Positions 1 to 64,000 of a stretch of 64,000 nt of DNA are shown piece by piece; the stretch's first letter is position 1, and every line of letters starts with the position of its first letter. Origin of the DNA: Candidatus Woesearchaeota archaeon. Its GTDB lineage: Archaea; Nanobdellota; Nanobdellia; Pacearchaeales; GW2011-AR1. The notes beneath the pieces were generated by a model. That model made no database searches and was not told the origin of the DNA. It was given only the letters and a program-made list of their open reading frames with translations. The stretch is from positions 10,712 to 74,711 of the forward strand of contig CAYITD010000004.1 in NCBI GenBank assembly GCA_964366325.1. Reading direction: 5' to 3'. The position numbers were made by a program, and so were the translations under genes.

Positions 1-2
1 AT

Positions 3-377
3 GATCCAAAAAGATGTTGTGATTTGAGAAAAGTTGAACCGATAAGAGAAGCTATGAAGGGAGTTGACGTTTTAATTAGTGGCTTGACTAGATCTCAATC
101 TATGCAAAGATCTAAAATAGGCACCGTTCAATTTGATAATATGCATGGACTTATAAGAATTCATCCACTTGCAACTTTGAATCGTCAGGGTGTTTTAGAA
201 TATGTAAGAGAAAATCGTGTTCCTTACAATGCCTTGCATGAAAGAGGATACCCTTCAATCGGATGTATGCAATGTACTAAGTCGGTTGTTACGCCAAGCA
301 TTGCCACATATTCTAGAGAGGGTCGTTGGAGTGATTTTGGTTTGTCTGATTGCGGTATGAATCGTGGAGCATATTAA
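3..377 (+). CDS. cysH: APS/PAPS reductase family protein (CysH-like), C-terminal part, 5'-truncated by window edge
   Basis: Frame is open from position 3: DPKRCCDLRKVEP (CC..RK..P), then YPSIGCMQCT and REGRW motifs. Confidence 0.8.
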   Translation, partial: DPKRCCDLRKVEPIREAMKGVDVLISGLTRSQSMQRSKIGTVQFDNMHGLIRIHPLATLNRQGVLEYVRENRVPYNALHERGYPSIGCMQCTKSVVTPSIATYSREGRWSDFGLSDCGMNRGAY

Positions 378-483
378 TTTTCCTTTAAGGCTAAATTTTC
401 AGTTTGTTAAATCGCTAATTTGTTGCGATGATCTATATGTGTAGTATTTTTATCAATATTAAAATAGTTTCTTATAATATAAT

Positions 484-1452
484 TTAAGCAGCTTTCTTTG
501 CTTTTGCTTTTTCCTTTTCTTTCTCGGCTGCGTTGACTTTGGAGGAAAGTTTATCTTCAAGGCCTAGGCGTTCTGTAAGTTCTTTATAACGATTTCTGAT
601 TGTTACTTCTGTTATTCCTGCAACATCGGCGACTTCTCTTTGCGTTTTCTTTTCTTCATTTAATAGAGCTGCTACATACAAGGCAGCTGCTGCGATTCCT
701 GCTGGGCCTCTTCCAGAAGTTAATTCTGAGATATCTGCTTTCTTTAAAATACGAAATGCTTCATTCTGTGTTTTTGGAGATAAATGGAGAATTGAAGAAA
801 ATCTTAAGATGTAATCTTTTGGAGAACTTGGAGTCACTTTGATTTTTAATTTTCTCACTATAAAACGATATGTTCTTCCTATTTCCTTTCTTTCAACGTC
901 AGATGCTTCAGCTATTTCGTCTAAGGTTCTAGGGATATTATATGAACGACAAGCAGCATAAATACATGCAGCTATAACTGATTCCATTGATCTGCCTCTA
1001 ACTAGGCCTCTCTGCAAGACGTAATGATAGACTCTAGATGCTTCATCTCTTATTACAGAAGGAAGATTAAGGAATGAAGCCACTCTTCTTAGTTCAGACA
1101 TTGCAAGTCTTAGATTTCTTTCTATCGATGTGGAGACACGTTCCTGCCATTTTTTTAATCTTAAGAATTTACGAGTTTGACCTGCTTCTAATTTATAGAT
1201 ATCTGAAATTTCACCAACATTTGTTGTTAGACCTTTGTCGTATTTTTGCATAGAAATAGGGGCTCCACTTCTGCCTCTTTTTTCAGATTTGTCAAATTGA
1301 CCTGCAGACTCTTGCCCAGTATCAACTATTTTTTCTTCGACGATTAAACCGCATTCGTTACAGACAACTTCACCTTTTTGGCTATCATAGGTTAAATCAA
1401 CACTTCCACACTCAGGGCAACGTTTTACATATGTCATTTTTCTGTTTTCCAA
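484..1452 (-). CDS. tfb: Transcription initiation factor IIB
   Basis: N-terminal Zn ribbon CPECG...CNECG, two cyclin repeats (RGRSME, GRGPAG), TEVTIRNRYKEL; likely ATG at 1437. Confidence 0.97.
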   Translation of the reverse strand: MENRKMTYVKRCPECGSVDLTYDSQKGEVVCNECGLIVEEKIVDTGQESAGQFDKSEKRGRSGAPISMQKYDKGLTTNVGEISDIYKLEAGQTRKFLRLKKWQERVSTSIERNLRLAMSELRRVASFLNLPSVIRDEASRVYHYVLQRGLVRGRSMESVIAACIYAACRSYNIPRTLDEIAEASDVERKEIGRTYRFIVRKLKIKVTPSSPKDYILRFSSILHLSPKTQNEAFRILKKADISELTSGRGPAGIAAAALYVAALLNEEKKTQREVADVAGITEVTIRNRYKELTERLGLEDKLSSKVNAAEKEKEKAKAKKAA

Positions 1453-1803
1453 CGAAAGGTTTAAAATACTTTCTATTTGGAGAGTATTTAAAGCTTTGTG
1501 GCATATTAGATTACTGAACAGTGGTTATTTAATTTAGTTGTTAAAAACTGCATATATTAAAAATTCTACAACAAATTTATAATTGTAATCTTTATAAACA
1601 AAGAATTCATAGGTAATCTATGGAAAGGCTACGAGAGTAGCAATCGTTGAGTCGAATCGTTATTAATTAATAAGAAAAACTTAATAGGCTACATAGACGT
1701 TCAAGCTTAGTCTTGTAACTTTATAATGATTGGGCTCTGCGAAAAGACTGTAGTAAATAAAAACTTAAAAAGAAGGAATTAGAATTAAAGCTGGAGGTAC
1801 AAT

Positions 1804-2274
1804 ATGACTATCATAAACGTAGAAAAAGTTGGAAGTGTTAGAGATATAGAGAAACTGAAGAAGGTTTTGCTCTATTTAATTAGTCATCTAGATTCTGCGA
1901 AATATAAGACTGAACTTATAAAACTTAGTTTTATTTTAGATTATAAATACAGCAAAGCTTTTAATTCTGAACAGAATGCGACAACTGTCGAATATGTAAA
2001 ATACAATTATGGCCCATATTCGGAGTCTTTTGTTGATGCATTTGAACAATTAAAAAATGAAGGAACAATAGTGGAAGTTAGTCTACCATTTGGTGCTGGA
2101 TTTGCTTTGGGTAAAGAAATAAATTCCAATGGATTGGACGAGAAAATTAAGATGATAATTGATGATGTGATAAAGGAATATGGTAAGAAACCACTAAGAG
2201 AGATGAAATCTTTTATTTATGATTTAGATGAATTCAAAAGGACAGAATTCGGAAAGCCAATTGCTCTTAATTGA
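1804..2274 (+). CDS. Panacea/SocA (DUF4065) antitoxin-like protein
   Basis: KTELIKLSFILDY and YVKYNYGPYSE motifs; GGAGGT RBS upstream; overlaps next ORF. Confidence 0.75.
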   Translation: MTIINVEKVGSVRDIEKLKKVLLYLISHLDSAKYKTELIKLSFILDYKYSKAFNSEQNATTVEYVKYNYGPYSESFVDAFEQLKNEGTIVEVSLPFGAGFALGKEINSNGLDEKIKMIIDDVIKEYGKKPLREMKSFIYDLDEFKRTEFGKPIALN

Positions 2275-3458
2275 CTGAAGACAAGTATGGTGTGGTTAAA
2301 AGGTTAATGGATAATCATATTTTAGACCAATCTAGAAATATCCTTAACGAGCCTGCGTTTCTAGAGTTTTTATTTGGTTTATTTCTTTTCTATCTTGGAT
2401 TTGAAAGATATAAGAAAATATTTGATGATGCTATTGAAACTCAAAGAAGAGACATAATTAGGGGAGAGAAGCCACACCCATTTGCATTGCCGGCTTTTCC
2501 CTTTAGATTTGTTGGTATAGGAAACAAGACTATTTTTATAGGTAAAATGGGCAAGCCGAATGAACTCTTTGCGGATATACTACAAAATAACTTTTTTTGG
2601 AATTATAATCATATTGATCGTACTGAGCCGTTTATAGATTCGATTATTATTCAACAAGAGTCTTGGAAGAAACATTCCTGCGACAAAAATTATCTAAATA
2701 AATATTGTCAGAATTGCAAGTTAGACTTTTCTATTTTAGCTTCTGCTTATTTTTCAAAGTTCTCTAAATCATTCAATATAGACGGCTATTTAACTTTAGA
2801 TATTCCTGCAACTATATTTGCTGAAATTATTTCTCAAGAAGGATTAGTAGAACTGGAACAACATCAAACATTGTGTTTTTGTGAGTCTGTTCTTGAAAAA
2901 GAATGGGGATTTTGTCCATTTTGTGGTAATAAGATAGATGTTTCTGTTTTTGAGAAAAATAATGATTCAATGGATGAACCTGAAAAGATCTTTAATTATA
3001 CTCTTGGTTTATATCTTTCTATAAAAAAAGGATATGATTTTAAGGCAAATTTTGTTATGGATAAGGATTTTAATAATGAGACAGACATTTATTTGCAGAA
3101 AAAAGATTCTATTAAACTAATTGAATATACTACTAAATTAAATCTTGACAAGTCTTATGTGGTCTCAAAAGTTAAGACTCTTAACCTTGTTGAAAGTTCT
3201 TTAAAAGCGGAAGCTTTAAGGATTGGTTCTGGAGCTCCTTCTTGCTCCTTAATTTTGCTAGGTATAAATAAACCTGAGAACAAGCCCCTCTTGGACTCAA
3301 TACCTTTGAAAATATTTGAAGATCCAAATAAATTTAAGATAATTGACTCAAAGTTTAAATTTAAGAAAACAAACGTGATACAGATAACTCAGGAAGAACT
3401 AGATAGTCTAAAAGCTGTATTTCTAGGTACACTCAATGAACTTCTTTCTTATCTTTGA
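2271..3458 (+). CDS. Hypothetical protein with Zn ribbon and putative PD-(D/E)xK nuclease C-terminal domain; candidate toxin
   Basis: CFC...CPFCG Zn finger; ETDIYL...IEYTTK motif; 4-nt overlap with Panacea gene. Confidence 0.5.
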   Translation: MTEDKYGVVKRLMDNHILDQSRNILNEPAFLEFLFGLFLFYLGFERYKKIFDDAIETQRRDIIRGEKPHPFALPAFPFRFVGIGNKTIFIGKMGKPNELFADILQNNFFWNYNHIDRTEPFIDSIIIQQESWKKHSCDKNYLNKYCQNCKLDFSILASAYFSKFSKSFNIDGYLTLDIPATIFAEIISQEGLVELEQHQTLCFCESVLEKEWGFCPFCGNKIDVSVFEKNNDSMDEPEKIFNYTLGLYLSIKKGYDFKANFVMDKDFNNETDIYLQKKDSIKLIEYTTKLNLDKSYVVSKVKTLNLVESSLKAEALRIGSGAPSCSLILLGINKPENKPLLDSIPLKIFEDPNKFKIIDSKFKFKKTNVIQITQEELDSLKAVFLGTLNELLSYL

Positions 3459-3580
3459 TCATATAAATCAATTTAATAGGACTTTGTTCTTTTGGTTTTG
3501 AATGAGATTTAGGTAGAGTTCAATTAGCATAAAGATTAGAGAGTTATTAATTTTGAAAGGACTTTTTAGTTTCTAAGAAC

Positions 3581-3961
3581 TTATTTGCTTTCAACTAGAA
3601 CTGCATTGACCATTCCTTCTTGAGTTGGTCTGTTTGTAATTTTAGCTTTTCCAAGAGGAGTTTCTATTACAACTCCCTTCATTAGCCTATTTTGACGGGC
3701 GAGGAAAAAGTTTTGAGGGGTTTCTACAACTTTTTTTATTGTTGTTTTTTGCATCTTTCCTTTTATTGAAATATTTACTGATTTCGCACTAAGTGTAACA
3801 GCTTTTTTATTTCCACCTATTGTTCTAACAGTTTTTCTTTTGTCTAGGTCTCTGACAGCTACTAGTCTTTCCTGACTATCTTTTTCAAAATGTTTTTTCT
3901 TTCTAAACCTGTGGTATTTTCCACCTGTTGTTTTTCTTCCTAATCTCATAGTACAGTTCAA
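3581..3961 (-). CDS. rps8e: 30S ribosomal protein S8e
   Basis: RKTTGGKY...RTIGGNKK...KGVVIETPLGKAKITNRPTQEGMVNAVL. Confidence 0.95.
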   Translation of the reverse strand: MNCTMRLGRKTTGGKYHRFRKKKHFEKDSQERLVAVRDLDKRKTVRTIGGNKKAVTLSAKSVNISIKGKMQKTTIKKVVETPQNFFLARQNRLMKGVVIETPLGKAKITNRPTQEGMVNAVLVESK

Positions 3962-4052
3962 AAATGTTGCTTTAAATAGTTTTTTGTTTTGTTGTTTTTC
4001 AAAATATTAAAAAAATAATATCTAAAAACGCAAGATTTAAATACCACTAGTA

Positions 4053-4313
4053 ATGAGAGCAAATATGGTTAACGGAATTGAGAGACCACTAGATCTTTTG
4101 AATCAGTCTAAAGGTAAAGAGGTTTTGATACAGTTGAAGGGCGATCAGCAGTTTGTTGGTAAGCTCTTGGCTTTTGATATGCACATTAATGTAGCTTTGG
4201 ATAATGCTAAAGAAATAAGGAATGGCGAACTAAAAAAGAACATTGGATTGACATTTTTGAGAGGAGATACTATTATTTTTATTTCACCTTCTTCTGCTTC
4301 TTTGGATAAATAA
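4053..4313 (+). CDS. Sm/LSm family RNA-binding protein
   Basis: RPLDLL...GKLLAFDMHINVAL...FLRGDTIIFIS Sm1/Sm2 motifs. Confidence 0.93.
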   Translation: MRANMVNGIERPLDLLNQSKGKEVLIQLKGDQQFVGKLLAFDMHINVALDNAKEIRNGELKKNIGLTFLRGDTIIFISPSSASLDK

Positions 4314-4320
4314 TTGGATT

Positions 4321-5214
4321 TTAAATTTCTAAACTATCAAAGTCATTGGCTAATTTTGTGTTTTTGAATAGTTTTTTCGCTTCATTTAGTATTTTTGATT
4401 CGTTGTGCTGATAACGCTCTGAAATATGCGTTAGAATTAGGCTTTTTATTTTCGCTTTTTTTGCTAATAACCCTGCGTCTTCTGCAGTCATGTGTTTATG
4501 TTCCAAGGCTTGAGCTTTGTCTTCTTTTGAGTAGGTTGATTCACAAATAACAATATCAGAATTTTTTGCAAGCTTTATGGCGTTAGAATTTGGAGCAGTG
4601 TCTAATATTATAGATATTTTTTTACCTTTTTCTTTATATGTTACGGAGGAGGCTTTTATTTTTTTACTTTCAAATACAATGTCTTTTCCTTTTTTTAGTT
4701 CTCCTAAAAGTGGAGAGTTTGGCAACTTAAGCTTTTTCAGACTTTTTTTGTTTAGTCTTATTTGGTCTTTAACTTCAAATGAGTATGCTAAAGAAGGAAT
4801 ATCGTGATCCATTTTTTCTGATTCTATTTCCAAGTCTTCTATTTTTAGAAATTTTCCTTCTACTTCTTTAATTTTGAGATTGATTTTTAATTTGAATAAT
4901 TGCTGCATTAAACTAAGAGAGTGGGTTGTGCCTTTTGGTCCAAATACTTCGAGAGTTTTAGTGTAATTATTCATTGCTAGAGTTTGTAATAAACCTGGAA
5001 TACCTAGGACATGGTCGCCATGCCAATGAGTTATAAGGAGCTTTGTTAATTTATTTGGAGAAATTTTAGCTATTTTAAATTGTTTTTGAGTTCCTTCTCC
5101 GCAGTCAATTAAAATATTCTCATTTTTATAGGAAAGGAGAATAGCTGTATGGTTTCTTTTTTTTGTTGGGATCGCGTTTCCTGTACCTAGAAAGACAATT
5201 TTTAATTTGTTCAT
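4321..5214 (-). CDS. rnz: Ribonuclease Z
   Basis: GTGNAIPTKKRN, DCGEGTQ, THWHGDHVLG, HMTAEDA, THISERY. Confidence 0.95.
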   Translation of the reverse strand: MNKLKIVFLGTGNAIPTKKRNHTAILLSYKNENILIDCGEGTQKQFKIAKISPNKLTKLLITHWHGDHVLGIPGLLQTLAMNNYTKTLEVFGPKGTTHSLSLMQQLFKLKINLKIKEVEGKFLKIEDLEIESEKMDHDIPSLAYSFEVKDQIRLNKKSLKKLKLPNSPLLGELKKGKDIVFESKKIKASSVTYKEKGKKISIILDTAPNSNAIKLAKNSDIVICESTYSKEDKAQALEHKHMTAEDAGLLAKKAKIKSLILTHISERYQHNESKILNEAKKLFKNTKLANDFDSLEI

Positions 5215-5335
5215 ATTTTGAATAGGAAAATATGTTTAAATAGCTTTAGTCAGAGAATTTGAGAGTTAACTTTTGTTTTTGACTTGTATTTTATAATTGC
5301 TAAATATTTAATAATAACTGATTTTTGTTTGTTTT

Positions 5336-6547
5336 ATGGAATGTCCATTGCATGGAAGCAAGTTTATGGGGAAAGGAAGCAGGGCGCAGATTCCTTTAAG
5401 AATTAGTACCGAGTTTATTCAGGCCGCCACTTATAGAATGGAAGAAGTTGATAGGAACTGTGGATATCAAGCGGAGAAAAAATATCTGGCTGCTAAGAGA
5501 TGGGAGGAAGGTTTACAGAAGAGAGAACATATTTGGTTAGGTATTTCTGGAGCTGCAACACCTGTTGGAATGGGTGGCTTGGTTGCAGATTTAATAGATA
5601 GGGGTCTTGTTGATGTAATTGTTTCAACTGGAGCTAATGTTTATCATGACTTGCATGTTGCATGTGGTTTGCCTTTAAGACATGGATCTGAGAAAGTTGA
5701 CGATGAAGCACTTCTAACTGATGAGGCGACTAGAATTTACACACAGCTTATACATAATAAATGGACTTTGAAAGCACAGGACTTCATAAATCAAAGAGTA
5801 TTTAGAGCGGTTTTAGAAAAAGGAGATCTGAAGCCACCATTCTCAACTGCCATGATGCTTCATGAATTTGGGAAAGCTATGTCTGCTTCGGAATATGCAA
5901 TAGACAAGCAGGGCTCATTTGTTTTGAAAGCTGCTGAAAGAGGAGTTCCTATATTCTTGGATTCAGCTTCAAACCACTCTTTAGGTATGGATTTTTCTTT
6001 GTTACAGATGCAGGGACTTCAAGCTGATTCAAGCCCCTCAAAAGATACTTGGCAATCTGCAGCTATTAGCCTTTACAATCAACCTCAATTTAATGTTTTC
6101 TTGGGAGAGGGTGGACCTAGAAATTTTATTCAGACTACGGCCCCTACAGCTGCTGAAATTTATGCAATTCCTTTTAATGGATCTGATGGATGCATTAGAT
6201 TTACAACGTCTGATGAAAGGGCAGGAGCTTTATCGGGGTCTACTGGAAGTGAAGCCGTTACTTGGGGGAAATATCCAGATGCGGACCCGATGAGAGACAT
6301 TGCTGTTTGGGGAGAATACACTTTGACTTTTCCAGATGTAGTAGGTTATGTCGCTGGAAAGATTGGAATGAGAAAAAATAGAAGAGTGATGGATCAACTT
6401 TCTAATCTAGAAGATAGATTTTTAGCGGATGCAGGCGCTCATTCAGGGGATTTAAAAAGGTTTCAAGAAGAACTTAGAGAAAAAATTCCTTCAATCGTGG
6501 CAAATGAAATTAGACTTAGAGAAAGAGAAGGATATCAGTTCGAATAA
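5336..6547 (+). CDS. Deoxyhypusine synthase-like protein (divergent paralog; possible homospermidine synthase)
   Basis: ISGAATPVGMGG, VSTGANVYHD, GALSGSTGSEAVTWGK (catalytic-Lys region). Confidence 0.8.
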   Translation: MECPLHGSKFMGKGSRAQIPLRISTEFIQAATYRMEEVDRNCGYQAEKKYLAAKRWEEGLQKREHIWLGISGAATPVGMGGLVADLIDRGLVDVIVSTGANVYHDLHVACGLPLRHGSEKVDDEALLTDEATRIYTQLIHNKWTLKAQDFINQRVFRAVLEKGDLKPPFSTAMMLHEFGKAMSASEYAIDKQGSFVLKAAERGVPIFLDSASNHSLGMDFSLLQMQGLQADSSPSKDTWQSAAISLYNQPQFNVFLGEGGPRNFIQTTAPTAAEIYAIPFNGSDGCIRFTTSDERAGALSGSTGSEAVTWGKYPDADPMRDIAVWGEYTLTFPDVVGYVAGKIGMRKNRRVMDQLSNLEDRFLADAGAHSGDLKRFQEELREKIPSIVANEIRLREREGYQFE

Positions 6548-6581
6548 TAATTTATTTAAAGTAGAATAACTCTTTTAAAAT

Positions 6582-7058
6582 ATGGAAGATGTGCAAGAGA
6601 AAGCTCATTACATTGCTGTAACTGGTATAATAAGAAACTCTGATGGACGATATTTAATATGCAAAAGAAGTCCGAATGAAAAAGTTTTCCCTAATAAATG
6701 GTGTGTTCCTGGAGGAAAAGTGCAAAAAAGTGATTTTGTAAATACGCCTAAAGACACAAAAGATCATTGGTTTGCGATATTTGAAAAAACTTTGGAAAAA
6801 GAGATTTTAGAAGAAACTGGGCTTAAAATAAAAAACATAGGCTATGTATCTAACCTTGCATTGATACGCCCTAACGGATTTTCTACACTTATTGTAAGTC
6901 TCCATGCACAGCATGATGACGGGGAAGTTAAATTAGATAAGGAGGAACTTGTTGATTATGCTTGGGTTTCTTTAGAAGAAGCAAAAAATTATGATTTAAT
7001 TGAAAATATTTATGAACAAATAGAGAAAGTTGACAAATCTTATAATGGCAGACCTTAG
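6582..7058 (+). CDS. NUDIX hydrolase
   Basis: WCVPGGKV...LEKEILEETGL Nudix box with insertion. Confidence 0.88.
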   Translation: MEDVQEKAHYIAVTGIIRNSDGRYLICKRSPNEKVFPNKWCVPGGKVQKSDFVNTPKDTKDHWFAIFEKTLEKEILEETGLKIKNIGYVSNLALIRPNGFSTLIVSLHAQHDDGEVKLDKEELVDYAWVSLEEAKNYDLIENIYEQIEKVDKSYNGRP

Positions 7059-7103
7059 TGCTTTATTCAGAGAATTTATAAAACAAAGTTTCTTTTTATT
7101 AAT

Positions 7104-8069
7104 ATGAAGAGAAAGGTGATCCAGTCGTTCGTAACTTTTGGTTCAATAGTTTTTTTGCTTGGTTTGTTACATTATATGTACTTTGGTAGCATAACTGGCT
7201 TTTCTTTATATAAAGAAGGATATGAATTCAACAGTGAAGATTATCTTGCAAATTACGGTTTACATGATGAAATAAATGTTCAAATTGATGATTTAGATGA
7301 TGTTAATTTAAGAGCTGGTTCTTTTTTTGAAAAAGAAATTAGGATTAAAAATTCTGGTTTGGCTTTTCTAACAAATTGTAATTTTGTTTTTGAAGGAGAA
7401 GTTAAGAGCTGGTTTAGCACATATGGATCTAAAAGCATAGGGGTTGATGAGGAAAAAGTTTTCATTGTTCGTATTTCAGCGCCTGAAAATGTTGAAGAAG
7501 GAGGGTATATTTCAAAACTAACTTTTAGATGTGATGAAGGGAAACTAGAGAGAGACTTAAGGGTTAAAGTGAGCAAGAATGATTTTAAGGGAAAAATATC
7601 TGAGTATGAATTTACAGATAATGAACTAAAAATTTATTATTTTTTAGCTGAAGTTGGAGGAAGAGATCATGAGATTCGGATGAGCTACCACTTATTTGGA
7701 ACAGAAAGAAATGAAATATTAAAAGGAGAGGGCAATGTTGTCCTTGGAGCAGGTGATTCCAAGGTTTTTGTTTTGGAGATACCTATAGAAAAGAAAGATA
7801 TTACAGATCGTCATTTGGAATTGATCTTAAGTGATGAAAATAATCTAGTAAAATTGGAGAAGGAGATAGTATTTCCTAGAAATTTAATGACTAGCAGAAC
7901 TATTTTTGTTCCGGACTCTTTTAATTTTTATATTTCTGGTTTTGTATTGTTGACTTTATTGATTTTATTTTTAGTCACTAAAAAAATATTCAATTTGTAT
8001 AGTGAAACAAAGGTAGTTGATTTCGATTTCAATCATAAAAGAAGAAAGCTAATAGATTTGAGAATATGA
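7104..8069 (+). CDS. Hypothetical membrane-anchored protein with Ig-like extracellular repeats
   Basis: N- and C-terminal hydrophobic segments flanking beta-rich region. Confidence 0.55.
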   Translation: MKRKVIQSFVTFGSIVFLLGLLHYMYFGSITGFSLYKEGYEFNSEDYLANYGLHDEINVQIDDLDDVNLRAGSFFEKEIRIKNSGLAFLTNCNFVFEGEVKSWFSTYGSKSIGVDEEKVFIVRISAPENVEEGGYISKLTFRCDEGKLERDLRVKVSKNDFKGKISEYEFTDNELKIYYFLAEVGGRDHEIRMSYHLFGTERNEILKGEGNVVLGAGDSKVFVLEIPIEKKDITDRHLELILSDENNLVKLEKEIVFPRNLMTSRTIFVPDSFNFYISGFVLLTLLILFLVTKKIFNLYSETKVVDFDFNHKRRKLIDLRI

Positions 8070-8272
8070 GCGAAAAAAAGTTTGCCTTGGTTTTTTCAGG
8101 TATATTTTTGTTAGTTCTGTTAGTTCTCATCTGCTCTTTTTTATTTTTAAAAAAATATAGTTTAAACCAAAGTGTGATGGTTTCTTTCTGGTCGATTATA
8201 ATTCTTTTGTTTTTACTTTTTGGAGTTGTGGTTATTTCTCTTTTTTTAAATAAGGTTAGAAAAGCTAAATGA
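8066..8272 (+). CDS. Small two-TM membrane protein
   Basis: Two hydrophobic helices; 4-nt overlap with upstream gene. Confidence 0.55.
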   Translation: MSEKKFALVFSGIFLLVLLVLICSFLFLKKYSLNQSVMVSFWSIIILLFLLFGVVVISLFLNKVRKAK

Positions 8273-8368
8273 TTAAAGTTACTATCTTAAAGTAATTAAA
8301 TATCTTTGTTTGTTTCCACAAAAAGTTTATAAATAAAGTTATTTATAAAGGTGTTATAGGGTCATTTT

Positions 8369-8938
8369 TTGATAATGGTTACAAAAGCTAAAAAGTCGGA
8401 TTTAAAGATACAGAACATAGTAGCTACTACTTCTCTTGGAAAGCCCGTTTCTCTGACGAAACTTGCTAGAATGCAGAGTAATACGGAGTATAATCCTGAA
8501 CAATTTCCAGGTCTCGTTTTGAGAGTTAAAGAACCTAAGTCAGCAGTTCTTGTATTTTCTTCTGGGAATTTAGTTTGTACAGGGACAAAGAGCATTGCCC
8601 AAGTTAGGGAAGTTATAGATGTAGTTATAAAACAGATTGCTAAGATAGGCGTTAAGATTACAGATAAACCTAAAATAACTGTTCAGAATATAGTCGCTTC
8701 TGGCAGTATAGATTTGACTTTGAATTTGAATATTTTGGCTTTGCAGTTGGAGAACACGGAATATGAACCTGAACAATTTCCAGGTTTAGTTTACAAGTTA
8801 GTTGACCCTACAGCCACTTTTTTGCTTTTCTCCAATGGAAAATTGGTTTGTACTGGTACAAAAGATAAGGAACAGTTGGAAGAGAGCATGAGACAATTGA
8901 ACAAAAATATAAGAATTGCTATTGCTAAGAAAGTTTAA
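8369..8938 (+). CDS. tbp: TATA-box binding protein
   Basis: Two repeats of IQNIVA...EYxPEQFPGLV...FSxGxLVCTG. Confidence 0.98.
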   Translation: MIMVTKAKKSDLKIQNIVATTSLGKPVSLTKLARMQSNTEYNPEQFPGLVLRVKEPKSAVLVFSSGNLVCTGTKSIAQVREVIDVVIKQIAKIGVKITDKPKITVQNIVASGSIDLTLNLNILALQLENTEYEPEQFPGLVYKLVDPTATFLLFSNGKLVCTGTKDKEQLEESMRQLNKNIRIAIAKKV

Positions 8939-8958
8939 GATTTTCTGATGTTAAAGTT

Positions 8959-10122
8959 TTAAAAATTTGATAATTTTGTCTGATTTTTGAAATCTTTTAG
9001 AATTTTTGATTTTTTTGTGTAATTTGAAATTGGCTGCTTGAGCCTCAATTGTATGTTTTGAAGGGCTTCCTTAAGTGTGTTGAATATTTCTGGAGGATTT
9101 GAAAATGCATTTCTACTAGTTTCTCTTAAGATTCCTACTCCGAGCGGTTCTGTGTATTCTGGTCTTATTTCTCTGAAGACCAAGCATGAAGACTGCTTTT
9201 TTATTTTTTGCAGGTATTCTGTTAGAGCAAGACGGTTTGCATAATATGCACCTGTTACAGAGTCTGCATATTTTTTTCTGGGAAAGAATGATTCGTAATC
9301 TTGCCAAACTCCGAAGCTTTTTAGAGATATTTCTATTACTTCGAATGAGAATTTTTCAGGAAGGAGGAGAAATTCATAGTGGTTTCCAAGATATTCTGCA
9401 TGAAAGACTTGAAACTCAACTATTTCGTTGGATAATTTTATTTCTTTTAATTTTTCTTTTGAAAGAGTGTCGTCTACAGCGGTTATTGACCAACGGGTTG
9501 GAACCATTTTTCTGTTTTTCTTTAAACCTAGAAGGCCGGCTGACAGGAGTTTTATCAATGAAGAATTTGAGATTTTATGTTTTTCTAATTCTAATAAGGC
9601 GGAAACTGATTTTACATCTGTGTCATTTACAAGGTAGTCTATTTTTTTCCTTATTGGAATATTTTCTTGAATTATTACTTTTTTTATCTGCGCGGCTTTT
9701 GAAATTAGAGGAACAAGGGAGTCATTTTCTGAATTTTTAGTTATTGGTTTTTCTAATTCATATTCTGCCGATACTGGTTTTTCAGACATAGCTATTTCTT
9801 GTATTACTGGAAGAAATTTTTTTTCCGTAAGAACTGCGTGAACATTTTTTTGCTGTCTTCCATAAATTAATTTGTTTCTTAAAGTTAAAATTGAAGAAAT
9901 AGAGAGTTTGTTTTTGTGCCACTCTTCTGGAGAAGACATTAAAGATGTATCTCCATGTTCTGTAGGAGAGAGGACACCAGCATAGACGTTTGGATAATTC
10001 CATTTTCCTACGAATATCTCTGGAGGACTGGAGCCTGAAAATTTTTGAATTTTTTGGGATTTACTAATTAGGAATGAGTGTTTTTTACAATTATATTCAC
10101 CACAGATTTTGCAATAAGACAT
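8959..10122 (-). CDS. Nre family DNA repair protein
   Basis: GSSPPEIFVGKWNYPNV, VPTRWSITAVD, GAYYANRLA, PLGVGILRE; C-terminal PIP-like QTKLSNF. Confidence 0.9.
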   Translation of the reverse strand: MSYCKICGEYNCKKHSFLISKSQKIQKFSGSSPPEIFVGKWNYPNVYAGVLSPTEHGDTSLMSSPEEWHKNKLSISSILTLRNKLIYGRQQKNVHAVLTEKKFLPVIQEIAMSEKPVSAEYELEKPITKNSENDSLVPLISKAAQIKKVIIQENIPIRKKIDYLVNDTDVKSVSALLELEKHKISNSSLIKLLSAGLLGLKKNRKMVPTRWSITAVDDTLSKEKLKEIKLSNEIVEFQVFHAEYLGNHYEFLLLPEKFSFEVIEISLKSFGVWQDYESFFPRKKYADSVTGAYYANRLALTEYLQKIKKQSSCLVFREIRPEYTEPLGVGILRETSRNAFSNPPEIFNTLKEALQNIQLRLKQPISNYTKKSKILKDFKNQTKLSNF

Positions 10123-10167
10123 TAGGTTTAGAACACGCTAGCATTTATAGAAATTGTTGTAATTGAA

Positions 10168-10371
10168 TTATCCCTTAATATCAGAAATACCAAGAAGAAC
10201 GAATAAAGCACCAATCATTATGACAATCCAGAATAAAGCGCCTTTGAAGAATTCACCAGCAGCACTCCAGAAATTCCATCCTGGGCCAAACCAGCCTGCT
10301 GAGTAGAATGCTATATATATTGGGACTACGATAAGTATTAAACCTATTAGAAGCTCCGACCATTTATTCAT
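10168..10371 (-). CDS. Small membrane protein, hypothetical
   Basis: Two TM helices, 67 aa. Confidence 0.6.
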   Translation of the reverse strand: MNKWSELLIGLILIVVPIYIAFYSAGWFGPGWNFWSAAGEFFKGALFWIVIMIGALFVLLGISDIKG

Positions 10372-10497
10372 ATATTATGTTAAAGCTTTAAGTATTTAAA
10401 TATTTTTATTCATTGGAAGATACTTTTATAGAAAAGAGAAGTTAACTTTGATAGCTCCGATTTGGTTTGAAGTTAAGGATTTATTTATAAAGAAGCT

Positions 10498-11118
10498 TTG
10501 TTTGTTTTGTTTATGACAGGAAGCAGCTCAATAATGATAGATCTTGATGATCCTAGAAGTGAAAAAATAGCAGAAGTTATCTCTAATAAAACTGCGAAGA
10601 AGATATTAATATCTTTAGCTGAAGGAGAAAAAAGCATAGGAGACATATCTTTAGAATTAGGTTTACCTGTTAATACTGTGAGTTATAACATAGATAAGAT
10701 GGTTGGAGCTGGGATTATAGAAAAGGCGAAGAAGTATTTATGGAGCGTTAAAGGGAGAAAAATAGAATACTACAAAGTCTCAAATAGAAGGATAATAATT
10801 GAACCTAAAAAAATGATCAGAGGAATAGTGCCTGTTTTATTGATTACTTTAGTTTTTGCTTTTTTAATTGGAAACTTTTATGTTATGAGTGAGAATGGAG
10901 TGAATAAATTTGCAATGACTAGAGAGAAAATAGCGGCTTCAGCTTTAGGTTTTGAGGGGACTCAAGGATCAGAACCTATGACTTTGAATGCAGAAGAGAA
11001 TTATGGAGAAGTGATATACAACTCTGGGATAGATAGTATTGACTCTTGGGCTTGGTTTTTAATAGGCGCCTGGTTTTCTTTGTTAGTTTTTATATTATGG
11101 AATTGGAGAAAAAACTAA
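10498..11118 (+). CDS. ArsR-like wHTH protein with C-terminal membrane segments
   Basis: ISNKTAKKILISL...SIGDISLELGLPVNTVSYNI HTH followed by two TM helices. Confidence 0.75.
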   Translation: MFVLFMTGSSSIMIDLDDPRSEKIAEVISNKTAKKILISLAEGEKSIGDISLELGLPVNTVSYNIDKMVGAGIIEKAKKYLWSVKGRKIEYYKVSNRRIIIEPKKMIRGIVPVLLITLVFAFLIGNFYVMSENGVNKFAMTREKIAASALGFEGTQGSEPMTLNAEENYGEVIYNSGIDSIDSWAWFLIGAWFSLLVFILWNWRKN

Positions 11119-11119
11119 A

Positions 11120-11875
11120 ATGAAAGGAGGTAAAAGAATAATGGACAGAAAGATAATTACAGGGGTAATCGTTTTAGGTATTTTAATTTTAGGGGCTTAC
11201 CTTTTTTCTTCTACAGGAGCAGTTGTTTCTGCGAGAGGAGAAAGTCTAATAGAGGTACAGCCTGATAGAGTTTCCGTTAATATAAACATAGATGTTAAGA
11301 ACAATACTGCCCAAGAAGCTCAGGAAACTGTAAAACAAATATCTGATAAAACTGTGAAGAATTTGGTTGCTGCGGGAATTTTGGAAGAGGATATAGAGCT
11401 TGCAGGATACAACATTTATTCTGATTATGAATATACTCCACAGGGAGGAAGTAAGCAAAAAGGATTTAGAGGGAGTCAACAGATAATTGTCAAAGTCTCT
11501 GATTTTGCTAAGATATCAGATGTTGTTGATTCAGCTATAAACTCTGGCTCTTTAGTTAGTTATATTAATTTTGACCTTTCCGATAGCAAGCAAAACGAGT
11601 ATAAGACTAAGGCTTTGACAGATGCTGGGAAGGATGCAAAGAAGAAAGCTGAGGCTACTGCTGCAGGTATAGGGAAAAACATTGGAAGATTGGTGTCTAT
11701 AGAGAATACAGAGTTTAATTATGGTGGGCCTTGGGCTTACTATGAGAAAAGCGCTTCTTTAGACAGTGTTGCAGGTGCAGGAACTGAGGCTAGAGAGGCT
11801 GCTATGAATATAAAACCTAGAACAACTGAAGTAAGAGCAAGCGTTAGCGTTGTTTACAGGTTGAGCAGATTTTAG
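11120..11875 (+). CDS. SIMPL (DUF541) domain protein
   Basis: Signal/TM, EVQPDRVSVNI, KALTDAGKDAKKKAE pattern. Confidence 0.88.
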   Translation: MKGGKRIMDRKIITGVIVLGILILGAYLFSSTGAVVSARGESLIEVQPDRVSVNINIDVKNNTAQEAQETVKQISDKTVKNLVAAGILEEDIELAGYNIYSDYEYTPQGGSKQKGFRGSQQIIVKVSDFAKISDVVDSAINSGSLVSYINFDLSDSKQNEYKTKALTDAGKDAKKKAEATAAGIGKNIGRLVSIENTEFNYGGPWAYYEKSASLDSVAGAGTEAREAAMNIKPRTTEVRASVSVVYRLSRF

Positions 11876-11930
11876 CTTTAATTGGGTTCAAGATCCATAG
11901 CCTTATATATTTGGTTTTTTTCTTTTTTTT

Positions 11931-12986
11931 ATGTTAACTGATGAACAGATAATGGAAGTTAGGGAACATCTGGAAAGAGCACAGAACCCTGTTTTTTATT
12001 ATGATAATGATGCGGATGGTTTGTGCAGTTTCGCTTTACTTAGAAGATTTATAGATAGAGGAAAGGGAGTTGCTGTGAGGAGCTTTCCAGATTTAAACAA
12101 AAGCTATGCCAGAAAAGCTTTAGAGTTCAATTCAGATTATGTTTTTGTTTTAGATAAACCTTTTTTGTCTAAGGAATTTTTAGATGAAATAAAACTATTG
12201 GGGTTGCCTGTTGTTTGGATTGATCATCATGAGCTGCCGATCCAAGATTATGAAAAATCAAATGATAATCTTTTCGTTTATAATCCAGCTAGGAATAATG
12301 GCAAAGATAAAAGTACAGAACCTGTAACCTATCTTAGCTATAAAATCTCTTTAAGAAAGGAAGATGTTTGGCTTGCAATAATCGGCTGTATAGCTGATCA
12401 TTACATGCCAGAGTTTGCTTCGGAGTTTGAAAAAAGATTTCCTGATTACTGGGGTAAAGTTAAAGACCCATTTGATGCGTATTACGGTACTGAAATAGGA
12501 AAGATAGCAAAAATTTTTAACTTTGGACTGAAGGATTCAATAACTAATGTTGTTAAATTACAAAACTTTTTGATAACTGCTAAAGGGCCTCAAGAAGTAT
12601 TATTGGAAGAATATTCTAATTCTACTTTTAGAAGAAAATATCATGATGTGAACAAGAAATATCTTTCTCTTGTTGAGAAAGCCAAGAACTGTCTTGATGG
12701 AGATTTTTTATTTTTTGATTATTCTGGAGATTTAAGTATAAGCTCTGATATTGCTAATGAGCTTTGTTATTTATATCCTAATAAGTTTATTGTGGTGGCG
12801 TATAAAAGAGGAGAAGTGTGTAATGTTTCTTTGAGAGGAAAAAATGTTAAAAAGCATATTGCTGGTGTTTTAAAGAGTATAGATGGGACTGGAGGAGGTC
12901 ATGAAGATGCTGTTGGAGCTAGGATAAGCTCTAGGGATTTTGATAAGTTTAAGGAAATTTTTATGGAAGAAGTTGGAAAGAATTAA
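11931..12986 (+). CDS. DHH family phosphoesterase (RecJ-like)
   Basis: DNDADG, LDKP, IDHH and GGGHEDAVG motifs. Confidence 0.88.
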   Translation: MLTDEQIMEVREHLERAQNPVFYYDNDADGLCSFALLRRFIDRGKGVAVRSFPDLNKSYARKALEFNSDYVFVLDKPFLSKEFLDEIKLLGLPVVWIDHHELPIQDYEKSNDNLFVYNPARNNGKDKSTEPVTYLSYKISLRKEDVWLAIIGCIADHYMPEFASEFEKRFPDYWGKVKDPFDAYYGTEIGKIAKIFNFGLKDSITNVVKLQNFLITAKGPQEVLLEEYSNSTFRRKYHDVNKKYLSLVEKAKNCLDGDFLFFDYSGDLSISSDIANELCYLYPNKFIVVAYKRGEVCNVSLRGKNVKKHIAGVLKSIDGTGGGHEDAVGARISSRDFDKFKEIFMEEVGKN

Positions 12987-13019
12987 ATGTTTTGACTGAA
13001 ACAAAATCTTTAAAACTAG

Positions 13020-13742
13020 TTGTTAGTTTCAGTTCCGATGAAAAGTAAAGAAAATGCGCAGATTCCAAAGCATGTTGCAATTATTCCAGATGGGAATAGA
13101 AGATGGGCTAGATCGAAGAATTTAATTGAATTAAAAGGTCACGAAAAATCAGCTGAGAAAAGCAATGTAATTTCTCTGATTGAGGAAGCCTTCGCTTTAA
13201 AGATTGACTATGTTTCTATATGGGGCTTTTCAACTGAAAATTGGAAAAGGAAAAAAATAGAAGTTAGTTTTCTTTTTAACTTAATGATGAAAGTTATAAG
13301 AGATTTGAGAGAGTATATAGCAGAAAAAGAAATAAGATTTAGACATATTGGCAGAAAAGATAGACTACCTAAAAAACTTGCTTTGGAGCTAGAATTACTT
13401 GAGAAGGAGACGAAAAATAATAATAAACTAAACTTACAAATATTTCTTGACTATGGTGGAAGAGACGAAATAGTAAGATCTGTTAATAAGATTTTGAATG
13501 AACGCAGGAAAAAAATAACAGAAGACGAATTTTCTCTGTATTTGGATACTTATGGGCTCCCTGATCCTGATTTTATTATAAGAACTAGCGGCGAACTTAG
13601 ACTTAGTGGTTTGATGCCTTTTCAATCTGTTTACTCGGAACTTTATTTTTCTGAAAAAAACTTTCCGGACTTTAAGGCAGAAGATTTTAGGAAAGCCGTT
13701 TTTGAATTTTCGGAAAGAAAAAGAAGATTTGGTGGGAATTAG
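13020..13742 (+). CDS. uppS: Polyprenyl (undecaprenyl) diphosphate synthase
   Basis: HVAIIPDGNRRWA, FSTENWKR, DYGGRDEI, RTSGELRLSG. Confidence 0.95.
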   Translation: MLVSVPMKSKENAQIPKHVAIIPDGNRRWARSKNLIELKGHEKSAEKSNVISLIEEAFALKIDYVSIWGFSTENWKRKKIEVSFLFNLMMKVIRDLREYIAEKEIRFRHIGRKDRLPKKLALELELLEKETKNNNKLNLQIFLDYGGRDEIVRSVNKILNERRKKITEDEFSLYLDTYGLPDPDFIIRTSGELRLSGLMPFQSVYSELYFSEKNFPDFKAEDFRKAVFEFSERKRRFGGN

Positions 13743-13786
13743 ATCTGATTAAATAAGTTTAAAAATGAATTATTTTACTTTTTATT

Positions 13787-14776
13787 ATGGAAGACAAACA
13801 AAAAATTGCTAGGAAGAATTTGCTGCGAGAAAGTGAAGAGATAGATGGAACGAAAATTGAAGGATATGATTTTGATAAAGGCGTCGACTATAAAGAACTA
13901 ATAAAAAGCTTTTCCTCAACTGGATTCCAAGCTTCGCACTTTGCAAAAGCTATTGAAATAGTGGATGAAATGATAAAAGAAAAAACCTTCATTTATTTGG
14001 GATATACTTCCAATATGGTTAGCTCTGGATTGCGTGATATTTTTAGGTACCTTGTAAAAAATAAGAAAGTTGATGTCGTTGTGACAACTGCTGGAGGTAT
14101 AGAGGAAGATATAATCAAGTGCCTTGGAGATTTTATTTTGGGAGATTTTAGAGCAAACGGGGAAAAACTTAGGGAAAAGGGAATTAATAGAATAGGCAAT
14201 ATATATGCTCCGAACAATAGATATGTTGATTTTGAAAAATTTTTACAACCAATACTTGAAGAGGTTTGGCAAAAACAAGAAAAAACTGGAGAAGTCATAA
14301 TACCAAGTGAATTAATTTGGAAACTTGGGGAGAAAATTAATGATGAAAAAAGCATATGTTATTGGGCTTGGAAAAATAAAATAAAGATTTATTGTCCTGC
14401 AATTGGTGATGGGGCTTTGGGAGACAATATTTACTTTTTTAGAAGCAAGAGGGAAAATTTTAAAATTGATCTTGCTGGAGACATAAAAGAATTTAATGAT
14501 ACTTCAGTTGGTTTGAAGAAATCTGGAATTATAATTTTGGGGAGCGGCGTCGTAAAACATGCAATTTTGAATGCTAATATGTTAAGAAATGGAGCAGATT
14601 ATGCAGTTTATATAAACAATTCTCAAGAGTTTGATGGTAGTGATGCTGGAGCAACGCCTGAGGAAGCAGTTTCATGGGGAAAAATTTTACCTAAGGCTAA
14701 AAGCGTAAAAGTTTTTGGAGATGCTACAATACTGTTCTCTTTGCTAGTTGCAGAAAGTTTTGCCCTAAAAAAATAA
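13787..14776 (+). CDS. dys: Deoxyhypusine synthase
   Basis: LGYTSNMVSSG, TTAGGIEED, GINRIGN, DGSDAGATPEEAVSWGK. Confidence 0.95.
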   Translation: MEDKQKIARKNLLRESEEIDGTKIEGYDFDKGVDYKELIKSFSSTGFQASHFAKAIEIVDEMIKEKTFIYLGYTSNMVSSGLRDIFRYLVKNKKVDVVVTTAGGIEEDIIKCLGDFILGDFRANGEKLREKGINRIGNIYAPNNRYVDFEKFLQPILEEVWQKQEKTGEVIIPSELIWKLGEKINDEKSICYWAWKNKIKIYCPAIGDGALGDNIYFFRSKRENFKIDLAGDIKEFNDTSVGLKKSGIIILGSGVVKHAILNANMLRNGADYAVYINNSQEFDGSDAGATPEEAVSWGKILPKAKSVKVFGDATILFSLLVAESFALKK

Positions 14777-14994
14777 AAATTTTAAAAATTTTTATCGAGG
14801 ATAAATTTTTCAAAAGGGAAAAGTTTAAAAATAAATTTTATATAACTTTGTTATAAATTTTATAATTCAATAAAGGAAAAATAAGAAATGAACCAAAATC
14901 GCCTGAGTCAGATTTTCTCTGCGTGTTTGTCGGATGCTAGGGTTTTATCAGATGTTAATTTGCTTAATTTCTTTTCTATGAATTTTCTTAAAAA

Positions 14995-15483
14995 ATGAAA
15001 ATATTTGTTACATACGGAGCTGGGAGAGGAAGAACATACAAGAGCGCTTTTGATGCCGCTTTATGGGATGCTGGAATAGCCAACTATAATATTTTAGAAT
15101 TAAGTTCCGTTGTTCCAAATGGAACAGATATAGAAATAAAAAAAATTAACTATAATGAACGAAATAATCATGCAGAAAGAGGTTTCAAATTATATGCTGT
15201 TTTAGCTTATAAAAATGAAACTATGCCTGGAAAAGAAGCTTGGGCTGGAGTTGGATGGATTCAGAGTAAAAAGGATAAAGGCGGATTATTTGTTGAACAT
15301 CATGGAGAATCTAAGGAAGAAGTTGAAAAACTGATAGAGGATTCTTTGGAAGACATGAAGAAATATAGGAAAGAGGATTTTGGAGAAATACAAATGAAAG
15401 TTCATGGTATAAAATGCGAAGGTGATGAAGTTTGCTCTTTAGTTAGTGCTGTTTTTGAGAGTGAAGATTGGAGAAGGGGCTAA
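14995..15483 (+). CDS. pdaD: Pyruvoyl-dependent arginine decarboxylase
   Basis: SAFDAALWDAGIANYNILELSSVVP self-cleavage motif. Confidence 0.9.
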   Translation: MKIFVTYGAGRGRTYKSAFDAALWDAGIANYNILELSSVVPNGTDIEIKKINYNERNNHAERGFKLYAVLAYKNETMPGKEAWAGVGWIQSKKDKGGLFVEHHGESKEEVEKLIEDSLEDMKKYRKEDFGEIQMKVHGIKCEGDEVCSLVSAVFESEDWRRG

Positions 15484-15644
15484 ATCAAAACTTTCCCATT
15501 TTTCAATATACTCTCCGCTATTTTTCTTGTCAACTTCTTTCCAAAATGTTCTTTTAAACAAAATATAATACCTATAAACTGGTATTTTAAAAAATATTTA
15601 TTTATCTTTTACCATTATTTTGGTATTTTTAGTGGTGAATGTAA

Positions 15645-16394
15645 TCAAAAAGTTTTTATAACAAAGTCAGAAACTTCCTTAAAATTTGGAAGGTTGCCAA
15701 TAATCAAAGCGTTTAGCTCTGAATCCCAAATTTCTTTCTTATCTTTTACAGCTTCTTTAAATTCTCTTAGAACAAATTTCTTTTTGTAATACTCTAACTT
15801 TTTATTTATTAAATTAATTTCAGGTTTAACACTTTTCTTCAATAAAAAATATATATCAAAAAGGTCTCTTGCCTGATTTCTTGTTAGCAAAGCTCTTATT
15901 TTTTCAGCCAAAATCTCTTTTTCAGCCATTACACTAACATTAAAACCTAATATCTCTCTATAAATTGATTTATGTTCTAAAAATAAAAAATTCTCAACGT
16001 TTTCTCTTTTGCTTATGTCAACACTTACAAAACATCTTTCAATCTCCTTGTTAAACAAAGGGCCTTCTGCACCAATTTTAAAAGTTATAGACTTATCATC
16101 TTGACTAATTGATGATATTTTTGAGCTTATGCCTAAATTATCTAAATCTTTCTTAATATTTAATGCGACTTTATTTATGTCTAGTTCCTTTATCATAGTA
16201 AAATCAAGATCCTCTGAAAATCTATTTAATCCATAAAAGAATAAGAGACAAGTTCCTCCTTTGAAAACTAGTTCATCATTAATTGTAGAATATATGGAAT
16301 TTAGGACAATTGTTTGAATATAATGTTTTTCTTGCTGATAGGGCTTAAAATGTGAAAATCTTGCAACATCTTTCAATTCATCTTTATTCATCAT
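15645..16394 (-). CDS. AbiEii-family nucleotidyltransferase toxin
   Basis: FKGGTCL...RFSEDLDF, EKIRAL..R.QARDLFD. Confidence 0.9.
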   Translation of the reverse strand: MMNKDELKDVARFSHFKPYQQEKHYIQTIVLNSIYSTINDELVFKGGTCLLFFYGLNRFSEDLDFTMIKELDINKVALNIKKDLDNLGISSKISSISQDDKSITFKIGAEGPLFNKEIERCFVSVDISKRENVENFLFLEHKSIYREILGFNVSVMAEKEILAEKIRALLTRNQARDLFDIYFLLKKSVKPEINLINKKLEYYKKKFVLREFKEAVKDKKEIWDSELNALIIGNLPNFKEVSDFVIKTF

Positions 16395-17089
16395 TTTAAG
16401 TCTTCGTTAATGTACATCCTCCATTTGTTATTATATTTGCCCTTTATCTTTCTTGAAGGATTTAATTTATATATAGTCTTCTTTCTCTTTTTTATACTGT
16501 GCTCTATTTCAAGATAATCCAGTAAAAAGCCTATTTTTCTATTTAAACTCTCTTTTTTAATAATAGAAAGATAATATTCAATTTTTTTCGTGTCTGCTTT
16601 TTTTAAAGCGTTTAAAATAACAAGAGTATTACAATATTTATTTAGTAATATACAGTCAATTATCGTTTTTTCTATGTCTGAAATAAAAATATAGCTATTC
16701 TCTTTTTTTACTTTTTTATAACCAAAAATTATTTTAGGATTGATTTTAATGAATATCACTTCATTGCCTAAAATTTTCATTTTCCTCTTCTTTTTAGGAC
16801 TCAATACATAAATTTTATCAATTATTTGCGAGAGTTCGTTATTTAAATACAAAGAAGTAGTCAATCCAAGATAAGAAGGAAAAGTTAATTGGGAAGCTAT
16901 CACGAAAATATCTTCCGAAACAGAAAATTTATTTTTCTCTAGCTTGAATAAAAGTCCCTTCTTAACCATTCTATTAGCATAAACCGCAGAAATATTTTTA
17001 GGTTTTTCAATAATTCTTGAAATTTCATTCAAGCCAAAAACTGCCCTTTCTTGTTTTTCTAATTTGCCCCTAATTTCATACAAATTCAT
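16391..17089 (-). CDS. AbiEi-family antitoxin / transcriptional regulator
   Basis: N-terminal wHTH, PSYLGLTTSL, EKTIIDC; 4-nt overlap with abiEii. Confidence 0.85.
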   Translation of the reverse strand: MNLYEIRGKLEKQERAVFGLNEISRIIEKPKNISAVYANRMVKKGLLFKLEKNKFSVSEDIFVIASQLTFPSYLGLTTSLYLNNELSQIIDKIYVLSPKKKRKMKILGNEVIFIKINPKIIFGYKKVKKENSYIFISDIEKTIIDCILLNKYCNTLVILNALKKADTKKIEYYLSIIKKESLNRKIGFLLDYLEIEHSIKKRKKTIYKLNPSRKIKGKYNNKWRMYINEDLK

Positions 17090-17137
17090 AGTTTATTTCA
17101 ATCTTCTATATTCTTAAATCTTTCTATTTTCTAGTAT

Positions 17138-17163
17138 CAAGATTAACAAAATTGTTAATCTTG
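17138..17163. promoter_or_regulatory. 12-bp perfect inverted repeat upstream of abiE operon (candidate operator)
   Basis: CAAGATTAACAA-AA-TTGTTAATCTTG. Confidence 0.5.
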
Positions 17164-17317
17164 GCTATTTTATATATAGTCTTTAAAGATATTTATTCAT
17201 ATTTTACTATTATTTTTGTACTTTTAAAGGATAAATGTTAGCTATATTTATACTCAACTATAAAACAGAGAACAAAAGTGCCCACATATTTATAAATTAA
17301 ATTCAAATAGAAAAGTT

Positions 17318-18679
17318 ATGAAACAAGAAGGAATGATCGGTCTTGAAATACATGTTTACCTTGTAACTAAAGAAAAGCTATTTTGCAGATGCAAGGCAGT
17401 TAGAGAAAAGGGTACTAGGCCTAATATTTATATTTGTCCAATTTGTACTGGACAACCTGGGGCGAAACCAATGACTCCAAATAAAACAGCAGTTGAAAAA
17501 GCAATTCAAGTAGGGCTTATGTTAGGATGTAAAGTAAACAATTCAGTAAACTGGCAGAGAAAACACTACACTTGGCCAGATCTTCCTAAAGGTTATCAAA
17601 ATACTATCTCTGGAGGAAGAGTTTCTGGGCTTGCCGTAAATGGAGAGTTTATGGGAATTAAAATAAGAGAAATGCATCTTGAAGAGGATCCTGCTTCTTG
17701 GGAGCCTGAAACTGGAAGAGTAGATTACAATCGTTCTGGCTTGCCTTTAATTGAAATCGTTACAGAACCTGATTTTTCAACTTCTGAAGAAGTTGTCAAT
17801 TGGCTCAAAAAACTTCTGTTGAATCTTGAATATTTAAAAGCCGTAGCCCACGACGCAGGAATAAAAGCCGATGTGAATGTTAACATTCCAGGAAAAACAG
17901 AAAGAGTTGAAATAAAAAATATTAATTCTTTGGAAAACATAGAAAAAGCAATAGAATACGAATTTGAAAGACAAACTAGAGAAGGCAGCGAGAGAGAGAC
18001 GAGAAGATACGATTCTCAAAAAGGAAAAACAATAAAAATGAGGAGCAAAGAAGGATCTGAAGATTATCGTTTTATCCGCGACCCTGATTTACAAAATTTA
18101 GTTTTTGAAGATAAATTCATAGAAGAAATGAGGGGAAAACTTCCAGAGACTCCTGAAAAGAAACTTAATAACTTAATAAAAAAATTCAAAATAGATAAAA
18201 AAGATGCAGAAGTTCTTGCAAAGAATCTTGAAATTGTTGAATTTTATGAAAAAGTTGCGGAAAGAATTGATGGTAAATTTGCTCTGCCTTGGGTAACCAT
18301 CGAGTTGTTAAGGCACTTAAATTATAATAAAAAGAAATTAGACGAAATAAATATCTCTGTTGAACACTTTGTTGAACTCATAAAGGCTGTTAAAGAGGGC
18401 AAAATAACGGAATTGCAAGGAAAAGAAATACTTAACAAATTCAATCCTGCTAGTTTCTCAATAAAAGAAAAAGGTTTTCAAGGAAAAATTACAGATGAAG
18501 GAAGTTTAGAAAAAGCATGTAAAGAAGTAATATCGAAAAACAAAGAAGCTGTTGAAAAAATCAGAAACGGAGACCCTAAAGTTCTAAATTTCTTGATTGG
18601 AGAAGTTATGCGAAAAACCGAAAAAAGAGCAGATTTTAAAGTTGTTAGAGAATTGCTGGAAAAACTTCTTAGTCACTAA
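17318..18679 (+). CDS. gatB: Asp/Glu-tRNA amidotransferase subunit B
   Basis: GLEIHVYL, RKHYTWPDLPKGYQ, HLEEDP, DYNRSGLPLIEIVTEPD; no GatE-type insertion apparent. Confidence 0.88.
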   Translation: MKQEGMIGLEIHVYLVTKEKLFCRCKAVREKGTRPNIYICPICTGQPGAKPMTPNKTAVEKAIQVGLMLGCKVNNSVNWQRKHYTWPDLPKGYQNTISGGRVSGLAVNGEFMGIKIREMHLEEDPASWEPETGRVDYNRSGLPLIEIVTEPDFSTSEEVVNWLKKLLLNLEYLKAVAHDAGIKADVNVNIPGKTERVEIKNINSLENIEKAIEYEFERQTREGSERETRRYDSQKGKTIKMRSKEGSEDYRFIRDPDLQNLVFEDKFIEEMRGKLPETPEKKLNNLIKKFKIDKKDAEVLAKNLEIVEFYEKVAERIDGKFALPWVTIELLRHLNYNKKKLDEINISVEHFVELIKAVKEGKITELQGKEILNKFNPASFSIKEKGFQGKITDEGSLEKACKEVISKNKEAVEKIRNGDPKVLNFLIGEVMRKTEKRADFKVVRELLEKLLSH

Positions 18680-18956
18680 AAACCACTTTTATTAAACCAG
18701 AAGCTCGGAAAAATCTTCTTGCCTTTCTCTCGATTATAAGTTTCTCTCTTTCAGAAATTATTAGAGATACTTCTGTATTTTTAGACACTAAAGCAGATTT
18801 TTCAACATCCTTTGCTCCTAACAAATAGCCATTTACACTTATTTTATCATTATCTACTAATGGATTTTCATTATTATATCTGTACTCCATAAGAATATAT
18901 TTTCCTGCATATCTCATGACTCCTATCGCCCTATTATCTTCCTCTCTTTTCACCAC
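18669..18956 (-). CDS. Hypothetical protein
   Basis: 95-aa ORF with protein-like composition. Confidence 0.5.
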   Translation of the reverse strand: MVKREEDNRAIGVMRYAGKYILMEYRYNNENPLVDNDKISVNGYLLGAKDVEKSALVSKNTEVSLIISEREKLIIERKARRFFRASGLIKVVFSD

Positions 18957-19037
18957 AAAATTAAATTATACCTTAGTTTAAAAGAATAACTGCAGATGAA
19001 CAAATACATTTATTAGTCTAAATCTTTATTCTCAGTT

Positions 19038-19125
19038 GAGCCCATAGTTTAACGGATAGAATGTCAGGCTTCGGAGAATAGATTGGAGAAACCTGAAGAT
19101 AGGGGTTCAATTCCTCTTGGGCTCA
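19038..19125 (+). tRNA. tRNA-Arg(TCG) with 16-nt canonical intron at 19075-19090
   Basis: Acceptor GAGCCCA/TGGGCTC, anticodon stem TCAGG/CCTGA, BHB helix CTTC/GGAG with GGA and AAA bulges. Confidence 0.92.
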
Positions 19126-19126
19126 T

Positions 19127-19386
19127 TTATTTAGATTCTTTTCCTAAATCTCTAATTTCTGAATCAGCTTCAATTAACTTCTCTAATAACTCAGGACGTT
19201 CTTTCGCTCTTCTATATAACAAAGCCAATTTAAGATCTCCTAACAATTCTTGAGCATAAGGCTGGTTTACATGATCACGATAAATATTATTTGCTTCACT
19301 AAGTGGATCTTTACTTGTCCTTATAGCACGTATACACTATCAACTAATCTTCCATATACCCCATCTCTATAATTTCCTTCAGTCAT
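19127..19386 (-). pseudogene. Small hypothetical gene broken by a 1-nt frameshift (or assembly error)
   Basis: ATG at 19386 gives MTEGNYRDGVYGRLVDSVY then stop; an alternative frame continues RAIRTSKDPLSEA...DLGKESK*; span is 260 nt = 87 codons minus 1. Confidence 0.55.
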
Positions 19387-19433
19387 TTTTTATTCACAAA
19401 ATTAGTATTTTTAAGCATTTGTGTGTTTTTATT

Positions 19434-19754
19434 TTACGCAGCTAAGGAATAACGGCCCATTTCTCTGAGGTTGTAGCCGACTTTGGATGCTGCATGGAGA
19501 TCTGTTCGATGTTCGTCTATTAATCCTTGGGCATGTGCAGACTCATGGGCTCGGACAAATGTTTCTTGATATTGTGAAAGATCGTTTCTTATATGAATTG
19601 TGTGGGATGTTGGATGGTACATGCCTAAGACAGAAGAAGGAAGTTCATGAGATGAAACTCTTCTTATTTCAGCTCCACTGTCGTAGTCTATATCTAGAGT
19701 TGGTTCTTGGTTTACATAATGGTCTAGGAATTTTAGATTTGGTTTCTCTCTCAT
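19434..19754 (-). CDS. Small HExxH metallopeptidase-like protein (ImmA/IrrE-like)
   Basis: VLGMY...TIHIRNDLSQYQETFVRAHESAH. Confidence 0.6.
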   Translation of the reverse strand: MREKPNLKFLDHYVNQEPTLDIDYDSGAEIRRVSSHELPSSVLGMYHPTSHTIHIRNDLSQYQETFVRAHESAHAQGLIDEHRTDLHAASKVGYNLREMGRYSLAA

Positions 19755-19790
19755 GTTATTTGGTGAAATGATAAGATTTAATAAAGTTAT

Positions 19791-21257
19791 TTGTTGAATT
19801 ACTTGATGGAAAAGAAGTTAAAAGAAGAAAAAGGCATAACTGCAGAGAAAGATGAATTTTCTGAATGGTTCTCTCAGATAATGTTGAAAGCTGATTTGGC
19901 AGATTATACCTCTGTCTCTGGAGCGATTGTCTTTAGACCTGGCTCTTATGTTTTGTGGGAAAAAATTAAGGAAGAAACAGATAAACGATTTAAAAAATTG
20001 GGAATTAAGAATTGTTATTTTCCTCTTTTCATACCTGAGAAAACTTTGAACAAAGAAAAAGAGCATATAGCTGGTTTTTCTCCTGAAGTTGCATGGGTAA
20101 CACATGCTGGAAATACAAAACTAAATGAAAGACTTGCAATTAGACCTACTTCTGAAACTATCATGTATGAATCATATTCTAAGTGGATAAGAAGTTGGAG
20201 AGATTTGCCTTTGAAATTAAATCAATGGAATAATGTTGTTAGATGGGAGTTTAAACATGCTGTTCCTTTTTTGAGAACTCGTGAATTTTTATGGAATGAA
20301 GGGCATACTGTTTACGCATCTAAAGAAGAGGCTGAGGCAGAAAAAGATCAGATTATTGGAATTTATAAGGAGATCTGTGAGGAGTTTTTGGCTTTGCCTT
20401 CTTTGATTGGAAGAAAATCTGATAAAGAGAAATTTGCTGGAGCTGAATATACTATTTCTATGGAATTTTATATGCCTAATGGAAAATGCATTCAAGGACC
20501 AGACTTCCATCATGATGGGCAGAAATTTGCAAAGGCTTACGATATAAAATTTCTGAATAAGGATGGGAAAGAAGAATATGCTTATCAAAATACTTTTGCT
20601 ATTACTACTAGAATGCTTGGAGTAATGTTTGCAATACATTCAGATTCAAAAGGATTAATATTGCCTCCTAAAATTGCTCAAAATAAAGTTGTCATTGTTC
20701 CTATAATATTTGAAGACTCAAAAACCTCAGTTTTGAAAAAGGCGAAAGAACTGGCTGGAATTTTAAAGGAATTTGATCCAATAGTTGATGAAAGAGAAAA
20801 TTATAATGCTGGATTTAAATTTAATGAATGGGAACTTAAAGGCATACCTTTGAGAATTGAGATAGGGCCTAAGGACATTAAGGAAGATAAAGTAATGCTG
20901 GTTAGAAGAGATAATGGAAAAAAGGAAAGTGTTAAACTGAAGGATTTGAAGCAAAAAGTGGAGGAAGAATTGGAAGACATACAAAAATGTCTTTTTAACA
21001 AAGCTGAAAAATTGCTTAAAGAAAATATTATAAAGGTTAAGAATTTGAAGGAAATTGGAGAAACTATTAAGAATAAGAAAATTGCTTTTGCACCTTTATG
21101 CGGAGACGAGAGTTGTGAAGGCGATTTGAAAACTGGAACTTTAGGGGTCAAAGTTTTGAATGTTCCTGAGAAACAGCCTTCTGAACTAGAGAAGTCGAAG
21201 TGTTCTATTTGTGCTAAGAAGGCAGACTACTTTGCGTATATAGGAAAAAGTTATTGA
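19791..21257 (+). CDS. proS: Proline--tRNA ligase (archaeal/eukaryotic type)
   Basis: IRPTSETIMY, FLRTREFLWNEGH, GPDFHHDGQKFA, C-terminal Zn domain. Confidence 0.97.
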   Translation: MLNYLMEKKLKEEKGITAEKDEFSEWFSQIMLKADLADYTSVSGAIVFRPGSYVLWEKIKEETDKRFKKLGIKNCYFPLFIPEKTLNKEKEHIAGFSPEVAWVTHAGNTKLNERLAIRPTSETIMYESYSKWIRSWRDLPLKLNQWNNVVRWEFKHAVPFLRTREFLWNEGHTVYASKEEAEAEKDQIIGIYKEICEEFLALPSLIGRKSDKEKFAGAEYTISMEFYMPNGKCIQGPDFHHDGQKFAKAYDIKFLNKDGKEEYAYQNTFAITTRMLGVMFAIHSDSKGLILPPKIAQNKVVIVPIIFEDSKTSVLKKAKELAGILKEFDPIVDERENYNAGFKFNEWELKGIPLRIEIGPKDIKEDKVMLVRRDNGKKESVKLKDLKQKVEEELEDIQKCLFNKAEKLLKENIIKVKNLKEIGETIKNKKIAFAPLCGDESCEGDLKTGTLGVKVLNVPEKQPSELEKSKCSICAKKADYFAYIGKSY

Positions 21258-21311
21258 TTTTTAGTTGTAATTCTATAGTAGTTACAAATAGAAAGATTTA
21301 AATAGAGAAAG

Positions 21312-22544
21312 TTGAATAAACTTTCAATGGTAAATCCGAAAAAGATTGAAAAAATTAAGACTGCACATGTAAGTAGACTTGGAACTTTATATTCAACCCA
21401 GGAACCTCTTTATGGTTTTATTGATAAAACAGATAGAAGGTCTTTGATATATGCGCAAGATTTAGCAATGCTTAGATGTGAGATGGGGAAAAATGATCAA
21501 TTTTCTAGGAATGGCAATTATGTAAGGGAAGGTTACATTGAAATTCCAGGGCAGGGAAAAGTTATATTGAGAAATTCTATTGTTGGAAAAAAAGAAGATG
21601 TTGAGCAAGAAAATACCTTGGCTACTTGGCCAGTAAGTCCAATCCAGACTTATGAAAGAAGTTATAATGGTGTAGTTATAGATGAGAAATTAGCTTTGGA
21701 ATATTTAGACAGAGCTAAGGATAAAAGAGAAATAGAAACTTTTCATTTAGTAGATTTGAAACCTGCTCCTGTTGATTCTTTTGTAGATGATGAAAGAACA
21801 CGTTTTCTTTTTGGAGATGCTGCTGGAGAGTATGGCAGATTCTTAAAGGAGGCAGGCATTGAAACTTTTGTTTTTAATTTTGGAGATCAATTTTTAGCAA
21901 CAAGATATGTTGCTAGTCCTATTTGGCTTTCTGGTTTAGATCAAAAATCAACTTTAGATGGAACTCATCGCCCGGATACAAGCCATAATCTATTTTTTAT
22001 GCTACAATCTAAGTCTAGACAGAGGTTTGAAGAATTGGGTTATAGAAGCACATATAGGCCTGAAGGCTTGGATAGTTTGGAAGTTTCAGCATCCTCTGAA
22101 AACTTAGCATATAAATTGAAGGATTTGATTAGAGAAGAGAGAGAGAAAGCAAGAGAGCGAGTGGTTAAACAAATATTTAGATTATACTCTTCTTTACCAG
22201 AATCTGATAGAGCTACAAAGGATTATTTTGAGTTTTCTTTAGATTCGAGTTTATGTTCTGCTTTGCCTAATGGGGATGACATAGGCTTCAAAATTGGACA
22301 GCTTGAGGGTTTGATATCTTTGATTGGCAAACCTGGCAGAAAAGAAATGAGAGAGGGAAGAGGAAATAAAAGCACCTTTGTTTTATGTGTTGATCAGAAA
22401 ACAGAAGTTAAAGAATTTAGAAGAAGGTTAGGGCTTAATTATGCAGAGTGTATAAACAAGGAGAGACCTTTAGAATTCGAAGAAGAGTTTAATCCTGAAG
22501 AAGAATTTTCTTCTCGGGAAATTTTTAGTTCTTCTACGTGTTGA
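21312..22544 (+). CDS. Hypothetical protein
   Basis: 410-aa ORF, no recognised motif. Confidence 0.7.
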   Translation: MNKLSMVNPKKIEKIKTAHVSRLGTLYSTQEPLYGFIDKTDRRSLIYAQDLAMLRCEMGKNDQFSRNGNYVREGYIEIPGQGKVILRNSIVGKKEDVEQENTLATWPVSPIQTYERSYNGVVIDEKLALEYLDRAKDKREIETFHLVDLKPAPVDSFVDDERTRFLFGDAAGEYGRFLKEAGIETFVFNFGDQFLATRYVASPIWLSGLDQKSTLDGTHRPDTSHNLFFMLQSKSRQRFEELGYRSTYRPEGLDSLEVSASSENLAYKLKDLIREEREKARERVVKQIFRLYSSLPESDRATKDYFEFSLDSSLCSALPNGDDIGFKIGQLEGLISLIGKPGRKEMREGRGNKSTFVLCVDQKTEVKEFRRRLGLNYAECINKERPLEFEEEFNPEEEFSSREIFSSSTC

Positions 22545-22548
22545 ATTA

Positions 22549-23868
22549 TTGGCAAGCAACAACTTTTTATATATCCTTTATTTGTTGCCTTTTATGGTTG
22601 AATTAAACTTTGATGCAGGTGATAGAGTAAGATTTAGATTGGCTTTGGATGAAATAGAAGGAAATGTACTTGAGAGTTCTGATCCTTCAGTGGTTTTGAT
22701 AAAATTTGATTCTGGATATAATATTGGATTGTCTAAAGAAAATATTTTGGGATTTAAGGTAATTAAGAAATATAAAAATGAAGAAAAGGAGAAAATTGAT
22801 TTACCGATAAAAAAGGAATTGAAGAATATTGGGATGATAATAACTGGAGGGACAATTGCCTCAAAATATGATGCTAAAACTGGAGGAGCTAAATCTATGG
22901 CAGGAATATCGGAATTTTATCATTATTATCCTGAGATGTTTAATATAGCAAACATAAGCAAAATAGAAATTCCTTTTTTGATTGCTTCTGAAAGCATGAA
23001 CAGTGAACATTGGATAAAGATAGCTGAGAAGGCTAAGGAGATGCTTGATGATAAAAACATTGAAGGGGTTGTAATAACTCATGGGACGGACACTTTACAT
23101 TATACTGCTTATGCACTTTCTTTTTTTCTTAGGGAACTGAGTAAACCTGTTGTGCTTACTTTTAGCCAAAGAAGCATTGATAGGGCCAGCAGTGATGCTA
23201 ATTTGAATTTACAGTGTGCTGTTAGAATGGCTTTGTCTGATTCTTCAGGAGTCTTTATTGTTGGGCATTCTTCAATGAGTGATGATTTTTGCTTTGCTAT
23301 AAGAGGTACAAAAGCGAGAAAATTGCATACCTCTAGAAGAGATGCTTTTAAACCTGTAAACGATATACCAGTTGCTAAAGTTTGGCCTGACAGAGTTGAG
23401 TTTGTCGGAAAGTATAAATCAAGAAATGAAGAAAAAGTTAAATTGGACTTGGAATTTAGTGATAAAGTAGCTTTAGTGAAAGTTTATCCTGGACAGGATC
23501 CGAGTATACTTGATTTCTATGCTTTAAAATACAAAGGAATTATAATTGAAGGTACAGGGTTTGGTCATTTACCAACAAGTGAACAGAATAATTGGCTGCC
23601 TAGACTAAAGAAGCACATAAAGAACGGTTTGGTTGTTTGCATGACTTCTCAATGTATATTTGGAAGAGTTAATCCTTATGTTTATTCTCCTGCTAGGGAA
23701 CTACTGGATGCTGGAGTTGTTTATTTGGAAGATATGCTTTCTGAAACTGCATTTGTTAAACTTTCTTGGGTTCTGGGACATTATGGTTGGAAGGCTCATG
23801 TAAAGGAGAAGATGCTTGAGAACTTGGCTGGAGAGATGAATGAAACGGATGCTGTTCAGGAGATATAG
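22549..23868 (+). CDS. gatD: Glu-tRNA(Gln) amidotransferase subunit D
   Basis: GatD N-domain (KFDSGYNIG), asparaginase motifs TGGTIAS and HGTDT, KLHTSRRDAF. Confidence 0.93.
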   Translation: MASNNFLYILYLLPFMVELNFDAGDRVRFRLALDEIEGNVLESSDPSVVLIKFDSGYNIGLSKENILGFKVIKKYKNEEKEKIDLPIKKELKNIGMIITGGTIASKYDAKTGGAKSMAGISEFYHYYPEMFNIANISKIEIPFLIASESMNSEHWIKIAEKAKEMLDDKNIEGVVITHGTDTLHYTAYALSFFLRELSKPVVLTFSQRSIDRASSDANLNLQCAVRMALSDSSGVFIVGHSSMSDDFCFAIRGTKARKLHTSRRDAFKPVNDIPVAKVWPDRVEFVGKYKSRNEEKVKLDLEFSDKVALVKVYPGQDPSILDFYALKYKGIIIEGTGFGHLPTSEQNNWLPRLKKHIKNGLVVCMTSQCIFGRVNPYVYSPARELLDAGVVYLEDMLSETAFVKLSWVLGHYGWKAHVKEKMLENLAGEMNETDAVQEI

Positions 23869-23929
23869 TAGTAACTTATTAGGGGTTACATGTAGAAAGG
23901 TTTAAATATAATATTTAGATAGTGAAATT

Positions 23930-24730
23930 ATGAATGGTAAATATACATTAAAGGACCCAATTTTCAGGTCGGGGCTTGTTGCAGGATCAGAGGCAGGAAT
24001 AGTCATGCCTTTGGAAACTAAAATGGTTGTTGTTGGAGGAGGAGCTACTCAGCTTTATCTGGGTCAAGAATCTGATTTGCTCAGATCTACTACAGATGTT
24101 GATTTTTTTAGTAGGCATCCTACTGGAAAGACTGAGAGAAGAGCTTGGGCAAAATATGCTGCTGATATAATGAAAAGACAAGGATATGAGACAGCTCGCG
24201 GAGGTTTAAGCAGATATGGAGCGGAAGTTAGATTTGATGATGTTTTGCCTGCCTTTTTGGTCCATTTAGACACTTGGGGAAATAATTTTTTTCAACAGCA
24301 TGAGAGATGGATACATGGAGAATTTGAAAGAGCTAGGATTTCTAAGATAGATGGAGGAACTGTGCATTATATTTCTCCTCTAGATGTAATGGTTGGTAAA
24401 ATTCATAGAGTTGAGCAAATTAGAAAACATAGAGAAAGGGCCTTCAATACATATCAAACTAATTTTTTTGATAAACTCAAAGATGCGCAGTTTGATGATG
24501 TAGATACGACAAGACTTGATCAGAATTTATTAGAAATTGAAAGAGAAAGAGCTCAAACTTTGGAGGATTTGGGCAGATTTGGGTATAGAGAAATTATTGA
24601 TAAAGTTGATTGTTATAAAATCGATAAAGATATTCAAGATATAACTACTTTAATAGAGGCTATGCGTGCTAAAGGGGAAAGAATTGATAAGCATGATTTT
24701 AGATCTATTTGTAAGGAAGCTCTGGAGTGA
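23930..24730 (+). CDS. Orphan nucleotidyltransferase-fold protein
   Basis: VVVGGGATQLY...RSTTDVDF (GG + DxD) motif. Confidence 0.6.
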   Translation: MNGKYTLKDPIFRSGLVAGSEAGIVMPLETKMVVVGGGATQLYLGQESDLLRSTTDVDFFSRHPTGKTERRAWAKYAADIMKRQGYETARGGLSRYGAEVRFDDVLPAFLVHLDTWGNNFFQQHERWIHGEFERARISKIDGGTVHYISPLDVMVGKIHRVEQIRKHRERAFNTYQTNFFDKLKDAQFDDVDTTRLDQNLLEIERERAQTLEDLGRFGYREIIDKVDCYKIDKDIQDITTLIEAMRAKGERIDKHDFRSICKEALE

Positions 24731-24735
24731 AAAGT

Positions 24736-25116
24736 TTAAAATTCATTGACTAAATTATTAACCATTCCTCTTTTTCTTAATTGGTTTGCTTCTGAGGGAT
24801 TGTACTGGAAGACTACGTCGCCTTTGTCATCATCATCTGGCCAAGGTTCAATTATTACGAAGTTGCCTTGGCGAAGCCAGAACTTTCTTGAGAAACGACC
24901 TGGAACACGACAGTTTCTTACTTTGTTGTCGGTAGTTTTTATTGACATTCTATTTCCGCCTAATCTTTGGAGGACGATTCCTATAAACTGCCCTTGTCTT
25001 GGAAATCTTACCCTGCTTGGTTGTATTTCAGGATTTGGTTTTTGGCCTTCTTTTTGTTTTTTTGCAGGTGGTTTAGATTCATCTTCTACTTCTTCAAAGT
25101 CCCCATATTCTGTCAT
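24736..25116 (-). CDS. eif1A: Translation initiation factor 1A
   Basis: QRLGGNRM...RNCRVPGR...WLRQG..VIIEPW...KGDVVFQY. Confidence 0.93.
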   Translation of the reverse strand: MTEYGDFEEVEDESKPPAKKQKEGQKPNPEIQPSRVRFPRQGQFIGIVLQRLGGNRMSIKTTDNKVRNCRVPGRFSRKFWLRQGNFVIIEPWPDDDDKGDVVFQYNPSEANQLRKRGMVNNLVNEF

Positions 25117-25228
25117 AATTTTAATCTAATTTCACGGTATTTAAAATGTTTCTATACTTGAATTAAAAGTTGGAATTTATTTTAGATAATTTGAGAATAT
25201 TTATATAGTCATCTCTAAACAAATTTTA

Positions 25229-25690
25229 ATGAGAAATAAATTAACTTATGATTTGAAAGGGATAAATCCTCCTGTGCATGAAACTATCAAAAGAGCGCTT
25301 GAGCAGGGATTTAATGCAGACATAGTTGCCGTAGATGATAATTCTTTTCCTGAGATATTAGTTAGGAAATCTAGAGAACGCGCGCCATTCGTTATGACCT
25401 GTGAAAACGCTAGAAATTTGATCTTTTCTCCAGTTGGAATTCACTCAGGCTATGTTCTTACGGCTTTGCCTTCTGAAGATTCAGAGTTAATTGTAGTGGA
25501 GGGTAACAAGCGGGTAACTTATCGATCAGAAGGTACTCTCTTTGAAAATGGAAGACTTTTTGAGGATCCAAGACCTCTTTCAGGGAGGGATATTTTAAAG
25601 TATGTCTATCTTTCAGCAAGAAGAAACGAACCAGTTAGCTGCAATCTGCCAAAAAGAAAGGGCTTAGTTTATGCGATACACTTTAGATAA
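25229..25690 (+). CDS. Hypothetical protein
   Basis: 153-aa ORF with TATA-like TTTATATA ~25 nt upstream. Confidence 0.6.
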   Translation: MRNKLTYDLKGINPPVHETIKRALEQGFNADIVAVDDNSFPEILVRKSRERAPFVMTCENARNLIFSPVGIHSGYVLTALPSEDSELIVVEGNKRVTYRSEGTLFENGRLFEDPRPLSGRDILKYVYLSARRNEPVSCNLPKRKGLVYAIHFR

Positions 25691-25737
25691 TTGAGTTTTA
25701 TGAATAGACTTAAATATCGGCTTTTGCTTTTTCTGAA

Positions 25738-26250
25738 ATGTTAAATGCTAAACTTGTTGATGGTAGAGTGTATAGTTTAGCTGTTGATGCTTTTACACTT
25801 TATGAAAAATCAAGATTTGGAGAGAAGAAAGATAATAGGATAGAATACTCTATTTTTGAAGCTCTTTTTTTAGTCCAAAAAGGAAAAATGAAACTTTTTC
25901 TTGGAAACAAGGAGATTAGTTTTGATAAATTAATTGTTAGGCTCAAAAAAATAGATAAGAAAGTTGAATTAAAATACATAGTTTTTTCTGATTTAAGAAA
26001 TAAAGGGTATGTTTTGAAAACCGCTTTGAAATTTGGGGCTGAATTTAGAGTTTATGAAAAAGGTAAAAGACCTGGAGAAGAGCATGCAAGATGGATTTTG
26101 CATACTGCTAGTGAAAATGATTTATTAAAATGGCATGATTTTACCGCTAAAAGTAGAATAGCTCATTCTACTAAGAAAAATTTGCTTTTAGGGATAGTTG
26201 ACGATGAAAGAGATGTTACTTATTACGAAGTTAATTGGATGAGAACGTGA
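25738..26250 (+). CDS. endA: tRNA-splicing endonuclease
   Basis: DLRNKGY.LKTALKFGAEFRVY, GEEHA, RIAHSTKK (Tyr/His/Lys triad). Confidence 0.95.
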   Translation: MLNAKLVDGRVYSLAVDAFTLYEKSRFGEKKDNRIEYSIFEALFLVQKGKMKLFLGNKEISFDKLIVRLKKIDKKVELKYIVFSDLRNKGYVLKTALKFGAEFRVYEKGKRPGEEHARWILHTASENDLLKWHDFTAKSRIAHSTKKNLLLGIVDDERDVTYYEVNWMRT

Positions 26251-26303
26251 ATATTGTTGTTTAAGGACAACAAATAATATAAGTCTATTAATTAAGTATT
26301 TTT

Positions 26304-26603
26304 ATGAATTTGGATGAGTATGTTGAAGCAAGGGAGAAGGTTCTTGGAGAAGACTGGAAACTTTCTCCTCCTGTTTTGGATATTTTCTTGTCGATATGTG
26401 CAAGAAGAGAAGTAAGAACGGCCAATTTAAAAAAGAGTTATAATGCCTATTCTGAGAGATCTATTCAATGTTATTTGGAAACTTTAAGAGACAGAGGTTT
26501 TATTTTTAATGGAGAACCTGCAAGGCAGGGAGTTAATATGCCTACTCCACAAGGAAGGGAATTGTATGAGGCTTATGAGAGAAACTTGTCTGAAAATGTG
26601 TAA
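26304..26603 (+). CDS. Small winged-helix hypothetical protein
   Basis: SERSIQCYLETLRDRGFI...PTPQGRELY wHTH-like pattern. Confidence 0.55.
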   Translation: MNLDEYVEAREKVLGEDWKLSPPVLDIFLSICARREVRTANLKKSYNAYSERSIQCYLETLRDRGFIFNGEPARQGVNMPTPQGRELYEAYERNLSENV

Positions 26604-26635
26604 ATATTTATAACATTGATTTTTCTTTATATGGG

Positions 26636-27613
26636 ATGTTAGAGAACCCTACTTTGGCTTTAAAAGAAAGAATTTTATCTTCTTTAAGGTTGAGAGGTCC
26701 AAGTTTGCCTGTTCAGATTTCTAATGAGCTTAAAGTTGAAACTCTTTTTGTTTCTGCCTTTCTTTCTGAATTGAAGGCTGAGAACAGAATAAAGATAAGC
26801 AATATGAAAGTTGGAAGCTCACCTTTGTATTATTTGCCTGAGCACGAATTGCAACTTGAGAATTTTATTCAACATCTGAATCATAGGGAAAAAGAAGCTT
26901 TTCAAATGTTGAAAAGAAATAAAGTTTTGGAAGATAAAAAACAAGAGCCTGTTGTAAGAGTGGCTTTGAGAGAAATAAAAGATTTTGCTTCTCCTATTTC
27001 TGTTAAAATAGAAGGAGAAATAGTTACGTTGTGGAGATATTTTTCTTTGACCGATACAGAATTTAATGAAATTGCAAATAAAGTTGTTTTTGGCGAAAAA
27101 GAAAATAGAAAAGAAGAAGTTAAGGAAAAACCAAAGGAAGATTTTGAAATTAAAGTAGAAGGAGTTAGAGAAGAGGCGAACAAGGAAAGAGAGATTGTGA
27201 AAAAAAGTGCTTTTGAAGTTAAAGATATGGAAGAGAGAATTGATAAAAGAGTGGAGGCCAAGAAGATGCTTAAAGTATTGTTAGCTAAAACTGAGGTTGA
27301 GAGTGAATTTCTAAATAAAATAAAAACTCATTTGAAATCCAAGGATATAGAGATTTTAGAGGTTTTTCTAAATAAGAAAAAAGAACTTGAGATGAAAATT
27401 AGGATTGATACACTTTTTGGGAAGCAAGAATTTTATTTTATAGCTAAGGATAAAAAAAGAATAAGTGATGATGATTTAACTATAACTTTACAGAAGGCAC
27501 AAAATGCGAAGATGCCTGCGATTTTAGGATCTACAGGAGAATTAAATAATAAGGCTAAAGAGTATTTGGGTGAATGGGGCAATGTTATAAAGTTTGAGAA
27601 AATTAAAATATAG
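26636..27613 (+). CDS. Hypothetical protein with N-terminal wHTH
   Basis: RGPSLPVQIS...SAFLSEL...VGSSPLYYL; charged linker. Confidence 0.7.
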   Translation: MLENPTLALKERILSSLRLRGPSLPVQISNELKVETLFVSAFLSELKAENRIKISNMKVGSSPLYYLPEHELQLENFIQHLNHREKEAFQMLKRNKVLEDKKQEPVVRVALREIKDFASPISVKIEGEIVTLWRYFSLTDTEFNEIANKVVFGEKENRKEEVKEKPKEDFEIKVEGVREEANKEREIVKKSAFEVKDMEERIDKRVEAKKMLKVLLAKTEVESEFLNKIKTHLKSKDIEILEVFLNKKKELEMKIRIDTLFGKQEFYFIAKDKKRISDDDLTITLQKAQNAKMPAILGSTGELNNKAKEYLGEWGNVIKFEKIKI

Positions 27614-27655
27614 TCTTAAGGAAAACTTTAAATATGGGTCTTTGGAGAAGAAGAT

Positions 27656-27883
27656 ATGGGTAGAGTAAAATCGGCTATGATAAAGAAGGCTGCGAGACAG
27701 CTGTATGAAAGTGAGAAGAGTTTTACGGAAGACTTTGATCATAATAAGAAGTTATTGGCTGGATTAATTTATTATAAGTCTATGAGAAACAGAGTTGCAG
27801 GATGTATAGTAACACTTGTAAAGAAGGCGAATGCTAAACCTAAATTGATTGTAAAGTTAGAAGAACCTGAAGATAGTGAGTAA
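27656..27883 (+). CDS. rps17e: 30S ribosomal protein S17e
   Basis: MGRVKSAMIKKAARQL...DFDHNKK...RNRVAG. Confidence 0.93.
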   Translation: MGRVKSAMIKKAARQLYESEKSFTEDFDHNKKLLAGLIYYKSMRNRVAGCIVTLVKKANAKPKLIVKLEEPEDSE

Positions 27884-27885
27884 TT

Positions 27886-28226
27886 TCACTTTAAAGATAA
27901 GACCTGCAAACCATGTTTGTTTATTTCATCTTCTGTCCAAAATTTGATGTCTTTGGTTTTTAGTACATAAGTCCCTTCTTTTTCAATAACTCTTCCTGTA
28001 CAGTTTTTTATTTTTGGATCAAATTCTTTCAATACCAATATATCGCCAATATTACATTTGAAATCTGCCAATCTTAAATAAAAATACCTCACAGCTTGCT
28101 GTGTTTGGGATTTTTAAGCCTCAAACTGAGACTGATCATATGAACTCAGTTCGAGCAGTCAAAGTTCTTTTTTCAATTCAATATTTTTTCAAAATGCTCT
28201 GGCCAGGTTTTCTTTTCTATTTTCAT
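27886..28226 (-). pseudogene. DUF3850/ASCH-like gene disrupted by an 80-nt insertion and a TGA at 28173-28175
   Basis: MKIEKKTWPEHFEKILN*KKNFD|insert|LRLADFKCNIGDILVLKE; removing 28078-28157 re-fuses the frame. Confidence 0.85.
28078..28157 (-). mobile_element. 80-nt double-hairpin insertion element (subfamily 1, copy B)
   Basis: Shares TGCTCGAACTGAGTT, ATCAGTCTCAGTTTGAGGCTTAAAAAT and ATTTTTAT with 52693-52787; follows TTGAC; no TSD. Confidence 0.8.
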
Positions 28227-28228
28227 AA

Positions 28229-28465
28229 TTATTTTTTATTGTTAAGAATCTTATCTATTTTTTCTTCGATTCTTTTAATATCTTCTTTTATTGAGTATAT
28301 TTCTTTTAGACGCTTTCTGTTTAGAAACCAATTCACAATATGTAAGATTGTCCATAGAATTATAACGACTCCAATTGCCTGAAGCCAAAGCCCTATTTTT
28401 CCTAGAAGTTTTATAGCATCCCCCGCAGTGTCTGAGAAACCTATAATGTTTGATAAATCGACCAT
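28229..28465 (-). CDS. Small membrane protein with coiled-coil tail
   Basis: One TM followed by IKEDIKRIEEKIDKIL. Confidence 0.65.
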   Translation of the reverse strand: MVDLSNIIGFSDTAGDAIKLLGKIGLWLQAIGVVIILWTILHIVNWFLNRKRLKEIYSIKEDIKRIEEKIDKILNNKK

Positions 28466-28517
28466 TCTCTTTTTAAGAACAACATACTTAAAAACCCTGT
28501 GATAATTTATCTTTTGT

Positions 28518-28589
28518 GGCTCTGTAGCTCAGTGGTAGAGCACTGCTCTCATGAGGCAGGGGTCGGGAGTTCAATCCTCCCCAGAGCCA
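28518..28589 (+). tRNA. tRNA with CAT anticodon, non-initiator (elongator Met or Ile2)
   Basis: Acceptor GGCTCTG/CAGAGCC, anticodon arm CTGCT-CTCATGA-GGCAG, T arm GGGAG-TTCAATC-CTCCC; G1-C72. Confidence 0.9.
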
Positions 28590-28955
28590 TTAGGAAATCA
28601 TTCTTAATCCGTCATTTTCCTTTCTTGGAATTATGTGTATGTGCGCATGCATCACAACTTGACCTGCTGGAGGAAGATTATTCATTATAATATTAAATCC
28701 GTCTCCTTTCTTTTTTTCTAATAAATCAGAGGAGACTTTTTTTACCATTTTTAATATTTCTGCTGAGAGTTTTTCTGGAATGTCTAAAATTGTTACATAG
28801 TGCCTTTTTGGAATTATGAGTGTATGGCCTTCTGATTTTGGATTTGCATCAAGAATAGCTATTAAGTTGTCAGATTCTTCTACCTTGGAAGTTTTGATTT
28901 CTCCTTTTATAATTTTACAGAAAACGCAGTTATCATTACGCACTTTTTTCTCCAA
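28590..28955 (-). CDS. HIT family nucleotide hydrolase
   Basis: CVFCKI, GHTLIIPKRH, AGQVVMHAHIHIIPR. Confidence 0.95.
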   Translation of the reverse strand: MEKKVRNDNCVFCKIIKGEIKTSKVEESDNLIAILDANPKSEGHTLIIPKRHYVTILDIPEKLSAEILKMVKKVSSDLLEKKKGDGFNIIMNNLPPAGQVVMHAHIHIIPRKENDGLRMIS

Positions 28956-29754
28956 ATATACTAGAGTAGAAAGTTTGTCTAAACAATTCTCTGTTTATTT
29001 CTTCTCTCCTAAAGTCAAATGGGATGAGCTTTCTAAATAGAGATTTTTTTTCTTTAGTTAATGTTAAAGCTGCTGAAAGATTGCTTATTTCTTTAGAAAA
29101 CTTGGAGTTTTTTTCGTAAATTGGCAGAGGTATTCTTGTGAAGATAGATCTAGTTGCTTTTTTTTCGTCGGGTATTTTAGCTATTACTGGGATATCTGCA
29201 AATTTTTCTATTTCTCTGATAGTTATCTCATATAACGGGTCTCTAATTTTATTTATTATTACTCCAGAAACTGGTTTCCCTCTTGTTTTTGCTAATTTGG
29301 CTGTTTTTAAGGAACAGGAGAGAGTAGGGTAATCTGGAGTTGTTACAATAAACAAGGAATCAGAGGCTAGTATTGTTGATAATATTTCTTCGTTATATGA
29401 TGGAGAAGAATCCAAGATTATAAAATCGTATTTTTCTTTTAAACTTTCTATTTTACTTTTTAATTTAAAGTAGTTTATAAGTTTAGAACTATTATAGTCT
29501 CCTGGAACTACGTCTACTCCGAATTTATGATGTATGGCAGATTCTAATCTGCATTTTTTTTCTAAAACTTCATGTATCGTTTTTTTTGGTTCTACTATAT
29601 CCATATGTAAACCAAGGTTGGGTGCTGAATAATTCGCGTCTATAAGTAATACTTTTTTATTATAATTGTTTGCAAGGTCTGTTGCTAAAGAAGCAGCTAT
29701 TGTTGTTTTCCCTACACCTCCCTTTATCGAAACTAATCCAAGTGTTATTCCCAT
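28936..29754 (-). CDS. MinD/ParA family ATPase
   Basis: KGGVGKTT, LIDAN, DFIILDSSP. Confidence 0.9.
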   Translation of the reverse strand: MGITLGLVSIKGGVGKTTIAASLATDLANNYNKKVLLIDANYSAPNLGLHMDIVEPKKTIHEVLEKKCRLESAIHHKFGVDVVPGDYNSSKLINYFKLKSKIESLKEKYDFIILDSSPSYNEEILSTILASDSLFIVTTPDYPTLSCSLKTAKLAKTRGKPVSGVIINKIRDPLYEITIREIEKFADIPVIAKIPDEKKATRSIFTRIPLPIYEKNSKFSKEISNLSAALTLTKEKKSLFRKLIPFDFRREEINRELFRQTFYSSIFGEKSA

Positions 29755-29862
29755 AACAACAACATGAAAAGGTTTTGTTTTAAATACTTTCTTATAATTT
29801 TTAAGTTAAGATTTTTAGAATTGAGTAGATATTTTAGATAATATTAAAAACTTAAAAATTAT

Positions 29863-30612
29863 TTGGTAGTTATGAGATTTAAAGATAAAGTAGTATTGAT
29901 AACTGGAGCAAGCAGAGGAATAGGAAGATCTACAGCCCTATTATTTGCTAAAGAAGGCGCAAAGGTTATTGTTAATTATCAAAAAGCTGAGAAAGAAGCG
30001 AATGAAGTAGTTAGAGAAATTTCTAAAATTGGATCAGAGGCTATTGTTTTGAAATGTGATGTGTCTAAAGAAGAAGAAGTTAAGAAGATGATTTTTGAGG
30101 GAATTAAAAAATTTGGGAGAATCGATGTTTTAGTAAATAATGCCGGAATTGTATTTGATGTTCCCCTTTTTGAAAAGACTTTAGATCAATGGACTAAAAC
30201 TTTAGGCGTTAATTTAATTGGAGTATTTTTATGCTCAAAATATGTGGCTGCTCATATGAAAAAACAGAAGTCTGGAGTTATTATTAATATCTCTTCTACA
30301 AATGGGATAGACACTTTAAATACAGAATCTGCTGATTATGATGCTTCAAAGACAGGAGTTATAAGTTTGACTAAAAATTTAGCTTCGGAATTAGCTCCAA
30401 ATATAAGAGTTAATTGCATAGCTCCTGGGTGGGTTGGGACAGATATCAATAAAGGTCTGCCAAAGGATTATGTTGCTGAAGAAACTGAACACATACTAAT
30501 GAAAAGATTTGGTAAACCTGAAGAGATAGCAAAGGCTGTTTTATTTTTAGCTTCTGAAGATGCGAGTTTTATAACTAGAACAACTTTAGTGGTTGATGGC
30601 GGTTATATTTAG
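29863..30612 (+). CDS. Short-chain dehydrogenase/reductase (FabG-like)
   Basis: TGASRGIG, NNAG, YDASK, NCIAPG. Confidence 0.93.
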   Translation: MVVMRFKDKVVLITGASRGIGRSTALLFAKEGAKVIVNYQKAEKEANEVVREISKIGSEAIVLKCDVSKEEEVKKMIFEGIKKFGRIDVLVNNAGIVFDVPLFEKTLDQWTKTLGVNLIGVFLCSKYVAAHMKKQKSGVIINISSTNGIDTLNTESADYDASKTGVISLTKNLASELAPNIRVNCIAPGWVGTDINKGLPKDYVAEETEHILMKRFGKPEEIAKAVLFLASEDASFITRTTLVVDGGYI

Positions 30613-30622
30613 TTAAATAATT

Positions 30623-30787
30623 TCTCGCTGCTCTGAATGATGGATATATTTTGCACTCTATTGCTGCGAAGCTCCTCGCTTACGCTGTGGTGTTCCTCAC
30701 TGTGATGAACGAAGGATATATTTTGTGTTTTCTTGATGTGGATCTGCTCGCTGACGCTGCGCGATTCCTCTCTGCGAAACACAAAAT
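30623..30787. repeat. Degenerate ~72-bp tandem repeat (about 2.3 copies) abutting the tRNA-Ala 3' end
   Basis: GGATATATTTTG at 30642 and 30714; CTCGCTTACGCTGTGGTGTTCCTCACTGTGA vs CTCGCTGACGCTGCGCGATTCCTCTCTGCGA. Confidence 0.7.
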
Positions 30788-30858
30788 GGACCTGTCGGGA
30801 ATCGAACCCGAATCTCATCCATGCCATGGATACATAATAACCGTTATAATACAGGCCC
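30787..30858 (-). tRNA. tRNA-Ala(GGC)
   Basis: Acceptor GGGCCTG/CAGGTCC with G3:U70, A73, anticodon arm TATCC-ATGGCAT-GGATG. Confidence 0.92.
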
Positions 30859-30936
30859 TGTAATTTAAAGAAATGGTGTGTTTTTAATAATTACGAATTA
30901 GAAAATAAGACTTAGGCGAATTGTACGAAATAAAAT

Positions 30937-31194
30937 CTACTTAGAGATCCCTTTAGGGTTTGAATTCTTAACTACGAAATAATAGACTGCCGCGCCTAGC
31001 CAATGTACTAGAGCGATTACCAAGATCCAGACTATTTTTTCATTTTCTTTTTTGAAATCTCTTTTTGCACAATCCACTAACATCCAAATCCAAAATACAA
31101 AGAGTAAAATTGCTAGAATCGCTATTATAGCAATCATAATAACTATAAATGGAAATAGAAAAGCCTGTTGCCCTATAATTTGTGAAGTTGCCAT
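30937..31194 (-). CDS. PLDc_N-like small membrane protein
   Basis: FWIWMLVDCAKR...KIVWILVIAL..WLGAAVYYF. Confidence 0.8.
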   Translation of the reverse strand: MATSQIIGQQAFLFPFIVIMIAIIAILAILLFVFWIWMLVDCAKRDFKKENEKIVWILVIALVHWLGAAVYYFVVKNSNPKGISK

Positions 31195-31230
31195 TTCCTA
31201 GGGTATCAAAGAAGTATTTAAACTTATTTT

Positions 31231-32667
31231 TTACTCAAACTGAATTTTTTCTGAGATAAGGTTTCTTATTGTTTCTTTAAGTTTTGAAATTTCTACTCTG
31301 ATTTGTTTTGTTGTGTTCCTGTCTCTAACTGTAACTGTTTTGTCTTTTAATGTTTGTTCATCAACTGTTATGCAATAAGGAGTTCCGATTTCATCATTTC
31401 TCGCATATCTCCTTCCAATTGAGCCAGATTTGTCAAATAATACAGGAAAATCTTCAAGAAGATCATGATAGACTTCGTTTGCTGTTTCGAATTGTTCTCC
31501 TTTTGAAACAAGAGGAAAAATTGCTGCTTTGTAAGGTGCGAGTTTTGGATGTAATCCTAAGATTATGTTTTCTCTTTCTTTGTTGTAGTTGTAGGCTGAA
31601 AGCAAGAAGACTAGAAATGCTCTTTCTACTCCTAATGAGGGTTCACAAACTACTTCTGGAACTACTTTCCCTTTTTCTGGATCTAGAATTTCAAGAGACT
31701 TTTTAGAGTGTTTTTCATGTTGCTTCAAATCATAATCAGAACGGTTTGCAAAACCCTGCAATTCGCGCCAACCCATTGGAAATTCAAATTCAAGATCCCA
31801 GGTATCTGTTGAATAATGGCTTCTTTCTTGTGAAGAGTGTTGTCTTGCCCTAAATTTTTTTGGATCTGCGTTTAAGGAGACGAACCAGGAATATTCAAGA
31901 GCTAGAAAATAGGCATGCCACTCGTTTTTTATAAGTCCTTTTTTGTGAGCATCTAGTATTTTTATTAATTTTCCATCTTTGTTTTTATTTTGATCATCTT
32001 CTGTTAACAAACTTAACTCAATATTTTGAATTTCGTCTAAATATGGGCAGGGCATTCTTGCCGCAATAAAGTATTCTAATTCCATTTGTTCGAATTCTCT
32101 GCTTCTAAATAAGAATTCACGCGGAGATATTTCGTTTCTGAATGCTTTACCTATTTGGGCAATTCCACATGGGAGTTTCATTCTCGCGTTTTCAAAAACA
32201 GAGCGGAAATTAGTGAATATTGACTGCGCTGTTTCAGGACGAAGATATGCTTTTACAGATTCTGAAACTGTAGGGCCAACATTTGTTGTAAACATAGGAT
32301 TGAATTCTCCTTTGATTTCAAAATTTTTATCATCTTTTATTTTTTCTACCTCATGTTTGTCCATTTTCATTTTTTCTTTTGTTTTTTTATTTATAACAAA
32401 ATAATCTATGAAATTTGATACATGGCCTGATGCTTCCCAGACTTTTGGATTTGTTATTATGGATCCATCAATTCCAACAGTATCTTCTCTATTATGCACA
32501 TGGAATTTCCACCATTCTTTTTTGATGTTGTTTTTCAATTCAACACCTAAAGGACCGAAATCCCAGAAACCTGCTAAAGATCCATAAATCTCTCCAGATG
32601 GATAAACGAAACCCTTTCTTTTACAAAAAGTTGCTAACTCATCTATACTAATTTTACTATCTGTCAT
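31231..32667 (-). CDS. glyS: Glycine--tRNA ligase (alpha2 type)
   Basis: WDFGPLG, YLRPETAQ, AFRNEISPR.FLFRSREFEQME, EPSLGVER. Confidence 0.97.
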   Translation of the reverse strand: MTDSKISIDELATFCKRKGFVYPSGEIYGSLAGFWDFGPLGVELKNNIKKEWWKFHVHNREDTVGIDGSIITNPKVWEASGHVSNFIDYFVINKKTKEKMKMDKHEVEKIKDDKNFEIKGEFNPMFTTNVGPTVSESVKAYLRPETAQSIFTNFRSVFENARMKLPCGIAQIGKAFRNEISPREFLFRSREFEQMELEYFIAARMPCPYLDEIQNIELSLLTEDDQNKNKDGKLIKILDAHKKGLIKNEWHAYFLALEYSWFVSLNADPKKFRARQHSSQERSHYSTDTWDLEFEFPMGWRELQGFANRSDYDLKQHEKHSKKSLEILDPEKGKVVPEVVCEPSLGVERAFLVFLLSAYNYNKERENIILGLHPKLAPYKAAIFPLVSKGEQFETANEVYHDLLEDFPVLFDKSGSIGRRYARNDEIGTPYCITVDEQTLKDKTVTVRDRNTTKQIRVEISKLKETIRNLISEKIQFE

Positions 32668-32715
32668 ATATTTAACTAAAAAAATATCTATTTAAATTAT
32701 ACTAAATTTGCCCAA

Positions 32716-32889
32716 CTATTTCATCTTTTGAGCGTTTTCTTTGGATACTACTCTCCAACATTCGTGACTTCCAGAAGGAGACTTAGCAACAACAAAGAAT
32801 CTCCCACTTTTTTCTACGAGTCTGTAACTATCTGTTGTGAACTTGTTTTTAGTCTTCACATCGTAAAATTCTATTTTTTCTTTTCCCAT
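32716..32889 (-). CDS. 57-aa CC1-like small chromatin/DNA-binding protein (not in ORF track)
   Basis: MGKEKIEFYDVKTKNKFTTDSYRLVEKSGRFFVVAKSPSGSHECWRVVSKENAQKMK; GGAGGT RBS. Confidence 0.7.
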   Translation of the reverse strand: MGKEKIEFYDVKTKNKFTTDSYRLVEKSGRFFVVAKSPSGSHECWRVVSKENAQKMK

Positions 32890-32952
32890 GAGGTTACCTC
32901 CTTTGTCTTTTATGTCCTGATGATTTTGGGTTTATAAATTTATAGTAAGATA

Positions 32953-33025
32953 AGCGCACGCCAGGACTCGAACCTGGGAAAAGCCGGGCTGCAACCGACC
33001 GCAGTAACCGCTGTGCCACGTGCGC
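32953..33025 (-). tRNA. tRNA-Cys(GCA)
   Basis: Acceptor GCGCACG/CGTGCGC, U73, anticodon arm GTCGG-TTGCAGC-CCGGC. Confidence 0.93.
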
Positions 33026-33085
33026 ATATTTTTTAGTAAAATTGAAGTTATTTAAAGATGTTTGTTTTTACTGAAGAAGTGATAA

Positions 33086-33628
33086 TTAAAATGGCACTTC
33101 TCTTGGAAACCTATCTGGTCTGGAGACTATAGTTGGAAATCTGCTTGGATCGACTCCTTTTGTTAAGTGGACAAGACCTCCTCTAACTTTTTTGCTTTCA
33201 GTAACTTTTGGCAGGGCGGATCTTTTTGCAAACCTTATCCAATTATCATAACCTTCTCCAGTTTCATGATACGCTTTAAATTTATTAATCCATGTCCAAG
33301 GAACTAGCCATAGTTCTCTTTCTGTGACAAATTCTTCTAGGTCTGATGCATCGACAACTTCTATATCTCCTACAGGTTTGCTTAGTTCATAGGTAGCCAA
33401 TCCCCAATATGCAATTCTGCTTCTTCTTCCATATCCTAGTTGATGATTAAGAATCTTCCAGCTAACATAACTATTTTCGTCTCTCACTAAACAGAATTTT
33501 AGTTCTACGACTTTTTCACAATCTCTTAAATCTGCACCAATTCCAGGATTAACTTCCATTCCTAAAACTTCTGCACCCCAAGAATGATGTATTCTTCCAA
33601 TCAAAGAATTATAAGTTCTAGCTTTCAT
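33086..33628 (-). CDS. Hypothetical protein, possible PD-(D/E)xK nuclease fold
   Basis: GIGADL...VVELK motif. Confidence 0.5.
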   Translation of the reverse strand: MKARTYNSLIGRIHHSWGAEVLGMEVNPGIGADLRDCEKVVELKFCLVRDENSYVSWKILNHQLGYGRRSRIAYWGLATYELSKPVGDIEVVDASDLEEFVTERELWLVPWTWINKFKAYHETGEGYDNWIRFAKRSALPKVTESKKVRGGLVHLTKGVDPSRFPTIVSRPDRFPREVPF

Positions 33629-33696
33629 TATTTTTGCTGGAATTTTCTGCTTAAATTGATTGTTGTATTAGATTTGAATTGATAAGGTTTATAAAT

Positions 33697-33719
33697 ATGT
33701 TTATACATGTTTAAACATG
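33697..33719. promoter_or_regulatory. Operator-like palindrome overlapping start codon
   Basis: Perfect CATGTTTAAACATG (33706-33719) preceded by near-copy ATGTTTATACAT; TATA-like TTTATAAA just upstream. Confidence 0.6.
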
Positions 33720-34484
33720 AAAAATGAAGTAATTAAACAAGCTTTCAAACTGGGGAATTCTGCAGGAGTTCTGCTTCCAATCGAGTGGAAAGATAGAAAA
33801 GTAGTGATTAAACTTATTGATAGATCTATTTCTTTAGAATTAATTGAGATTTTAGAAGAAAAGGACTTGTTAAAAAATATAATTGGAATATTTTTAGCTG
33901 GAAGCTACGCAAGAGGAGAGGAAACGGAGGCGAGCGATATAGATATTTTAATTATAACAGACAACATAGATCGGAAGATAAAAACTGGAAAATATGAAAT
34001 AGTTTTGATTTCAAAGGATAAATTTGAAAAGTCTATTTTAAAGAGCATTTATTTGGCTTCATTGATTAATGAGGCAAAAGCGATTTTAAATGGTGATTTA
34101 TTGAAATATTGCAAAAATAAAATTCAAAGCATTTCTATAAAAAATCATATTAACGAGATAAAATCAATGACAAAAATAAATGAAGGATTTGTAGATATTG
34201 ATGGAGAACTTGGAGAAAAGGTCTTGGATGAAACATTATATTCTTTGGTTTTAAGATTAAGAGAATTGTACCTGATTGAATGTTTGAAGAACAGCAAAAT
34301 TCCATCTAATAAGGATTTTATAGACTTGATAAAGAGAGTTGCAAGCGAAGAATGTTACGATTCTTATCTAAGAATTAAAAATGATTTTAAATCGCGGAAG
34401 GTTATATCTGTTGGAGAAGCGAAAGCACTAATAGATGAGATAAAAAAAAGAATTGGAAAATTAGAACATGGTAAAAAGAACTAA
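33717..34484 (+). CDS. AbrB/DUF2080-like domain fused to minimal nucleotidyltransferase
   Basis: KLGNSAGVLLP N-terminus; LAGSYARGE...SDIDILII. Confidence 0.8.
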   Translation: MKNEVIKQAFKLGNSAGVLLPIEWKDRKVVIKLIDRSISLELIEILEEKDLLKNIIGIFLAGSYARGEETEASDIDILIITDNIDRKIKTGKYEIVLISKDKFEKSILKSIYLASLINEAKAILNGDLLKYCKNKIQSISIKNHINEIKSMTKINEGFVDIDGELGEKVLDETLYSLVLRLRELYLIECLKNSKIPSNKDFIDLIKRVASEECYDSYLRIKNDFKSRKVISVGEAKALIDEIKKRIGKLEHGKKN

Positions 34485-34731
34485 CAGATTGGAAAAAGGA
34501 ATTGAAAGTTTAAAGGAAGAGATAGAGACTCATTTCGATAAATTGGATAGAGATATAATCGAGGATGATGGAATGTTAGCAGATTATCATATTAAAGAAA
34601 TAGATAAGAGTCTTATTACTGCTTTGGAGCGTAAAATCAGTTTATTAGGTCAAGATAAAGCAGGTGTTGAATTAATAAAAAAATTTAGAAATCGCTTGGA
34701 AGAATATAAGAAGAAGTTGAATATGGGTTGA
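34468..34731 (+). CDS. Small helical hypothetical protein, partner of upstream nucleotidyltransferase
   Basis: Overlaps upstream gene; 87 aa. Confidence 0.65.
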   Translation: MVKRTNRLEKGIESLKEEIETHFDKLDRDIIEDDGMLADYHIKEIDKSLITALERKISLLGQDKAGVELIKKFRNRLEEYKKKLNMG

Positions 34732-34793
34732 TTAGTTTGGAATGTTTTAATGAGAGATTAAGTCTTTTGTGATTTAAAAAATCCTGTCAAAAA

Positions 34794-34868
34794 CGCTCCT
34801 GACAGGATTTGAACCTGCGACCTACTGCTTAGAAGGCAGTTGCTCTATCCGGGCTGAGCTACAGGAGC
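34794..34868 (-). tRNA. tRNA-Arg(TCT)
   Basis: Acceptor GCTCCTG/CAGGAGC, anticodon arm ACTGC-CTTCTAA-GCAGT, TTCAAAT T-loop. Confidence 0.94.
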
Positions 34869-34944
34869 TTATCAATAAAATCAAGAGATGGTTTATAAAA
34901 CTTGTTAGGAAAAGCTTTATAAATGATTCTTTTGAGATATAGCT

Positions 34945-35199
34945 ATGGATATTAAGATTTTAAAGCAGGAGAAGAATGGTCTGGAATTTACTATAGATAG
35001 CATTACAGTTGCTGAGATTTTACGTGTTTATTTAAATAAGAATAATACTGATTTTGCTGCCTGGAGAAGGGTACACCCGGATGAGCCTCTTTTAATGAAG
35101 GTTGAGAGTTCTGGGAAAAATGTTGTTAAAGAGATATCAGAGGCTGTAGAAATGATAAAAAAAGATCTGAATAAGATACAGGCTTTAGTTAAAAAATAA
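34945..35199 (+). CDS. rpoL: RNA polymerase subunit L (Rpo11)
   Basis: TVAEILRVYL...FAAWRRVHP..PLLMKV. Confidence 0.75.
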   Translation: MDIKILKQEKNGLEFTIDSITVAEILRVYLNKNNTDFAAWRRVHPDEPLLMKVESSGKNVVKEISEAVEMIKKDLNKIQALVKK

Positions 35200-35266
35200 T
35201 GTAGAGAATTATTAATTCAAACTTCTCTATAGCATTTTTTATATACTTGGTTTTTTCTTTATTTGA

Positions 35267-35953
35267 ATGTCTAAGATATCTGCTGGAAGTTATGATTTGA
35301 ACAAATGGCTTTATGGAGGTTATGAGAATGACATTATAAGTGTTATATATGGTGGACCTGGCACGGGGAAAACTAATTTTTGTTTGTTAGCCGCGGTTTC
35401 TCAGGCTAAGAAGGACAATAAAGTTTTGTATATTGATACTGAAGGAGGATTTAGTAGTGAGAGAATTAAACAGATAGCTGGAGAGGATAATGAGAAAGTG
35501 TTAAGCAATATTCTATTGTTGAAACCAACTAGTTTTGATGAACAGAGAGCGGTTTTTCAGGATTTAAACGCTTATTTGAAAAAAGAGATTTCTTTTATAA
35601 TTGTGGATAGTATGGCTATATTGTATAGGATTGATCTTGCTGAGGCTAGAGAGAAGAAAGAAGGAGAAATTCAGAGAATTAATTCACTACTCGCATTGCA
35701 AATGAAACTACTTTCTGAAATTGCTAGGAAAAGAGGAATAGCTGTAATTGTTACAAACCAAGTTTATAATTGGGAAGAAAGTAAAAACATGGTAGGAGGA
35801 GATATTTTGAGGTATTGGGGAAAGTGTTTGATAGAATTGGTTAATGAGCATGGGAGAAGAACTGCTTACTTGAGAAAACATAGGAGTTTACCTGAAAAGA
35901 GTTTAAACTTTATGATAGATGACAAGGGGATAAAGAAAAAAGGTTGGATTTAG
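35267..35953 (+). CDS. radB: DNA repair protein RadB
   Basis: YGGPGTGKTN, YIDTEGGFS, IIVDS, LRKHRS. Confidence 0.93.
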   Translation: MSKISAGSYDLNKWLYGGYENDIISVIYGGPGTGKTNFCLLAAVSQAKKDNKVLYIDTEGGFSSERIKQIAGEDNEKVLSNILLLKPTSFDEQRAVFQDLNAYLKKEISFIIVDSMAILYRIDLAEAREKKEGEIQRINSLLALQMKLLSEIARKRGIAVIVTNQVYNWEESKNMVGGDILRYWGKCLIELVNEHGRRTAYLRKHRSLPEKSLNFMIDDKGIKKKGWI

Positions 35954-36021
35954 AGATTTTACAGAATAAATATAGGAAACAATTAAATAATCTCATTTGT
36001 AGAAAACATTGAAGAGGGAAA

Positions 36022-37731
36022 ATGGAATATTCTGAATTTGTTGAGGTTTATAACGCGCTAGGAGATACTACTAAGAGACTTGAGAAGGAAACGATTCTTT
36101 CTAATTTTTTAAAGAGGCTTGCTAAACATGGGGAAGGAGAATGGATTTATCTTTTAAGAGGGAGAGTTTGGCCAGATTATGATGAGCGAGAACTGGGAGT
36201 TTCAAATCAATTGATAATAAAGGCCATTGCTTTTTCTTTTGGTATAAAAACCGAGGCTATAAATGAGAGATTTAAAACTAAAGGAGATCTTGGAGAAATT
36301 GCAGAGGAATTTGCAAAGAAAAAGAAACAACAAGCTTTGTTTTCTAAAAAATTAACTGTTCTTAAAGTTTTTGAGAATTTGAGGAGAGTAATGGAACTTG
36401 AAGGAAAAGGAAGTGTTGAGAGAAAGATTGAATTGATTGCTGAAATTTTGGGAAATGCAAATGGAGAAGAGGCTAAATATATTGTTAGGACGGTTCTTGG
36501 AGATTTAAGAATAGGTGTTGCAGATGCTACTTTAAGAGAAGCTATTGGAGAAGCTTTCTTTGGTGAGCGAAAGGCAGATCTTTCTGAAAAATTGGAAGTG
36601 GCTTATGACATGTGTAATGATTTTGCTGTTATTTTAAAAGCAGTTGTTAAAGGAGAGAAAGAATTGGATAAGATAGGGGTAATTATAGGCAGACCTATGA
36701 ATGTAATGCTTCCTGTAAAAGTTACTGAAATAGATGAAGCATTTAGAATATGTGGAAGACCTGCTGCAATAGAACATAAATATGATGGATTTAGGATGCT
36801 GATAAATAAGAAAGGAAAAGAAGTTTTCTTGTTTACGAGAAGATTGGAGAATGTTACTAAACAATTTCCTGATGTTGTTGAAGCTATAAAGAAATATGTT
36901 AAAGGAGAGGATTTCATAATTGATAGTGAAGTAGTTGGATATGATCCTAAGACTAAGAGATATAGACCCTTTGAGGCAATAAGTCAAAGAATAAAAAGAA
37001 AATACGATATTGATAAAATAATAAAGGATTTGCCTGTTGAAGTTAATGTTTTTGATGTTATTTATCATAACGGAAAAAGTTACATAGATGTTCCTTTCAA
37101 AGATAGAAGGAAAATTCTTGAGAAGATAATTATTAAGGAGGAATGGAAGATAAGACCTTCAACGCAAATAGTTACTGACAGCAATGAAGAAGCCATGAAG
37201 TTTTACAAGGAGGCTTTGAAGATAGGGGAGGAAGGGATAATGATAAAGAATTTGGAAACTCCTTATAGACAGGGGAGAAGAGTCGGATATATTGTTAAGA
37301 TGAAACCCAATGCTAGCGATTTGGATTTAGTTATTACTGGTGCTGAATATGGATCTGGGAAGAGAGCGGGAACTTTATCAAGCTATGTTGTTGCTTGCAG
37401 AGAAAATGGAAAGTTTTTGGAAATTGGAAAAGTTTCTTCTGGATTGAAGGAAAAGGAAGAAGAAGGGTTTACTTATGAGGAAATGACTAAATTACTAAGG
37501 CCATTGGTACTAAGTGAAAAGGGAAAAGAAGTAAAAATAAAACCTAAGATAGTTGTTGCTGTGACTTATCAGAATATTCAAGCTAGCCCTTCTTATGATT
37601 CAGGATTTGCTATGAGATTCCCTAGGATTACAAATTACAGGCCGGATAAGAAAGTTGGAGAAATAGCTACTCTAGAGGATATAAAGATGGAATTGAAGAG
37701 GATGCAAAGGAATCGGAGTCATCTGGGTTAA
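36022..37731 (+). CDS. lig: ATP-dependent DNA ligase
   Basis: EHKYDGFR active-site motif, EEGIMIK, MRFPRI. Confidence 0.97.
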   Translation: MEYSEFVEVYNALGDTTKRLEKETILSNFLKRLAKHGEGEWIYLLRGRVWPDYDERELGVSNQLIIKAIAFSFGIKTEAINERFKTKGDLGEIAEEFAKKKKQQALFSKKLTVLKVFENLRRVMELEGKGSVERKIELIAEILGNANGEEAKYIVRTVLGDLRIGVADATLREAIGEAFFGERKADLSEKLEVAYDMCNDFAVILKAVVKGEKELDKIGVIIGRPMNVMLPVKVTEIDEAFRICGRPAAIEHKYDGFRMLINKKGKEVFLFTRRLENVTKQFPDVVEAIKKYVKGEDFIIDSEVVGYDPKTKRYRPFEAISQRIKRKYDIDKIIKDLPVEVNVFDVIYHNGKSYIDVPFKDRRKILEKIIIKEEWKIRPSTQIVTDSNEEAMKFYKEALKIGEEGIMIKNLETPYRQGRRVGYIVKMKPNASDLDLVITGAEYGSGKRAGTLSSYVVACRENGKFLEIGKVSSGLKEKEEEGFTYEEMTKLLRPLVLSEKGKEVKIKPKIVVAVTYQNIQASPSYDSGFAMRFPRITNYRPDKKVGEIATLEDIKMELKRMQRNRSHLG

Positions 37732-37750
37732 TCAGATATTTGAATTTATT

Positions 37751-38500
37751 TTATAGTTTCCAAAAATAATCAAAATATTTCATATAACTCTCTTTTATTT
37801 TATTTGATTCCAAAACAAAAGCAAAAGATTGCACGCCCCATATTATTTGAGCAACTTTGCTACCAAAGATAATTATGACCATTGGAGTATACATCCCTTT
37901 AGGCAACTGCTTATACTCATAGTATGATTTTTTATGTTTTGACTCTTTGTTTGGTTCTAAACCTTTCAAGAAAGATCCATAGCTTACTAAATCATGCATT
38001 TTATGTTTTTCTGCCACTCTTTCTTTCATCCAATGTTCAAACCATATTTGGAGATTGCTAGGCACAGCTTTATAGTTTTCAAAGTTATTTCCTCCTATCC
38101 AAAAAGACTCTTTATATTTCAATATTTCAGCTAAAACAGATTTAATTGCTTCGTTTCCTCTAAAAGTTTCTGTTCTAATTTCTGGCTTAGAGTTCTCAAA
38201 GAGAGACTTAATTTGAGGAATTTGATTTTCAATTTCTTTTAAGGCTGATTCTCTTTTTTTCACTTCTTCTAATATATTGTTTGGATTGGTACATTGATAA
38301 GTTCTCTTACCTCTTTCAATGGAATAACTAACAATTCCTCTTTCTATAAGTTTATTAATAATGTCATATATGTTCCTCCGATCTATTCCTGTCTTTTCCT
38401 GAATTTTGTTTAGTGTGGATATTCCAAGTTCTAAAATAGCAGAGTATACTGTAATTTGGCCCTCACTAAAACCTATTTCTTTAAGATTGTGCAATTTCAT
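37751..38500 (-). CDS. TrmB family transcriptional regulator
   Basis: LKEIGFSEGQITVY...TGIDRRNIYDIINKLIERG. Confidence 0.88.
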   Translation of the reverse strand: MKLHNLKEIGFSEGQITVYSAILELGISTLNKIQEKTGIDRRNIYDIINKLIERGIVSYSIERGKRTYQCTNPNNILEEVKKRESALKEIENQIPQIKSLFENSKPEIRTETFRGNEAIKSVLAEILKYKESFWIGGNNFENYKAVPSNLQIWFEHWMKERVAEKHKMHDLVSYGSFLKGLEPNKESKHKKSYYEYKQLPKGMYTPMVIIIFGSKVAQIIWGVQSFAFVLESNKIKESYMKYFDYFWKL

Positions 38501-38586
38501 GCAAATAGATGTTAGCTGAACTATATATAATTATGGTAGTATAGATTACCACAATAGTTTAATTACTAGTAAATTACTACTTTATT

Positions 38587-39075
38587 ATGATAATACAACC
38601 ACCAAAATTTAGCATGATAAAAACTAATGAGTGTAATGGGAATGATAAAGAAGAATTTGTTAGAAGGGATAATTCTAAATTGGCCTTGGGCATATTTGAA
38701 GACTCTAAAGAAGACTTAGTCAGAAGATACAATTCTCTTAATGAGAAGTATGAAATTTATGCATATCTAAGAGATGGTAGACATGATTTTTATGATGACC
38801 AATCAGATGATTTAAAGAAATATTTAGCTGAAGACGGATTGGATGTTGAAAGAGTTTATACTAGGGTGGGTAAAATGCCGACCACTCTTGACTTATACTT
38901 CACAGATGGTTTAGACTTTGATTGTTTTAGTGTGGCAAAAAAATTCGGTAAAGATAAAACTTTTATTCTTACTGGAGATCCCCTGATAAAAAAAATGGCA
39001 AGAGAAAGGGGAAATAACCTAGCTGAGACAGGCCTTGATGAAATTATTAGAAGATATCTAAGAAGAGAGTTATAA
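38587..39075 (+). CDS. Hypothetical protein, degenerate receiver (REC)-like domain
   Basis: GIFEDS, DLYFTDG and FILTG in REC-like order. Confidence 0.45.
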   Translation: MIIQPPKFSMIKTNECNGNDKEEFVRRDNSKLALGIFEDSKEDLVRRYNSLNEKYEIYAYLRDGRHDFYDDQSDDLKKYLAEDGLDVERVYTRVGKMPTTLDLYFTDGLDFDCFSVAKKFGKDKTFILTGDPLIKKMARERGNNLAETGLDEIIRRYLRREL

Positions 39076-39146
39076 ATTAATTTTAGTTGGAATAAGTAGA
39101 TAGAATTTTACATATTTGTAAAAAGAAAAACTTTATATATCACTTA

Positions 39147-39163
39147 ATAACTATAATAGTTAT
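39147..39163. promoter_or_regulatory. Operator-like 17-bp inverted repeat between TATA box and ATG
   Basis: ATAACTAT-A-ATAGTTAT directly before ATG 39164; TTTATATA at 39132. Confidence 0.55.
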
Positions 39164-40015
39164 ATGACACAGAAAGAAACGAGCAAGATATTTACTAAAG
39201 GAGAACTGAAAGTTATGAACAAGAGACTTAGGAATGAGCGATTGACACAACAGGATTCAAATTATCTTAGTAAATTTATTAGGCCTAAACTAAAGGAGAT
39301 TAGGGAGACGAATGCGGGCTATTTGCTTGATAATTTGGAATACAATCAAAAGGCGTTGTCAATTGAAAACAAGATAAGAGAAGAGTTGATGAAGAAAATA
39401 AAGGAAGTGGACTCGATAACTCTCTATGGTTCTGTTGTTCAGAACAATTATAAGAAGTATAATGATATTGATATCTTAGTTTTGGTTAATAAGAAATTCT
39501 GGAATAAACTTGGAGAGAAGTATAGAACCATATTGGAAATTAAGAAAATGTTGAAGAAACGTTCTATTAGAGTTGATTTGGAGATATATTATAAAAATGA
39601 TTTTGAAAGAGCATATTTTTCTAGTCCTTCTTTGATTTATCAATTGAAAGATAGAAAAACTATTTATGGAAATCTAGATTTGTCTAATAAATTTGAGATA
39701 TCTAAAATTGATTTAAGGATGAAAGCAGATTATAGCATTATAGAAGAAGATTCTTCAAGCCTTGAGATATATAAAGCGATTAGGAATATAATTTTGATTC
39801 GATTGATTTTAATGAAAGTAGTTGATAATAATGAATTATATAAAACAATTAATGAAGAGCTTGGTGGAAACTTGGTAATGAGGTTAAAGGAGAATAGGGC
39901 TTCTTCTATTGATAGGAAAATAGCAATAATGCATTTGCATAACTTGTTGAAACTCACTTTAAAATATTTGGAGAAACAAAAATGGGAAAAAATCAAATTA
40001 TGTCAAGATTCTTGA
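39164..40015 (+). CDS. Nucleotidyltransferase-domain protein
   Basis: LYGSVVQ...NDIDILVL motif; last 4 residues contributed by inserted element. Confidence 0.8.
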   Translation: MTQKETSKIFTKGELKVMNKRLRNERLTQQDSNYLSKFIRPKLKEIRETNAGYLLDNLEYNQKALSIENKIREELMKKIKEVDSITLYGSVVQNNYKKYNDIDILVLVNKKFWNKLGEKYRTILEIKKMLKKRSIRVDLEIYYKNDFERAYFSSPSLIYQLKDRKTIYGNLDLSNKFEISKIDLRMKADYSIIEEDSSSLEIYKAIRNIILIRLILMKVVDNNELYKTINEELGGNLVMRLKENRASSIDRKIAIMHLHNLLKLTLKYLEKQKWEKIKLCQDS

Positions 40016-40356
40016 ATAGGAATCTTGAGCATCCAAAAGTTCAGAACAAACATAAAAACTTTTTGATAAGATCGTTAGGAAGATGCATTGGAAATGTGGT
40101 TATGCATAAATTGTTGTTAGAATACACCAACAAACCAGAATCTAAGGGTTTTATAAAAAATGAAATAAAGGAGTATAGTTCTGATGCATTTGAGAAGGCT
40201 CAAGAATTTAATTGGAATGTTGAAGATAAAGAAGAGATTAAAGAACTTGCGATTGAGAGAGTAAAAAATCTTAGTGAAGGCTACAAGGATGTTGTTTATA
40301 CAGATGAGAAAATGGAAAAATTTATTGATGAAACTATAGAAGAGATGATGCTGTGA
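39982..40356 (+). CDS. Hypothetical helical protein carrying a 22-codon in-frame element insertion
   Basis: Without 40002-40067 it reads MGKNQIIRSLGRCIGNVVMHKLL. Confidence 0.7.
   Translation: MGKNQIMSRFLNRNLEHPKVQNKHKNFLIRSLGRCIGNVVMHKLLLEYTNKPESKGFIKNEIKEYSSDAFEKAQEFNWNVEDKEEIKELAIERVKNLSEGYKDVVYTDEKMEKFIDETIEEMML
40002..40067 (+). mobile_element. 66-nt double-hairpin insertion element (subfamily 2)
   Basis: TTAT|GTCAAGATTC...GAATCTTGAGCATCCAAAAGTT...AACTTTTTGAT; 18-nt core identical to 48634 copy. Confidence 0.78.
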
Positions 40357-40392
40357 TAAAATATTTAAACAACATTGATTTTTAGAAATATT

Positions 40393-40548
40393 ATGATTAG
40401 AAAAATAATGGGTGAGAAGACTGAAAAACATCTGAAAGAAAAAGAACAGGAAGAAATAAGAAAAAGAATGCTTGAAAAATTGGACAAAGGATATCACATG
40501 GGGAAGGGATTAATAAAACATAGAGATGAATTTTATGATAGGAAATGA
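40393..40548 (+). CDS. 51-aa antitoxin-like ORF (not in track), possibly a VapB-type remnant
   Basis: MIRKIMGEKT...LDKGYHMGKGLIKHRDEFYDRK*. Confidence 0.45.
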   Translation: MIRKIMGEKTEKHLKEKEQEEIRKRMLEKLDKGYHMGKGLIKHRDEFYDRK

Positions 40549-40576
40549 TCACATTTTTTGTTAGATAATTTTACAC

Positions 40577-41149
40577 TCACGAAAGATCATCAAGGATTTC
40601 AATTTCTCTATTTGAACTAATATGCTTGAACTTTTCATTTTCGCCTTGTTTTTTGGAATCCTTGGGTATCATTTGAGATACTGATTTACTAAAATCTTTT
40701 CCGTCTTTTCTTAAGTTGATGCTGAGAGCTTGCTGGATTTTATTTATTAAGACAAAGTCTGTTGAGGGAAGGACGCCAAATTCTATTTTTTCTATAGACT
40801 CTTCTGATTCACCAATCATTTTTGATAGTTGTTTTCTTGTTACGCCTTTTTTTCTTCTTTCTGTGCGAATATGCCAGTGGAAATTTTCTATTAGCTCTGA
40901 TAGAACTTGTTTTTCTTTCCAGTTCATTGGCTTTTTTAAGTATTCAAGAGGATGTTCCTTTCCTTTCCCCATCATAGAAGTTGGAACTTTTCCTACTTTA
41001 GGGTCTCCAAAGTTTTTTATTTCTTTGATGGTTTCTCTTTTTAGAATTGGTAAATTCTCTCTCTTTGCGTAGTTTTCTGTTACTGAGACTATGCGTCCAT
41101 CCTCTATTGCTTCAACCATCTTTTCTGTTCTCTCTTCTAAGATCTCCAT
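40577..41149 (-). CDS. MBF1-like helix-turn-helix protein
   Basis: IRTERRKKGVTRKQLSKMIGESEESIEKIEFG. Confidence 0.75.
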   Translation of the reverse strand: MEILEERTEKMVEAIEDGRIVSVTENYAKRENLPILKRETIKEIKNFGDPKVGKVPTSMMGKGKEHPLEYLKKPMNWKEKQVLSELIENFHWHIRTERRKKGVTRKQLSKMIGESEESIEKIEFGVLPSTDFVLINKIQQALSINLRKDGKDFSKSVSQMIPKDSKKQGENEKFKHISSNREIEILDDLS

Positions 41150-41173
41150 GGTTTTTGTTAGGATAGGGGGTTT

Positions 41174-41875
41174 TTATTGTTTATTGCTCTGGAAGATAAC
41201 ATTTTCTAGGTCATTTATATCGTTTACCTCTATTATTTTTGAATCATAGACTACTGTAGGAACATTATCTATTTCGTATTCTAACTTTAAATTTTGTATT
41301 ATTTTAGACTGAAGATTAGAATCAAATGAGTATATCATTAACTTTGATTTGTATTTATTTTTTAGTGCCGATAGTATATTTCCTACTTTTTCACTTTCTT
41401 TTTCTTCATTTTTTGAGTTGGAATATATAAAAAGAACAATTTTCAGATCAGTGCTGCATTTTTCTTTCAACTTTTTCATTATTGTATAATGTTTATATTC
41501 TAAATCTGTGTAAATTATTTTTTGCTCTAGTACTCTGAAATCATTTTTTCCAAACCTAGTTTCTAAAAGAGATAGTTTTGATCCTGCATCGTCTAGTTTT
41601 TCTGAGGATTCTACAAAGATATTTTCATCACATGAACTGTCGTTTAGATATTTTTCTAATTCTATATTGTAATTTTTAATTATGTTGTTTGTTATATTAA
41701 TTTTCTGATAGTTGAGGTAGGAAACGGAACTTGCTAGGCTAAATATTATTATATAAATCAGAGTTGCGACTAAAAAAGCCAATATCAGTCTTGCACCGTA
41801 TGCTGGTCTATCTTTCATTCTTTTCTCCAAACAACTTTTTTGTTGAATAGTATATACAAAAAGGAAAATATCCAC
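41174..41875 (-). CDS. Membrane-anchored hypothetical protein with thioredoxin-like C-terminus
   Basis: N-terminal TM; IYSFDSN...YEIDNVPTVV. Confidence 0.6.
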   Translation of the reverse strand: MDIFLFVYTIQQKSCLEKRMKDRPAYGARLILAFLVATLIYIIIFSLASSVSYLNYQKINITNNIIKNYNIELEKYLNDSSCDENIFVESSEKLDDAGSKLSLLETRFGKNDFRVLEQKIIYTDLEYKHYTIMKKLKEKCSTDLKIVLFIYSNSKNEEKESEKVGNILSALKNKYKSKLMIYSFDSNLQSKIIQNLKLEYEIDNVPTVVYDSKIIEVNDINDLENVIFQSNKQ

Positions 41876-43068
41876 CAGATTGTAAACAGTATAGAATAGA
41901 AAAAGATGAACATAATAAAATTAATTTTTAAATTATCAGTGTATTGCATTTGCTTTCTCGAGAAAAACATATAAAAAATAAGTAAAAATATAAAAATTAT
42001 ACTTATGAGGAATGTTGGAGAACTGAAGATTCTATAAAAAAAGGTTTCAATTATATATTTATTTATGTCTATAGAATCTTGGAACCTGAAATTTATTGCT
42101 TGCAGAGAGATTATCTCATCTTTTATATCAATAGAAGTTTTTATCACGACATAAGAAGTTAGAATTACTGAGAGTAAAATCGTGGAAACTGCTACAGGTA
42201 AAACGAGATAACCCAAAGGACCTTTTTTGAATCCAAACAATTTTTTATAGCTCCAGAGATTTTTTACAAGGCCAGTGTACCAGCGCCTTCTTTGAACCAA
42301 CAAACTACGGAAACTTTTAGGAGCTATCGTGTACACAACTGATTTTGGAGAATTTTCTATGATAAAATTTTTGCTTTGGATTCTTAGTGCTATTTCAAGA
42401 TCTTCTGTTATGTTCTTTTCATCATAACCTCCATATTTCTCGAAAAAGGATTTTCTATAGGCTGAAAAAGCTCCAGGAGTTATGTGTATTGCATTCATTG
42501 TGGCGAATGATTTTCTTAGGAAAACTCCCATGTAATATTCTATTTGTTGTATTCTCTGCAGAAAACCAGAGGGTTTGTAAACACCCATAGAAGGAGTTAC
42601 AGCCATCACTTTTTCATTTTTAAAGTAATAAACCATTTTTTTTAATGCATCTGGACTAACGAAACTGTCTGCGTCCATTGAAACAATAATTTCACCTGAA
42701 GCGTTTTTTATTCCAAGATTAAGAGCAGTTCCTTTTCCTCCGTTCTTTTTTGTTAGAACTTTTACAACTAGATTTTGGTTAGAAGCGAATCTTTTTGCTA
42801 GTTCATATGTTTTATCTTTACTTCCATCATCTATTATTATAACTTCTAATTTATCTTTAGGATAATTTAAAGAAAGGGCAGATTTTATTGTCTTTTCAAT
42901 GCTTTTTTCTTCATTATAAGCTGGAATTAAAATTGTTACTTTTTTTTCAATACTTTCTCTTTCTGATTGTCTTCTCTTATAATATGCAAATAAGTTTATT
43001 ACATAAAAAGAGCTCGCTACAAAACCTATATAGGCTAAAATGTAGACTAAGACGTTGTAGAAATCCAT
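41815..43068 (-). CDS. Processive glycosyltransferase family 2
   Basis: PAYNEE, IDDGSKD, KNGGKG, DADS, TED, QRRRW, C-terminal TMs. Confidence 0.92.
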   Translation of the reverse strand: MDFYNVLVYILAYIGFVASSFYVINLFAYYKRRQSERESIEKKVTILIPAYNEEKSIEKTIKSALSLNYPKDKLEVIIIDDGSKDKTYELAKRFASNQNLVVKVLTKKNGGKGTALNLGIKNASGEIIVSMDADSFVSPDALKKMVYYFKNEKVMAVTPSMGVYKPSGFLQRIQQIEYYMGVFLRKSFATMNAIHITPGAFSAYRKSFFEKYGGYDEKNITEDLEIALRIQSKNFIIENSPKSVVYTIAPKSFRSLLVQRRRWYTGLVKNLWSYKKLFGFKKGPLGYLVLPVAVSTILLSVILTSYVVIKTSIDIKDEIISLQAINFRFQDSIDINKYIIETFFYRIFSSPTFLISIIFIFLLIFYMFFSRKQMQYTDNLKINFIMFIFFYSILFTIWWIFSFLYILFNKKVVWRKE

Positions 43069-43072
43069 TTTT

Positions 43073-43588
43073 TTAACTCCCTTCTTTGTTAAGATGGAAA
43101 TATTCGTGAAATGCTTCCGTTAAGGAAAGTTCATATGTATGGCCTGTTTTTTTCTTGTTTATTAAACCTATTTCTAAGAATCTTTTTATATGGTCATAAG
43201 CTTTATTTCCTCTGATTTTTATTATTGCTGACTGCTTTATTGGTTGTTTATATGCAATCATTGCCAGAGTTTCTTGTTCTGCTTTTTTGAATTCTGATGT
43301 CCCTGTTGCAAGTTTGTTTACCATCCAAACATAACTCTCGGCAACATCCATTTTCCAAGAGTTTTCTTTTTCTATTAGATTTACACCAGAATCTTTATAT
43401 TTATCTTTTAAATCGTATAAGGTTTTTTTAAGTAATATAGGATTTATATCTGTTAAAGACACTAATTCTTGCAGAGACATAAGCCTTCCTGCTAGAAACA
43501 GGGCTGCTTCAACCTTTTTCTGATTTTCAATATCTATTTCAGAATCAAGCTCTTGTATATTTTCAGAGGTTATATTTTCAAAAGTCAT
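43073..43588 (-). CDS. scpB: SMC-Scp complex subunit ScpB
   Basis: VEAALFLAG, ETLAMIAYKQPI..S.IIKIRG. Confidence 0.9.
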   Translation of the reverse strand: MTFENITSENIQELDSEIDIENQKKVEAALFLAGRLMSLQELVSLTDINPILLKKTLYDLKDKYKDSGVNLIEKENSWKMDVAESYVWMVNKLATGTSEFKKAEQETLAMIAYKQPIKQSAIIKIRGNKAYDHIKRFLEIGLINKKKTGHTYELSLTEAFHEYFHLNKEGS

Positions 43589-43639
43589 ATTTATCTTAGG
43601 AAATGGCTATTTTTAAGATTTTATATGGGCTTATTCTGT

Positions 43640-44212
43640 TTAGGAGACAAAAAATATGAGCAAACCTTCTATGATTGCGGCTATAATTAGGAGAGGAATT
43701 ATTACCAAAAGCAGGGTATTTGCTGAGCTATATAAGTTTTCTTTGAAAGTTTTGTTTTTTGAGATTAGAGAGAAACCTAGTTTTATACCCAATCCGAAGG
43801 ATATGAATACGGCTGGAAGTTCAAATATTCCATGCGGAATTAAACGCCATAGATCCGTTAGACTTGATGTATATTTTGATACTACATATCCAAGAATTAT
43901 ACCATTATAGAAACAGATTAGCATTACGAATATTCCGAAAAATATTCCTACGATTATTGAGAATATGGAAATTTGCAAGTTGTTTTGCAAGATGAAGAAA
44001 ATTCTTTCAAGAGGATTCAAACTAACAGATTTGAGTATGAGTTCTTTTAATTTACTGTCTAGGAAAGAAAGATTGTCTTTGAAAATTATTCCGAATAGTA
44101 TACCTATGAGAAAGATTAGTATTGAACAATAGATATATTTTTTTGATTCTTTTAAATATAAAATTGCTTCATTGAACTGCTTTTTCACGCTTAATTTTTT
44201 TTCTTTTCTCAT
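43640..44212 (-). CDS. SpoIIM-like membrane protein
   Basis: FILQNN, NGIILG, LIPHGIFELPA, AAIIEG. Confidence 0.9.
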   Translation of the reverse strand: MRKEKKLSVKKQFNEAILYLKESKKYIYCSILIFLIGILFGIIFKDNLSFLDSKLKELILKSVSLNPLERIFFILQNNLQISIFSIIVGIFFGIFVMLICFYNGIILGYVVSKYTSSLTDLWRLIPHGIFELPAVFISFGLGIKLGFSLISKNKTFKENLYSSANTLLLVIIPLLIIAAIIEGLLIFFVS

Positions 44213-44913
44213 CTGAACATTTTTTGTAATTTGTTTATTTTGTTTCGATACTTCATTTTTAAAAATAGTCCATAAACCAGACCAGCAAGCAAACCTCCAA
44301 AGTGAGCTACATTTCCTATTGGCAAGTTTCCTATTATTGAGGCTATCCAGAAAACACCAAGTGCAAGAGGAATCATTACATAGGCTGGTAAAGTGAAGAA
44401 TGGAAGGAAGATTATCATAAACCTTAAACGAGGAAGAAGCATCACATATAGGCCTGCAATCGCGAATATGGCTCCAGATGCCCCTATCATTGCTATGTTT
44501 GGAGAACCAAAAATCCTTTCACCTATTGCAGTATTACCAAAGAGGAGAGAGAGGAATACTGAGAGAAGGCCTGCAAATACGCCCGAAATTATATAGAACC
44601 AGAGAAATCTTTTTTTGCCTATTATTTTTTCACATAGGGAACCTAGGGAGAAAAGTGCGAACATGTTTATGACTAAATGGATTGCTAGTACATGTGTGAA
44701 CATATGAGTTAATAGTGTCCAAAGATATTTCCCTTTTATTATATTAGAAGGATTTAATGCGAGGTAGTCTATGAAGTTGATATTGAGGCTAGCAAGAATT
44801 AGAGTTAGAAGGTATATTGCTACGTTTAATACTATGATTTTAGCTACTAGAGAAAGATTTTTTACTTTACCTATCAAATTCCTCTTTTTTTTATTATAAA
44901 AATAGTTGTTCAT
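44209..44913 (-). CDS. Rhomboid intramembrane serine protease
   Basis: HMFTH...HL..NM, GASGA, AHFGG. Confidence 0.95.
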   Translation of the reverse strand: MNNYFYNKKKRNLIGKVKNLSLVAKIIVLNVAIYLLTLILASLNINFIDYLALNPSNIIKGKYLWTLLTHMFTHVLAIHLVINMFALFSLGSLCEKIIGKKRFLWFYIISGVFAGLLSVFLSLLFGNTAIGERIFGSPNIAMIGASGAIFAIAGLYVMLLPRLRFMIIFLPFFTLPAYVMIPLALGVFWIASIIGNLPIGNVAHFGGLLAGLVYGLFLKMKYRNKINKLQKMFR

Positions 44914-44916
44914 ATT

Positions 44917-45627
44917 TTATTTCTTTTTTGCTTTTTTCTTGTCTTTTGGCTTTTTTAAAGGTTTTTTCTTCTTTTCTTTTTTTTGAATTTTTGCCTTTTC
45001 TTTATCTCTTTCAGCTTTCTTTCTTTTTCTTTCTAAATCTTTCTCTTTCTCTTCTTCTCTTCTCTTTTTTTGTGAGACTTTTTCTTCTTTTTCTTCTATG
45101 ACTACTATCTCTTTATTTATTTCTTCTAAGACTTCTTCTAATTTTTTTATTTCTTTTAAAATTCCTTCTTGCATTTGCGAAGTATCTCTAAGAATAAGTA
45201 CTTCTCCTGTTTCAGGGCATATGAAATTGTTTTGCAGGGCTTCTTCTTCACTGTATTCTACTTCTATACTAGGGCTGTAATAATACCTTTCTTTTTTTCT
45301 GGTTTGCGATTCTTCTTTGAGTCTTCTTATTTCATGCAACGTTTCTTCTTGCGATTTTTGCAGGATTCTTTTTACTTTAAGAGTCCAGAAATATATATAC
45401 CATCCACCTTTTTTCTTATCTTTCTTTCTTGTGAATTCTACTAATCCTTCGTCAGCTAGTTTGTACAGAACATTTCTAGTTTGGTTTATTGTTAGACCGA
45501 GTTTTTCTGAAATGATAAATTCGTTAACCTTTTGTTTGCCGTACAAAATATCTATTAATTTTTCTCCATTGGGTCCTATGACTTTTAACAATATTTTTTT
45601 TAATATACGTATAAGTTTTTCTTGCAT
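44917..45627 (-). CDS. tfe: Transcription factor E (TFIIE alpha) with charged C-terminal tail
   Basis: ISEKLGLTINQTRNVLYKL, GWYIYFW, FICPETG. Confidence 0.88.
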   Translation of the reverse strand: MQEKLIRILKKILLKVIGPNGEKLIDILYGKQKVNEFIISEKLGLTINQTRNVLYKLADEGLVEFTRKKDKKKGGWYIYFWTLKVKRILQKSQEETLHEIRRLKEESQTRKKERYYYSPSIEVEYSEEEALQNNFICPETGEVLILRDTSQMQEGILKEIKKLEEVLEEINKEIVVIEEKEEKVSQKKRREEEKEKDLERKRKKAERDKEKAKIQKKEKKKKPLKKPKDKKKAKKK

Positions 45628-45746
45628 TTATATTTTTGAGGATTTTCAATTAAAAACCTTTCTGTGGTGCTAATAAAATTATTAGTTTTTGTAGTCATTT
45701 GCTAATTAATATAAATGTATATAAATTAGTTTAAAAAGCTAGTGTT

Positions 45747-46337
45747 ATGCCTTTGCGAACAAATGATAATTTGGATGATTTACCTGATTTGCCTCCTTTG
45801 AGAACTCCTTTTTCTTCTAATAGCTCGATACCTTCTGTTACGGAGATTGAGGGTGAGGAGATACATAATCTTCCGTCTTTCCCAGATTCTCCTGCACACA
45901 ATAGTTTTTCGCAAGCAGTTATAAAAGAAGCGGTAAGTGATAGGCATGACACTGGAGAAAATGTTTTAGAGATGAGAGAGTGGACTCCTACGAAATTTAA
46001 AGATTCTCAGGGTGCAAGGCAACCTGACCAGAGCAAAGATTTTTTGACTAACAGCGACTATGTTGAGAGAAATAATTTTAACAAACCTATAGTTAGAAAC
46101 AGAGGTGATATGAACAAAGGCCCTGATGTTTTTGTTAAAATTGATAAATTTTATTCTGCTAAAAAAACTATTAGTGATGTAAAGGCTAAACTTGAGGAGA
46201 TAGATTCCCTTATCAATAAAGTTAGGGAAGTCAAATTGAGAGAGGAACAGGAGCTGTCTTCTTGGGAAAGGGAATTTAATGATATAAAGACTAGGCTCAA
46301 AGAAGTTACTGAGAATATATTTGAGAGAGTTGAGTAA
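45747..46337 (+). CDS. Hypothetical protein (Pro-rich N-terminus, coiled-coil C-terminus)
   Basis: PDVFVKIDKF...EEQELSSWE. Confidence 0.7.
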   Translation: MPLRTNDNLDDLPDLPPLRTPFSSNSSIPSVTEIEGEEIHNLPSFPDSPAHNSFSQAVIKEAVSDRHDTGENVLEMREWTPTKFKDSQGARQPDQSKDFLTNSDYVERNNFNKPIVRNRGDMNKGPDVFVKIDKFYSAKKTISDVKAKLEEIDSLINKVREVKLREEQELSSWEREFNDIKTRLKEVTENIFERVE

Positions 46338-46674
46338 AATGGGATCAGAATATGTTGGAATTTCTTCCCTTGATATGAATAGATCAAAGACAGTCGTTTT
46401 GCAGGTTCATCTTGAGATACTGAATTTGCTTAGGAGCTTTTCAGCCTATAAGGATTTGCGTTCGGAGGAGTTAACGGTAAAAGTTGCTTTGAAAAGCAAA
46501 ATAGGTGAGGCTTTTGATTTATTGCATAAACTAGATAAGCAACTTCCTCACCCTAAGTATAAGACTCCTTTATTTAGTCAAGAAAGTAAGAGAACTATAG
46601 AACGCAACTTATCTCTGGAAGAAGAGATTGAGGATATAACGAGAAAGTTACACGCTTTACAAACAGAGATTTAG
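46321..46674 (+). CDS. Hypothetical protein
   Basis: Overlaps upstream gene; coiled-coil end; likely ATG at 46339. Confidence 0.65.
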   Translation: MRELSKMGSEYVGISSLDMNRSKTVVLQVHLEILNLLRSFSAYKDLRSEELTVKVALKSKIGEAFDLLHKLDKQLPHPKYKTPLFSQESKRTIERNLSLEEEIEDITRKLHALQTEI

Positions 46675-46739
46675 AAAAGGGATTCAGAGATTTAGAAAAG
46701 GGATTCAGAGATTTAGAAAAGGGATTCAAAGATTTTAAA
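46664..46739. repeat. 21-bp tandem repeat, 3 perfect copies plus a partial
   Basis: CAGAGATTTAGAAAAGGGATT at 46664, 46685 and 46706. Confidence 0.95.
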
Positions 46740-46762
46740 TATTGTAGAAAGTTTTTGTTTGT

Positions 46763-48544
46763 ATGGTAAAAACTAGACAAGAGCTTATAGAATTTTATTT
46801 GGATTTTTTCAATAGAAACAACCATGCTATTATTCCTTCTGCTTCTATTGTTCCAGATAATGATTCTAGTGTTCTCTTTACTACTGCAGGCATGCAGCCT
46901 CTTACGCCTTTTCTTCTTGGTCAAAAACACCCTCTTGGAAACAGAGTTTGCAGTGTGCAGAAGTGCATAAGGACTGGAGATATAGAGGAGGTTGGAGATG
47001 AAGTTCACCATACTTTTTTTGAAATGCTTGGAAATTGGAGTTTTGGAGATTATTTTAAAGAAGAAGCTATAATTTATAGTTTTGAATTTTTAACTAAATT
47101 TCTTGGAATTCCTAAAGAAAAGCTGGCTGTTAGCTGCTTTTCTGGAGATGATTCTATTGAAAGAGATGAAGTATCTTTTGAGATTTGGGGATCTTTAGGA
47201 ATTCAAAGGGAAAGAATAAAATTCTTGCCTAGAGAAAATAATTGGTGGGGGCCTGCTGGAGAGACAGGACCATGCGGGCCAGATACTGAAATTTTTTATT
47301 GGACTAAAAAAGGTAAAGCTCCGAAAGTTTTTGATCCTATTGATAAAAATTGGGTCGAGATATGGAATGATGTTTTTATGCAATATGAAAAAACAAAAGA
47401 TCAAAGATATTTGATGCTGAAGCAGAAGAATGTCGATACTGGAATGGGTGTTGAGAGAACACTGGCTGCTTTGAATGGATTACAGGATAATTATAGGTCT
47501 TCTATTTTTCTTCCAGTTATAAAAGAAATAGAAAAACTCTCAAGAAAGAAATACGAAGGAAACGAAAAAGGAATGAGGATAATTGCTGATCATCTGAGAG
47601 CCTCTGCTTTCATTCTTGGGGACGATCATTCTATAAAACCTTCTAATATTGGAAGAGGTTATGTTTTAAGAAGGCTAATAAGGAGAGCTGTTAAATATGG
47701 TCTAGCTTTGGGAATAAAGGATAATTTTTGCAAGGTTGTAGGAAAAGTAATTATTGAACAGTATAATGATTATGATGAATTGAAAAGGAATAAAAAAATT
47801 ATTTTTGAGGAGCTGGAAAAAGAAGAGAAAAGGTTTAAGGAGACTTTAGAAAAAGGAATTAAAAAATTTGAAGAAATTTGCAAGTTAGCTTCTAATAAAA
47901 TATCGGGTGAAAATGCTTTTCTCCTTTTTCAAAGTTATGGCTTTCCGGTTGAAATGACTTTAGAGTTAGCTGAAGAAAAAGGAAAAGGAGTAGACTTGGA
48001 GAGTTATAAATTAGAATTTGAAAGACATCAGAAACTTAGCAGAACTTCTTCTGCAGGCATGTTTAAATCTGGATTGGCAGATAGTGGTGAGAAAACTACT
48101 AGATTACATACTGCTACTCACTTATTGAATGAGGTTTTAAGAAAAGTTTTAGAGGATAAGATAAGGCAAAGAGGATCAAATATAACTTCTGAGAGATTGA
48201 GATTTGATTTTAATTTTTCAAGAAAGTTAACTGATGAGGAAATTAAGGATATTGAAAAAATAGTTAATGAAAAGATAAATTCAGAACTTAAAGTAATAAG
48301 AGAGGAGATGGCTCTTAAGGAGGCTGTTTCTTCTGGAGCGCAATCTGAATTTGGAGCTAAATATCCTGAGAAAGTTTCCGTTTATACTATTTTGGATAAG
48401 AAAGAAAAGAAAGGGTGGTTCTCTAAGGAAGTTTGTACAGGACCTCACGTTGGGAACACAAAGGAAATAGGAAAGTTCAAGATAATTAAGGAGGAAGGAG
48501 TTGCTGCTGGAATAAGGAGGATAAAGGCGGTTGTTTTGGATTGA
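46763..48544 (+). CDS. alaS: Alanine--tRNA ligase, short form lacking C-Ala domain
   Basis: LFTTAGMQP, QKCIRTGD, HHTFFEMLGNWSFGDYFK, DTGMGVER, HTATH, CTGPH. Confidence 0.96.
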   Translation: MVKTRQELIEFYLDFFNRNNHAIIPSASIVPDNDSSVLFTTAGMQPLTPFLLGQKHPLGNRVCSVQKCIRTGDIEEVGDEVHHTFFEMLGNWSFGDYFKEEAIIYSFEFLTKFLGIPKEKLAVSCFSGDDSIERDEVSFEIWGSLGIQRERIKFLPRENNWWGPAGETGPCGPDTEIFYWTKKGKAPKVFDPIDKNWVEIWNDVFMQYEKTKDQRYLMLKQKNVDTGMGVERTLAALNGLQDNYRSSIFLPVIKEIEKLSRKKYEGNEKGMRIIADHLRASAFILGDDHSIKPSNIGRGYVLRRLIRRAVKYGLALGIKDNFCKVVGKVIIEQYNDYDELKRNKKIIFEELEKEEKRFKETLEKGIKKFEEICKLASNKISGENAFLLFQSYGFPVEMTLELAEEKGKGVDLESYKLEFERHQKLSRTSSAGMFKSGLADSGEKTTRLHTATHLLNEVLRKVLEDKIRQRGSNITSERLRFDFNFSRKLTDEEIKDIEKIVNEKINSELKVIREEMALKEAVSSGAQSEFGAKYPEKVSVYTILDKKEKKGWFSKEVCTGPHVGNTKEIGKFKIIKEEGVAAGIRRIKAVVLD

Positions 48545-48961
48545 TGATGAAAGAGAGAAAAAGCAAAAAAGGAATAAGGAATTTATTATTAATATCAGGA
48601 TTGTCTTTAGCGGGTTTTGTTGCATCTTCTTATGTCAAGAATTCTAAAAACACGCACTAAAGTGCGTGGAAATTCTTGAGCATCCAAAAGTCCAAACAAA
48701 ACTCAAGGACTTTTTGATTTAGTTGATAGAGTTTATGATAGGAAACCTGTTGAGAGTAATGGCGTTTATGATATTAGGATAGGCTCTTCTGATGGAAATG
48801 GGAGAAGGTTAGATGAGAGTTATATTATTAACTATAATGAGGATGGAACTGCAAGTGTTATTATTTTAGATGATGCTGGTTTGGGGAAAAGAGTTAAAGA
48901 AGATAAAGAAGTTCGTTTGATGAGTGTTGCTGGTGTTGATTTTTCTATTAAGAGAAAGTGA
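48544..48961 (+). pseudogene. 110-aa signal/TM-anchored hypothetical gene split by an 85-nt element
   Basis: MMKERK...GFVASSY|insert|LVDRVYDRKP...FSIKRK*; removing 48634-48718 joins the frames exactly. Confidence 0.75.
48634..48718 (+). mobile_element. 85-nt double-hairpin insertion element (subfamily 2)
   Basis: TTAT|GTCAAGAATT..CACGCAC-TAAA-GTGCGTG..AATTCTTGAGCATCCAAAAGTCC...GGACTTTTTGAT; no TSD. Confidence 0.82.
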
Positions 48962-49009
48962 TTTTTTGATTGTGAAATAATTTATAAATAGTGATAAATT
49001 GTAAAATTA

Positions 49010-49345
49010 ATGGAAGAAAAAGTAAAATATGAGGATTTTGCGAAACTTGATTTAAGAGTTGGGAGGATAGTTGAGGTCAAGGATCATCCTAACGCTGATA
49101 AGCTTCTTGTTCTTAAGGTTGATTTTGGGGGAGAGGAGAGGACTATTGTTGCAGGTTTGAAAGCATATTATAAGAAAGAGGAGTTAGAGGGAAAGGAAGG
49201 AATATTCGTCTATAATCTAGAATCTAGTGTTTTGAGAGGGATAGAAAGCAATGGAATGATTTTGGCTGTCGCATCTAAGGGAAGAGAAGAAGTTGTTATT
49301 TTAACTCCTGAAAGAGAGATGGATGAAGGATTGAAAGTTTCTTAG
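49010..49345 (+). CDS. tRNA-binding OB-fold protein (Trbp111 / MetRS C-terminal-like)
   Basis: FAKLDLRVGRI, HPNADKL, LRGIESNGMILA. Confidence 0.92.
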   Translation: MEEKVKYEDFAKLDLRVGRIVEVKDHPNADKLLVLKVDFGGEERTIVAGLKAYYKKEELEGKEGIFVYNLESSVLRGIESNGMILAVASKGREEVVILTPEREMDEGLKVS

Positions 49346-49359
49346 ATTTTTGTTGTGTT

Positions 49360-49414
49360 TTTTTGACATCTCAAGAACCAGACAAGCTATACACTCTAGT
49401 GTATTTTTCTTGAC
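49360..49414 (-). mobile_element. Partial subfamily-2 element (first hairpin only)
   Basis: Minus strand TTTAT|GTCAAGAAAA-ATACAC-TAGA-GTGTAT...TTCTTGAGATGTCAAAAA. Confidence 0.55.
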
Positions 49415-49432
49415 ATAAATAATTAAAAGGAA

Positions 49433-50356
49433 TTGGAGGTAGAGATATTTATGAAAGTCATAGTAACTGGAGGCGCAGGATTTATAGGATCATGGGTAGT
49501 TGATTCTTTGATTGAAAAAGGACATCAAGTTACTGTGATAGATAATTTGTCTAGTGGAAATAAATCTAATGTAAATCACAAGGCAAAATTATATGAGATA
49601 GATTTATTGGGAGATATTGATTCTATATTTGAAAATGAAAAACCTGAATATGTTTTTCATTTTGCTGCGCAAATAAATGTTAGAAAATCAATAGAGGATC
49701 CAAAGAAAGATGCCGAAATTAATATTCTTGGAACATTGAATTTGCTTGACAAATGCGTTAAACATAGAGTTAAGAAAATTATATTCTCTTCAAGTGGAGG
49801 AGCTATTTATGGTGGGAAAGAGGTTATTCCTACTCCTGAAGAGAGTGAAACCAGACCAGAGTCTCCTTATGGAATTGCAAAGTTGACTATTGAACTTTAC
49901 TTAGAGTTTTATAAGAAAGTTTTTGGTTTAGATTACGTTGCTTTGAGATATAGCAATGTTTATGGGCCTAGACAAAGTTCTAAGGGGGAAGCAGGTGTTG
50001 TAGATATATTTTTTAAAAGCCTAGAAAATGGGGAAACACCAGTTATTTTTGGAGATGGGGAACAAACGAGAGATTATGTTTATGTAAAAGATGTTGCACA
50101 TTGTAATATTTTAGCAATGAATTTAAGTGGGATTTTTAATGTTGGTACAGGAATTGAGACAAGCGTTAATGAAATATTTGAGAAAATTGCTAAAGTATCA
50201 AATGCTCCGATGATAAAAAGAAATGGTGCAAAAATAGAGGGAGAGCTTTTGAGGAGTGCGCTTGATTGTTCGAAGTTAAATAAGATTGTTGGTTGGTCGC
50301 CAAAATATAATCTTGATTCTGGACTTATGGAGACTTATGAGTTTTTTAAATCTTAA
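49433..50356 (+). CDS. NAD-dependent epimerase/dehydratase (GalE-like)
   Basis: TGGAGFIGS, HFAAQ, SSSGGAIYG, YGIAK, RYSNVYGP. Confidence 0.93.
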   Translation: MEVEIFMKVIVTGGAGFIGSWVVDSLIEKGHQVTVIDNLSSGNKSNVNHKAKLYEIDLLGDIDSIFENEKPEYVFHFAAQINVRKSIEDPKKDAEINILGTLNLLDKCVKHRVKKIIFSSSGGAIYGGKEVIPTPEESETRPESPYGIAKLTIELYLEFYKKVFGLDYVALRYSNVYGPRQSSKGEAGVVDIFFKSLENGETPVIFGDGEQTRDYVYVKDVAHCNILAMNLSGIFNVGTGIETSVNEIFEKIAKVSNAPMIKRNGAKIEGELLRSALDCSKLNKIVGWSPKYNLDSGLMETYEFFKS

Positions 50357-50373
50357 TTCCTTCTAAACACGTT

Positions 50374-51129
50374 TTATCTACCAAACATTCTGCCAAACAA
50401 AGAGATTTTTTCCTTATATCCACTGTGGCCTATAAGCCCTGCAGCTATTCTTTTGTATTCTCTTGCAGCTTTTGATTTTGGATAGACATGAATAAGCGCA
50501 TCTTTCATCACAAGAGCCGCTTGGAATTTGTCATCACTTGGTATTACTCCAAGAATTGGTAGTTCAAGCATTTCTTCTATATTTTGGATTGGCATTTCTG
50601 TCTTTGAATGCTTTACTTTTGTTATTATAACACCTTTGACTGTTTTTCCCATTTGTTCTATAAGTTTTGAAACTTTTAGAGCATCTGTAACTGCTGGAAT
50701 TTCTGGGTTTGTTACAATAATCAGCTCATCTGCGGAGTCTATTGCAGCCACAGCCTCATCTCCAAGCCCTGCTGCCGAGTCAAAGATCACAATATCTGAA
50801 CTTTTCTTTAATTTTTTTGCAACTTCTTTTAGTTTTGAATGATCAAGATTTTTTAATTCATTTATGGATAGAGAGGAAGGCATAACTTTTGTTCCAGATT
50901 CATGCTCATAAATTGCTTCTGATATTTTTGCTTTCCCTAATAAGACGTGATTTAGACTTATAGGCACTATTGGCGCGCCAAGATGAAGGCCTATATTTGG
51001 TGTTGAGAGATTCGCGTCAACTACAATTACATCTTTTCCAAATGAGTTTATGGCTGCGGCGAGATTAATAGAAGTTGTTGTTTTTCCGACTCCTCCCTTA
51101 CCTGATGTTATAGTTATAATTTTACCCAT
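50374..51129 (-). CDS. minD: Cell division ATPase MinD
   Basis: SGKGGVGKTT, DANLSTPN, DSAAGLG, TNPEIPAVTDA. Confidence 0.9.
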   Translation of the reverse strand: MGKIITITSGKGGVGKTTTSINLAAAINSFGKDVIVVDANLSTPNIGLHLGAPIVPISLNHVLLGKAKISEAIYEHESGTKVMPSSLSINELKNLDHSKLKEVAKKLKKSSDIVIFDSAAGLGDEAVAAIDSADELIIVTNPEIPAVTDALKVSKLIEQMGKTVKGVIITKVKHSKTEMPIQNIEEMLELPILGVIPSDDKFQAALVMKDALIHVYPKSKAAREYKRIAAGLIGHSGYKEKISLFGRMFGR

Positions 51130-51166
51130 TTTTCATAAATACTAAGATTTTTTAACGCAGGAGGGA

Positions 51167-51592
51167 TTACTTTATGTAACTTATAAATCTTTCTAATATA
51201 GTTGAATAGTCTTTTAATTGGAGGAGGTTTATGTTTATAATTTCTCCTTTATAGGTCACTTTAAGGTTGACTCCTTTTCTGAATTCATTTTCTCTAACCT
51301 TTTCTAGTTTCTCCATATCTCTAAATAGTTCGTAAAGATTTAGAGCATCTACTATTTCTTGATTTTTGGAGTAGATGCTTTTTATTTGTATTAGTTTAGC
51401 TCGTGGTGCATCTGGGACTGCTTTCCATTTTTTTTCTTTTTTTGCTTTTTCTATCAGTCTGTCTATACATCTGTCTATCATATTCTTCCATCTAGAAATT
51501 AGGTTTATAATTACGTCACAAGTCTTTGTGTACTTTAAACTCACATACAGGAGATGATCTGCGCTGATTTTCTCTTTTATTATATCTTCCAT
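51167..51592 (-). CDS. Conserved hypothetical protein
   Basis: ADHLLYVSLKYTKTCDVI...EFRK. Confidence 0.7.
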   Translation of the reverse strand: MEDIIKEKISADHLLYVSLKYTKTCDVIINLISRWKNMIDRCIDRLIEKAKKEKKWKAVPDAPRAKLIQIKSIYSKNQEIVDALNLYELFRDMEKLEKVRENEFRKGVNLKVTYKGEIININLLQLKDYSTILERFISYIK

Positions 51593-51708
51593 TAAAAAAA
51601 ATACAGTTTTTTGCCTGAGGACTTACATAGTCTGAGCTGTTTAAATACTTTATTGTTTATGCATCCTAGTTCTATTGAAATGATCTTGGAGAAATTATGT
51701 AAACTTGC

Positions 51709-52152
51709 TTAATTTTCTTCCACTATAATTTTTCCTAACATAGAAGGATGAATTCCGCAATGATATGAATGTTCTCCTGCGCTTTCAAAAGTTAAAGTGT
51801 ATGACTCCCCTTTAGATAGTTCTGTCGATGCAGGGAAAGAGTCGAGATCTGAGATTATTGTATGCACAAAGGAGTCTTCATTTTCCCATTTAACTGTCTC
51901 GTCTTTTTTTATTTTGATTTCTTTTGGTGAGAAGCTGGAATCAGATATTAAAATTATGTGCGTTTTGCTATCTTCTCCAATTGTTTCTTTTGCTTTGTTT
52001 TCTGAAGTCGCCTCTTTTTTACCAAATGGATAGGAGATTATGCCTGAGATCATTAAAACTGCAACTATGAAAATTATTATGAGTTTTTTCATTTTATTAT
52101 TCTTTTGTTTAATTTTGATAATACTAAGAAAGCAGAAGTATTGCTTCTGCAA
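51709..52152 (-). CDS. Cupredoxin (plastocyanin/azurin-like) exported protein
   Basis: FSPKEI, VHTI, YHCGIHPSM type-1 Cu ligands. Confidence 0.9.
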   Translation of the reverse strand: MQKQYFCFLSIIKIKQKNNKMKKLIIIFIVAVLMISGIISYPFGKKEATSENKAKETIGEDSKTHIILISDSSFSPKEIKIKKDETVKWENEDSFVHTIISDLDSFPASTELSKGESYTLTFESAGEHSYHCGIHPSMLGKIIVEEN

Positions 52153-52450
52153 TATCTTTTGTTTTTTCTAATGCTTCTCTTGATTCTTCTAAAGACTTGC
52201 CGGTTTTTTCGGATATAAGTTGAACGTCATCTTCTGAGATTACCGAACTTTGTTCTGTTATTTCACCTGAAATTTGAAACGTTTCCTGTCCATGGAATTT
52301 CACTTTCTGTATAGACGGATTGTCTATTGTTATTTTTCCATCTTCTTTTTCTATTATCACACGGAGAGCTGATATTTCTTCCTGCTGCATGCCCATCTGT
52401 TTTAGCATTGACTGCATCTTTCTTGGATCGATATTCATTCCTGGAATCAT
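52124..52450 (-). CDS. nac: Nascent polypeptide-associated complex protein
   Basis: DPRKMQSMLKQMGM, ETFQISG, UBA-like C-terminus. Confidence 0.93.
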   Translation of the reverse strand: MIPGMNIDPRKMQSMLKQMGMQQEEISALRVIIEKEDGKITIDNPSIQKVKFHGQETFQISGEITEQSSVISEDDVQLISEKTGKSLEESREALEKTKDIAEAILLLS

Positions 52451-52484
52451 TGTGTTTTCAATTAATAAGGTTATAAATAGTTTT

Positions 52485-52649
52485 CTAAGCAGTTGGCCAG
52501 ATTATCTTTAGAAATGTTACGATCACTAAAATGCCTATTGCAAAACCAATTACTTGGGTTGGGGTAATCATGAATCTGCTTTGATATTCTTCGTCGTATC
52601 TTGTAATTCCTCCAAAACCTCCAGGAAGGTGTATCTTGTTTTCAGCCAT
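52485..52649 (-). CDS. secG: Preprotein translocase subunit Sec61beta (not in ORF track)
   Basis: MAENKIHLPGGFGGITRYDEEYQSRFMITPTQVIGFAIGILVIV. Confidence 0.88.
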   Translation of the reverse strand: MAENKIHLPGGFGGITRYDEEYQSRFMITPTQVIGFAIGILVIVTFLKIIWPTA

Positions 52650-52692
52650 TAAAATAAGCAGAAGCTAGGGTATAAAAAACTTTGTTTTTTAT

Positions 52693-52787
52693 TGCTCGAA
52701 CTGAGTTAATACTCCGCAGCTTGCTGCGATCAGTCTCAGTTTGAGGCTTAAAAATACCCCACAGCTTGCTGTGATTGGGATTTTTAT
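52693..52787 (+). mobile_element. 95-nt double-hairpin insertion element (subfamily 1, copy A)
   Basis: TTTAT|TGCTCGAACTGAG...CTCAGTTTGAGGC; inner hairpins CGCAG-CTTG-CTGCG and CACAG-CTTG-CTGTG; ends ATTTTTAT. Confidence 0.8.
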
Positions 52788-53408
52788 TTATTCTTCTAAC
52801 TTTTTTAGCAACTTATTTTTATTCCTTCCTGAGACATCTTTGCCCCAGAGGACAAAAATCCTGTTAATTTTAGACCAGTACTTTTTTGGAACTACTTTTT
52901 GTAATTCCAGCTCTGTTTTATCTGGTGTTTTTGTTTTTACTAAACCTAGAAGGTTAGAAATGCGGTGAACATGAGTATCAACTGTGATTGTGTCTTCTTC
53001 ATGTATTTCTGATAAAACTAAGTTGGCTGTTTTTCTCCCAACTCCTGGCAGCTTGGTTAATTCTTCAATTGAATTAGGAACTTTGCTATTATGTTCAGAG
53101 ACGAGAATCCTTGCTGTTTCAATTATATTTTTTGTTTTTGTTTTATTATAGTTTAAACTTTTTAAGATTGATAAAACATTTGAATATTTTGCTTTTGCTA
53201 GGGATTCGAGGGAAGAGTATTTTTTGAATAGCGATTCTGCGATAGGTATTGTAGTTTCATCTCTGGATTGGGCGGACATTATTGTTGCTAAAAGAGTTTT
53301 CCAGTCTGAAGACCAGCCTTCTCCTGCAAGTCTCTTTTCAGTTTTTTTATATTTCTTTTCCGCTTTTTTGAAGATCTTTAGGAAGTATTGTTTTTTGTTC
53401 GCGCTCAT
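52788..53408 (-). CDS. nth: Endonuclease III (HhH-GPD), no C-terminal Fe-S motif
   Basis: ATIMSAQSRD, LPGVGRKTANLV, VDTHVHRI. Confidence 0.92.
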   Translation of the reverse strand: MSANKKQYFLKIFKKAEKKYKKTEKRLAGEGWSSDWKTLLATIMSAQSRDETTIPIAESLFKKYSSLESLAKAKYSNVLSILKSLNYNKTKTKNIIETARILVSEHNSKVPNSIEELTKLPGVGRKTANLVLSEIHEEDTITVDTHVHRISNLLGLVKTKTPDKTELELQKVVPKKYWSKINRIFVLWGKDVSGRNKNKLLKKLEE

Positions 53409-53430
53409 TGGAAATCAAAGCCAAAAGGGT

Positions 53431-53766
53431 TTAATAATTATCTCTAGCGTAATTTATTAAATTCATATCTCTGCCTTCTAAGGTCAATACTCTTCTAAAT
53501 TCTCCTTTTTCATTGGAATCTTTAACTGATATATTCATCCACTTATATCTTATTACTTTCATGGAGACTTCTCCTTTTTCTTCTAGTGTGACTTGGCGCA
53601 AATATATTTCATCACCGGCTCTAAACTCATATTTTACTGGCAGACTAAAAACTATGTTTTTATCTGGAACTTCTTTAGATTTTAATCCTATTGTTGTCGT
53701 TCTATCTTGGCTTACTATCCCATCTTCTACTATACCTGTTAAACTATCTAATTCTATTAAACCCAT
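53431..53766 (-). CDS. Hypothetical protein
   Basis: 111-aa beta-rich ORF. Confidence 0.5.
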   Translation of the reverse strand: MGLIELDSLTGIVEDGIVSQDRTTTIGLKSKEVPDKNIVFSLPVKYEFRAGDEIYLRQVTLEEKGEVSMKVIRYKWMNISVKDSNEKGEFRRVLTLEGRDMNLINYARDNY

Positions 53767-53860
53767 ATTTTTGTAAACTTGTTGGACTTTAAATCTTTTA
53801 TTGTCTTTTTCTACTTATATGTCCTAAAAAAGGTTTTTAATCTCTCTTTTATTAGGAAAA

Positions 53861-56248
53861 GTGATGAAATTAAGTGATTTGAAAAATTGGAATGTTGAAA
53901 TTGAAGATAAGATAACTAAGAAATGGATGGATGCAGAGAGGTTTGCTTTTGATACAAAGACTAAAAAGAAGATTTATTCTATCGATACACCTCCGCCATA
54001 TGTAAATAGGCCGATACATATTGGGCAAGCTATAACCTATTGTTATATGGATTTCTTTGCGAGATACAAGAGAATGAAGGGATTTGAGGTCATTTTCCCT
54101 CTTGGCCTGGATAGAAATGGATTACCTATAGAAATGGCTGCTGAAAAAAAGTTTGGGATTTCTGCCTTTGAAGTTGGGAGAAAGAAATTTGTAGAGTATT
54201 GTAAAAAATTATTAAACGATACTTCTGATGAAACAAAAGAAAGTTTTAGAAGACTTGGTATTTCATTTACTTCTTATAAGGAAGGGGAACATATAGGTTC
54301 GATATATAAAACGGATAGCGATGAATACAGAGCTTTAACGCAGCAAACTTTTATAGAACTTTATAAGAAAGGCATAGTTTATGAAGATTTAAGAATAAAT
54401 AATTGGGATTCTAAACTAAGGACAACAATAGCAGATTCTGAAATAGAATACAAAGATTTGCCTTCGAAATTTGTTTTTGTTAAATGGAAAGTTAAAGGAA
54501 CAAATGAAGAGATAGAAATCGCTACAACAAGGCCTGAATTAATTTGCACTTGCGGTATGGTTATTTTTAATCCTTCAGATAAAAGGTATAAACATTTGGA
54601 TGGGAAAACAGTTGTAACTCCTATTTTTAATAAAGAGGTTAAAATAAAATCACATCCTTTGGCTGATCCTGAAAAAGGAACTGGAATTGTAATGATGTGC
54701 TCTGCTGGAGATCTTTCAGACATTCAATTTTTTAGGGAAATGAATTTGAAGCCAACTATAGCTATTGGGCAGGATGGGAAGATGAATGAAAATGCAGGAT
54801 TTCTTAAGGGTTTGAAAGTTAGAGAAGCTAGAGAAAAAATTATTACAGAATTAAAGGAAAAAGGGTTAATTAGAAGAGAAGAAAACATAATGCATAGAAC
54901 GCCAATTTCTGAGAGATCAGGAGCAGAGATTGAATTTATAGAAATGCCTGAATTTTATTTAAAACAAATGGAATTTAAAGATAAAATTAGAAAATTGAGT
55001 GATAAAATCAACTTCTACCCTCCTGAAACAAGGAAGATTTTAGATTCTTGGCTTGATAGTATAAAGATCGATTGGCCAATTTCTAGAAGAAGATATTATG
55101 CTACTCCAATCCCATTGTGGTATTCTGAAGAAAATGGAGAAAAACTAGCTGCTGTTCCTTCTGAGAGAAAATATTATGAACCTTGGGGTTCTGAACCTGA
55201 CAAATCTTTTGAAGTTTATAAAGATGGAAAGAAAATTGGAAAAGTTTCAGATTTTAAGAATAAGAAATGGACAGGAGAGGAAAGAGTTTTTGATACTTGG
55301 ATGGATTCTTCTATTTCTGAATTATTTATTTTAAAGTATGGAAAGGATAATAAATTTTTCAGTAATGCTTATCCTGCTAGTTTGAGGCCTCAGGGAAAAG
55401 AGATTGTTAGGACTTGGCTTTATTACACTTTACTTCGAGGCTATTTGGAAACAGGGAAACCTTCTTTTGATGATGTTTGGATTCATCAACATATTTTGGA
55501 TGATAAAGGAAGAAAAATGGCAAAATCATTAGGGAACATTGTAGATCCTCAAGATATAATAAAAAATGAAGGGGCTGAAGCTTTGAGGTTTTGGTCTGTA
55601 ACAGAGGGAGATTTATCAAAGCAGGATTTGGTTTACTCTAAGGAAAGGATCAAGGCTGAAGTGAAGACCTTGAACAAAATTTTAAATGTTGCAAAATTTG
55701 TTTCCTTATTTGACAAACCTAAGAAGAAACCAGAGTTGACAAATCTTGACCAATATTTTGTTGATTATATTGAAGATCTAACTTATAGATTTGAGAAAAA
55801 ATATGATGTTTATGACTTTCATAATGCAGCTATTGAAATCAGGGAGTTCATACGGGAGCATTTTGCTTCTCACTATATTGAATTGGTAAAAAGCAGAGCT
55901 TATAATGAGGACAAGAAGTTTACAGAAGAAGAGAATAAATCTGTTAAGTATGCCTTGAATTTTATTTTTGATAGGCTTTTAGTTTTACTTTATCCTATCA
56001 TTCCTCAGCTGACAAGTTTTATTGGAGAGAGTCGAGGGATTTCTCTGATTGATTCTGAGTTTCCAGAAACAAAAAAAGTCAAATTAGATTCTAAAAATAT
56101 GAAGGAACTTATGGAGTTTAATAGTTTAGTTTGGAAAACTAAAAAGGAAAAGGGAATTTCTCTTCGTGAAGGTATTTCTGGAATTTCTGTTCCTGACGGC
56201 TTGAAGGATTTTGAGATGGATCTGAGAGAGTGTCATAAGCTGGGATAG
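53861..56248 (+). CDS. valS: Valine--tRNA ligase
   Basis: DTPPPY, HIGQ, ATTRPE, DWPISRRR, DTWMDSS, KMAKS. Confidence 0.93.
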   Translation: MMKLSDLKNWNVEIEDKITKKWMDAERFAFDTKTKKKIYSIDTPPPYVNRPIHIGQAITYCYMDFFARYKRMKGFEVIFPLGLDRNGLPIEMAAEKKFGISAFEVGRKKFVEYCKKLLNDTSDETKESFRRLGISFTSYKEGEHIGSIYKTDSDEYRALTQQTFIELYKKGIVYEDLRINNWDSKLRTTIADSEIEYKDLPSKFVFVKWKVKGTNEEIEIATTRPELICTCGMVIFNPSDKRYKHLDGKTVVTPIFNKEVKIKSHPLADPEKGTGIVMMCSAGDLSDIQFFREMNLKPTIAIGQDGKMNENAGFLKGLKVREAREKIITELKEKGLIRREENIMHRTPISERSGAEIEFIEMPEFYLKQMEFKDKIRKLSDKINFYPPETRKILDSWLDSIKIDWPISRRRYYATPIPLWYSEENGEKLAAVPSERKYYEPWGSEPDKSFEVYKDGKKIGKVSDFKNKKWTGEERVFDTWMDSSISELFILKYGKDNKFFSNAYPASLRPQGKEIVRTWLYYTLLRGYLETGKPSFDDVWIHQHILDDKGRKMAKSLGNIVDPQDIIKNEGAEALRFWSVTEGDLSKQDLVYSKERIKAEVKTLNKILNVAKFVSLFDKPKKKPELTNLDQYFVDYIEDLTYRFEKKYDVYDFHNAAIEIREFIREHFASHYIELVKSRAYNEDKKFTEEENKSVKYALNFIFDRLLVLLYPIIPQLTSFIGESRGISLIDSEFPETKKVKLDSKNMKELMEFNSLVWKTKKEKGISLREGISGISVPDGLKDFEMDLRECHKLG

Positions 56249-56290
56249 TTTTATTTTTGCCAAGCTTTATTAACAATGTTTTTACATTTA

Positions 56291-56316
56291 TAGGGAAAGA
56301 CTAGGGTCTTTCCCTA
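56291..56316. other. 11-bp perfect hairpin between valS and aRF1
   Basis: TAGGGAAAGAC-TAGG-GTCTTTCCCTA. Confidence 0.6.
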
Positions 56317-56364
56317 ATAAGTCAACGACAAAATGGGGAAAATTAAGGTCCTTGACTATAAATA

Positions 56365-57483
56365 ATGGAAAACGATAAAATACAGCAGATTGATGAGAAG
56401 GAAAAAGAAAAGTTCTTAGATTTGATTTCTTTACTAGAAAATATAAAAGGGAGACATACTGAACTTGTGACCGTACTTGTTCCTGCTGGATATAACATAA
56501 ATGCTATCACAAGGCAACTTGAATCTGAGAAGTCGACTGCTTCAAATATAAAGTCAAAGCAGACAAGGAAAAATGTTATTGAAGCTCTTGAAATGATAAT
56601 TAGGGAAACAAAGGCTATGAAACAGACTCCTCCTAATGGCTTGACAATTTTTTGTGGAAATATCTCAGAGAAAGAAGGAGAATCAGACATACACTTATGG
56701 ATTCATGAACCTCCAAGATCTCTAAATGTTAAAATATATAGGTGTGATCAAGTTTTTGTTATTGAGCCTTTGAAAGAAATGGTCGGCATTGAAGAGGTGT
56801 ATGGATTGCTTGTGATTGATAGACAACAAGCAACTATTGGTTTGTTAGAGGGAAGACAGATAAAAGTTTTACAGAAATTAACCTCTGGAGTTCCGGGGAA
56901 GGTAAGGGCTGGAGGACAAAGTAGTCAGAGATTTCATAGAATTACTGAGGGACTTGCTAAAGAATTTTTTAGAAGAGTTGCGGGGGAAATGAAGAAGATA
57001 TTTTTTGATATGCCGAAATTAAAAGGAATTTTAGTTGGAGGGCCTATACCAACAAAAGAGGAATTTCTTGAAGAAGGAGAATTAGTTACCAAATTAAAAG
57101 AGCTGGTTATTTCAGTTAAGGATTTGGGTTATGTTGATGAGCATGGCTTGGAATTATTAGTTGAGGACTCTCAGGAAGAGATTGCTGAGCAAGAATTGAT
57201 AAGAGAGAAAAAATTTCTTAGAAGATTTTTTGAGACTCTTGGCAAGCATAGTAAAATGGCTGCATATGGTCCTGAAAGAGTAAGACTTGCTTTGGAAAGA
57301 GGTGCTGTTGATCTTCTACTTATTTCTAAATCCTTTGATAAAGAACAGGCAACCGAATATGAGCAGATGGCTGAAAATATAAGCGCAGAGGTTGTTTTTG
57401 TAAGTGTAGATAATCAGGATGGAGAGCAATTTCTTAACTTGACAAAGGGATTGGGTGCAATTTTAAGATTTTCTCTTGAGTAA
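56365..57483 (+). CDS. prf1: Peptide chain release factor aRF1
   Basis: GRHTELV, ASNIKS, YRCD, AGGQSSQRF. Confidence 0.97.
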   Translation: MENDKIQQIDEKEKEKFLDLISLLENIKGRHTELVTVLVPAGYNINAITRQLESEKSTASNIKSKQTRKNVIEALEMIIRETKAMKQTPPNGLTIFCGNISEKEGESDIHLWIHEPPRSLNVKIYRCDQVFVIEPLKEMVGIEEVYGLLVIDRQQATIGLLEGRQIKVLQKLTSGVPGKVRAGGQSSQRFHRITEGLAKEFFRRVAGEMKKIFFDMPKLKGILVGGPIPTKEEFLEEGELVTKLKELVISVKDLGYVDEHGLELLVEDSQEEIAEQELIREKKFLRRFFETLGKHSKMAAYGPERVRLALERGAVDLLLISKSFDKEQATEYEQMAENISAEVVFVSVDNQDGEQFLNLTKGLGAILRFSLE

Positions 57484-57578
57484 TTTAGCTATTTATGTCA
57501 TCTCAAAAGAGTAATTTCTTTTTTGCTTTTTAAGCAGAACATCATAAACAATTTAAAGATTTGATTTTTTGATTTTGT

Positions 57579-59615
57579 ATGGAAGAAACAGAGGTAAAAA
57601 AGAAAACAAAGACTAAACAAGAGGATTTGATTCTTGAGGCTAAAAACTTTTTCAACGCTCATAAAAAAGAGATAGGCAATTCTTTGAGAACTGGAGAGGG
57701 TATAATCAAACTTGGCCTTTCTGAAATTGCTGAATTTTCTCCTTCTCTTTCTGAAGAAATTACAGATTATCCTGAAGAAACTATTGCTTTGTTTGAAACT
57801 GCCTTGGAGGAATTAGGATTAGTAAGCAAACCTCGAATAAGACTAACAAACCTTCCAAAGAGTTGTTTTATTAAAATAAGATCCATAAGGGCGAAACATT
57901 TGGATCAGCTGTTATGGATTGAAGGGATTGTTAGGCAGGCTTCAGATGTTAGACCGCAGGTTGTTAATGCTAGATTCGAATGCCCTAATTGTGGAGCAGT
58001 TTTGTCTGTTTTACAGATAGATAGAAAATTTAGAGAACCTTCTAGGTGTTCTTGCGGTTGGAAGGGGAATTTCAAGCTTTTGAGTAAGGAGATGGTAGAT
58101 GCACAAAGGTTAGTTTTAGAAGAGTCTCCTGATTCTTTGGAAGGGGGAGAACAACCTAGAAGAATAAATGTTTTTTTGAAAGAAGATTTAGTCGATCCAA
58201 GAATGGAAATAAGGACGACTCCAGGAAGCAGAGTTAAAATCCATGGTATTTTGAAAGAAGTTCCTGTACCTTTGCAGACTGGAGCCATTTCAACACGATT
58301 CGATATTGCTATAGAAGCTAATAATGTAATTCCCATGGAAGAATCGTTTGAAGATTTTGCAATTAGTGAGGAAGATGAAAGACAGATTCACGAAATTGCT
58401 GCAGACCCAAATGCTTTTAAGATACTCTCCGAGAGCTTAGCTCCAAGCATTTATGGTTTTAATTTGATAAAGGAGGCTGTCTTGATGCAGCTTTTTGGTG
58501 GTGTGAAGAAATTAAAATCAGATGGTGGATTCACAAGAGGAGATATACATGTTTTGCTTGTTGGAGATCCCGGAGTTGCAAAATCAGTTTTGTTGAAATA
58601 TACTTCTAGGATTGCTCCGAAGGGTAGATATGTTTCTGGAAAGGCGGCTTCTGCTGCTGGTTTAACGGCTGCTGTTGTAAAAGATGAGTTTTTGCGTGGA
58701 TGGAGTCTGGAAGCTGGAGCAATGGTTTTGTCTAATAAAGGTGTCGTTTGTATTGATGAAATAGAGAAAATGGAAGAACATGATAGAAGTACAATGCATG
58801 AAGCTATGGAACAACAATCTGTCACGATTTCTAAGGCAAATATACAGGCCACTTTAAGAGCTGAAACTACTGTTCTTGCTGCTGGAAATCCGAAACTTGG
58901 CAGATTTGACCCTTATACACCTATACCTCAACAGATAGACATTTCTCCTGCTTTACTTAGCAGATTTGATATTATTTTTATTATAAGAGATCTGCCAAAT
59001 AGAATTCAGGACGAGGCTATTGCTACTCATGTTCTTGAGGAACATAAACAAGGAGTTGTCAGAGACGTGATGAGTGCAGATCTTTTGAAGAAATATATAG
59101 CCTATGCTAGACAGAAATCTAAACCTGCTTTGAAGGATGATGCTATTGAGGAAATTAAAAGATTTTATATAAAATTGAGAAATCAACCTTCAAGAGCGGA
59201 TTCTGAATTGAAGCCAATTCCGATAACTGCAAGACAGTTAGAGGGGATAATTAGAATGTCAGAAGCTCATGCTAAAATAAGATTGAGTAATGAAGTGACT
59301 GCTAAAGATGCTAGAGTTGCAATTGAGCTATTGAAGGCTTCTTTAATGCAGGTAGGTTATGATGAGGAGACAAAAAGTTTTGATATAGATAAAATGACGA
59401 CTGGGATAACTTCTTCTAAAAGAAGCAAAATTTTGGCTGTTAGAGAGGTTTTATCTCAATTGGAGTCAAAACTTGGGAAATTAATTCCTGAAGAAGAACT
59501 GGAAACAGCTTTGGAGGGAAAAATTTCTAAAGAGGATCTTGAAGAAGCAATTACTCAGTTGTCAAAAGCGGGGGACATTTTTAGACCTAAAAAGGGGTTT
59601 ATACAGAGAATATAA
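57579..59615 (+). CDS. mcm: MCM replicative helicase
   Basis: CPNCG...CSCG Zn finger, GDPGVAKS, CIDEIEKM, LLSRFD, ITARQLE. Confidence 0.97.
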   Translation: MEETEVKKKTKTKQEDLILEAKNFFNAHKKEIGNSLRTGEGIIKLGLSEIAEFSPSLSEEITDYPEETIALFETALEELGLVSKPRIRLTNLPKSCFIKIRSIRAKHLDQLLWIEGIVRQASDVRPQVVNARFECPNCGAVLSVLQIDRKFREPSRCSCGWKGNFKLLSKEMVDAQRLVLEESPDSLEGGEQPRRINVFLKEDLVDPRMEIRTTPGSRVKIHGILKEVPVPLQTGAISTRFDIAIEANNVIPMEESFEDFAISEEDERQIHEIAADPNAFKILSESLAPSIYGFNLIKEAVLMQLFGGVKKLKSDGGFTRGDIHVLLVGDPGVAKSVLLKYTSRIAPKGRYVSGKAASAAGLTAAVVKDEFLRGWSLEAGAMVLSNKGVVCIDEIEKMEEHDRSTMHEAMEQQSVTISKANIQATLRAETTVLAAGNPKLGRFDPYTPIPQQIDISPALLSRFDIIFIIRDLPNRIQDEAIATHVLEEHKQGVVRDVMSADLLKKYIAYARQKSKPALKDDAIEEIKRFYIKLRNQPSRADSELKPIPITARQLEGIIRMSEAHAKIRLSNEVTAKDARVAIELLKASLMQVGYDEETKSFDIDKMTTGITSSKRSKILAVREVLSQLESKLGKLIPEEELETALEGKISKEDLEEAITQLSKAGDIFRPKKGFIQRI

Positions 59616-59620
59616 TCTAA

Positions 59621-59691
59621 AGAGAACTTTGAAAAATTGCTAAAGTTCTCTAACAAGAAGTTTGAATAAATACTAGATTTATCAAACTTCT
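59621..59691. repeat. Two tandem 10-bp-stem hairpins between mcm and the RPA gene
   Basis: AGAGAACTTT/AAAGTTCTCT and AGAAGTTTGA/TCAAACTTCT. Confidence 0.7.
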
Positions 59692-59753
59692 CTAAAGAAT
59701 AAAAGCTTATAAGGATAGTTTTTCTTTTTTTTGGGTATGTTTAAAGAGGAAAA

Positions 59754-60383
59754 ATGAATGAACAAAATTCGAATCAAGGTTTTAAGAGGAAAGTAGCCTA
59801 CAAGTTTAAAATAGGCGATGTTTTGGCGGGTAGAGTTATTTTTGATGGTGAGAGAATAAAACATATCGACATTCATGGCAAAGAGGCTGTGAGAGTTAAT
59901 ATTATAGCTAATGTTGTAGAAAAGTATATTCAAGAAGGCGAGAAAAAATATGGTTCTATCACACTTGATGATGCGACTGGACAAATAAAAATCAAGACTT
60001 TTGGAGAAGACGTTTTGAAGTTTGATGAACTTAGTCAGGGAGATACTGTGCTTGTTGTTGGTTTATTGAGAAGCTGGAATAATGAAGTATACATTACTCC
60101 TGAAATAATAAAGAAGAAGGAGCCGACATATCTTTTGATTAGGAAGTATGAAGTTGAACTTGAACAGCCTAAGATAATTGATAGAGAAAAAATTGCTGAG
60201 TTGAAGGATAAGATTTTAGGAATGGTTAAAGAGAAAGACAGCACAGGCGGATTGGATATCGATAGAATAATTTTGGATTTGAAGGAGCCTCCTGAAATAA
60301 TAAATAGAGAGGTTAAAAGATTATTGGAAGATGGAGTCGTTTATGAACCGAGACCTGGGAAGTTAAGGTATTTGGGGAATTGA
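59754..60383 (+). CDS. OB-fold ssDNA-binding protein (RPA32-like) with C-terminal wHTH
   Basis: RVNIIANVV, ITLDDATGQI, YEPRPGKLRYL. Confidence 0.85.
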   Translation: MNEQNSNQGFKRKVAYKFKIGDVLAGRVIFDGERIKHIDIHGKEAVRVNIIANVVEKYIQEGEKKYGSITLDDATGQIKIKTFGEDVLKFDELSQGDTVLVVGLLRSWNNEVYITPEIIKKKEPTYLLIRKYEVELEQPKIIDREKIAELKDKILGMVKEKDSTGGLDIDRIILDLKEPPEIINREVKRLLEDGVVYEPRPGKLRYLGN

Positions 60384-60437
60384 ATTGTTAATTTTAATTC
60401 TATTATAAGCAACCTTTTTAAGCCTAAAAGTGATTTA

Positions 60438-61088
60438 TTGATAATGAAAAAGGATGAGATATATTACGTTAAATCTTTGGAAGAAGATTTTTCTACTAAA
60501 ACATTAGTTGGGAAGGATAAGGTTACATATCAGACTATACAGGATATGGTTAAAACAAAAACTATCAAACCAAATACTTTGAGTTTTGGAACACAGAGAC
60601 GTTTGGCTGGAACTGTTCTTGATAAAAATTATACAAAAACTTATAGACCTCATGGTATTATTTTTCAGACAGAGGATAAGCCAGATCAAGTTCTTCCGTT
60701 TGATTTAGTTTTATTGAGTGCTACTGATAATATAATTGTTCATTATTACAGAATAAAAAATAATTTGCACATTTATTATAGTCATAAATTAATTCCTGGT
60801 TTTGAGAAATTTATTTTCAAAGACTTTGAAAGCATGATAGAAGAGATCCCTTCTCCAAAAACTGCTTGGGAGCTAGTTAACAGTTTTAGGAAAACTAAAG
60901 GATATAAGCAGCTTCCAATTTCTAAATATCGTCTTGTAGAATATAATGAAGTTATATTTCATAAGCCAATAAAAATAAGGCCGATTGCAATTTATGGATA
61001 TAGGAAAGAGACAAAATTAGTTTCTAAGGAAATTGGTTTACCCTGTTTTGTTTCTGCCAAGGATTTTTATAAGAAGAGAGTTAATTAG
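60438..61088 (+). CDS. Hypothetical protein
   Basis: 216-aa ORF; TLSF, GIIF, YNEVIF. Confidence 0.6.
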   Translation: MIMKKDEIYYVKSLEEDFSTKTLVGKDKVTYQTIQDMVKTKTIKPNTLSFGTQRRLAGTVLDKNYTKTYRPHGIIFQTEDKPDQVLPFDLVLLSATDNIIVHYYRIKNNLHIYYSHKLIPGFEKFIFKDFESMIEEIPSPKTAWELVNSFRKTKGYKQLPISKYRLVEYNEVIFHKPIKIRPIAIYGYRKETKLVSKEIGLPCFVSAKDFYKKRVN

Positions 61089-61131
61089 CAGTTGAAGATG
61101 ATATTTGAGTTTCTTATTTAGAAAAATGGAA

Positions 61132-61665
61132 TTATTTCTTCAATCCCAATCTCTGGAAAAAGCCTTTCTTCTTTTGGGAATTGAGGCGAACGGCAAGCCA
61201 GATTATAAAAACAAGAGCTAGAAGGAGAAGAAGGAATCTCCAGATATCTGAGAAGTTTCTCCAGTTCACTACTGATCCCCAGAAGATAGACCAAATACCT
61301 GAACCTAAAAGAGCACTGCCTACTGGTTCAATTGAGAGAATTGAATAACCTATAATTAATGCTAGGATTCCTACGATTAGAGAGACTAGAAAGATGAATT
61401 TTGATTGAGTTTTTTGAGCATCGTCAAACTGTTTTTGGCATTCTGAGTAGAAATCGCAATAGTTGTTTGTCCACTTTCCACCTTGTTCGATGCATGATGC
61501 GGAGTTCATATCTGGACCTTTTCCAACTTCTATAGGATATGCTGGGGCTGCTTTGCAGAAATCATCCCATTGTGGAGAGGGCTTGAAGGCTTCGATTCCC
61601 TGCCAAAGAGCTAAGCCGAAGACTATCACTATCCCTATTCCAAGAATTAGATTTTTAATGTTCAT
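61132..61665 (-). CDS. Membrane protein with Cys-containing extracellular loop
   Basis: N-terminal TM, four Cys, three C-terminal TMs. Confidence 0.7.
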   Translation of the reverse strand: MNIKNLILGIGIVIVFGLALWQGIEAFKPSPQWDDFCKAAPAYPIEVGKGPDMNSASCIEQGGKWTNNYCDFYSECQKQFDDAQKTQSKFIFLVSLIVGILALIIGYSILSIEPVGSALLGSGIWSIFWGSVVNWRNFSDIWRFLLLLLALVFIIWLAVRLNSQKKKGFFQRLGLKK

Positions 61666-61703
61666 TTTCTATTAGGGACAAACAACTTTATAAACTCTTC
61701 TTC

Positions 61704-62135
61704 GTGTTTTTTTCTATGGACAGAGACAAGATGTATAATGATCTGCTGGATGTTGCTTATAAGAAGGTCAAAGTTGTTGACAAAGGCAGCGAGAGATTTG
61801 AGGCTCCAAAGGTTTCTGGACAAGTTTCTGGAAACACTACTGTAATAACTAATATAACTGAAATAGCTAGCTATCTAAGGAGAGATCTTAGTCATCTTGC
61901 TAAGTTTTTACAGAAAGAGCTTGCAGCATTTACAAAAATATCTGGGACAAGATTAATTTTTAATACAAAGTTGAATTCTGAAAAAGTAAATGAAAAATTA
62001 GAGAAATACACTAAAGAGTTTGTTCTTTGTCCTGTGTGTGGAAAGCCAGACACAGAGATTTTGTCTGAAAAGAATATAAAATTTAAACATTGTTTGGCTT
62101 GTGGAGCTAGAAGCCCTATCAAATACCACCTTTAA
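61704..62135 (+). CDS. eif2b: Translation initiation factor 2 subunit beta
   Basis: GNTTVITN, CPVCGKPDT...CLACGA. Confidence 0.93.
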   Translation: MFFSMDRDKMYNDLLDVAYKKVKVVDKGSERFEAPKVSGQVSGNTTVITNITEIASYLRRDLSHLAKFLQKELAAFTKISGTRLIFNTKLNSEKVNEKLEKYTKEFVLCPVCGKPDTEILSEKNIKFKHCLACGARSPIKYHL

Positions 62136-62136
62136 C

Positions 62137-62436
62137 ATGATAAGTGTAAAAATCCATGATGCAAGGAGAAGGATAGTTGCTATTTGTGATTTGGATCTTG
62201 TTGGGAAGAAATTTGAGGAGGGGAAAAGACAAATAGATGTTAGGGAGAACTTTTTTAGAGAGAGTGAAATGAATTTTCAGGATGTTGTGGAGTTGATAAC
62301 TAATGAGATGATGGATGATTCTACTTTTAATATTGTCGGAGAGGAGTCTATAAATGCGGCTATAGAAGCTGGGTTGATCGATGAAGAGGGTGTTATAAAA
62401 ATTCAGGGAATTCCGTTAGCCCTTGTATTAATATGA
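62137..62436 (+). CDS. DUF424 family protein
   Basis: IVAICDLDLVGKKFEEG...NIVGEESI. Confidence 0.88.
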   Translation: MISVKIHDARRRIVAICDLDLVGKKFEEGKRQIDVRENFFRESEMNFQDVVELITNEMMDDSTFNIVGEESINAAIEAGLIDEEGVIKIQGIPLALVLI

Positions 62437-62924
62437 TCACAGTTTATACGAAGAGGGTAAGAGAAATTAAGAAACTTAAGGAGGACCTTGAGAGAAAGTT
62501 AGATGTTAAACTAAAGTTTGTTCCAAGTGGAATTGAAGTTGATGGAGAGAGCTTTAGCGAGTATACTGCTTCGGTTGTTCTAGAAGCTATAAAGTTTGGG
62601 TTTTCAGTTAAGAAAGCATTGCTTCTCAAGGAAGAGGATTTTGTTTTTAAAATTATACATATAAAGAGCCATACGAGGAGAAATTTAAGAGATATTGTTG
62701 CAAGACTGGCTGGTGCAAAAGGAAAAGCGAAGAGAGTGATCTCTGATATTTCAGACTGTGAAATAGTTATCCACGAAGGAGATGTTGGAATAATTGGTGA
62801 GTTTATGAATGTGGAAAACGTTTCTACAGCGATTGTCAGCCTTATAAAAGGGGCAAAACATTCCAATGTATATCATTATCTTGAAAGAATGAACGTTGCA
62901 AAAAGGGGTCAAATTTTTGATTAA
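62433..62924 (+). CDS. KH-domain rRNA processing protein (Dim2/Pno1-like)
   Basis: AIKFGFS...A..L, ARLAGAKGKAKRVI, GAKHSNVY. Confidence 0.88.
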   Translation: MITVYTKRVREIKKLKEDLERKLDVKLKFVPSGIEVDGESFSEYTASVVLEAIKFGFSVKKALLLKEEDFVFKIIHIKSHTRRNLRDIVARLAGAKGKAKRVISDISDCEIVIHEGDVGIIGEFMNVENVSTAIVSLIKGAKHSNVYHYLERMNVAKRGQIFD

Positions 62925-62956
62925 AATAAAAAATAAAAAATAAATAAAAAGAGAGT

Positions 62957-63022
62957 TTATCTCTTTTTCTTATGAGTTGTTTTTTTAGCCTTCTTTTTTG
63001 TTTGCTTTTTCTTAGCTGGCAT
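62957..63022 (-). CDS. 21-aa lysine-rich peptide (not in ORF track)
   Basis: MPAKKKQTKKKAKKTTHKKKR*, GAGGTG RBS 7 nt upstream. Confidence 0.45.
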   Translation of the reverse strand: MPAKKKQTKKKAKKTTHKKKR

Positions 63023-63254
63023 CTTCATTCACCTCTTTTTTAGCCATTTCTATTTCTTTAAATGTTTTTTTCTTTATAAAACTATCGTAAATTTGATGTT
63101 TTCAGATTTTTTTCTGCTAAAATAATTTTAATTATTTTTATCCACAGCAAGTTTTAAATATGGCTCAAATTTAGCTTTTTTATGTCAGGATGTTTAGATA
63201 GTTTGCATCTTGAACGTACAAAAGTTCATAGATAAAGAAGGTGAACTCACATAT

Positions 63255-63327
63255 GTCCCGGTAGCTCAGCTGGTAGAGCACATGGCTGTTAACCATGGGG
63301 TCAGAGGTCCGAGTCCTCTCCGGGACG
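63255..63327 (+). tRNA. tRNA-Asn(GTT)
   Basis: Acceptor GTCCCGG/CCGGGAC, anticodon arm CATGG-CTGTTAA-CCATG; T-loop TCCGAGT. Confidence 0.92.
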
Positions 63328-63466
63328 TTTGTATTATAGAATTTTTATAGTATTATTTGGATAGCATAAAAACAATATGAAGAGATTTTTCTAAATCTCT
63401 AATAGATATTTTTACATTTATCAGTTTTAAGCATAAAAAATATCAATAAAAAAATAAAAAATTTAT

Positions 63467-64000
63467 TTATGCAAGGACGATTTGTCCTCTTATTTCTCCG
63501 TTAGGGAAAGCTGTACTATGTACATTGACATATGTTTTACCTGAAAGAATTGATGCTTCTTGTGATTCGTCATACATTAAGAATCCTTCTTTGTGCTCTC
63601 CTAATGGAAGCTCGAACAAGACAGGCGCATTATTCTTTTTATCTGCGAAACCATGGATGTGTGAAGCTGTTTCTTCTCCTTTTAATTTCATATAGTCTAA
63701 GTTGTAGTTTATCTTGTTATGTTCAGTGTCTATATAGAAAACACCATAACCTGATGCTCCAGTTATTACTTTTGGATTTTGATAAACTCCTCTTAAGTTT
63801 GCTTTCATTTTCAATGGTTTGTGAATTGAAGATATGTCTACCATGAGGACAGGCATTCCAGGCTCAGAATCAATGTCAACAATATTTTCCTTTGTGATTA
63901 CTAAAACATTGTAAGGATTCATATTAAATTCTTTTGCCATGAAGTTCAAAACGCCGTGGCCGTTTTTTGACATTTTCAATTCACCTATATTTTGGTAAAA
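63467..64000 (-). CDS. CHRD-domain protein, 5'-truncated by window edge
   Basis: ASHIHG, GKTYVNVHSTAFPNGEIRGQI; frame open to 64000. Confidence 0.85.
   Translation of the reverse strand, partial: FYQNIGELKMSKNGHGVLNFMAKEFNMNPYNVLVITKENIVDIDSEPGMPVLMVDISSIHKPLKMKANLRGVYQNPKVITGASGYGVFYIDTEHNKINYNLDYMKLKGEETASHIHGFADKKNNAPVLFELPLGEHKEGFLMYDESQEASILSGKTYVNVHSTAFPNGEIRGQIVLA

Follow-up and report, generated by a model that had tools for sequence, protein, structure and literature searches.

What are the short double-hairpin segments that recur across the window, the 64,000-nt stretch of archaeal DNA analysed here, and how did some of them come to lie within genes? The initial annotation described five such segments as a single family of tiny insertion elements. 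The coordinates and both stems are confirmed for four of them (E1, E2, E3 and E5), which are genuine mobile repeats, but membership is not confirmed for the segment at 49360-49414 (E4), and the four fall into two sequence families (A and B). The double-hairpin repeats are very probably non-autonomous miniature derivatives of IS200/IS605-type elements, similar to PATEs, residing in a DPANN archaeon. The segments and their host genes are as follows.

28078..28157, minus strand: E1, a decayed family-A element of 80 nt; 64.8-bit covariance-model match.
27886..28226, minus strand: host of E1, a DUF3850/ASCH-like pseudogene; Pfam PF12961, residues 3-66 aligned with profile positions 2-65.
40002..40067, plus strand: E2, a minimal family-B element of 66 nt after TTAT that has the two outer stems but lacks inner hairpins.
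48634..48718, plus strand: E3, a family-B element of 85 nt after TTAT, with the left inner hairpin only.
48547..48961, plus strand: host of E3, encoding a 109-aa protein whose hydrophobic N-terminus resembles a signal or anchor sequence.
49360..49414, plus strand: E4, doubtful; a 7-bp stem TCAAGAA/TTCTTGA enclosing a small hairpin; fold z = -1.85.
52693..52787, plus strand: E5, a full-length family-A element of 95 nt after TTAT, near consensus; 119.4-bit covariance-model match.

Three sequence families (A, B and C) share one common architecture. E1 and E5 belong to family A, E2 and E3 to family B, and family C lies outside the window, elsewhere in the genome. The suspicion of a high-copy element is borne out by family A, which is represented in the 1.05 Mb genome by 41 nhmmer matches, 40 covariance-model matches and 34 curated loci, with a mean column identity of 88%. 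Family B has three clear copies in the host genome and 11-15 in some congeners; the second copy of E3 (G000:C3:68008-68094) is 92% identical to it. Family C occupies about seven loci in the host genome. Elements of all families measure 50-122 nt, which is too short for a transposase gene, and are dispersed and repeated, as is characteristic of PATEs. E4 is unique, folds weakly and resembles the family-B left stem only loosely, and its membership is therefore unconfirmed. A second stem and a TTAT flank are both missing, the genome contains no further copy, and the segment is at best a remnant. The genome has a GC content of 32%, is assembled in 20 contigs and is spanned by long ORFs over about 90% of its sequence. 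The host is a DPANN archaeon of the Woesearchaeota/Nanoarchaeota type, and its habitat is groundwater.

In the 5' part of the full element, TTAT is followed by the left terminus, an inner hairpin L with AATAC(C/T)C before it, and the complement of the left terminus. In the 3' part, a spacer of 2-4 nt is followed by the complement of the right terminus, an inner hairpin R and the right terminus itself, ending in TTTTTAT or TTTTTGAT. A single strand of the full element folds into two neighbouring stems with a small hairpin at the tip of each. As in PATEs, terminal inverted repeats are absent: the left end TGCTCGAACTGAG bears no relation to the right end read as its reverse complement, ATAAAAATCCC, and the subterminal hairpins CGCAGCTTGCTGCG and CACAGCTTGCTGTG are set back from the respective ends by 23 nt and 14 nt. 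Full-length family-B copies in the relatives follow the family-A layout, with two inner hairpins and AAAC(C) before each, and minimal forms of 60-66 nt without inner hairpins occur in three genomes. Both outer stems covary, with compensatory changes in 17 of 19 outer-stem pairs among copies from eight relatives' genomes. The middle of the element in all three families approximates the reverse complement of the right and left ends once joined, so that a single strand would zip each terminus onto the centre and place the cleavage sites side by side. As a circle, the element would be a rod, closed by two hairpins predicted to bind the transposase. That the double-hairpin fold is an adaptation and not an accident is possible but doubtful. 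If it aids excision and integration, or transposase-independent loss and gain, these repeats would form a self-folding subclass of their own among IS200-type miniature elements, one typical of DPANN archaea, with its 50-66-nt forms among the smallest mobile DNAs known.

The flanking sequences point to a specific target. The initial annotation reported TTAT before four segments and TTGAC before one; TTAT does precede E2, E3 and E5, and TGAC precedes E1, but no TTAT is found at 49360-49414. Genome-wide, TTAT stands 5' of 21 of 31 family-A copies, against a background of 1.2%, and of all seven family-C copies. It likewise precedes all nine family-B copies sampled in eight genomes, and the right end of eight of these nine is TGAT. 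The flanks of the additional copies are thus not random, and the proposed insertion 3' of a short motif, TTAT or less often TCAC, TGAC, TTAC or TGAT, holds far above chance. The non-TTAT left flanks of family A comprise TCAC (three copies), TAAT (two copies), TGAC, TTAC, TGAT, TTGT, TTCT and TTAA. Its right end is TTAT in all listed copies but two regardless of the left flank, and the left flanks TCAC, TGAC and TGAT occur together with it; the exceptions are C3:101224, which ends in TTAC and has TTAC at both sides, and C1:17791, which ends in TTTTATT. Right ends therefore do not covary with left flanks, which, together with the precise empty site of E3, indicates that the target is not duplicated. 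The named hallmarks of IS200/IS605 transposition, namely insertion 3' of a motif, lack of target duplication, and subterminal hairpins without terminal inverted repeats, are all present.

Empty-site alleles, sought in metagenome contigs, were found for E3. Contigs L028 and L029 lack exactly the 85 nt from 48634 to 48718, and the remaining sequence is identical at 1213 of 1216 positions (three mismatches in 1216 nt). The empty site reads TCTTAT directly followed by TTAGTT, and the occupied site reads TCTTAT, the 85 nt ending in TGAT, and TTAG; the empty allele thereby fixes the boundaries of E3 to within a 2-nt AT ambiguity at the junction. The occupied allele comes from well H43 (contigs L068 and L069) and the empty allele from well H51 of the same aquifer; the E3-free form is present as DNA in two independent metagenome assemblies. 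The polymorphism may represent either a gain of the element or a precise loss in which slippage paired the flanking TTAT with the terminal AT. E3 is the one polymorphic site found: E2 is occupied in all four population contigs examined, and E5 in contigs L030 and L032.

Insertions within genes appear derived. Deletion of the segments had been claimed to re-fuse the interrupted reading frames exactly, which stands in full for E3. This element splits and frameshifts its host gene in the present genome, and the protein is uninterrupted in other contigs (P0001, 100% identical; a further homologue, P0003, is 73% identical and 111 aa long). For E1, which lies within the DUF3850 gene, the claim holds in part. 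Its removal yields an 86-aa ORF collinear with DUF3850 homologues, without an indel at the junction, and 86 aa is the modal length among the 120 homologues listed, yet an in-frame TGA at 28173-28175 replaces the near-invariant Gly18. Given this additional nonsense mutation, the gene is simply dead. For E2 the claim is true only trivially, its 66 nt being in frame on the overlap of two genes (39164-40015 and 39982-40356). A family-A copy elsewhere in the genome lies in an AbiEii-like gene, whose product has 260 aa against 226-230 aa in most of the approximately 120 homologues listed; the extra 32 aa correspond to the element, and their removal leaves 228 aa collinear with the homologues. The homologues of the DUF3850 and the AbiEii-like proteins mark these two insertions as derived. 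In-frame copies of 96 nt add 32 aa to the AbiEii-like and VanZ-like proteins. Such copies stay in frame and are predicted to be read through; those with lengths not divisible by three (E1, E3) break their genes.

Most copies, however, are found at gene ends. The element abuts a stop codon in 20 of 34 family-A copies, among them E5, whose right end adjoins the stop codon of nth (minus strand, 52788-53408). Insertion at a stop codon regenerates the stop, because TTAT corresponds to ATAA on the opposite strand and also forms the end of the element. This accounts for the antisense position of most copies at gene ends. Among adjacencies of element ends and gene ends within 60 nt, 24 of 29 are antisense. 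Orientation is uniform in several contigs (C1, 7/7 plus; C5, 6/6 minus; C9, 5/5 minus) and tracks gene direction, which probably explains the bias. GC skew also tracks gene direction in this genome of 20 contigs, and relative to it the elements do not seem to run in the direction expected for insertion into the lagging-strand template.

A candidate source of mobility is encoded outside the window. The search for a Y1 tnpA gene returned one intact IS200-type Y1 (HUH) transposase, on contig C3 (G000:C3:120690-121055), which is the sole PF01797 match in the genome (E = 5e-32). It reaches 121 bits with the NCBIfam equivalog model for IS200/IS605 (cut-off 55) over the full length of about 140 aa, is related to the solved TnpA structures of Sulfolobus, ISDra2 and IS608, and contains both the HUH motif (HVH) and the tyrosine in FWSDGGYIGTVG. 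The gene lies between CCCCGCAGCTTGCTGCGA and CCCCGCAGCTCTGCTACGA, both in direct orientation, which match the inner hairpins of families A and C: the flanks GGGGTTTACCCCGCAGCTTGCTGCG and CCCCGCAGCTCTGCTACG compare with TGGGTTTAATACCCCGTAGCTCTGCTGCG of family C and AATACTCCGCAGCTTGCTGCG of family A. The earlier suggestion of mobilisation in trans gains support from this gene and its hairpins. The outermost 10-13 nt of both termini are not common to the tnpA element and families A-C, and the putative right end of the tnpA element is ...CTTCAC, not TTTAT.

A covariance-model scan of related genomes shows a patchy presence among congeners. Five congeners yield 40, 34, 10, 4 and 4 family-A matches, another five yield 1-2, and eleven yield no match. 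For the family-B core motif the count per genome ranges over 0-15, against 0-1 for reversed-pattern controls. Y1 transposases are found in 17 of 41 relatives, many of them degraded, and congeners carry 1-7 copies. Element and transposase do not always coincide: G020 has 34 family-A matches and a transposase fragment only, and G004 has four matches and no transposase. With the relatives' genomes 71-95% complete, this mismatch is weak counter-evidence.

The exact re-fusion of frames on deletion of E1 and E3, and the G:T stem positions that would be G:U wobbles in RNA, would also suit elements acting at the RNA level, such as bulge-helix-bulge introns, self-cleaving RNAs or ribosome skipping, with the normal protein still made. 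Excision of this kind is highly unlikely. The E3-free allele is DNA, the E1 host has its nonsense mutation, and intragenic copies are few (at most about 5 of roughly 37 in families A and B). The intragenic family-A copies with intact ORFs are 96 nt long and form open, in-frame insertions, as would be expected of copies that are translated and not removed; no Rfam match appears even at E <= 10. An archaeal bulge-helix-bulge intron is rejected on the segment-free DNA allele, the nonsense mutation and the predicted folds, in which the motif is absent and neither junction falls in a 3-nt bulge next to a 4-bp helix. It is very improbable, too, that the copies are functional host elements, kept at gene ends as bidirectional terminators or small-RNA genes. 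Their frequent contact with stop codons, the hairpin and T5 tract that each element offers in both directions, and the compensatory changes that keep the stems would fit such a role. The stop-codon position, however, follows from the target and from purifying selection under about 90% cover by long ORFs, and orthologous copies are patchily present, decay freely and in some cases destroy genes.

The single Y1 gene with hairpins at both sides, and the location of most copies at gene ends, recall the REP/BIME and RAYT systems of Proteobacteria, in which a domesticated single-copy Y1 transposase, with the same hairpins beside its gene, services short, abundant, host-maintained extragenic palindromes. 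The chance that the present repeats are of this type is slim. The hairpins beside tnpA are direct and not inverted, the transposase is a full-length equivalog-level IS200/IS605 match, and some copies are intragenic and gene-breaking, all of which counts against this candidate; the multiple and degraded transposases of congeners are as expected of insertion sequences, and presence is patchy even within the genus. A small chance remains with mobility that does not depend on the resident TnpA, family B in particular being moved by another enzyme, or spreading and vanishing through replication slippage or template switching over the folded double hairpin at the TTAT...(T/G)AT microhomology. In favour of it, family-B copies of the host genome have no hairpin like those beside tnpA, yet the polymorphic E3 belongs to this family; three genomes contain 60-66-nt forms that lack inner hairpins; and pairing of the termini to the centre would bring the two junctions side by side. 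On the other hand, the full-length family-B copies of relatives have the two inner hairpins of the family-A layout, and the TTAT target without duplication is common to all three families. Beyond Y1, the candidates that surfaced were weak, sub-threshold TnpB-like zinc-ribbon matches, and slippage explains the loss of copies, not their spread to new TTAT sites.

Derivation from IS200/IS605-type elements thus accords with the repeat families, the target motif, the lack of target duplication and the derived insertions in conserved genes, and further with one DNA-level presence/absence polymorphism, covarying stems, a patchy presence among congeners and an intact TnpA flanked by related hairpins. 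From these sequence data we infer catalysis by the resident TnpA, a single-stranded circular intermediate and any role of the outer stems. TnpA supplied in trans would bind the top-strand hairpins and cut on the 3' side of both the flanking TTAT and the terminal TTAT or TGAT; the strand would be excised as a circle and the donor resealed, and the excised strand would be pasted 3' of another TTAT without duplicating the target. The IS200 group (IS608, ISDra2; TnpA structures 2a6m, 2vhg, 2xm3) agrees in its Y1 HUH transposase of about 140 aa, in hairpins placed subterminally on a single strand, in inserting 3' of a word of four or five nucleotides without duplicating it, and in leaving precise empty sites. 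The window copies differ in encoding nothing. The left and right cleavage sites of IS608 are TTAC and TCAA, whereas those predicted here are the same word TTAT or nearly so. Rickettsia palindromic elements are likewise small palindromic repeats that lie in frame inside genes and are read through; they have no sequence relation to the present elements, most of whose copies are intergenic while others break genes, and no transposase is known for the Rickettsia elements.

The miniature elements are an already known sort of selfish DNA and involve no new mechanism. Our literature search returned no paper naming them in this lineage, and the earlier remark that they may be undescribed there is true in this narrow sense alone, the kind itself being covered in the PATE literature (PMC3119063). 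PATEs were described from haloarchaea in 2011, lack target duplications and include 52-bp terminal-only forms (PMC3119063). Those of Haloquadratum walsbyi and other haloarchaea resemble the present elements in having no transposase, no terminal inverted repeats, near-terminal palindromes related to IS200/IS605-type ones, a 4-5-nt targeting sequence on the 5' side that is not duplicated, and strain-specific insertions (PMC3119063). They differ in several respects: the present host is a DPANN archaeon of roughly 1 Mb and 32% GC, the elements are shorter, the partner is an IS200-type tnpA-only element where haloarchaea are rich in IS1341/tnpB, and the termini pair with a central segment into two adjacent long stems, a feature not seen in the passages of PMC3119063 consulted. 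PATEs are also described there as inserting next to each other, and at two loci here family A lies immediately 3' of the TTTAT end of family C. Decay may proceed by loss of inner hairpins (both in E2, the left one in E1), by flipping of the right hairpin core, as seen in E1, and by deletion between the two similar hairpins. [quoted passage not shown]

Four of the five segments singled out by the initial annotation (E1, E2, E3 and E5) match its description, each forming a pair of neighbouring stems when folded. The fifth, at 49360-49414, has no other copy, folds weakly (z = -1.85), resembles the left stem of family B only loosely, and is not counted here as a member. The common architecture proposed for these segments holds, but they do not form a single sequence family: E1 and E5 belong to family A, E2 and E3 to family B, and a third family, C, is found outside these segments.

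Miniature-element families and their members
28078-28157 (minus strand): E1, family A, consensus TGCTCGAACTGAGTT(C)AATACTCCGCAGCTTGCTGCGAYCAGTCTCAGTTTGAGGCTTAAAAATACCCCACAGCTTGCTGTGATTGGGATTTTTAT
52693-52787: E5, family A, same consensus
40002-40067: E2, family B, GTCAAGA...TCTTGAGCATCCAAAAGTCC...GGACTTTTTGAT
48634-48718: E3, family B, same pattern
Family C: TTAT/TGTCAAATTGGGTTTAATACCCCGTAGCTCTGCTGCG..., with the layout of family A

The best feature of the finding is a base-precise natural polymorphism at E3. Deletion of the element re-fuses the reading frame, as had been claimed, and the re-fused protein is present uninterrupted and 100% identical in a public collection (P0001). In two contigs encoding P0001, which stem from replicate samples taken at well H51, precisely the stretch 48634-48718 is missing, and outside E3 they differ from the window by 3 mismatches in 1216 positions. 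The empty site reads TCTTAT/TTAGTT, with junction ambiguity limited to the dinucleotide AT, and contigs from well H43 carry the occupied allele; population contigs place the window in the Hainich groundwater wells. The two alleles are direct evidence of mobility at the DNA level, and E3 could mark strains between aquifer wells. No empty sites for E1, E2 or E5 were found in the population contigs, which carry the element or end within it, and an alaS look-up was blank. E2 is carried by all four population contigs examined and E5 by two. Contigs that extend as far as E1 end within the element, as does one that extends to E5. Such ends inside family-A copies, seen in the short-read population contigs L031 and L067, make these elements a cause of assembly breaks in genomes of this type.

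Removal of E1 from the DUF3850 gene it interrupts likewise restores an open reading frame, of 86 aa and without an indel at the junction; 86 aa is the modal length among the DUF3850 homologues listed. The same gene has an in-frame TGA at 28173-28175 (minus strand) in place of the near-invariant Gly18 (GGA). An alternative genetic code was rejected as an explanation of this codon, since alaS ends TGA TGA TGA and the TGA is one base away from GGA at an invariant Gly. The E1-bearing gene is thus a pseudogene, disrupted by two lesions of independent origin, which argues against any rescue at the RNA level. E2 lies at the overlap of two genes, where insertion after TTAT split the original stop codon of the upstream gene (T/AA); this NTP-transferase gene (39164-40015) now stops four codons into the element (...KIKL-CQDS-stop; 40002-40015). 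Elsewhere in the genome under study (G000), two family-A copies of 96 nt, at G000:C9:19501-19596 and G000:C5:1119-1214, maintain an open reading frame with their host genes. Each lengthens a protein by 32 aa, in one case a conserved AbiEii-like protein (228 aa in relatives), in the other a VanZ-like membrane protein. The AbiEii-like host has 260 aa against 226-230 aa in most of the approximately 120 homologues listed, and its insert sits exactly between ELGY and (R/N)KEKNY. The elements thus account for split genes (the DUF3850 pseudogene and a 109-aa N-terminally hydrophobic protein), for 32-aa insertions in conserved proteins and for contig breaks in assemblies of the lineage; annotation should mask the repeats and flag interrupted genes.

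G000 comprises 1.05 Mb in 20 contigs at 32% GC; the window, which spans C4:10712-74711, carries archaeal-type genes, such as that of an ATP-dependent DNA ligase. Family A has 41 nhmmer matches in this genome, and a covariance-model scan for more copies, as the initial annotation had proposed, yields 40 with model R1. The curated set comprises 34 loci, approximately 25 of them 72-97 nt long and nine 50-53 nt long. Matches to the pattern TTGAG..AAAA at window positions 57634 and 30226 were rejected as elements, both being coding sequence. No Rfam family other than tRNAs scores at the gathering thresholds, and E5 and E3 as queries give no meaningful match at E <= 10. One of the tRNAs, 88 nt at 19038-19125 (plus strand; 55.7 bits), was missed by ARAGORN in bacterial mode and is probably an intron-containing archaeal tRNA.

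Of 31 family-A copies, 21 follow the word TTAT, whose frequency in the genome is 1.2%, and so do seven of seven family-C copies and all nine family-B copies from eight genomes. The other left flanks of family A are TCAC (three copies), TAAT (two), TGAC, TTAC, TGAT, TTGT, TTCT and TTAA. The right end of family A is independent of these non-TTAT flanks, and the terminal word of family B is TGAT in eight of nine copies; the common TTAT is therefore not a target duplication. At two loci a family-A copy lies directly 3' of the TTTAT with which a family-C copy ends, a nesting to be expected if the ends of an element imitate the target. The sole family-A copy with an identical non-TTAT word, TTAC, as left flank and right end (G000:C3:101224-101318) would fit the peel-and-paste model only by coincidence or conversion.

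In 20 of 34 copies the right end of family A falls between -4 and +46 nt from the stop codon of an opposite-strand gene; for six of them that stop codon is provided by the terminal TTAT, read as ATAA in the direction of the gene. This position follows from the target word and the element end that repeats it, because an element inserted at ...A TAA restores the stop codon. A test of GC skew for a replication-strand bias gave r = 0.03 on a regex list that included false matches. The curated list instead shows orientation following gene direction, an effect confounded with that of replication.

A single gene with a PF01797 match is present in G000 (C3:120690-121055; E = 5e-32). Its product is a full-length match to the NCBIfam IS200/IS605 equivalog (121 bits; cut-off 55), is related to solved structures of the Y1 transposase TnpA, and contains the HVH motif and the tyrosine of FWSDGGYIGTVG. 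On either side of the gene, in direct orientation, lie CCCCGCAGCTTGCTGCGA and CCCCGCAGCTCTGCTACGA, which serve as inner hairpins in families A and C; the upstream one has a GGGTTTA..ACCCC lead-in resembling that of family C. The outermost termini of the tnpA element are not those of the miniature elements, and a search for a TnpB or IscB partner returned only sub-threshold zinc-ribbon matches (E at least 0.058). IS200-type copies of the genus end in ...TTCAC, a word also seen as a family-A left flank.

Repeated hairpins beside a Y1 transposase might also be expected of REP/RAYT systems; the direct orientation of the tnpA hairpins and the equivalog assignment of TnpA reject this membership. Bulge-helix-bulge introns were rejected on the features tested. 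All testable defining features of PATEs, the non-autonomous derivatives of IS200/IS605, are present, in agreement with the original interpretation. They provide a clean, base-precise case of IS200/IS605-type miniature elements that are, or were until recently, active in a reduced-genome DPANN archaeon, and leave the known picture of how such elements move unchanged.

The outer stems, which pair each terminus with the element centre, are 98% and 95% paired in 29 matches from eight relatives, with two-sided changes at 8 of 10 and 9 of 9 pairs, in an alignment that was itself fitted to the model. None of 500 shuffles reaches these values, and sliding the partners reduces pairing to approximately 50%. 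Conserved pairing of the two termini with the centre is the only feature that may extend beyond the literature consulted, and it offers a concrete substrate design for tests of Y1 transposases. The most conserved feature across subfamilies is TTTAATACCC, just 5' of the left inner hairpin. Among 41 genomes, family A has 40 matches in G000, 34 in one congener (G020) and 1-10 in nine others, and none in 30, including eleven congeners. Counts of the family-B core motif range from 0 to 15 per genome, against 0-1 for reversed-pattern controls. Y1 transposases are found in 17 of the 41 genomes, often multiple and degraded.

Several copies show signs of decay. In the 50-51-nt forms the left inner hairpin is joined to the right one at differing crossover points, so that these forms arose through independent repeat-mediated deletions; the same origin is reported for HqIRS46 in its 52-bp forms (PMC3119063). 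Of the inner hairpins, E1 has kept only the right one, with its core flipped, E3 only the left one, and E2 neither. Two family-A copies (G000:C3:46315-46408 and G000:C5:51471-51564) have near-identical flanks, GACAATTCTGTTGAT/.../TATGTCAC..AACAG.ATTGTC, that form an inverted repeat; the element seems to lie within another repeated unit that was later duplicated. At G000:C2:160340-160378 the right hairpin module (TAAAAATACTCCACAGCTTACTGTGATTGGGATTTTTAT) stands alone, the left half being absent, and could be either a unit of its own or a remnant that has lost its 5' part.

Follow-up and report, generated by a model that had tools for sequence, protein, structure and literature searches.

What are the 85 nt that separate the two parts of a small gene directly behind alaS, and what have they done to it? 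The gene lies at positions 48544-48961 of the window, by which we mean the whole 64,000-nt stretch of contig CAYITD010000004.1 of a Candidatus Woesearchaeota archaeon that was analysed. An earlier note on this DNA had proposed a hidden gene for a membrane-anchored protein of 110 aa, split by a precise insertion, and rechecking the window sequence found all of its coordinates to be correct. Overall, we consider it likely (about 85%) that a copy of a family of short elements has inserted precisely into this gene, that the insertion is polymorphic and that it disrupts the gene.

The interrupted gene

The 5′ part of the gene (48544-48633, + strand) opens at ATG 48544, which overlaps the alaS stop codon (TGA, 48542-48544); an alternative ATG is found at 48547. 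Its 30 codons encode MMKERKSKKGIRNLLLISGLSLAGFVASSY, in which a hydrophobic membrane anchor comes after a start rich in Lys and Arg, and the last codon before the insert is TAT (48631-48633). The 3′ part (48719-48961, + strand) begins TTA GTT GAT and comprises 80 codons and the stop codon TGA (48959-48961). When 48634-48718 is excised and the flanks are joined, a single ORF of 110 codons results, with the insertion point between the codons for Tyr30 and Leu31 (SSY|LVD). The public gene call P0002 begins at the second ATG and is 109 aa in length. The 3′ part encodes a beta-rich domain with weak similarity to the Ig-like/cadherin-like repeats of giant surface proteins, and an AlphaFold model of the intact protein, made with no alignment, predicted only beta strands (pLDDT 42).

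As the earlier note had pointed out, the halves are missed by ORF lists. The downstream frame is open from 48680 but has no ATG, GTG or TTG before 48881, and therefore a 26-aa piece is the only part shown. In one case a gene caller took TGA for Trp and thereby yielded a spurious protein of 119 aa. The open frame exceeds what chance would give: with stop triplets at 6.8% on the + strand, 93 open codons have a P of ~0.0014, and in 20,000 shuffles of the region the same excision never left a frame of 110 codons open. In the filled gene, the host frame runs into the element and ends at the TAA at 48658-48660 (+ strand), giving a product of 38 aa. Since every frame of the 85-nt copy contains stops and its length is 3n+1 nt, the gene is reduced to this 38-aa stub and is knocked out in the strain of the window.

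Empty and filled alleles in groundwater metagenomes

The empty site was found in two contigs from groundwater well H51 at Hainich (L176 and L177), in which an uninterrupted 109-aa protein is encoded. With the 85 nt left out, L177 (623 nt) is 100% identical to the window and L176 (1216 nt) is 99.75% identical, its three mismatches lying near its end. The empty junction reads GCATCTTCTTAT|TTAGTTGATAGAG. The two alleles differ by exactly 85 nt with nothing else changed at the site, and their flanks are identical over 623-855 nt, including 109 host codons without any change. The filled site was found in the window, in contigs from well H43 and in one Logan assembly, with L178 (100% identical) and L179 as the recurrences of the filled allele; the same filled junctions were assembled independently three times, in the window, in ERZ1292626 and in Logan ERR3858118. 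The sample names agree with the 32 DNA metagenomes of PMC8672522, and the Hainich metagenomes have the accession PRJEB36505. The insertion is thus polymorphic in nature.

No homolog of the 110-aa protein was found by a six-frame search of 60 relatives or by tblastn downstream of alaS (80 loci), and homologs surfaced only through a whole-library HMMER search. These were the 109-aa P0002, which matches the reconstruction at 100% identity through the junction, and P0004, which is 67% identical and also spans the junction. The outcomes that the earlier note had named as fatal to its proposal (no homolog over the junction, or halves from unrelated proteins) were thus not observed. Since only the 85 nt (and in L176 the three mismatches) separate the DNA of P0002 from the window, the insertion was precise and the gene exists intact in nature. 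In a related species (L180), the 67%-identical ortholog beside alaS is uninterrupted at the same site, and the empty state is therefore ancestral. That clean excision would switch the gene back on, as had been suggested, is consistent with the intact empty allele, which may also represent a site never struck by the element.

Boundaries and structure of the element

The element is the long form of its family, an 85-nt non-coding sequence (48634-48718, + strand) that is closed in all six reading frames and missing from the empty allele. Directly 5′ of it stands the target tetranucleotide TTAT (48630-48633, + strand), for which the family consensus is T[T/G]AT after a T-rich run. The element is made of two hairpins on the + strand. 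In the first, P1 (48634-48681), an outer stem of GTCAAGAATT (48634-48643) pairs with AATTCTTGA-G-C (48671-48681) with a bulged G at 48680, and the predicted fold encloses a nested GC-rich hairpin, CACGCAC-TAAA-GTGCGTG (48651-48668). A conserved linker, ATCC (48682-48685, + strand), follows, whose ATC is the complement of two sequences, the element's 3′ GAT and, in the left flank, AT (or GAT). The second hairpin, P2, and the terminal TGAT occupy 48686-48718, with AAAAGTCC (48686-48693), a 13-nt loop, GGACTTTT (48707-48714) and TGAT (48715-48718). P1 thus begins at the very first base of the element and P2 stops 4 nt before its end.

The left end reads GTCAAGAA and the right end CTTTTTGAT. Inspection by eye showed no match between GTCAAGAA at the 5′ end and ATCAAAAAG, the 3′ end in reverse complement, so that there are no terminal inverted repeats, and in the predicted fold the element's own helices do not bring its two ends together. 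AT directly precedes the insert and also forms its last two bases, and the boundaries can therefore slide by 0-2 nt. The earlier note had called the insertion precise and scarless; precision is borne out by the empty alleles, while the word scarless is limited by this ambiguity, because a 2-bp AT duplication is indistinguishable from no duplication at this site. A search of Rfam 15 gave no match to the element at the gathering score (best E > 0.7 in a search to E <= 10), and in the window it gave only tRNAs.

A family of hairpin elements

The 85 nt are one copy of a multi-copy, hairpin-defined family of Pacearchaeota/Woesearchaeota-like DPANN archaea. Copies have two hairpins, lack inverted ends and target duplications, follow T[T/G]AT and end in TGAT; they occur in the genome of the window, in 10 of 21 genomes of the same genus and beyond, with near-identical bursts. 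Most are 60-126 nt long, and they are modular, with nested hairpins and both orientations usable. Over 49 copies, the left flank has T at −1 and A at −2 in all 49, T (32) or G (11) at −3, and T at −4 in 42. Across 33 copies the pairing of the hairpins is kept with covariation, including double-sided changes in P1 (for example GUC..GAGC vs ACC..GGGU). In these 33 copies the linker ATC can always pair with the 3′ GAT and with −1/−2 of the left flank, and in 10 of them with −3 as well.

The window holds a second copy, a short form of 66 nt without the nested hairpin (40002-40067, + strand), again after TTAT. Its removal recreates the TAA stop of a nucleotidyltransferase gene; with the copy in place, the downstream ORF (39983) reads through it in frame and gains 22 residues. 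The other long copy of this genome, on contig C3, is 87 nt long with 92% identity, has the same frame open and reads VKNSKVTHFSAWKFLSIQKSKKQTQGLFD. At L078 a copy directly follows the ...TTTTTGAT of another, and in some relatives (L057/L059) family repeats end contigs. Orientation is uniform along contigs (6/6, 4/4 and 4/4 in G015) and is not tied to the strand of the neighbouring gene (14 vs 11). In 23 of 32 copies the top strand lies on the G-rich one (p = 0.02, with skew serving as a replication proxy on MAG contigs), a modest bias that three copies on one contig run against. Among IMG/VR viral contigs, an exact search with the core 16-mer gave 15 matches, all of them chance matches in unrelated coding sequence, and no real copies.

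Copies inside genes and the fate of the host gene

Copies are also found within other genes. The leucyl-tRNA synthetase gene of G020 carries a 90-nt copy that is in frame and open (segment VEVFDK...GLFD), and antisense copies that are in frame and open occur in a 2OG-oxygenase-like gene and in one other gene. Of 34 copies, 18 have a length of 3n, and open frames are 2-3 times commoner in copies than in shuffles. Genic copies, which are mostly 3n and open, are presumably translated as extra loops like Rickettsia palindromic elements. A second disruptive 85-nt copy (L010) splits a cupredoxin gene at GFHD|FVIEEF, for which colinear uninterrupted homologs exist in five congeners. Disruptive copies such as that at 48634-48718 would persist only in dispensable genes.

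Could the gene of the window nevertheless still work, through removal or skipping of the 85 nt after transcription (a bulge-helix-bulge intron, a ribozyme, or ribosomal bypass to GAU)? It is true that both disruptive 85-nt copies are in the sense orientation, lie between codons and leave the reading frames otherwise intact, and that copies after TGAT offer GAU as both take-off and landing codon. Yet the difference is present in the DNA, with the empty allele in metagenome contigs, and genic copies are enriched in 3n lengths and open frames and are in part antisense, a pattern that can be understood only if such copies are translated and not removed. Archaeal bulge-helix-bulge motifs have two 3-nt bulges with a 4-bp helix between them, which place both splice sites. 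At the junction that the empty allele reveals, the central pairs would be U-G, C-U, U-U and U-U, of which only one can form, and that as a wobble; a scan gave many loose candidates in this AT-rich stretch and none at the real junction. No Rfam family, ribozymes included, matches the element. Bypass, as in T4 gene 60 and the mitochondrial byp elements, uses matching take-off and landing codons and a stop directly after the take-off codon. Here, judging from the sequence, take-off at UAU would be mismatched with landing at GAU, and the next codon is GUC instead of a stop, so that programmed bypass is disfavoured as well as the intron. We regard processing at the RNA level as highly improbable.

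A related possibility is that the copy entered as an in-frame open insert of 87 nt and decayed later, acquiring the TAA by a loop change and losing 2 nt, so that the gene would be an old pseudogene. The open C3 copy would fit such a history, as would the agreement in phase between the host frame and both ends of the copy at 48634-48718. However, since the two alleles have identical flanks and 109 unchanged host codons, there has been no time for ~7 substitutions and a deletion in the element, barring a very recent precise excision, and we judge this decay to be improbable. As for mis-assembly of 85 nt at a repeat, which the contig ends at family repeats in some relatives might bring to mind, the recurrence of the filled junctions in three independent assemblies makes it exceedingly unlikely. 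Precise insertion into an intact gene is our preferred reading.

A possible mechanism of movement

Our best guess, tentative and held at somewhat less than even odds, is an IS200/IS605-like movement as a folded single strand. The element would move as one folded DNA strand, like the IS200/IS605 "peel-and-paste" elements and the transposase-free PATEs, with a mobilising enzyme supplied in trans. The ATC between the hairpins would have two pairing partners, the 3′ GAT of the element itself and the AT/GAT in the target T[T/G]AT, and both cuts would fall right after ...AT, which would make insertion and excision seamless. Two features count against ends of the IS200/IS605 kind, namely that the two hairpins are unlike each other and that P1 includes the element from base 1 onward. 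The left cleavage site of IS608-type ends is separated from the hairpin by some 19 nt.

The search for an autonomous parent gave no candidate. The genome has a single Y1 transposase (L029), whose GC-rich ends are unrelated, and no linker, P2-like hairpin or TGAT end was present at its own TnpA locus or at the ten TnpA and twelve TnpB loci of relatives; an IS200/IS605 parent among these known loci was accordingly rejected. In G009, a TnpB element present in two copies has unrelated ends, as mapping showed, and terminates in ...GGAGTTTAC. Y1 TnpA (PF01797) is not associated with the element, being present in 6 of 10 genus genomes with it and in 8 of 11 without it, and TnpB (PF07282) does not co-occur with it and is absent from the genomes richest in copies.

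Movement could instead be double-stranded, either by site-specific recombination over a 2-bp AT core (serine-recombinase or IS607-like) or by a DDE transposase that duplicates AT. AT flanks the 83-nt remainder in every copy, just as a crossover core or an AT duplication would leave it, and an IS630-type DDE_3 transposase adjoins the ortholog in L180. However, IS630 duplicates TA, which is mismatched with the TGAT flanks, and the family lacks inverted ends (by eye). Resolvase-family genes, including serine recombinases (PF00239), are absent from the genome itself and from five others with copies (G001, G011, G012, G015 and G018), and PF00239 is missing from most genomes rich in the element. Furthermore, the T-rich target upstream of AT resembles the element's own 3′ end, and the modest strand asymmetry would not be expected for double-strand recombination. 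We therefore think double-stranded movement unlikely, although it deserves more weight than RNA-level processing, decay or mis-assembly.

Comparison with known systems

REP, BIME and REPIN sequences are extragenic hairpin repeats of bacteria mobilised by RAYT (Y1) transposases. Like them, the present family is defined by hairpins with a short conserved motif beside the stem and may undergo single-strand handling by an HUH enzyme in trans; unlike them, it enters coding sequence, and no copies flanking a RAYT-like gene were seen. A likeness in location is offered by the Rickettsia palindromic elements, short palindromic selfish repeats that, as far as PMC10969869 relates the work of Ogata et al. 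2000, often lie in frame in unrelated and even essential genes. Both are multi-copy short palindromic repeats that add peptide segments in frame (here the 90-nt copy in LeuRS and the 66-nt copy in ORF 39983), and in-frame open genic copies occur in LeuRS, the 2OG-oxygenase-like gene and ORF 39983, though not at 48634-48718, where the gene is disrupted. The Rickettsia elements differ in having bacterial rather than archaeal hosts and show no sequence relationship to the DPANN family, which is shorter and modular, with nested hairpins and use of both orientations.

The PATEs are palindrome-associated, IS200/IS605-derived transposable elements of Haloquadratum (PMC3119063). The DPANN family shares with them the lack of terminal inverted repeats, palindromes near both termini, strain-variable insertions, small hairpin modules nested in palindromes and a length too short for a transposase, as well as a short conserved oligonucleotide 5′ of the element and no target duplication, save for the possible 2-bp AT repeat. 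In contrast to PATEs, its ends have no similarity to those of transposase-bearing IS605-type elements in the genome (L029) or at 21 TnpA/TnpB loci of relatives, it is not associated with tnpA or tnpB, and its two hairpins differ, the left one starting from the first base. By definition, classical MITEs carry terminal inverted repeats and target-site duplications derived from a parent IS (PMC10969869). The present elements resemble them in being non-autonomous, multi-copy, structured, under 150 nt and able to inactivate genes or fuse in frame, but the strict definition does not apply, as inverted repeats and, apart from the ambiguous AT, duplications are lacking.

Our literature search found no paper describing such elements in DPANN. 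They may conceivably form an undescribed DPANN class that is mobile as a single strand, uses one internal guide, ATC, for both the target and its own TGAT end, depends on an enzyme other than the usual Y1 TnpA, TnpB or serine recombinase and acts as a reversible switch, a view that we put forward as doubtful, with a minority share of our confidence.

Significance

At this locus a mobile element from uncultivated DPANN archaea can be seen cleanly in nature both before and after insertion, with its boundaries fixed to within 2 nt. The family freely enters coding sequence, being tolerated in frame in an aminoacyl-tRNA synthetase and disrupting small dispensable genes such as the one described here, and so gives rise to protein insertions, to differences between strains and to errors of annotation. 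If the guide-ATC reading is true, insertion and excision would both be seamless, and copies in small surface-protein genes would therefore act as reversible on/off switches that would differ between neighbouring groundwater populations.

The split gene and its reconstruction

The alaS gene (46763-48544) ends in TGA at 48542-48544, the last base of which is shared with an ATG at 48544; a further ATG follows at 48547. From 48544, 30 codons run to TAT at 48631-48633; their product, MMKERKSKKGIRNLLLISGLSLAGFVASSY, begins with basic residues and continues into a hydrophobic anchor. When the 85-nt element (48634-48718) is present, translation ends at TAA 48658-48660. Another 80 codons, beginning TTA GTT GAT at 48719, end in TGA at 48959-48961. 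This 3' frame is stop-free from 48680 and has no ATG, GTG or TTG until 48881, and therefore just a 26-aa fragment enters ORF lists. Omitting 48634-48718 gives a single 110-codon ORF (P0001), so the earlier note had read the layout correctly in joining 30 and 80 codons from ATG 48544. At a stop-triplet frequency of 6.8% on the strand, a run of 93 open codons has a probability of about 0.0014, and none of 20,000 shuffles was open after the identical excision. The reconstructed open frame exceeds chance.

At 593 aa, the alanyl-tRNA synthetase is short. Its identity is 55-64% to DPANN relatives and 50-55% to the enzymes of many bacteria (CPR, Clostridia, Spirochaetes), suggesting that the gene is of bacterial type and is either common to DPANN and these bacteria or has passed between them. 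Close upstream, three tandem 21-nt units (CAGAGATTTAGAAAAGGGATT; 46664-46735) overlap the end of the ORF at 46321-46674.

Empty and filled alleles

No homolog of the 110-aa protein emerged from 60 related genomes searched in six frames. The homolog check raised in the earlier note, run with HMMER against 1.84 billion representative proteins, gave two that span the junction: P0002 (109 aa), 100% identical to the reconstruction from the second Met through the end, and P0004 (87 aa, 67% identical), continuous over ...VASSY|L(V/I)DR.... A third protein, P0003 (119 aa), was called from the filled allele (with the 85 nt). It starts at an ATG formed at the junction (AT|G, 48632-48634), has TGA translated as Trp, and is probably an artefact that arose because code 4 or 25 was applied to the contigs.

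P0002 is encoded by two ENA contigs, Hain_H51_01um_R2 (L176, 1216 nt) and Hain_H51_01um_R3 (L177, 623 nt), in which the empty junction reads GCATCTTCTTAT|TTAGTTGATAGAG. Compared with the window minus the 85 nt, L177 is 100% identical and L176 99.75%, its three mismatches lying near the contig end, outside the gene. The filled allele is found base-for-base identical on Hain_H43_01um_R3 (L178) and in the Logan assembly of ERR3858118 (L179). The sample names of the Hainich contigs fit the design of PMC8672522, which used triplicate DNA from filters of 0.2 and 0.1 µm and had H43 and H51 among its wells (assemblies PRJEB36523). What varies is thus the presence of the insert in the DNA itself, the sequences being identical in other respects, and the claim of a precise, scarless insertion holds. 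Since AT both precedes the insert and ends it, its boundaries are fixed only to within 2 nt, and there may be a 2-bp AT duplication instead of none.

In a related species (L180) the P0004 gene lies directly downstream of alaS with the target GCATCTTCTTAT|TTGATTGAT unbroken, which marks the empty state as ancestral. Where the 87-aa ortholog ends early, an IS630-type transposase gene (DDE_3, HTH_33; L180:533-1549, minus strand) begins on the opposite strand, so this small gene has also been struck by a different mobile element.

A family of two-hairpin elements

The insert belongs to a repeat family, of which the same genome carries further copies: a 66-nt short form (40002-40067), one of 87 nt on contig C3 that is 92% identical to the insert, a variant on contig C9 and a partial copy on contig C8. 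BLAST of the element against 60 relatives, named Candidatus Pacearchaeota or Woesearchaeota, detected clear copies (E < 1e-4) in 10 of the 21 genomes from the same genus, as well as outside the genus, both in its family and in another of the order's families. In several genomes the copies number in the dozens, and some genomes have near-identical bursts (G012, G015, G020). The end of contig C3 (121303-121353; L029:2113-2164) finishes ..AATATGTCAAGAATTGTTTTTTTCGTAAACTCCCTACTTTAGTTCGTGAGAAA, resembling the 5' portion (about half) of a further copy; a repeat is probably what interrupts the assembly there, and the true copy number may therefore exceed our count. No description of the family was found in the literature searched.

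Copies follow a left flank of T[T/G]AT. The letters of the left hairpin stem (P1) vary by subfamily, but the stem always pairs, starting at base 1 and including a bulged G, and shows clear covariation (e.g. GUCAAG...CUUGA-G-C vs ACCAAG...CUUGG-G-U). The linker AUCC leads to the right hairpin (P2), AAAAGUCC - loop - GGACUUUU, and the element terminates in UGAT. Optional nested GC-rich hairpins (AAAC-stem-CTTTAG-stem) in either loop give lengths of 60-149 nt. Inverted ends were found in none of the copies. Across 49 copies, AT always immediately precedes the element. At position -3, 32 copies have T and 11 have G; at -4, 42 have T, with T-rich sequence beyond. The target thus imitates the 3' end of the element itself, TTTTTGAT. 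No constraint applies to the right flank, and at locus L078 one copy lies directly downstream of another's end.

A second family in the window (28078-28157, minus strand; 52693-52787, plus strand) shares the two-hairpin plan with different letters: P1 CTCGAACTGAG..CTCAGTTTGAG, linker GCTT, P2 AAAAATCCC..GGGATTTTT and a final AT. One of its copies lies within an ORF, and its nested hairpin CGCAGC(TT/AA)GCTGCG also adjoins the genome's sole Y1 transposase gene (L029). Directly upstream of the 87-nt copy (C3:68100-68250, minus strand) are two more hairpin repeats, GGTTGTC..ACACCCCAGAGGTTAATTCCTCAC..GACAA, similar to sequence flanking the TnpA gene in L029; the second finishes CTTCTGAT, immediately preceding the element. 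A masked (N) stretch borders these repeats.

Copies within genes

In our catalogue of 34 copies, 18 have lengths that are multiples of three, against about 11 expected, and stop-free frames are 2-3 times commoner than in shuffles. A 90-nt copy in the G020 leucyl-tRNA synthetase is sense, in frame and open, inserting VEVFDKLRTSVRGTLRASKSPEQDTQGLFD where the enzyme's sequence is variable; a 66-nt copy in a 2OG-Fe(II)-oxygenase-like gene and an 87-nt copy in a 355-codon ORF are antisense, in frame and open. Without the window's 66-nt copy the nucleotidyltransferase gene ends T|AA; its presence lengthens the downstream ORF by 22 in-frame residues, and nothing harmful is recreated. In-frame genic insertion is known from Rickettsia palindromic elements (PMC10969869), which the family resembles in behaviour (genic, often in frame). 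In appearance (no inverted repeats, no duplication) it resembles PATEs, the transposase-free, IS200/IS605-like elements of haloarchaea (PMC3119063).

Two copies are disruptive, both of 85 nt. One splits a cupredoxin gene in G014 at GFHD|FVIEEF, a point over which five congeners have colinear, unbroken homologs. The other is the present copy (48634-48718): all six of its frames are closed and the host gene is therefore knocked out, leaving a 38-aa stub and an 80-codon domain with no start of its own.

Mode of movement and RNA-level alternatives

The element could instead be handled at the RNA level, by bulge-helix-bulge splicing, a ribozyme or a ribosomal hop. However, the true junction lacks bulge-helix-bulge geometry, Rfam gave no match to a ribozyme or other family, and the take-off UAU of a hop is mismatched to the landing GAU. 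Furthermore, the family-wide enrichment of genic copies for 3n lengths and open frames, sometimes antisense, makes sense only if copies are translated, and the empty allele exists in DNA.

As DNA, the element may move by a single-strand, IS200/IS605-like route. This is consistent with the lack of inverted ends and duplication, with hairpins adjoining both ends and with a fixed short target on the 5' side only. A conserved ATC by the P2 stem complements the 3' GAT (33/33) and the flanking AT/GAT, resembling the guide-to-cleavage-site pairing of IS608. Copies in G015 are uniformly oriented per contig (6/6, 4/4 and 4/4 on C14, C18 and C19; L203-L221), and after correction for gene direction the G-rich strand coincides with the element's top strand in 23 of 32 copies (p = 0.02), including the three clear copies of the present genome (C3 and two in the window); the neighbouring gene's strand had no effect (14 vs 11). 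On C18, gene-corrected GC skew shifts near 60 kb, and three copies oppose the general trend. Against a single-strand route, the genome's single Y1 transposase has unrelated ends, none of the TnpA/TnpB loci scanned in relatives has such ends, and co-occurrence with the family was not found for TnpA, TnpB or serine recombinase; the family could not be tied to a transposase in the loci examined. Movement may instead be double-stranded, using AT as a 2-bp core.

The protein lost

The intact protein has no Pfam match. Residues 40-90 resemble repeats that occur up to 13 times per chain in giant proteins of 750-5700 aa bearing Big_13, cadherin, PKD and other Ig-like domains, and an AlphaFold model made without an alignment (pLDDT 42, low confidence) has only beta strands after the anchor. 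We infer a small protein that is anchored in the membrane, carries a single Ig-like ectodomain and is restricted to the species group. The insertion of a hairpin element without a scar has knocked out this small surface-protein gene at the strain level, and the intact protein is plausibly dispensable.
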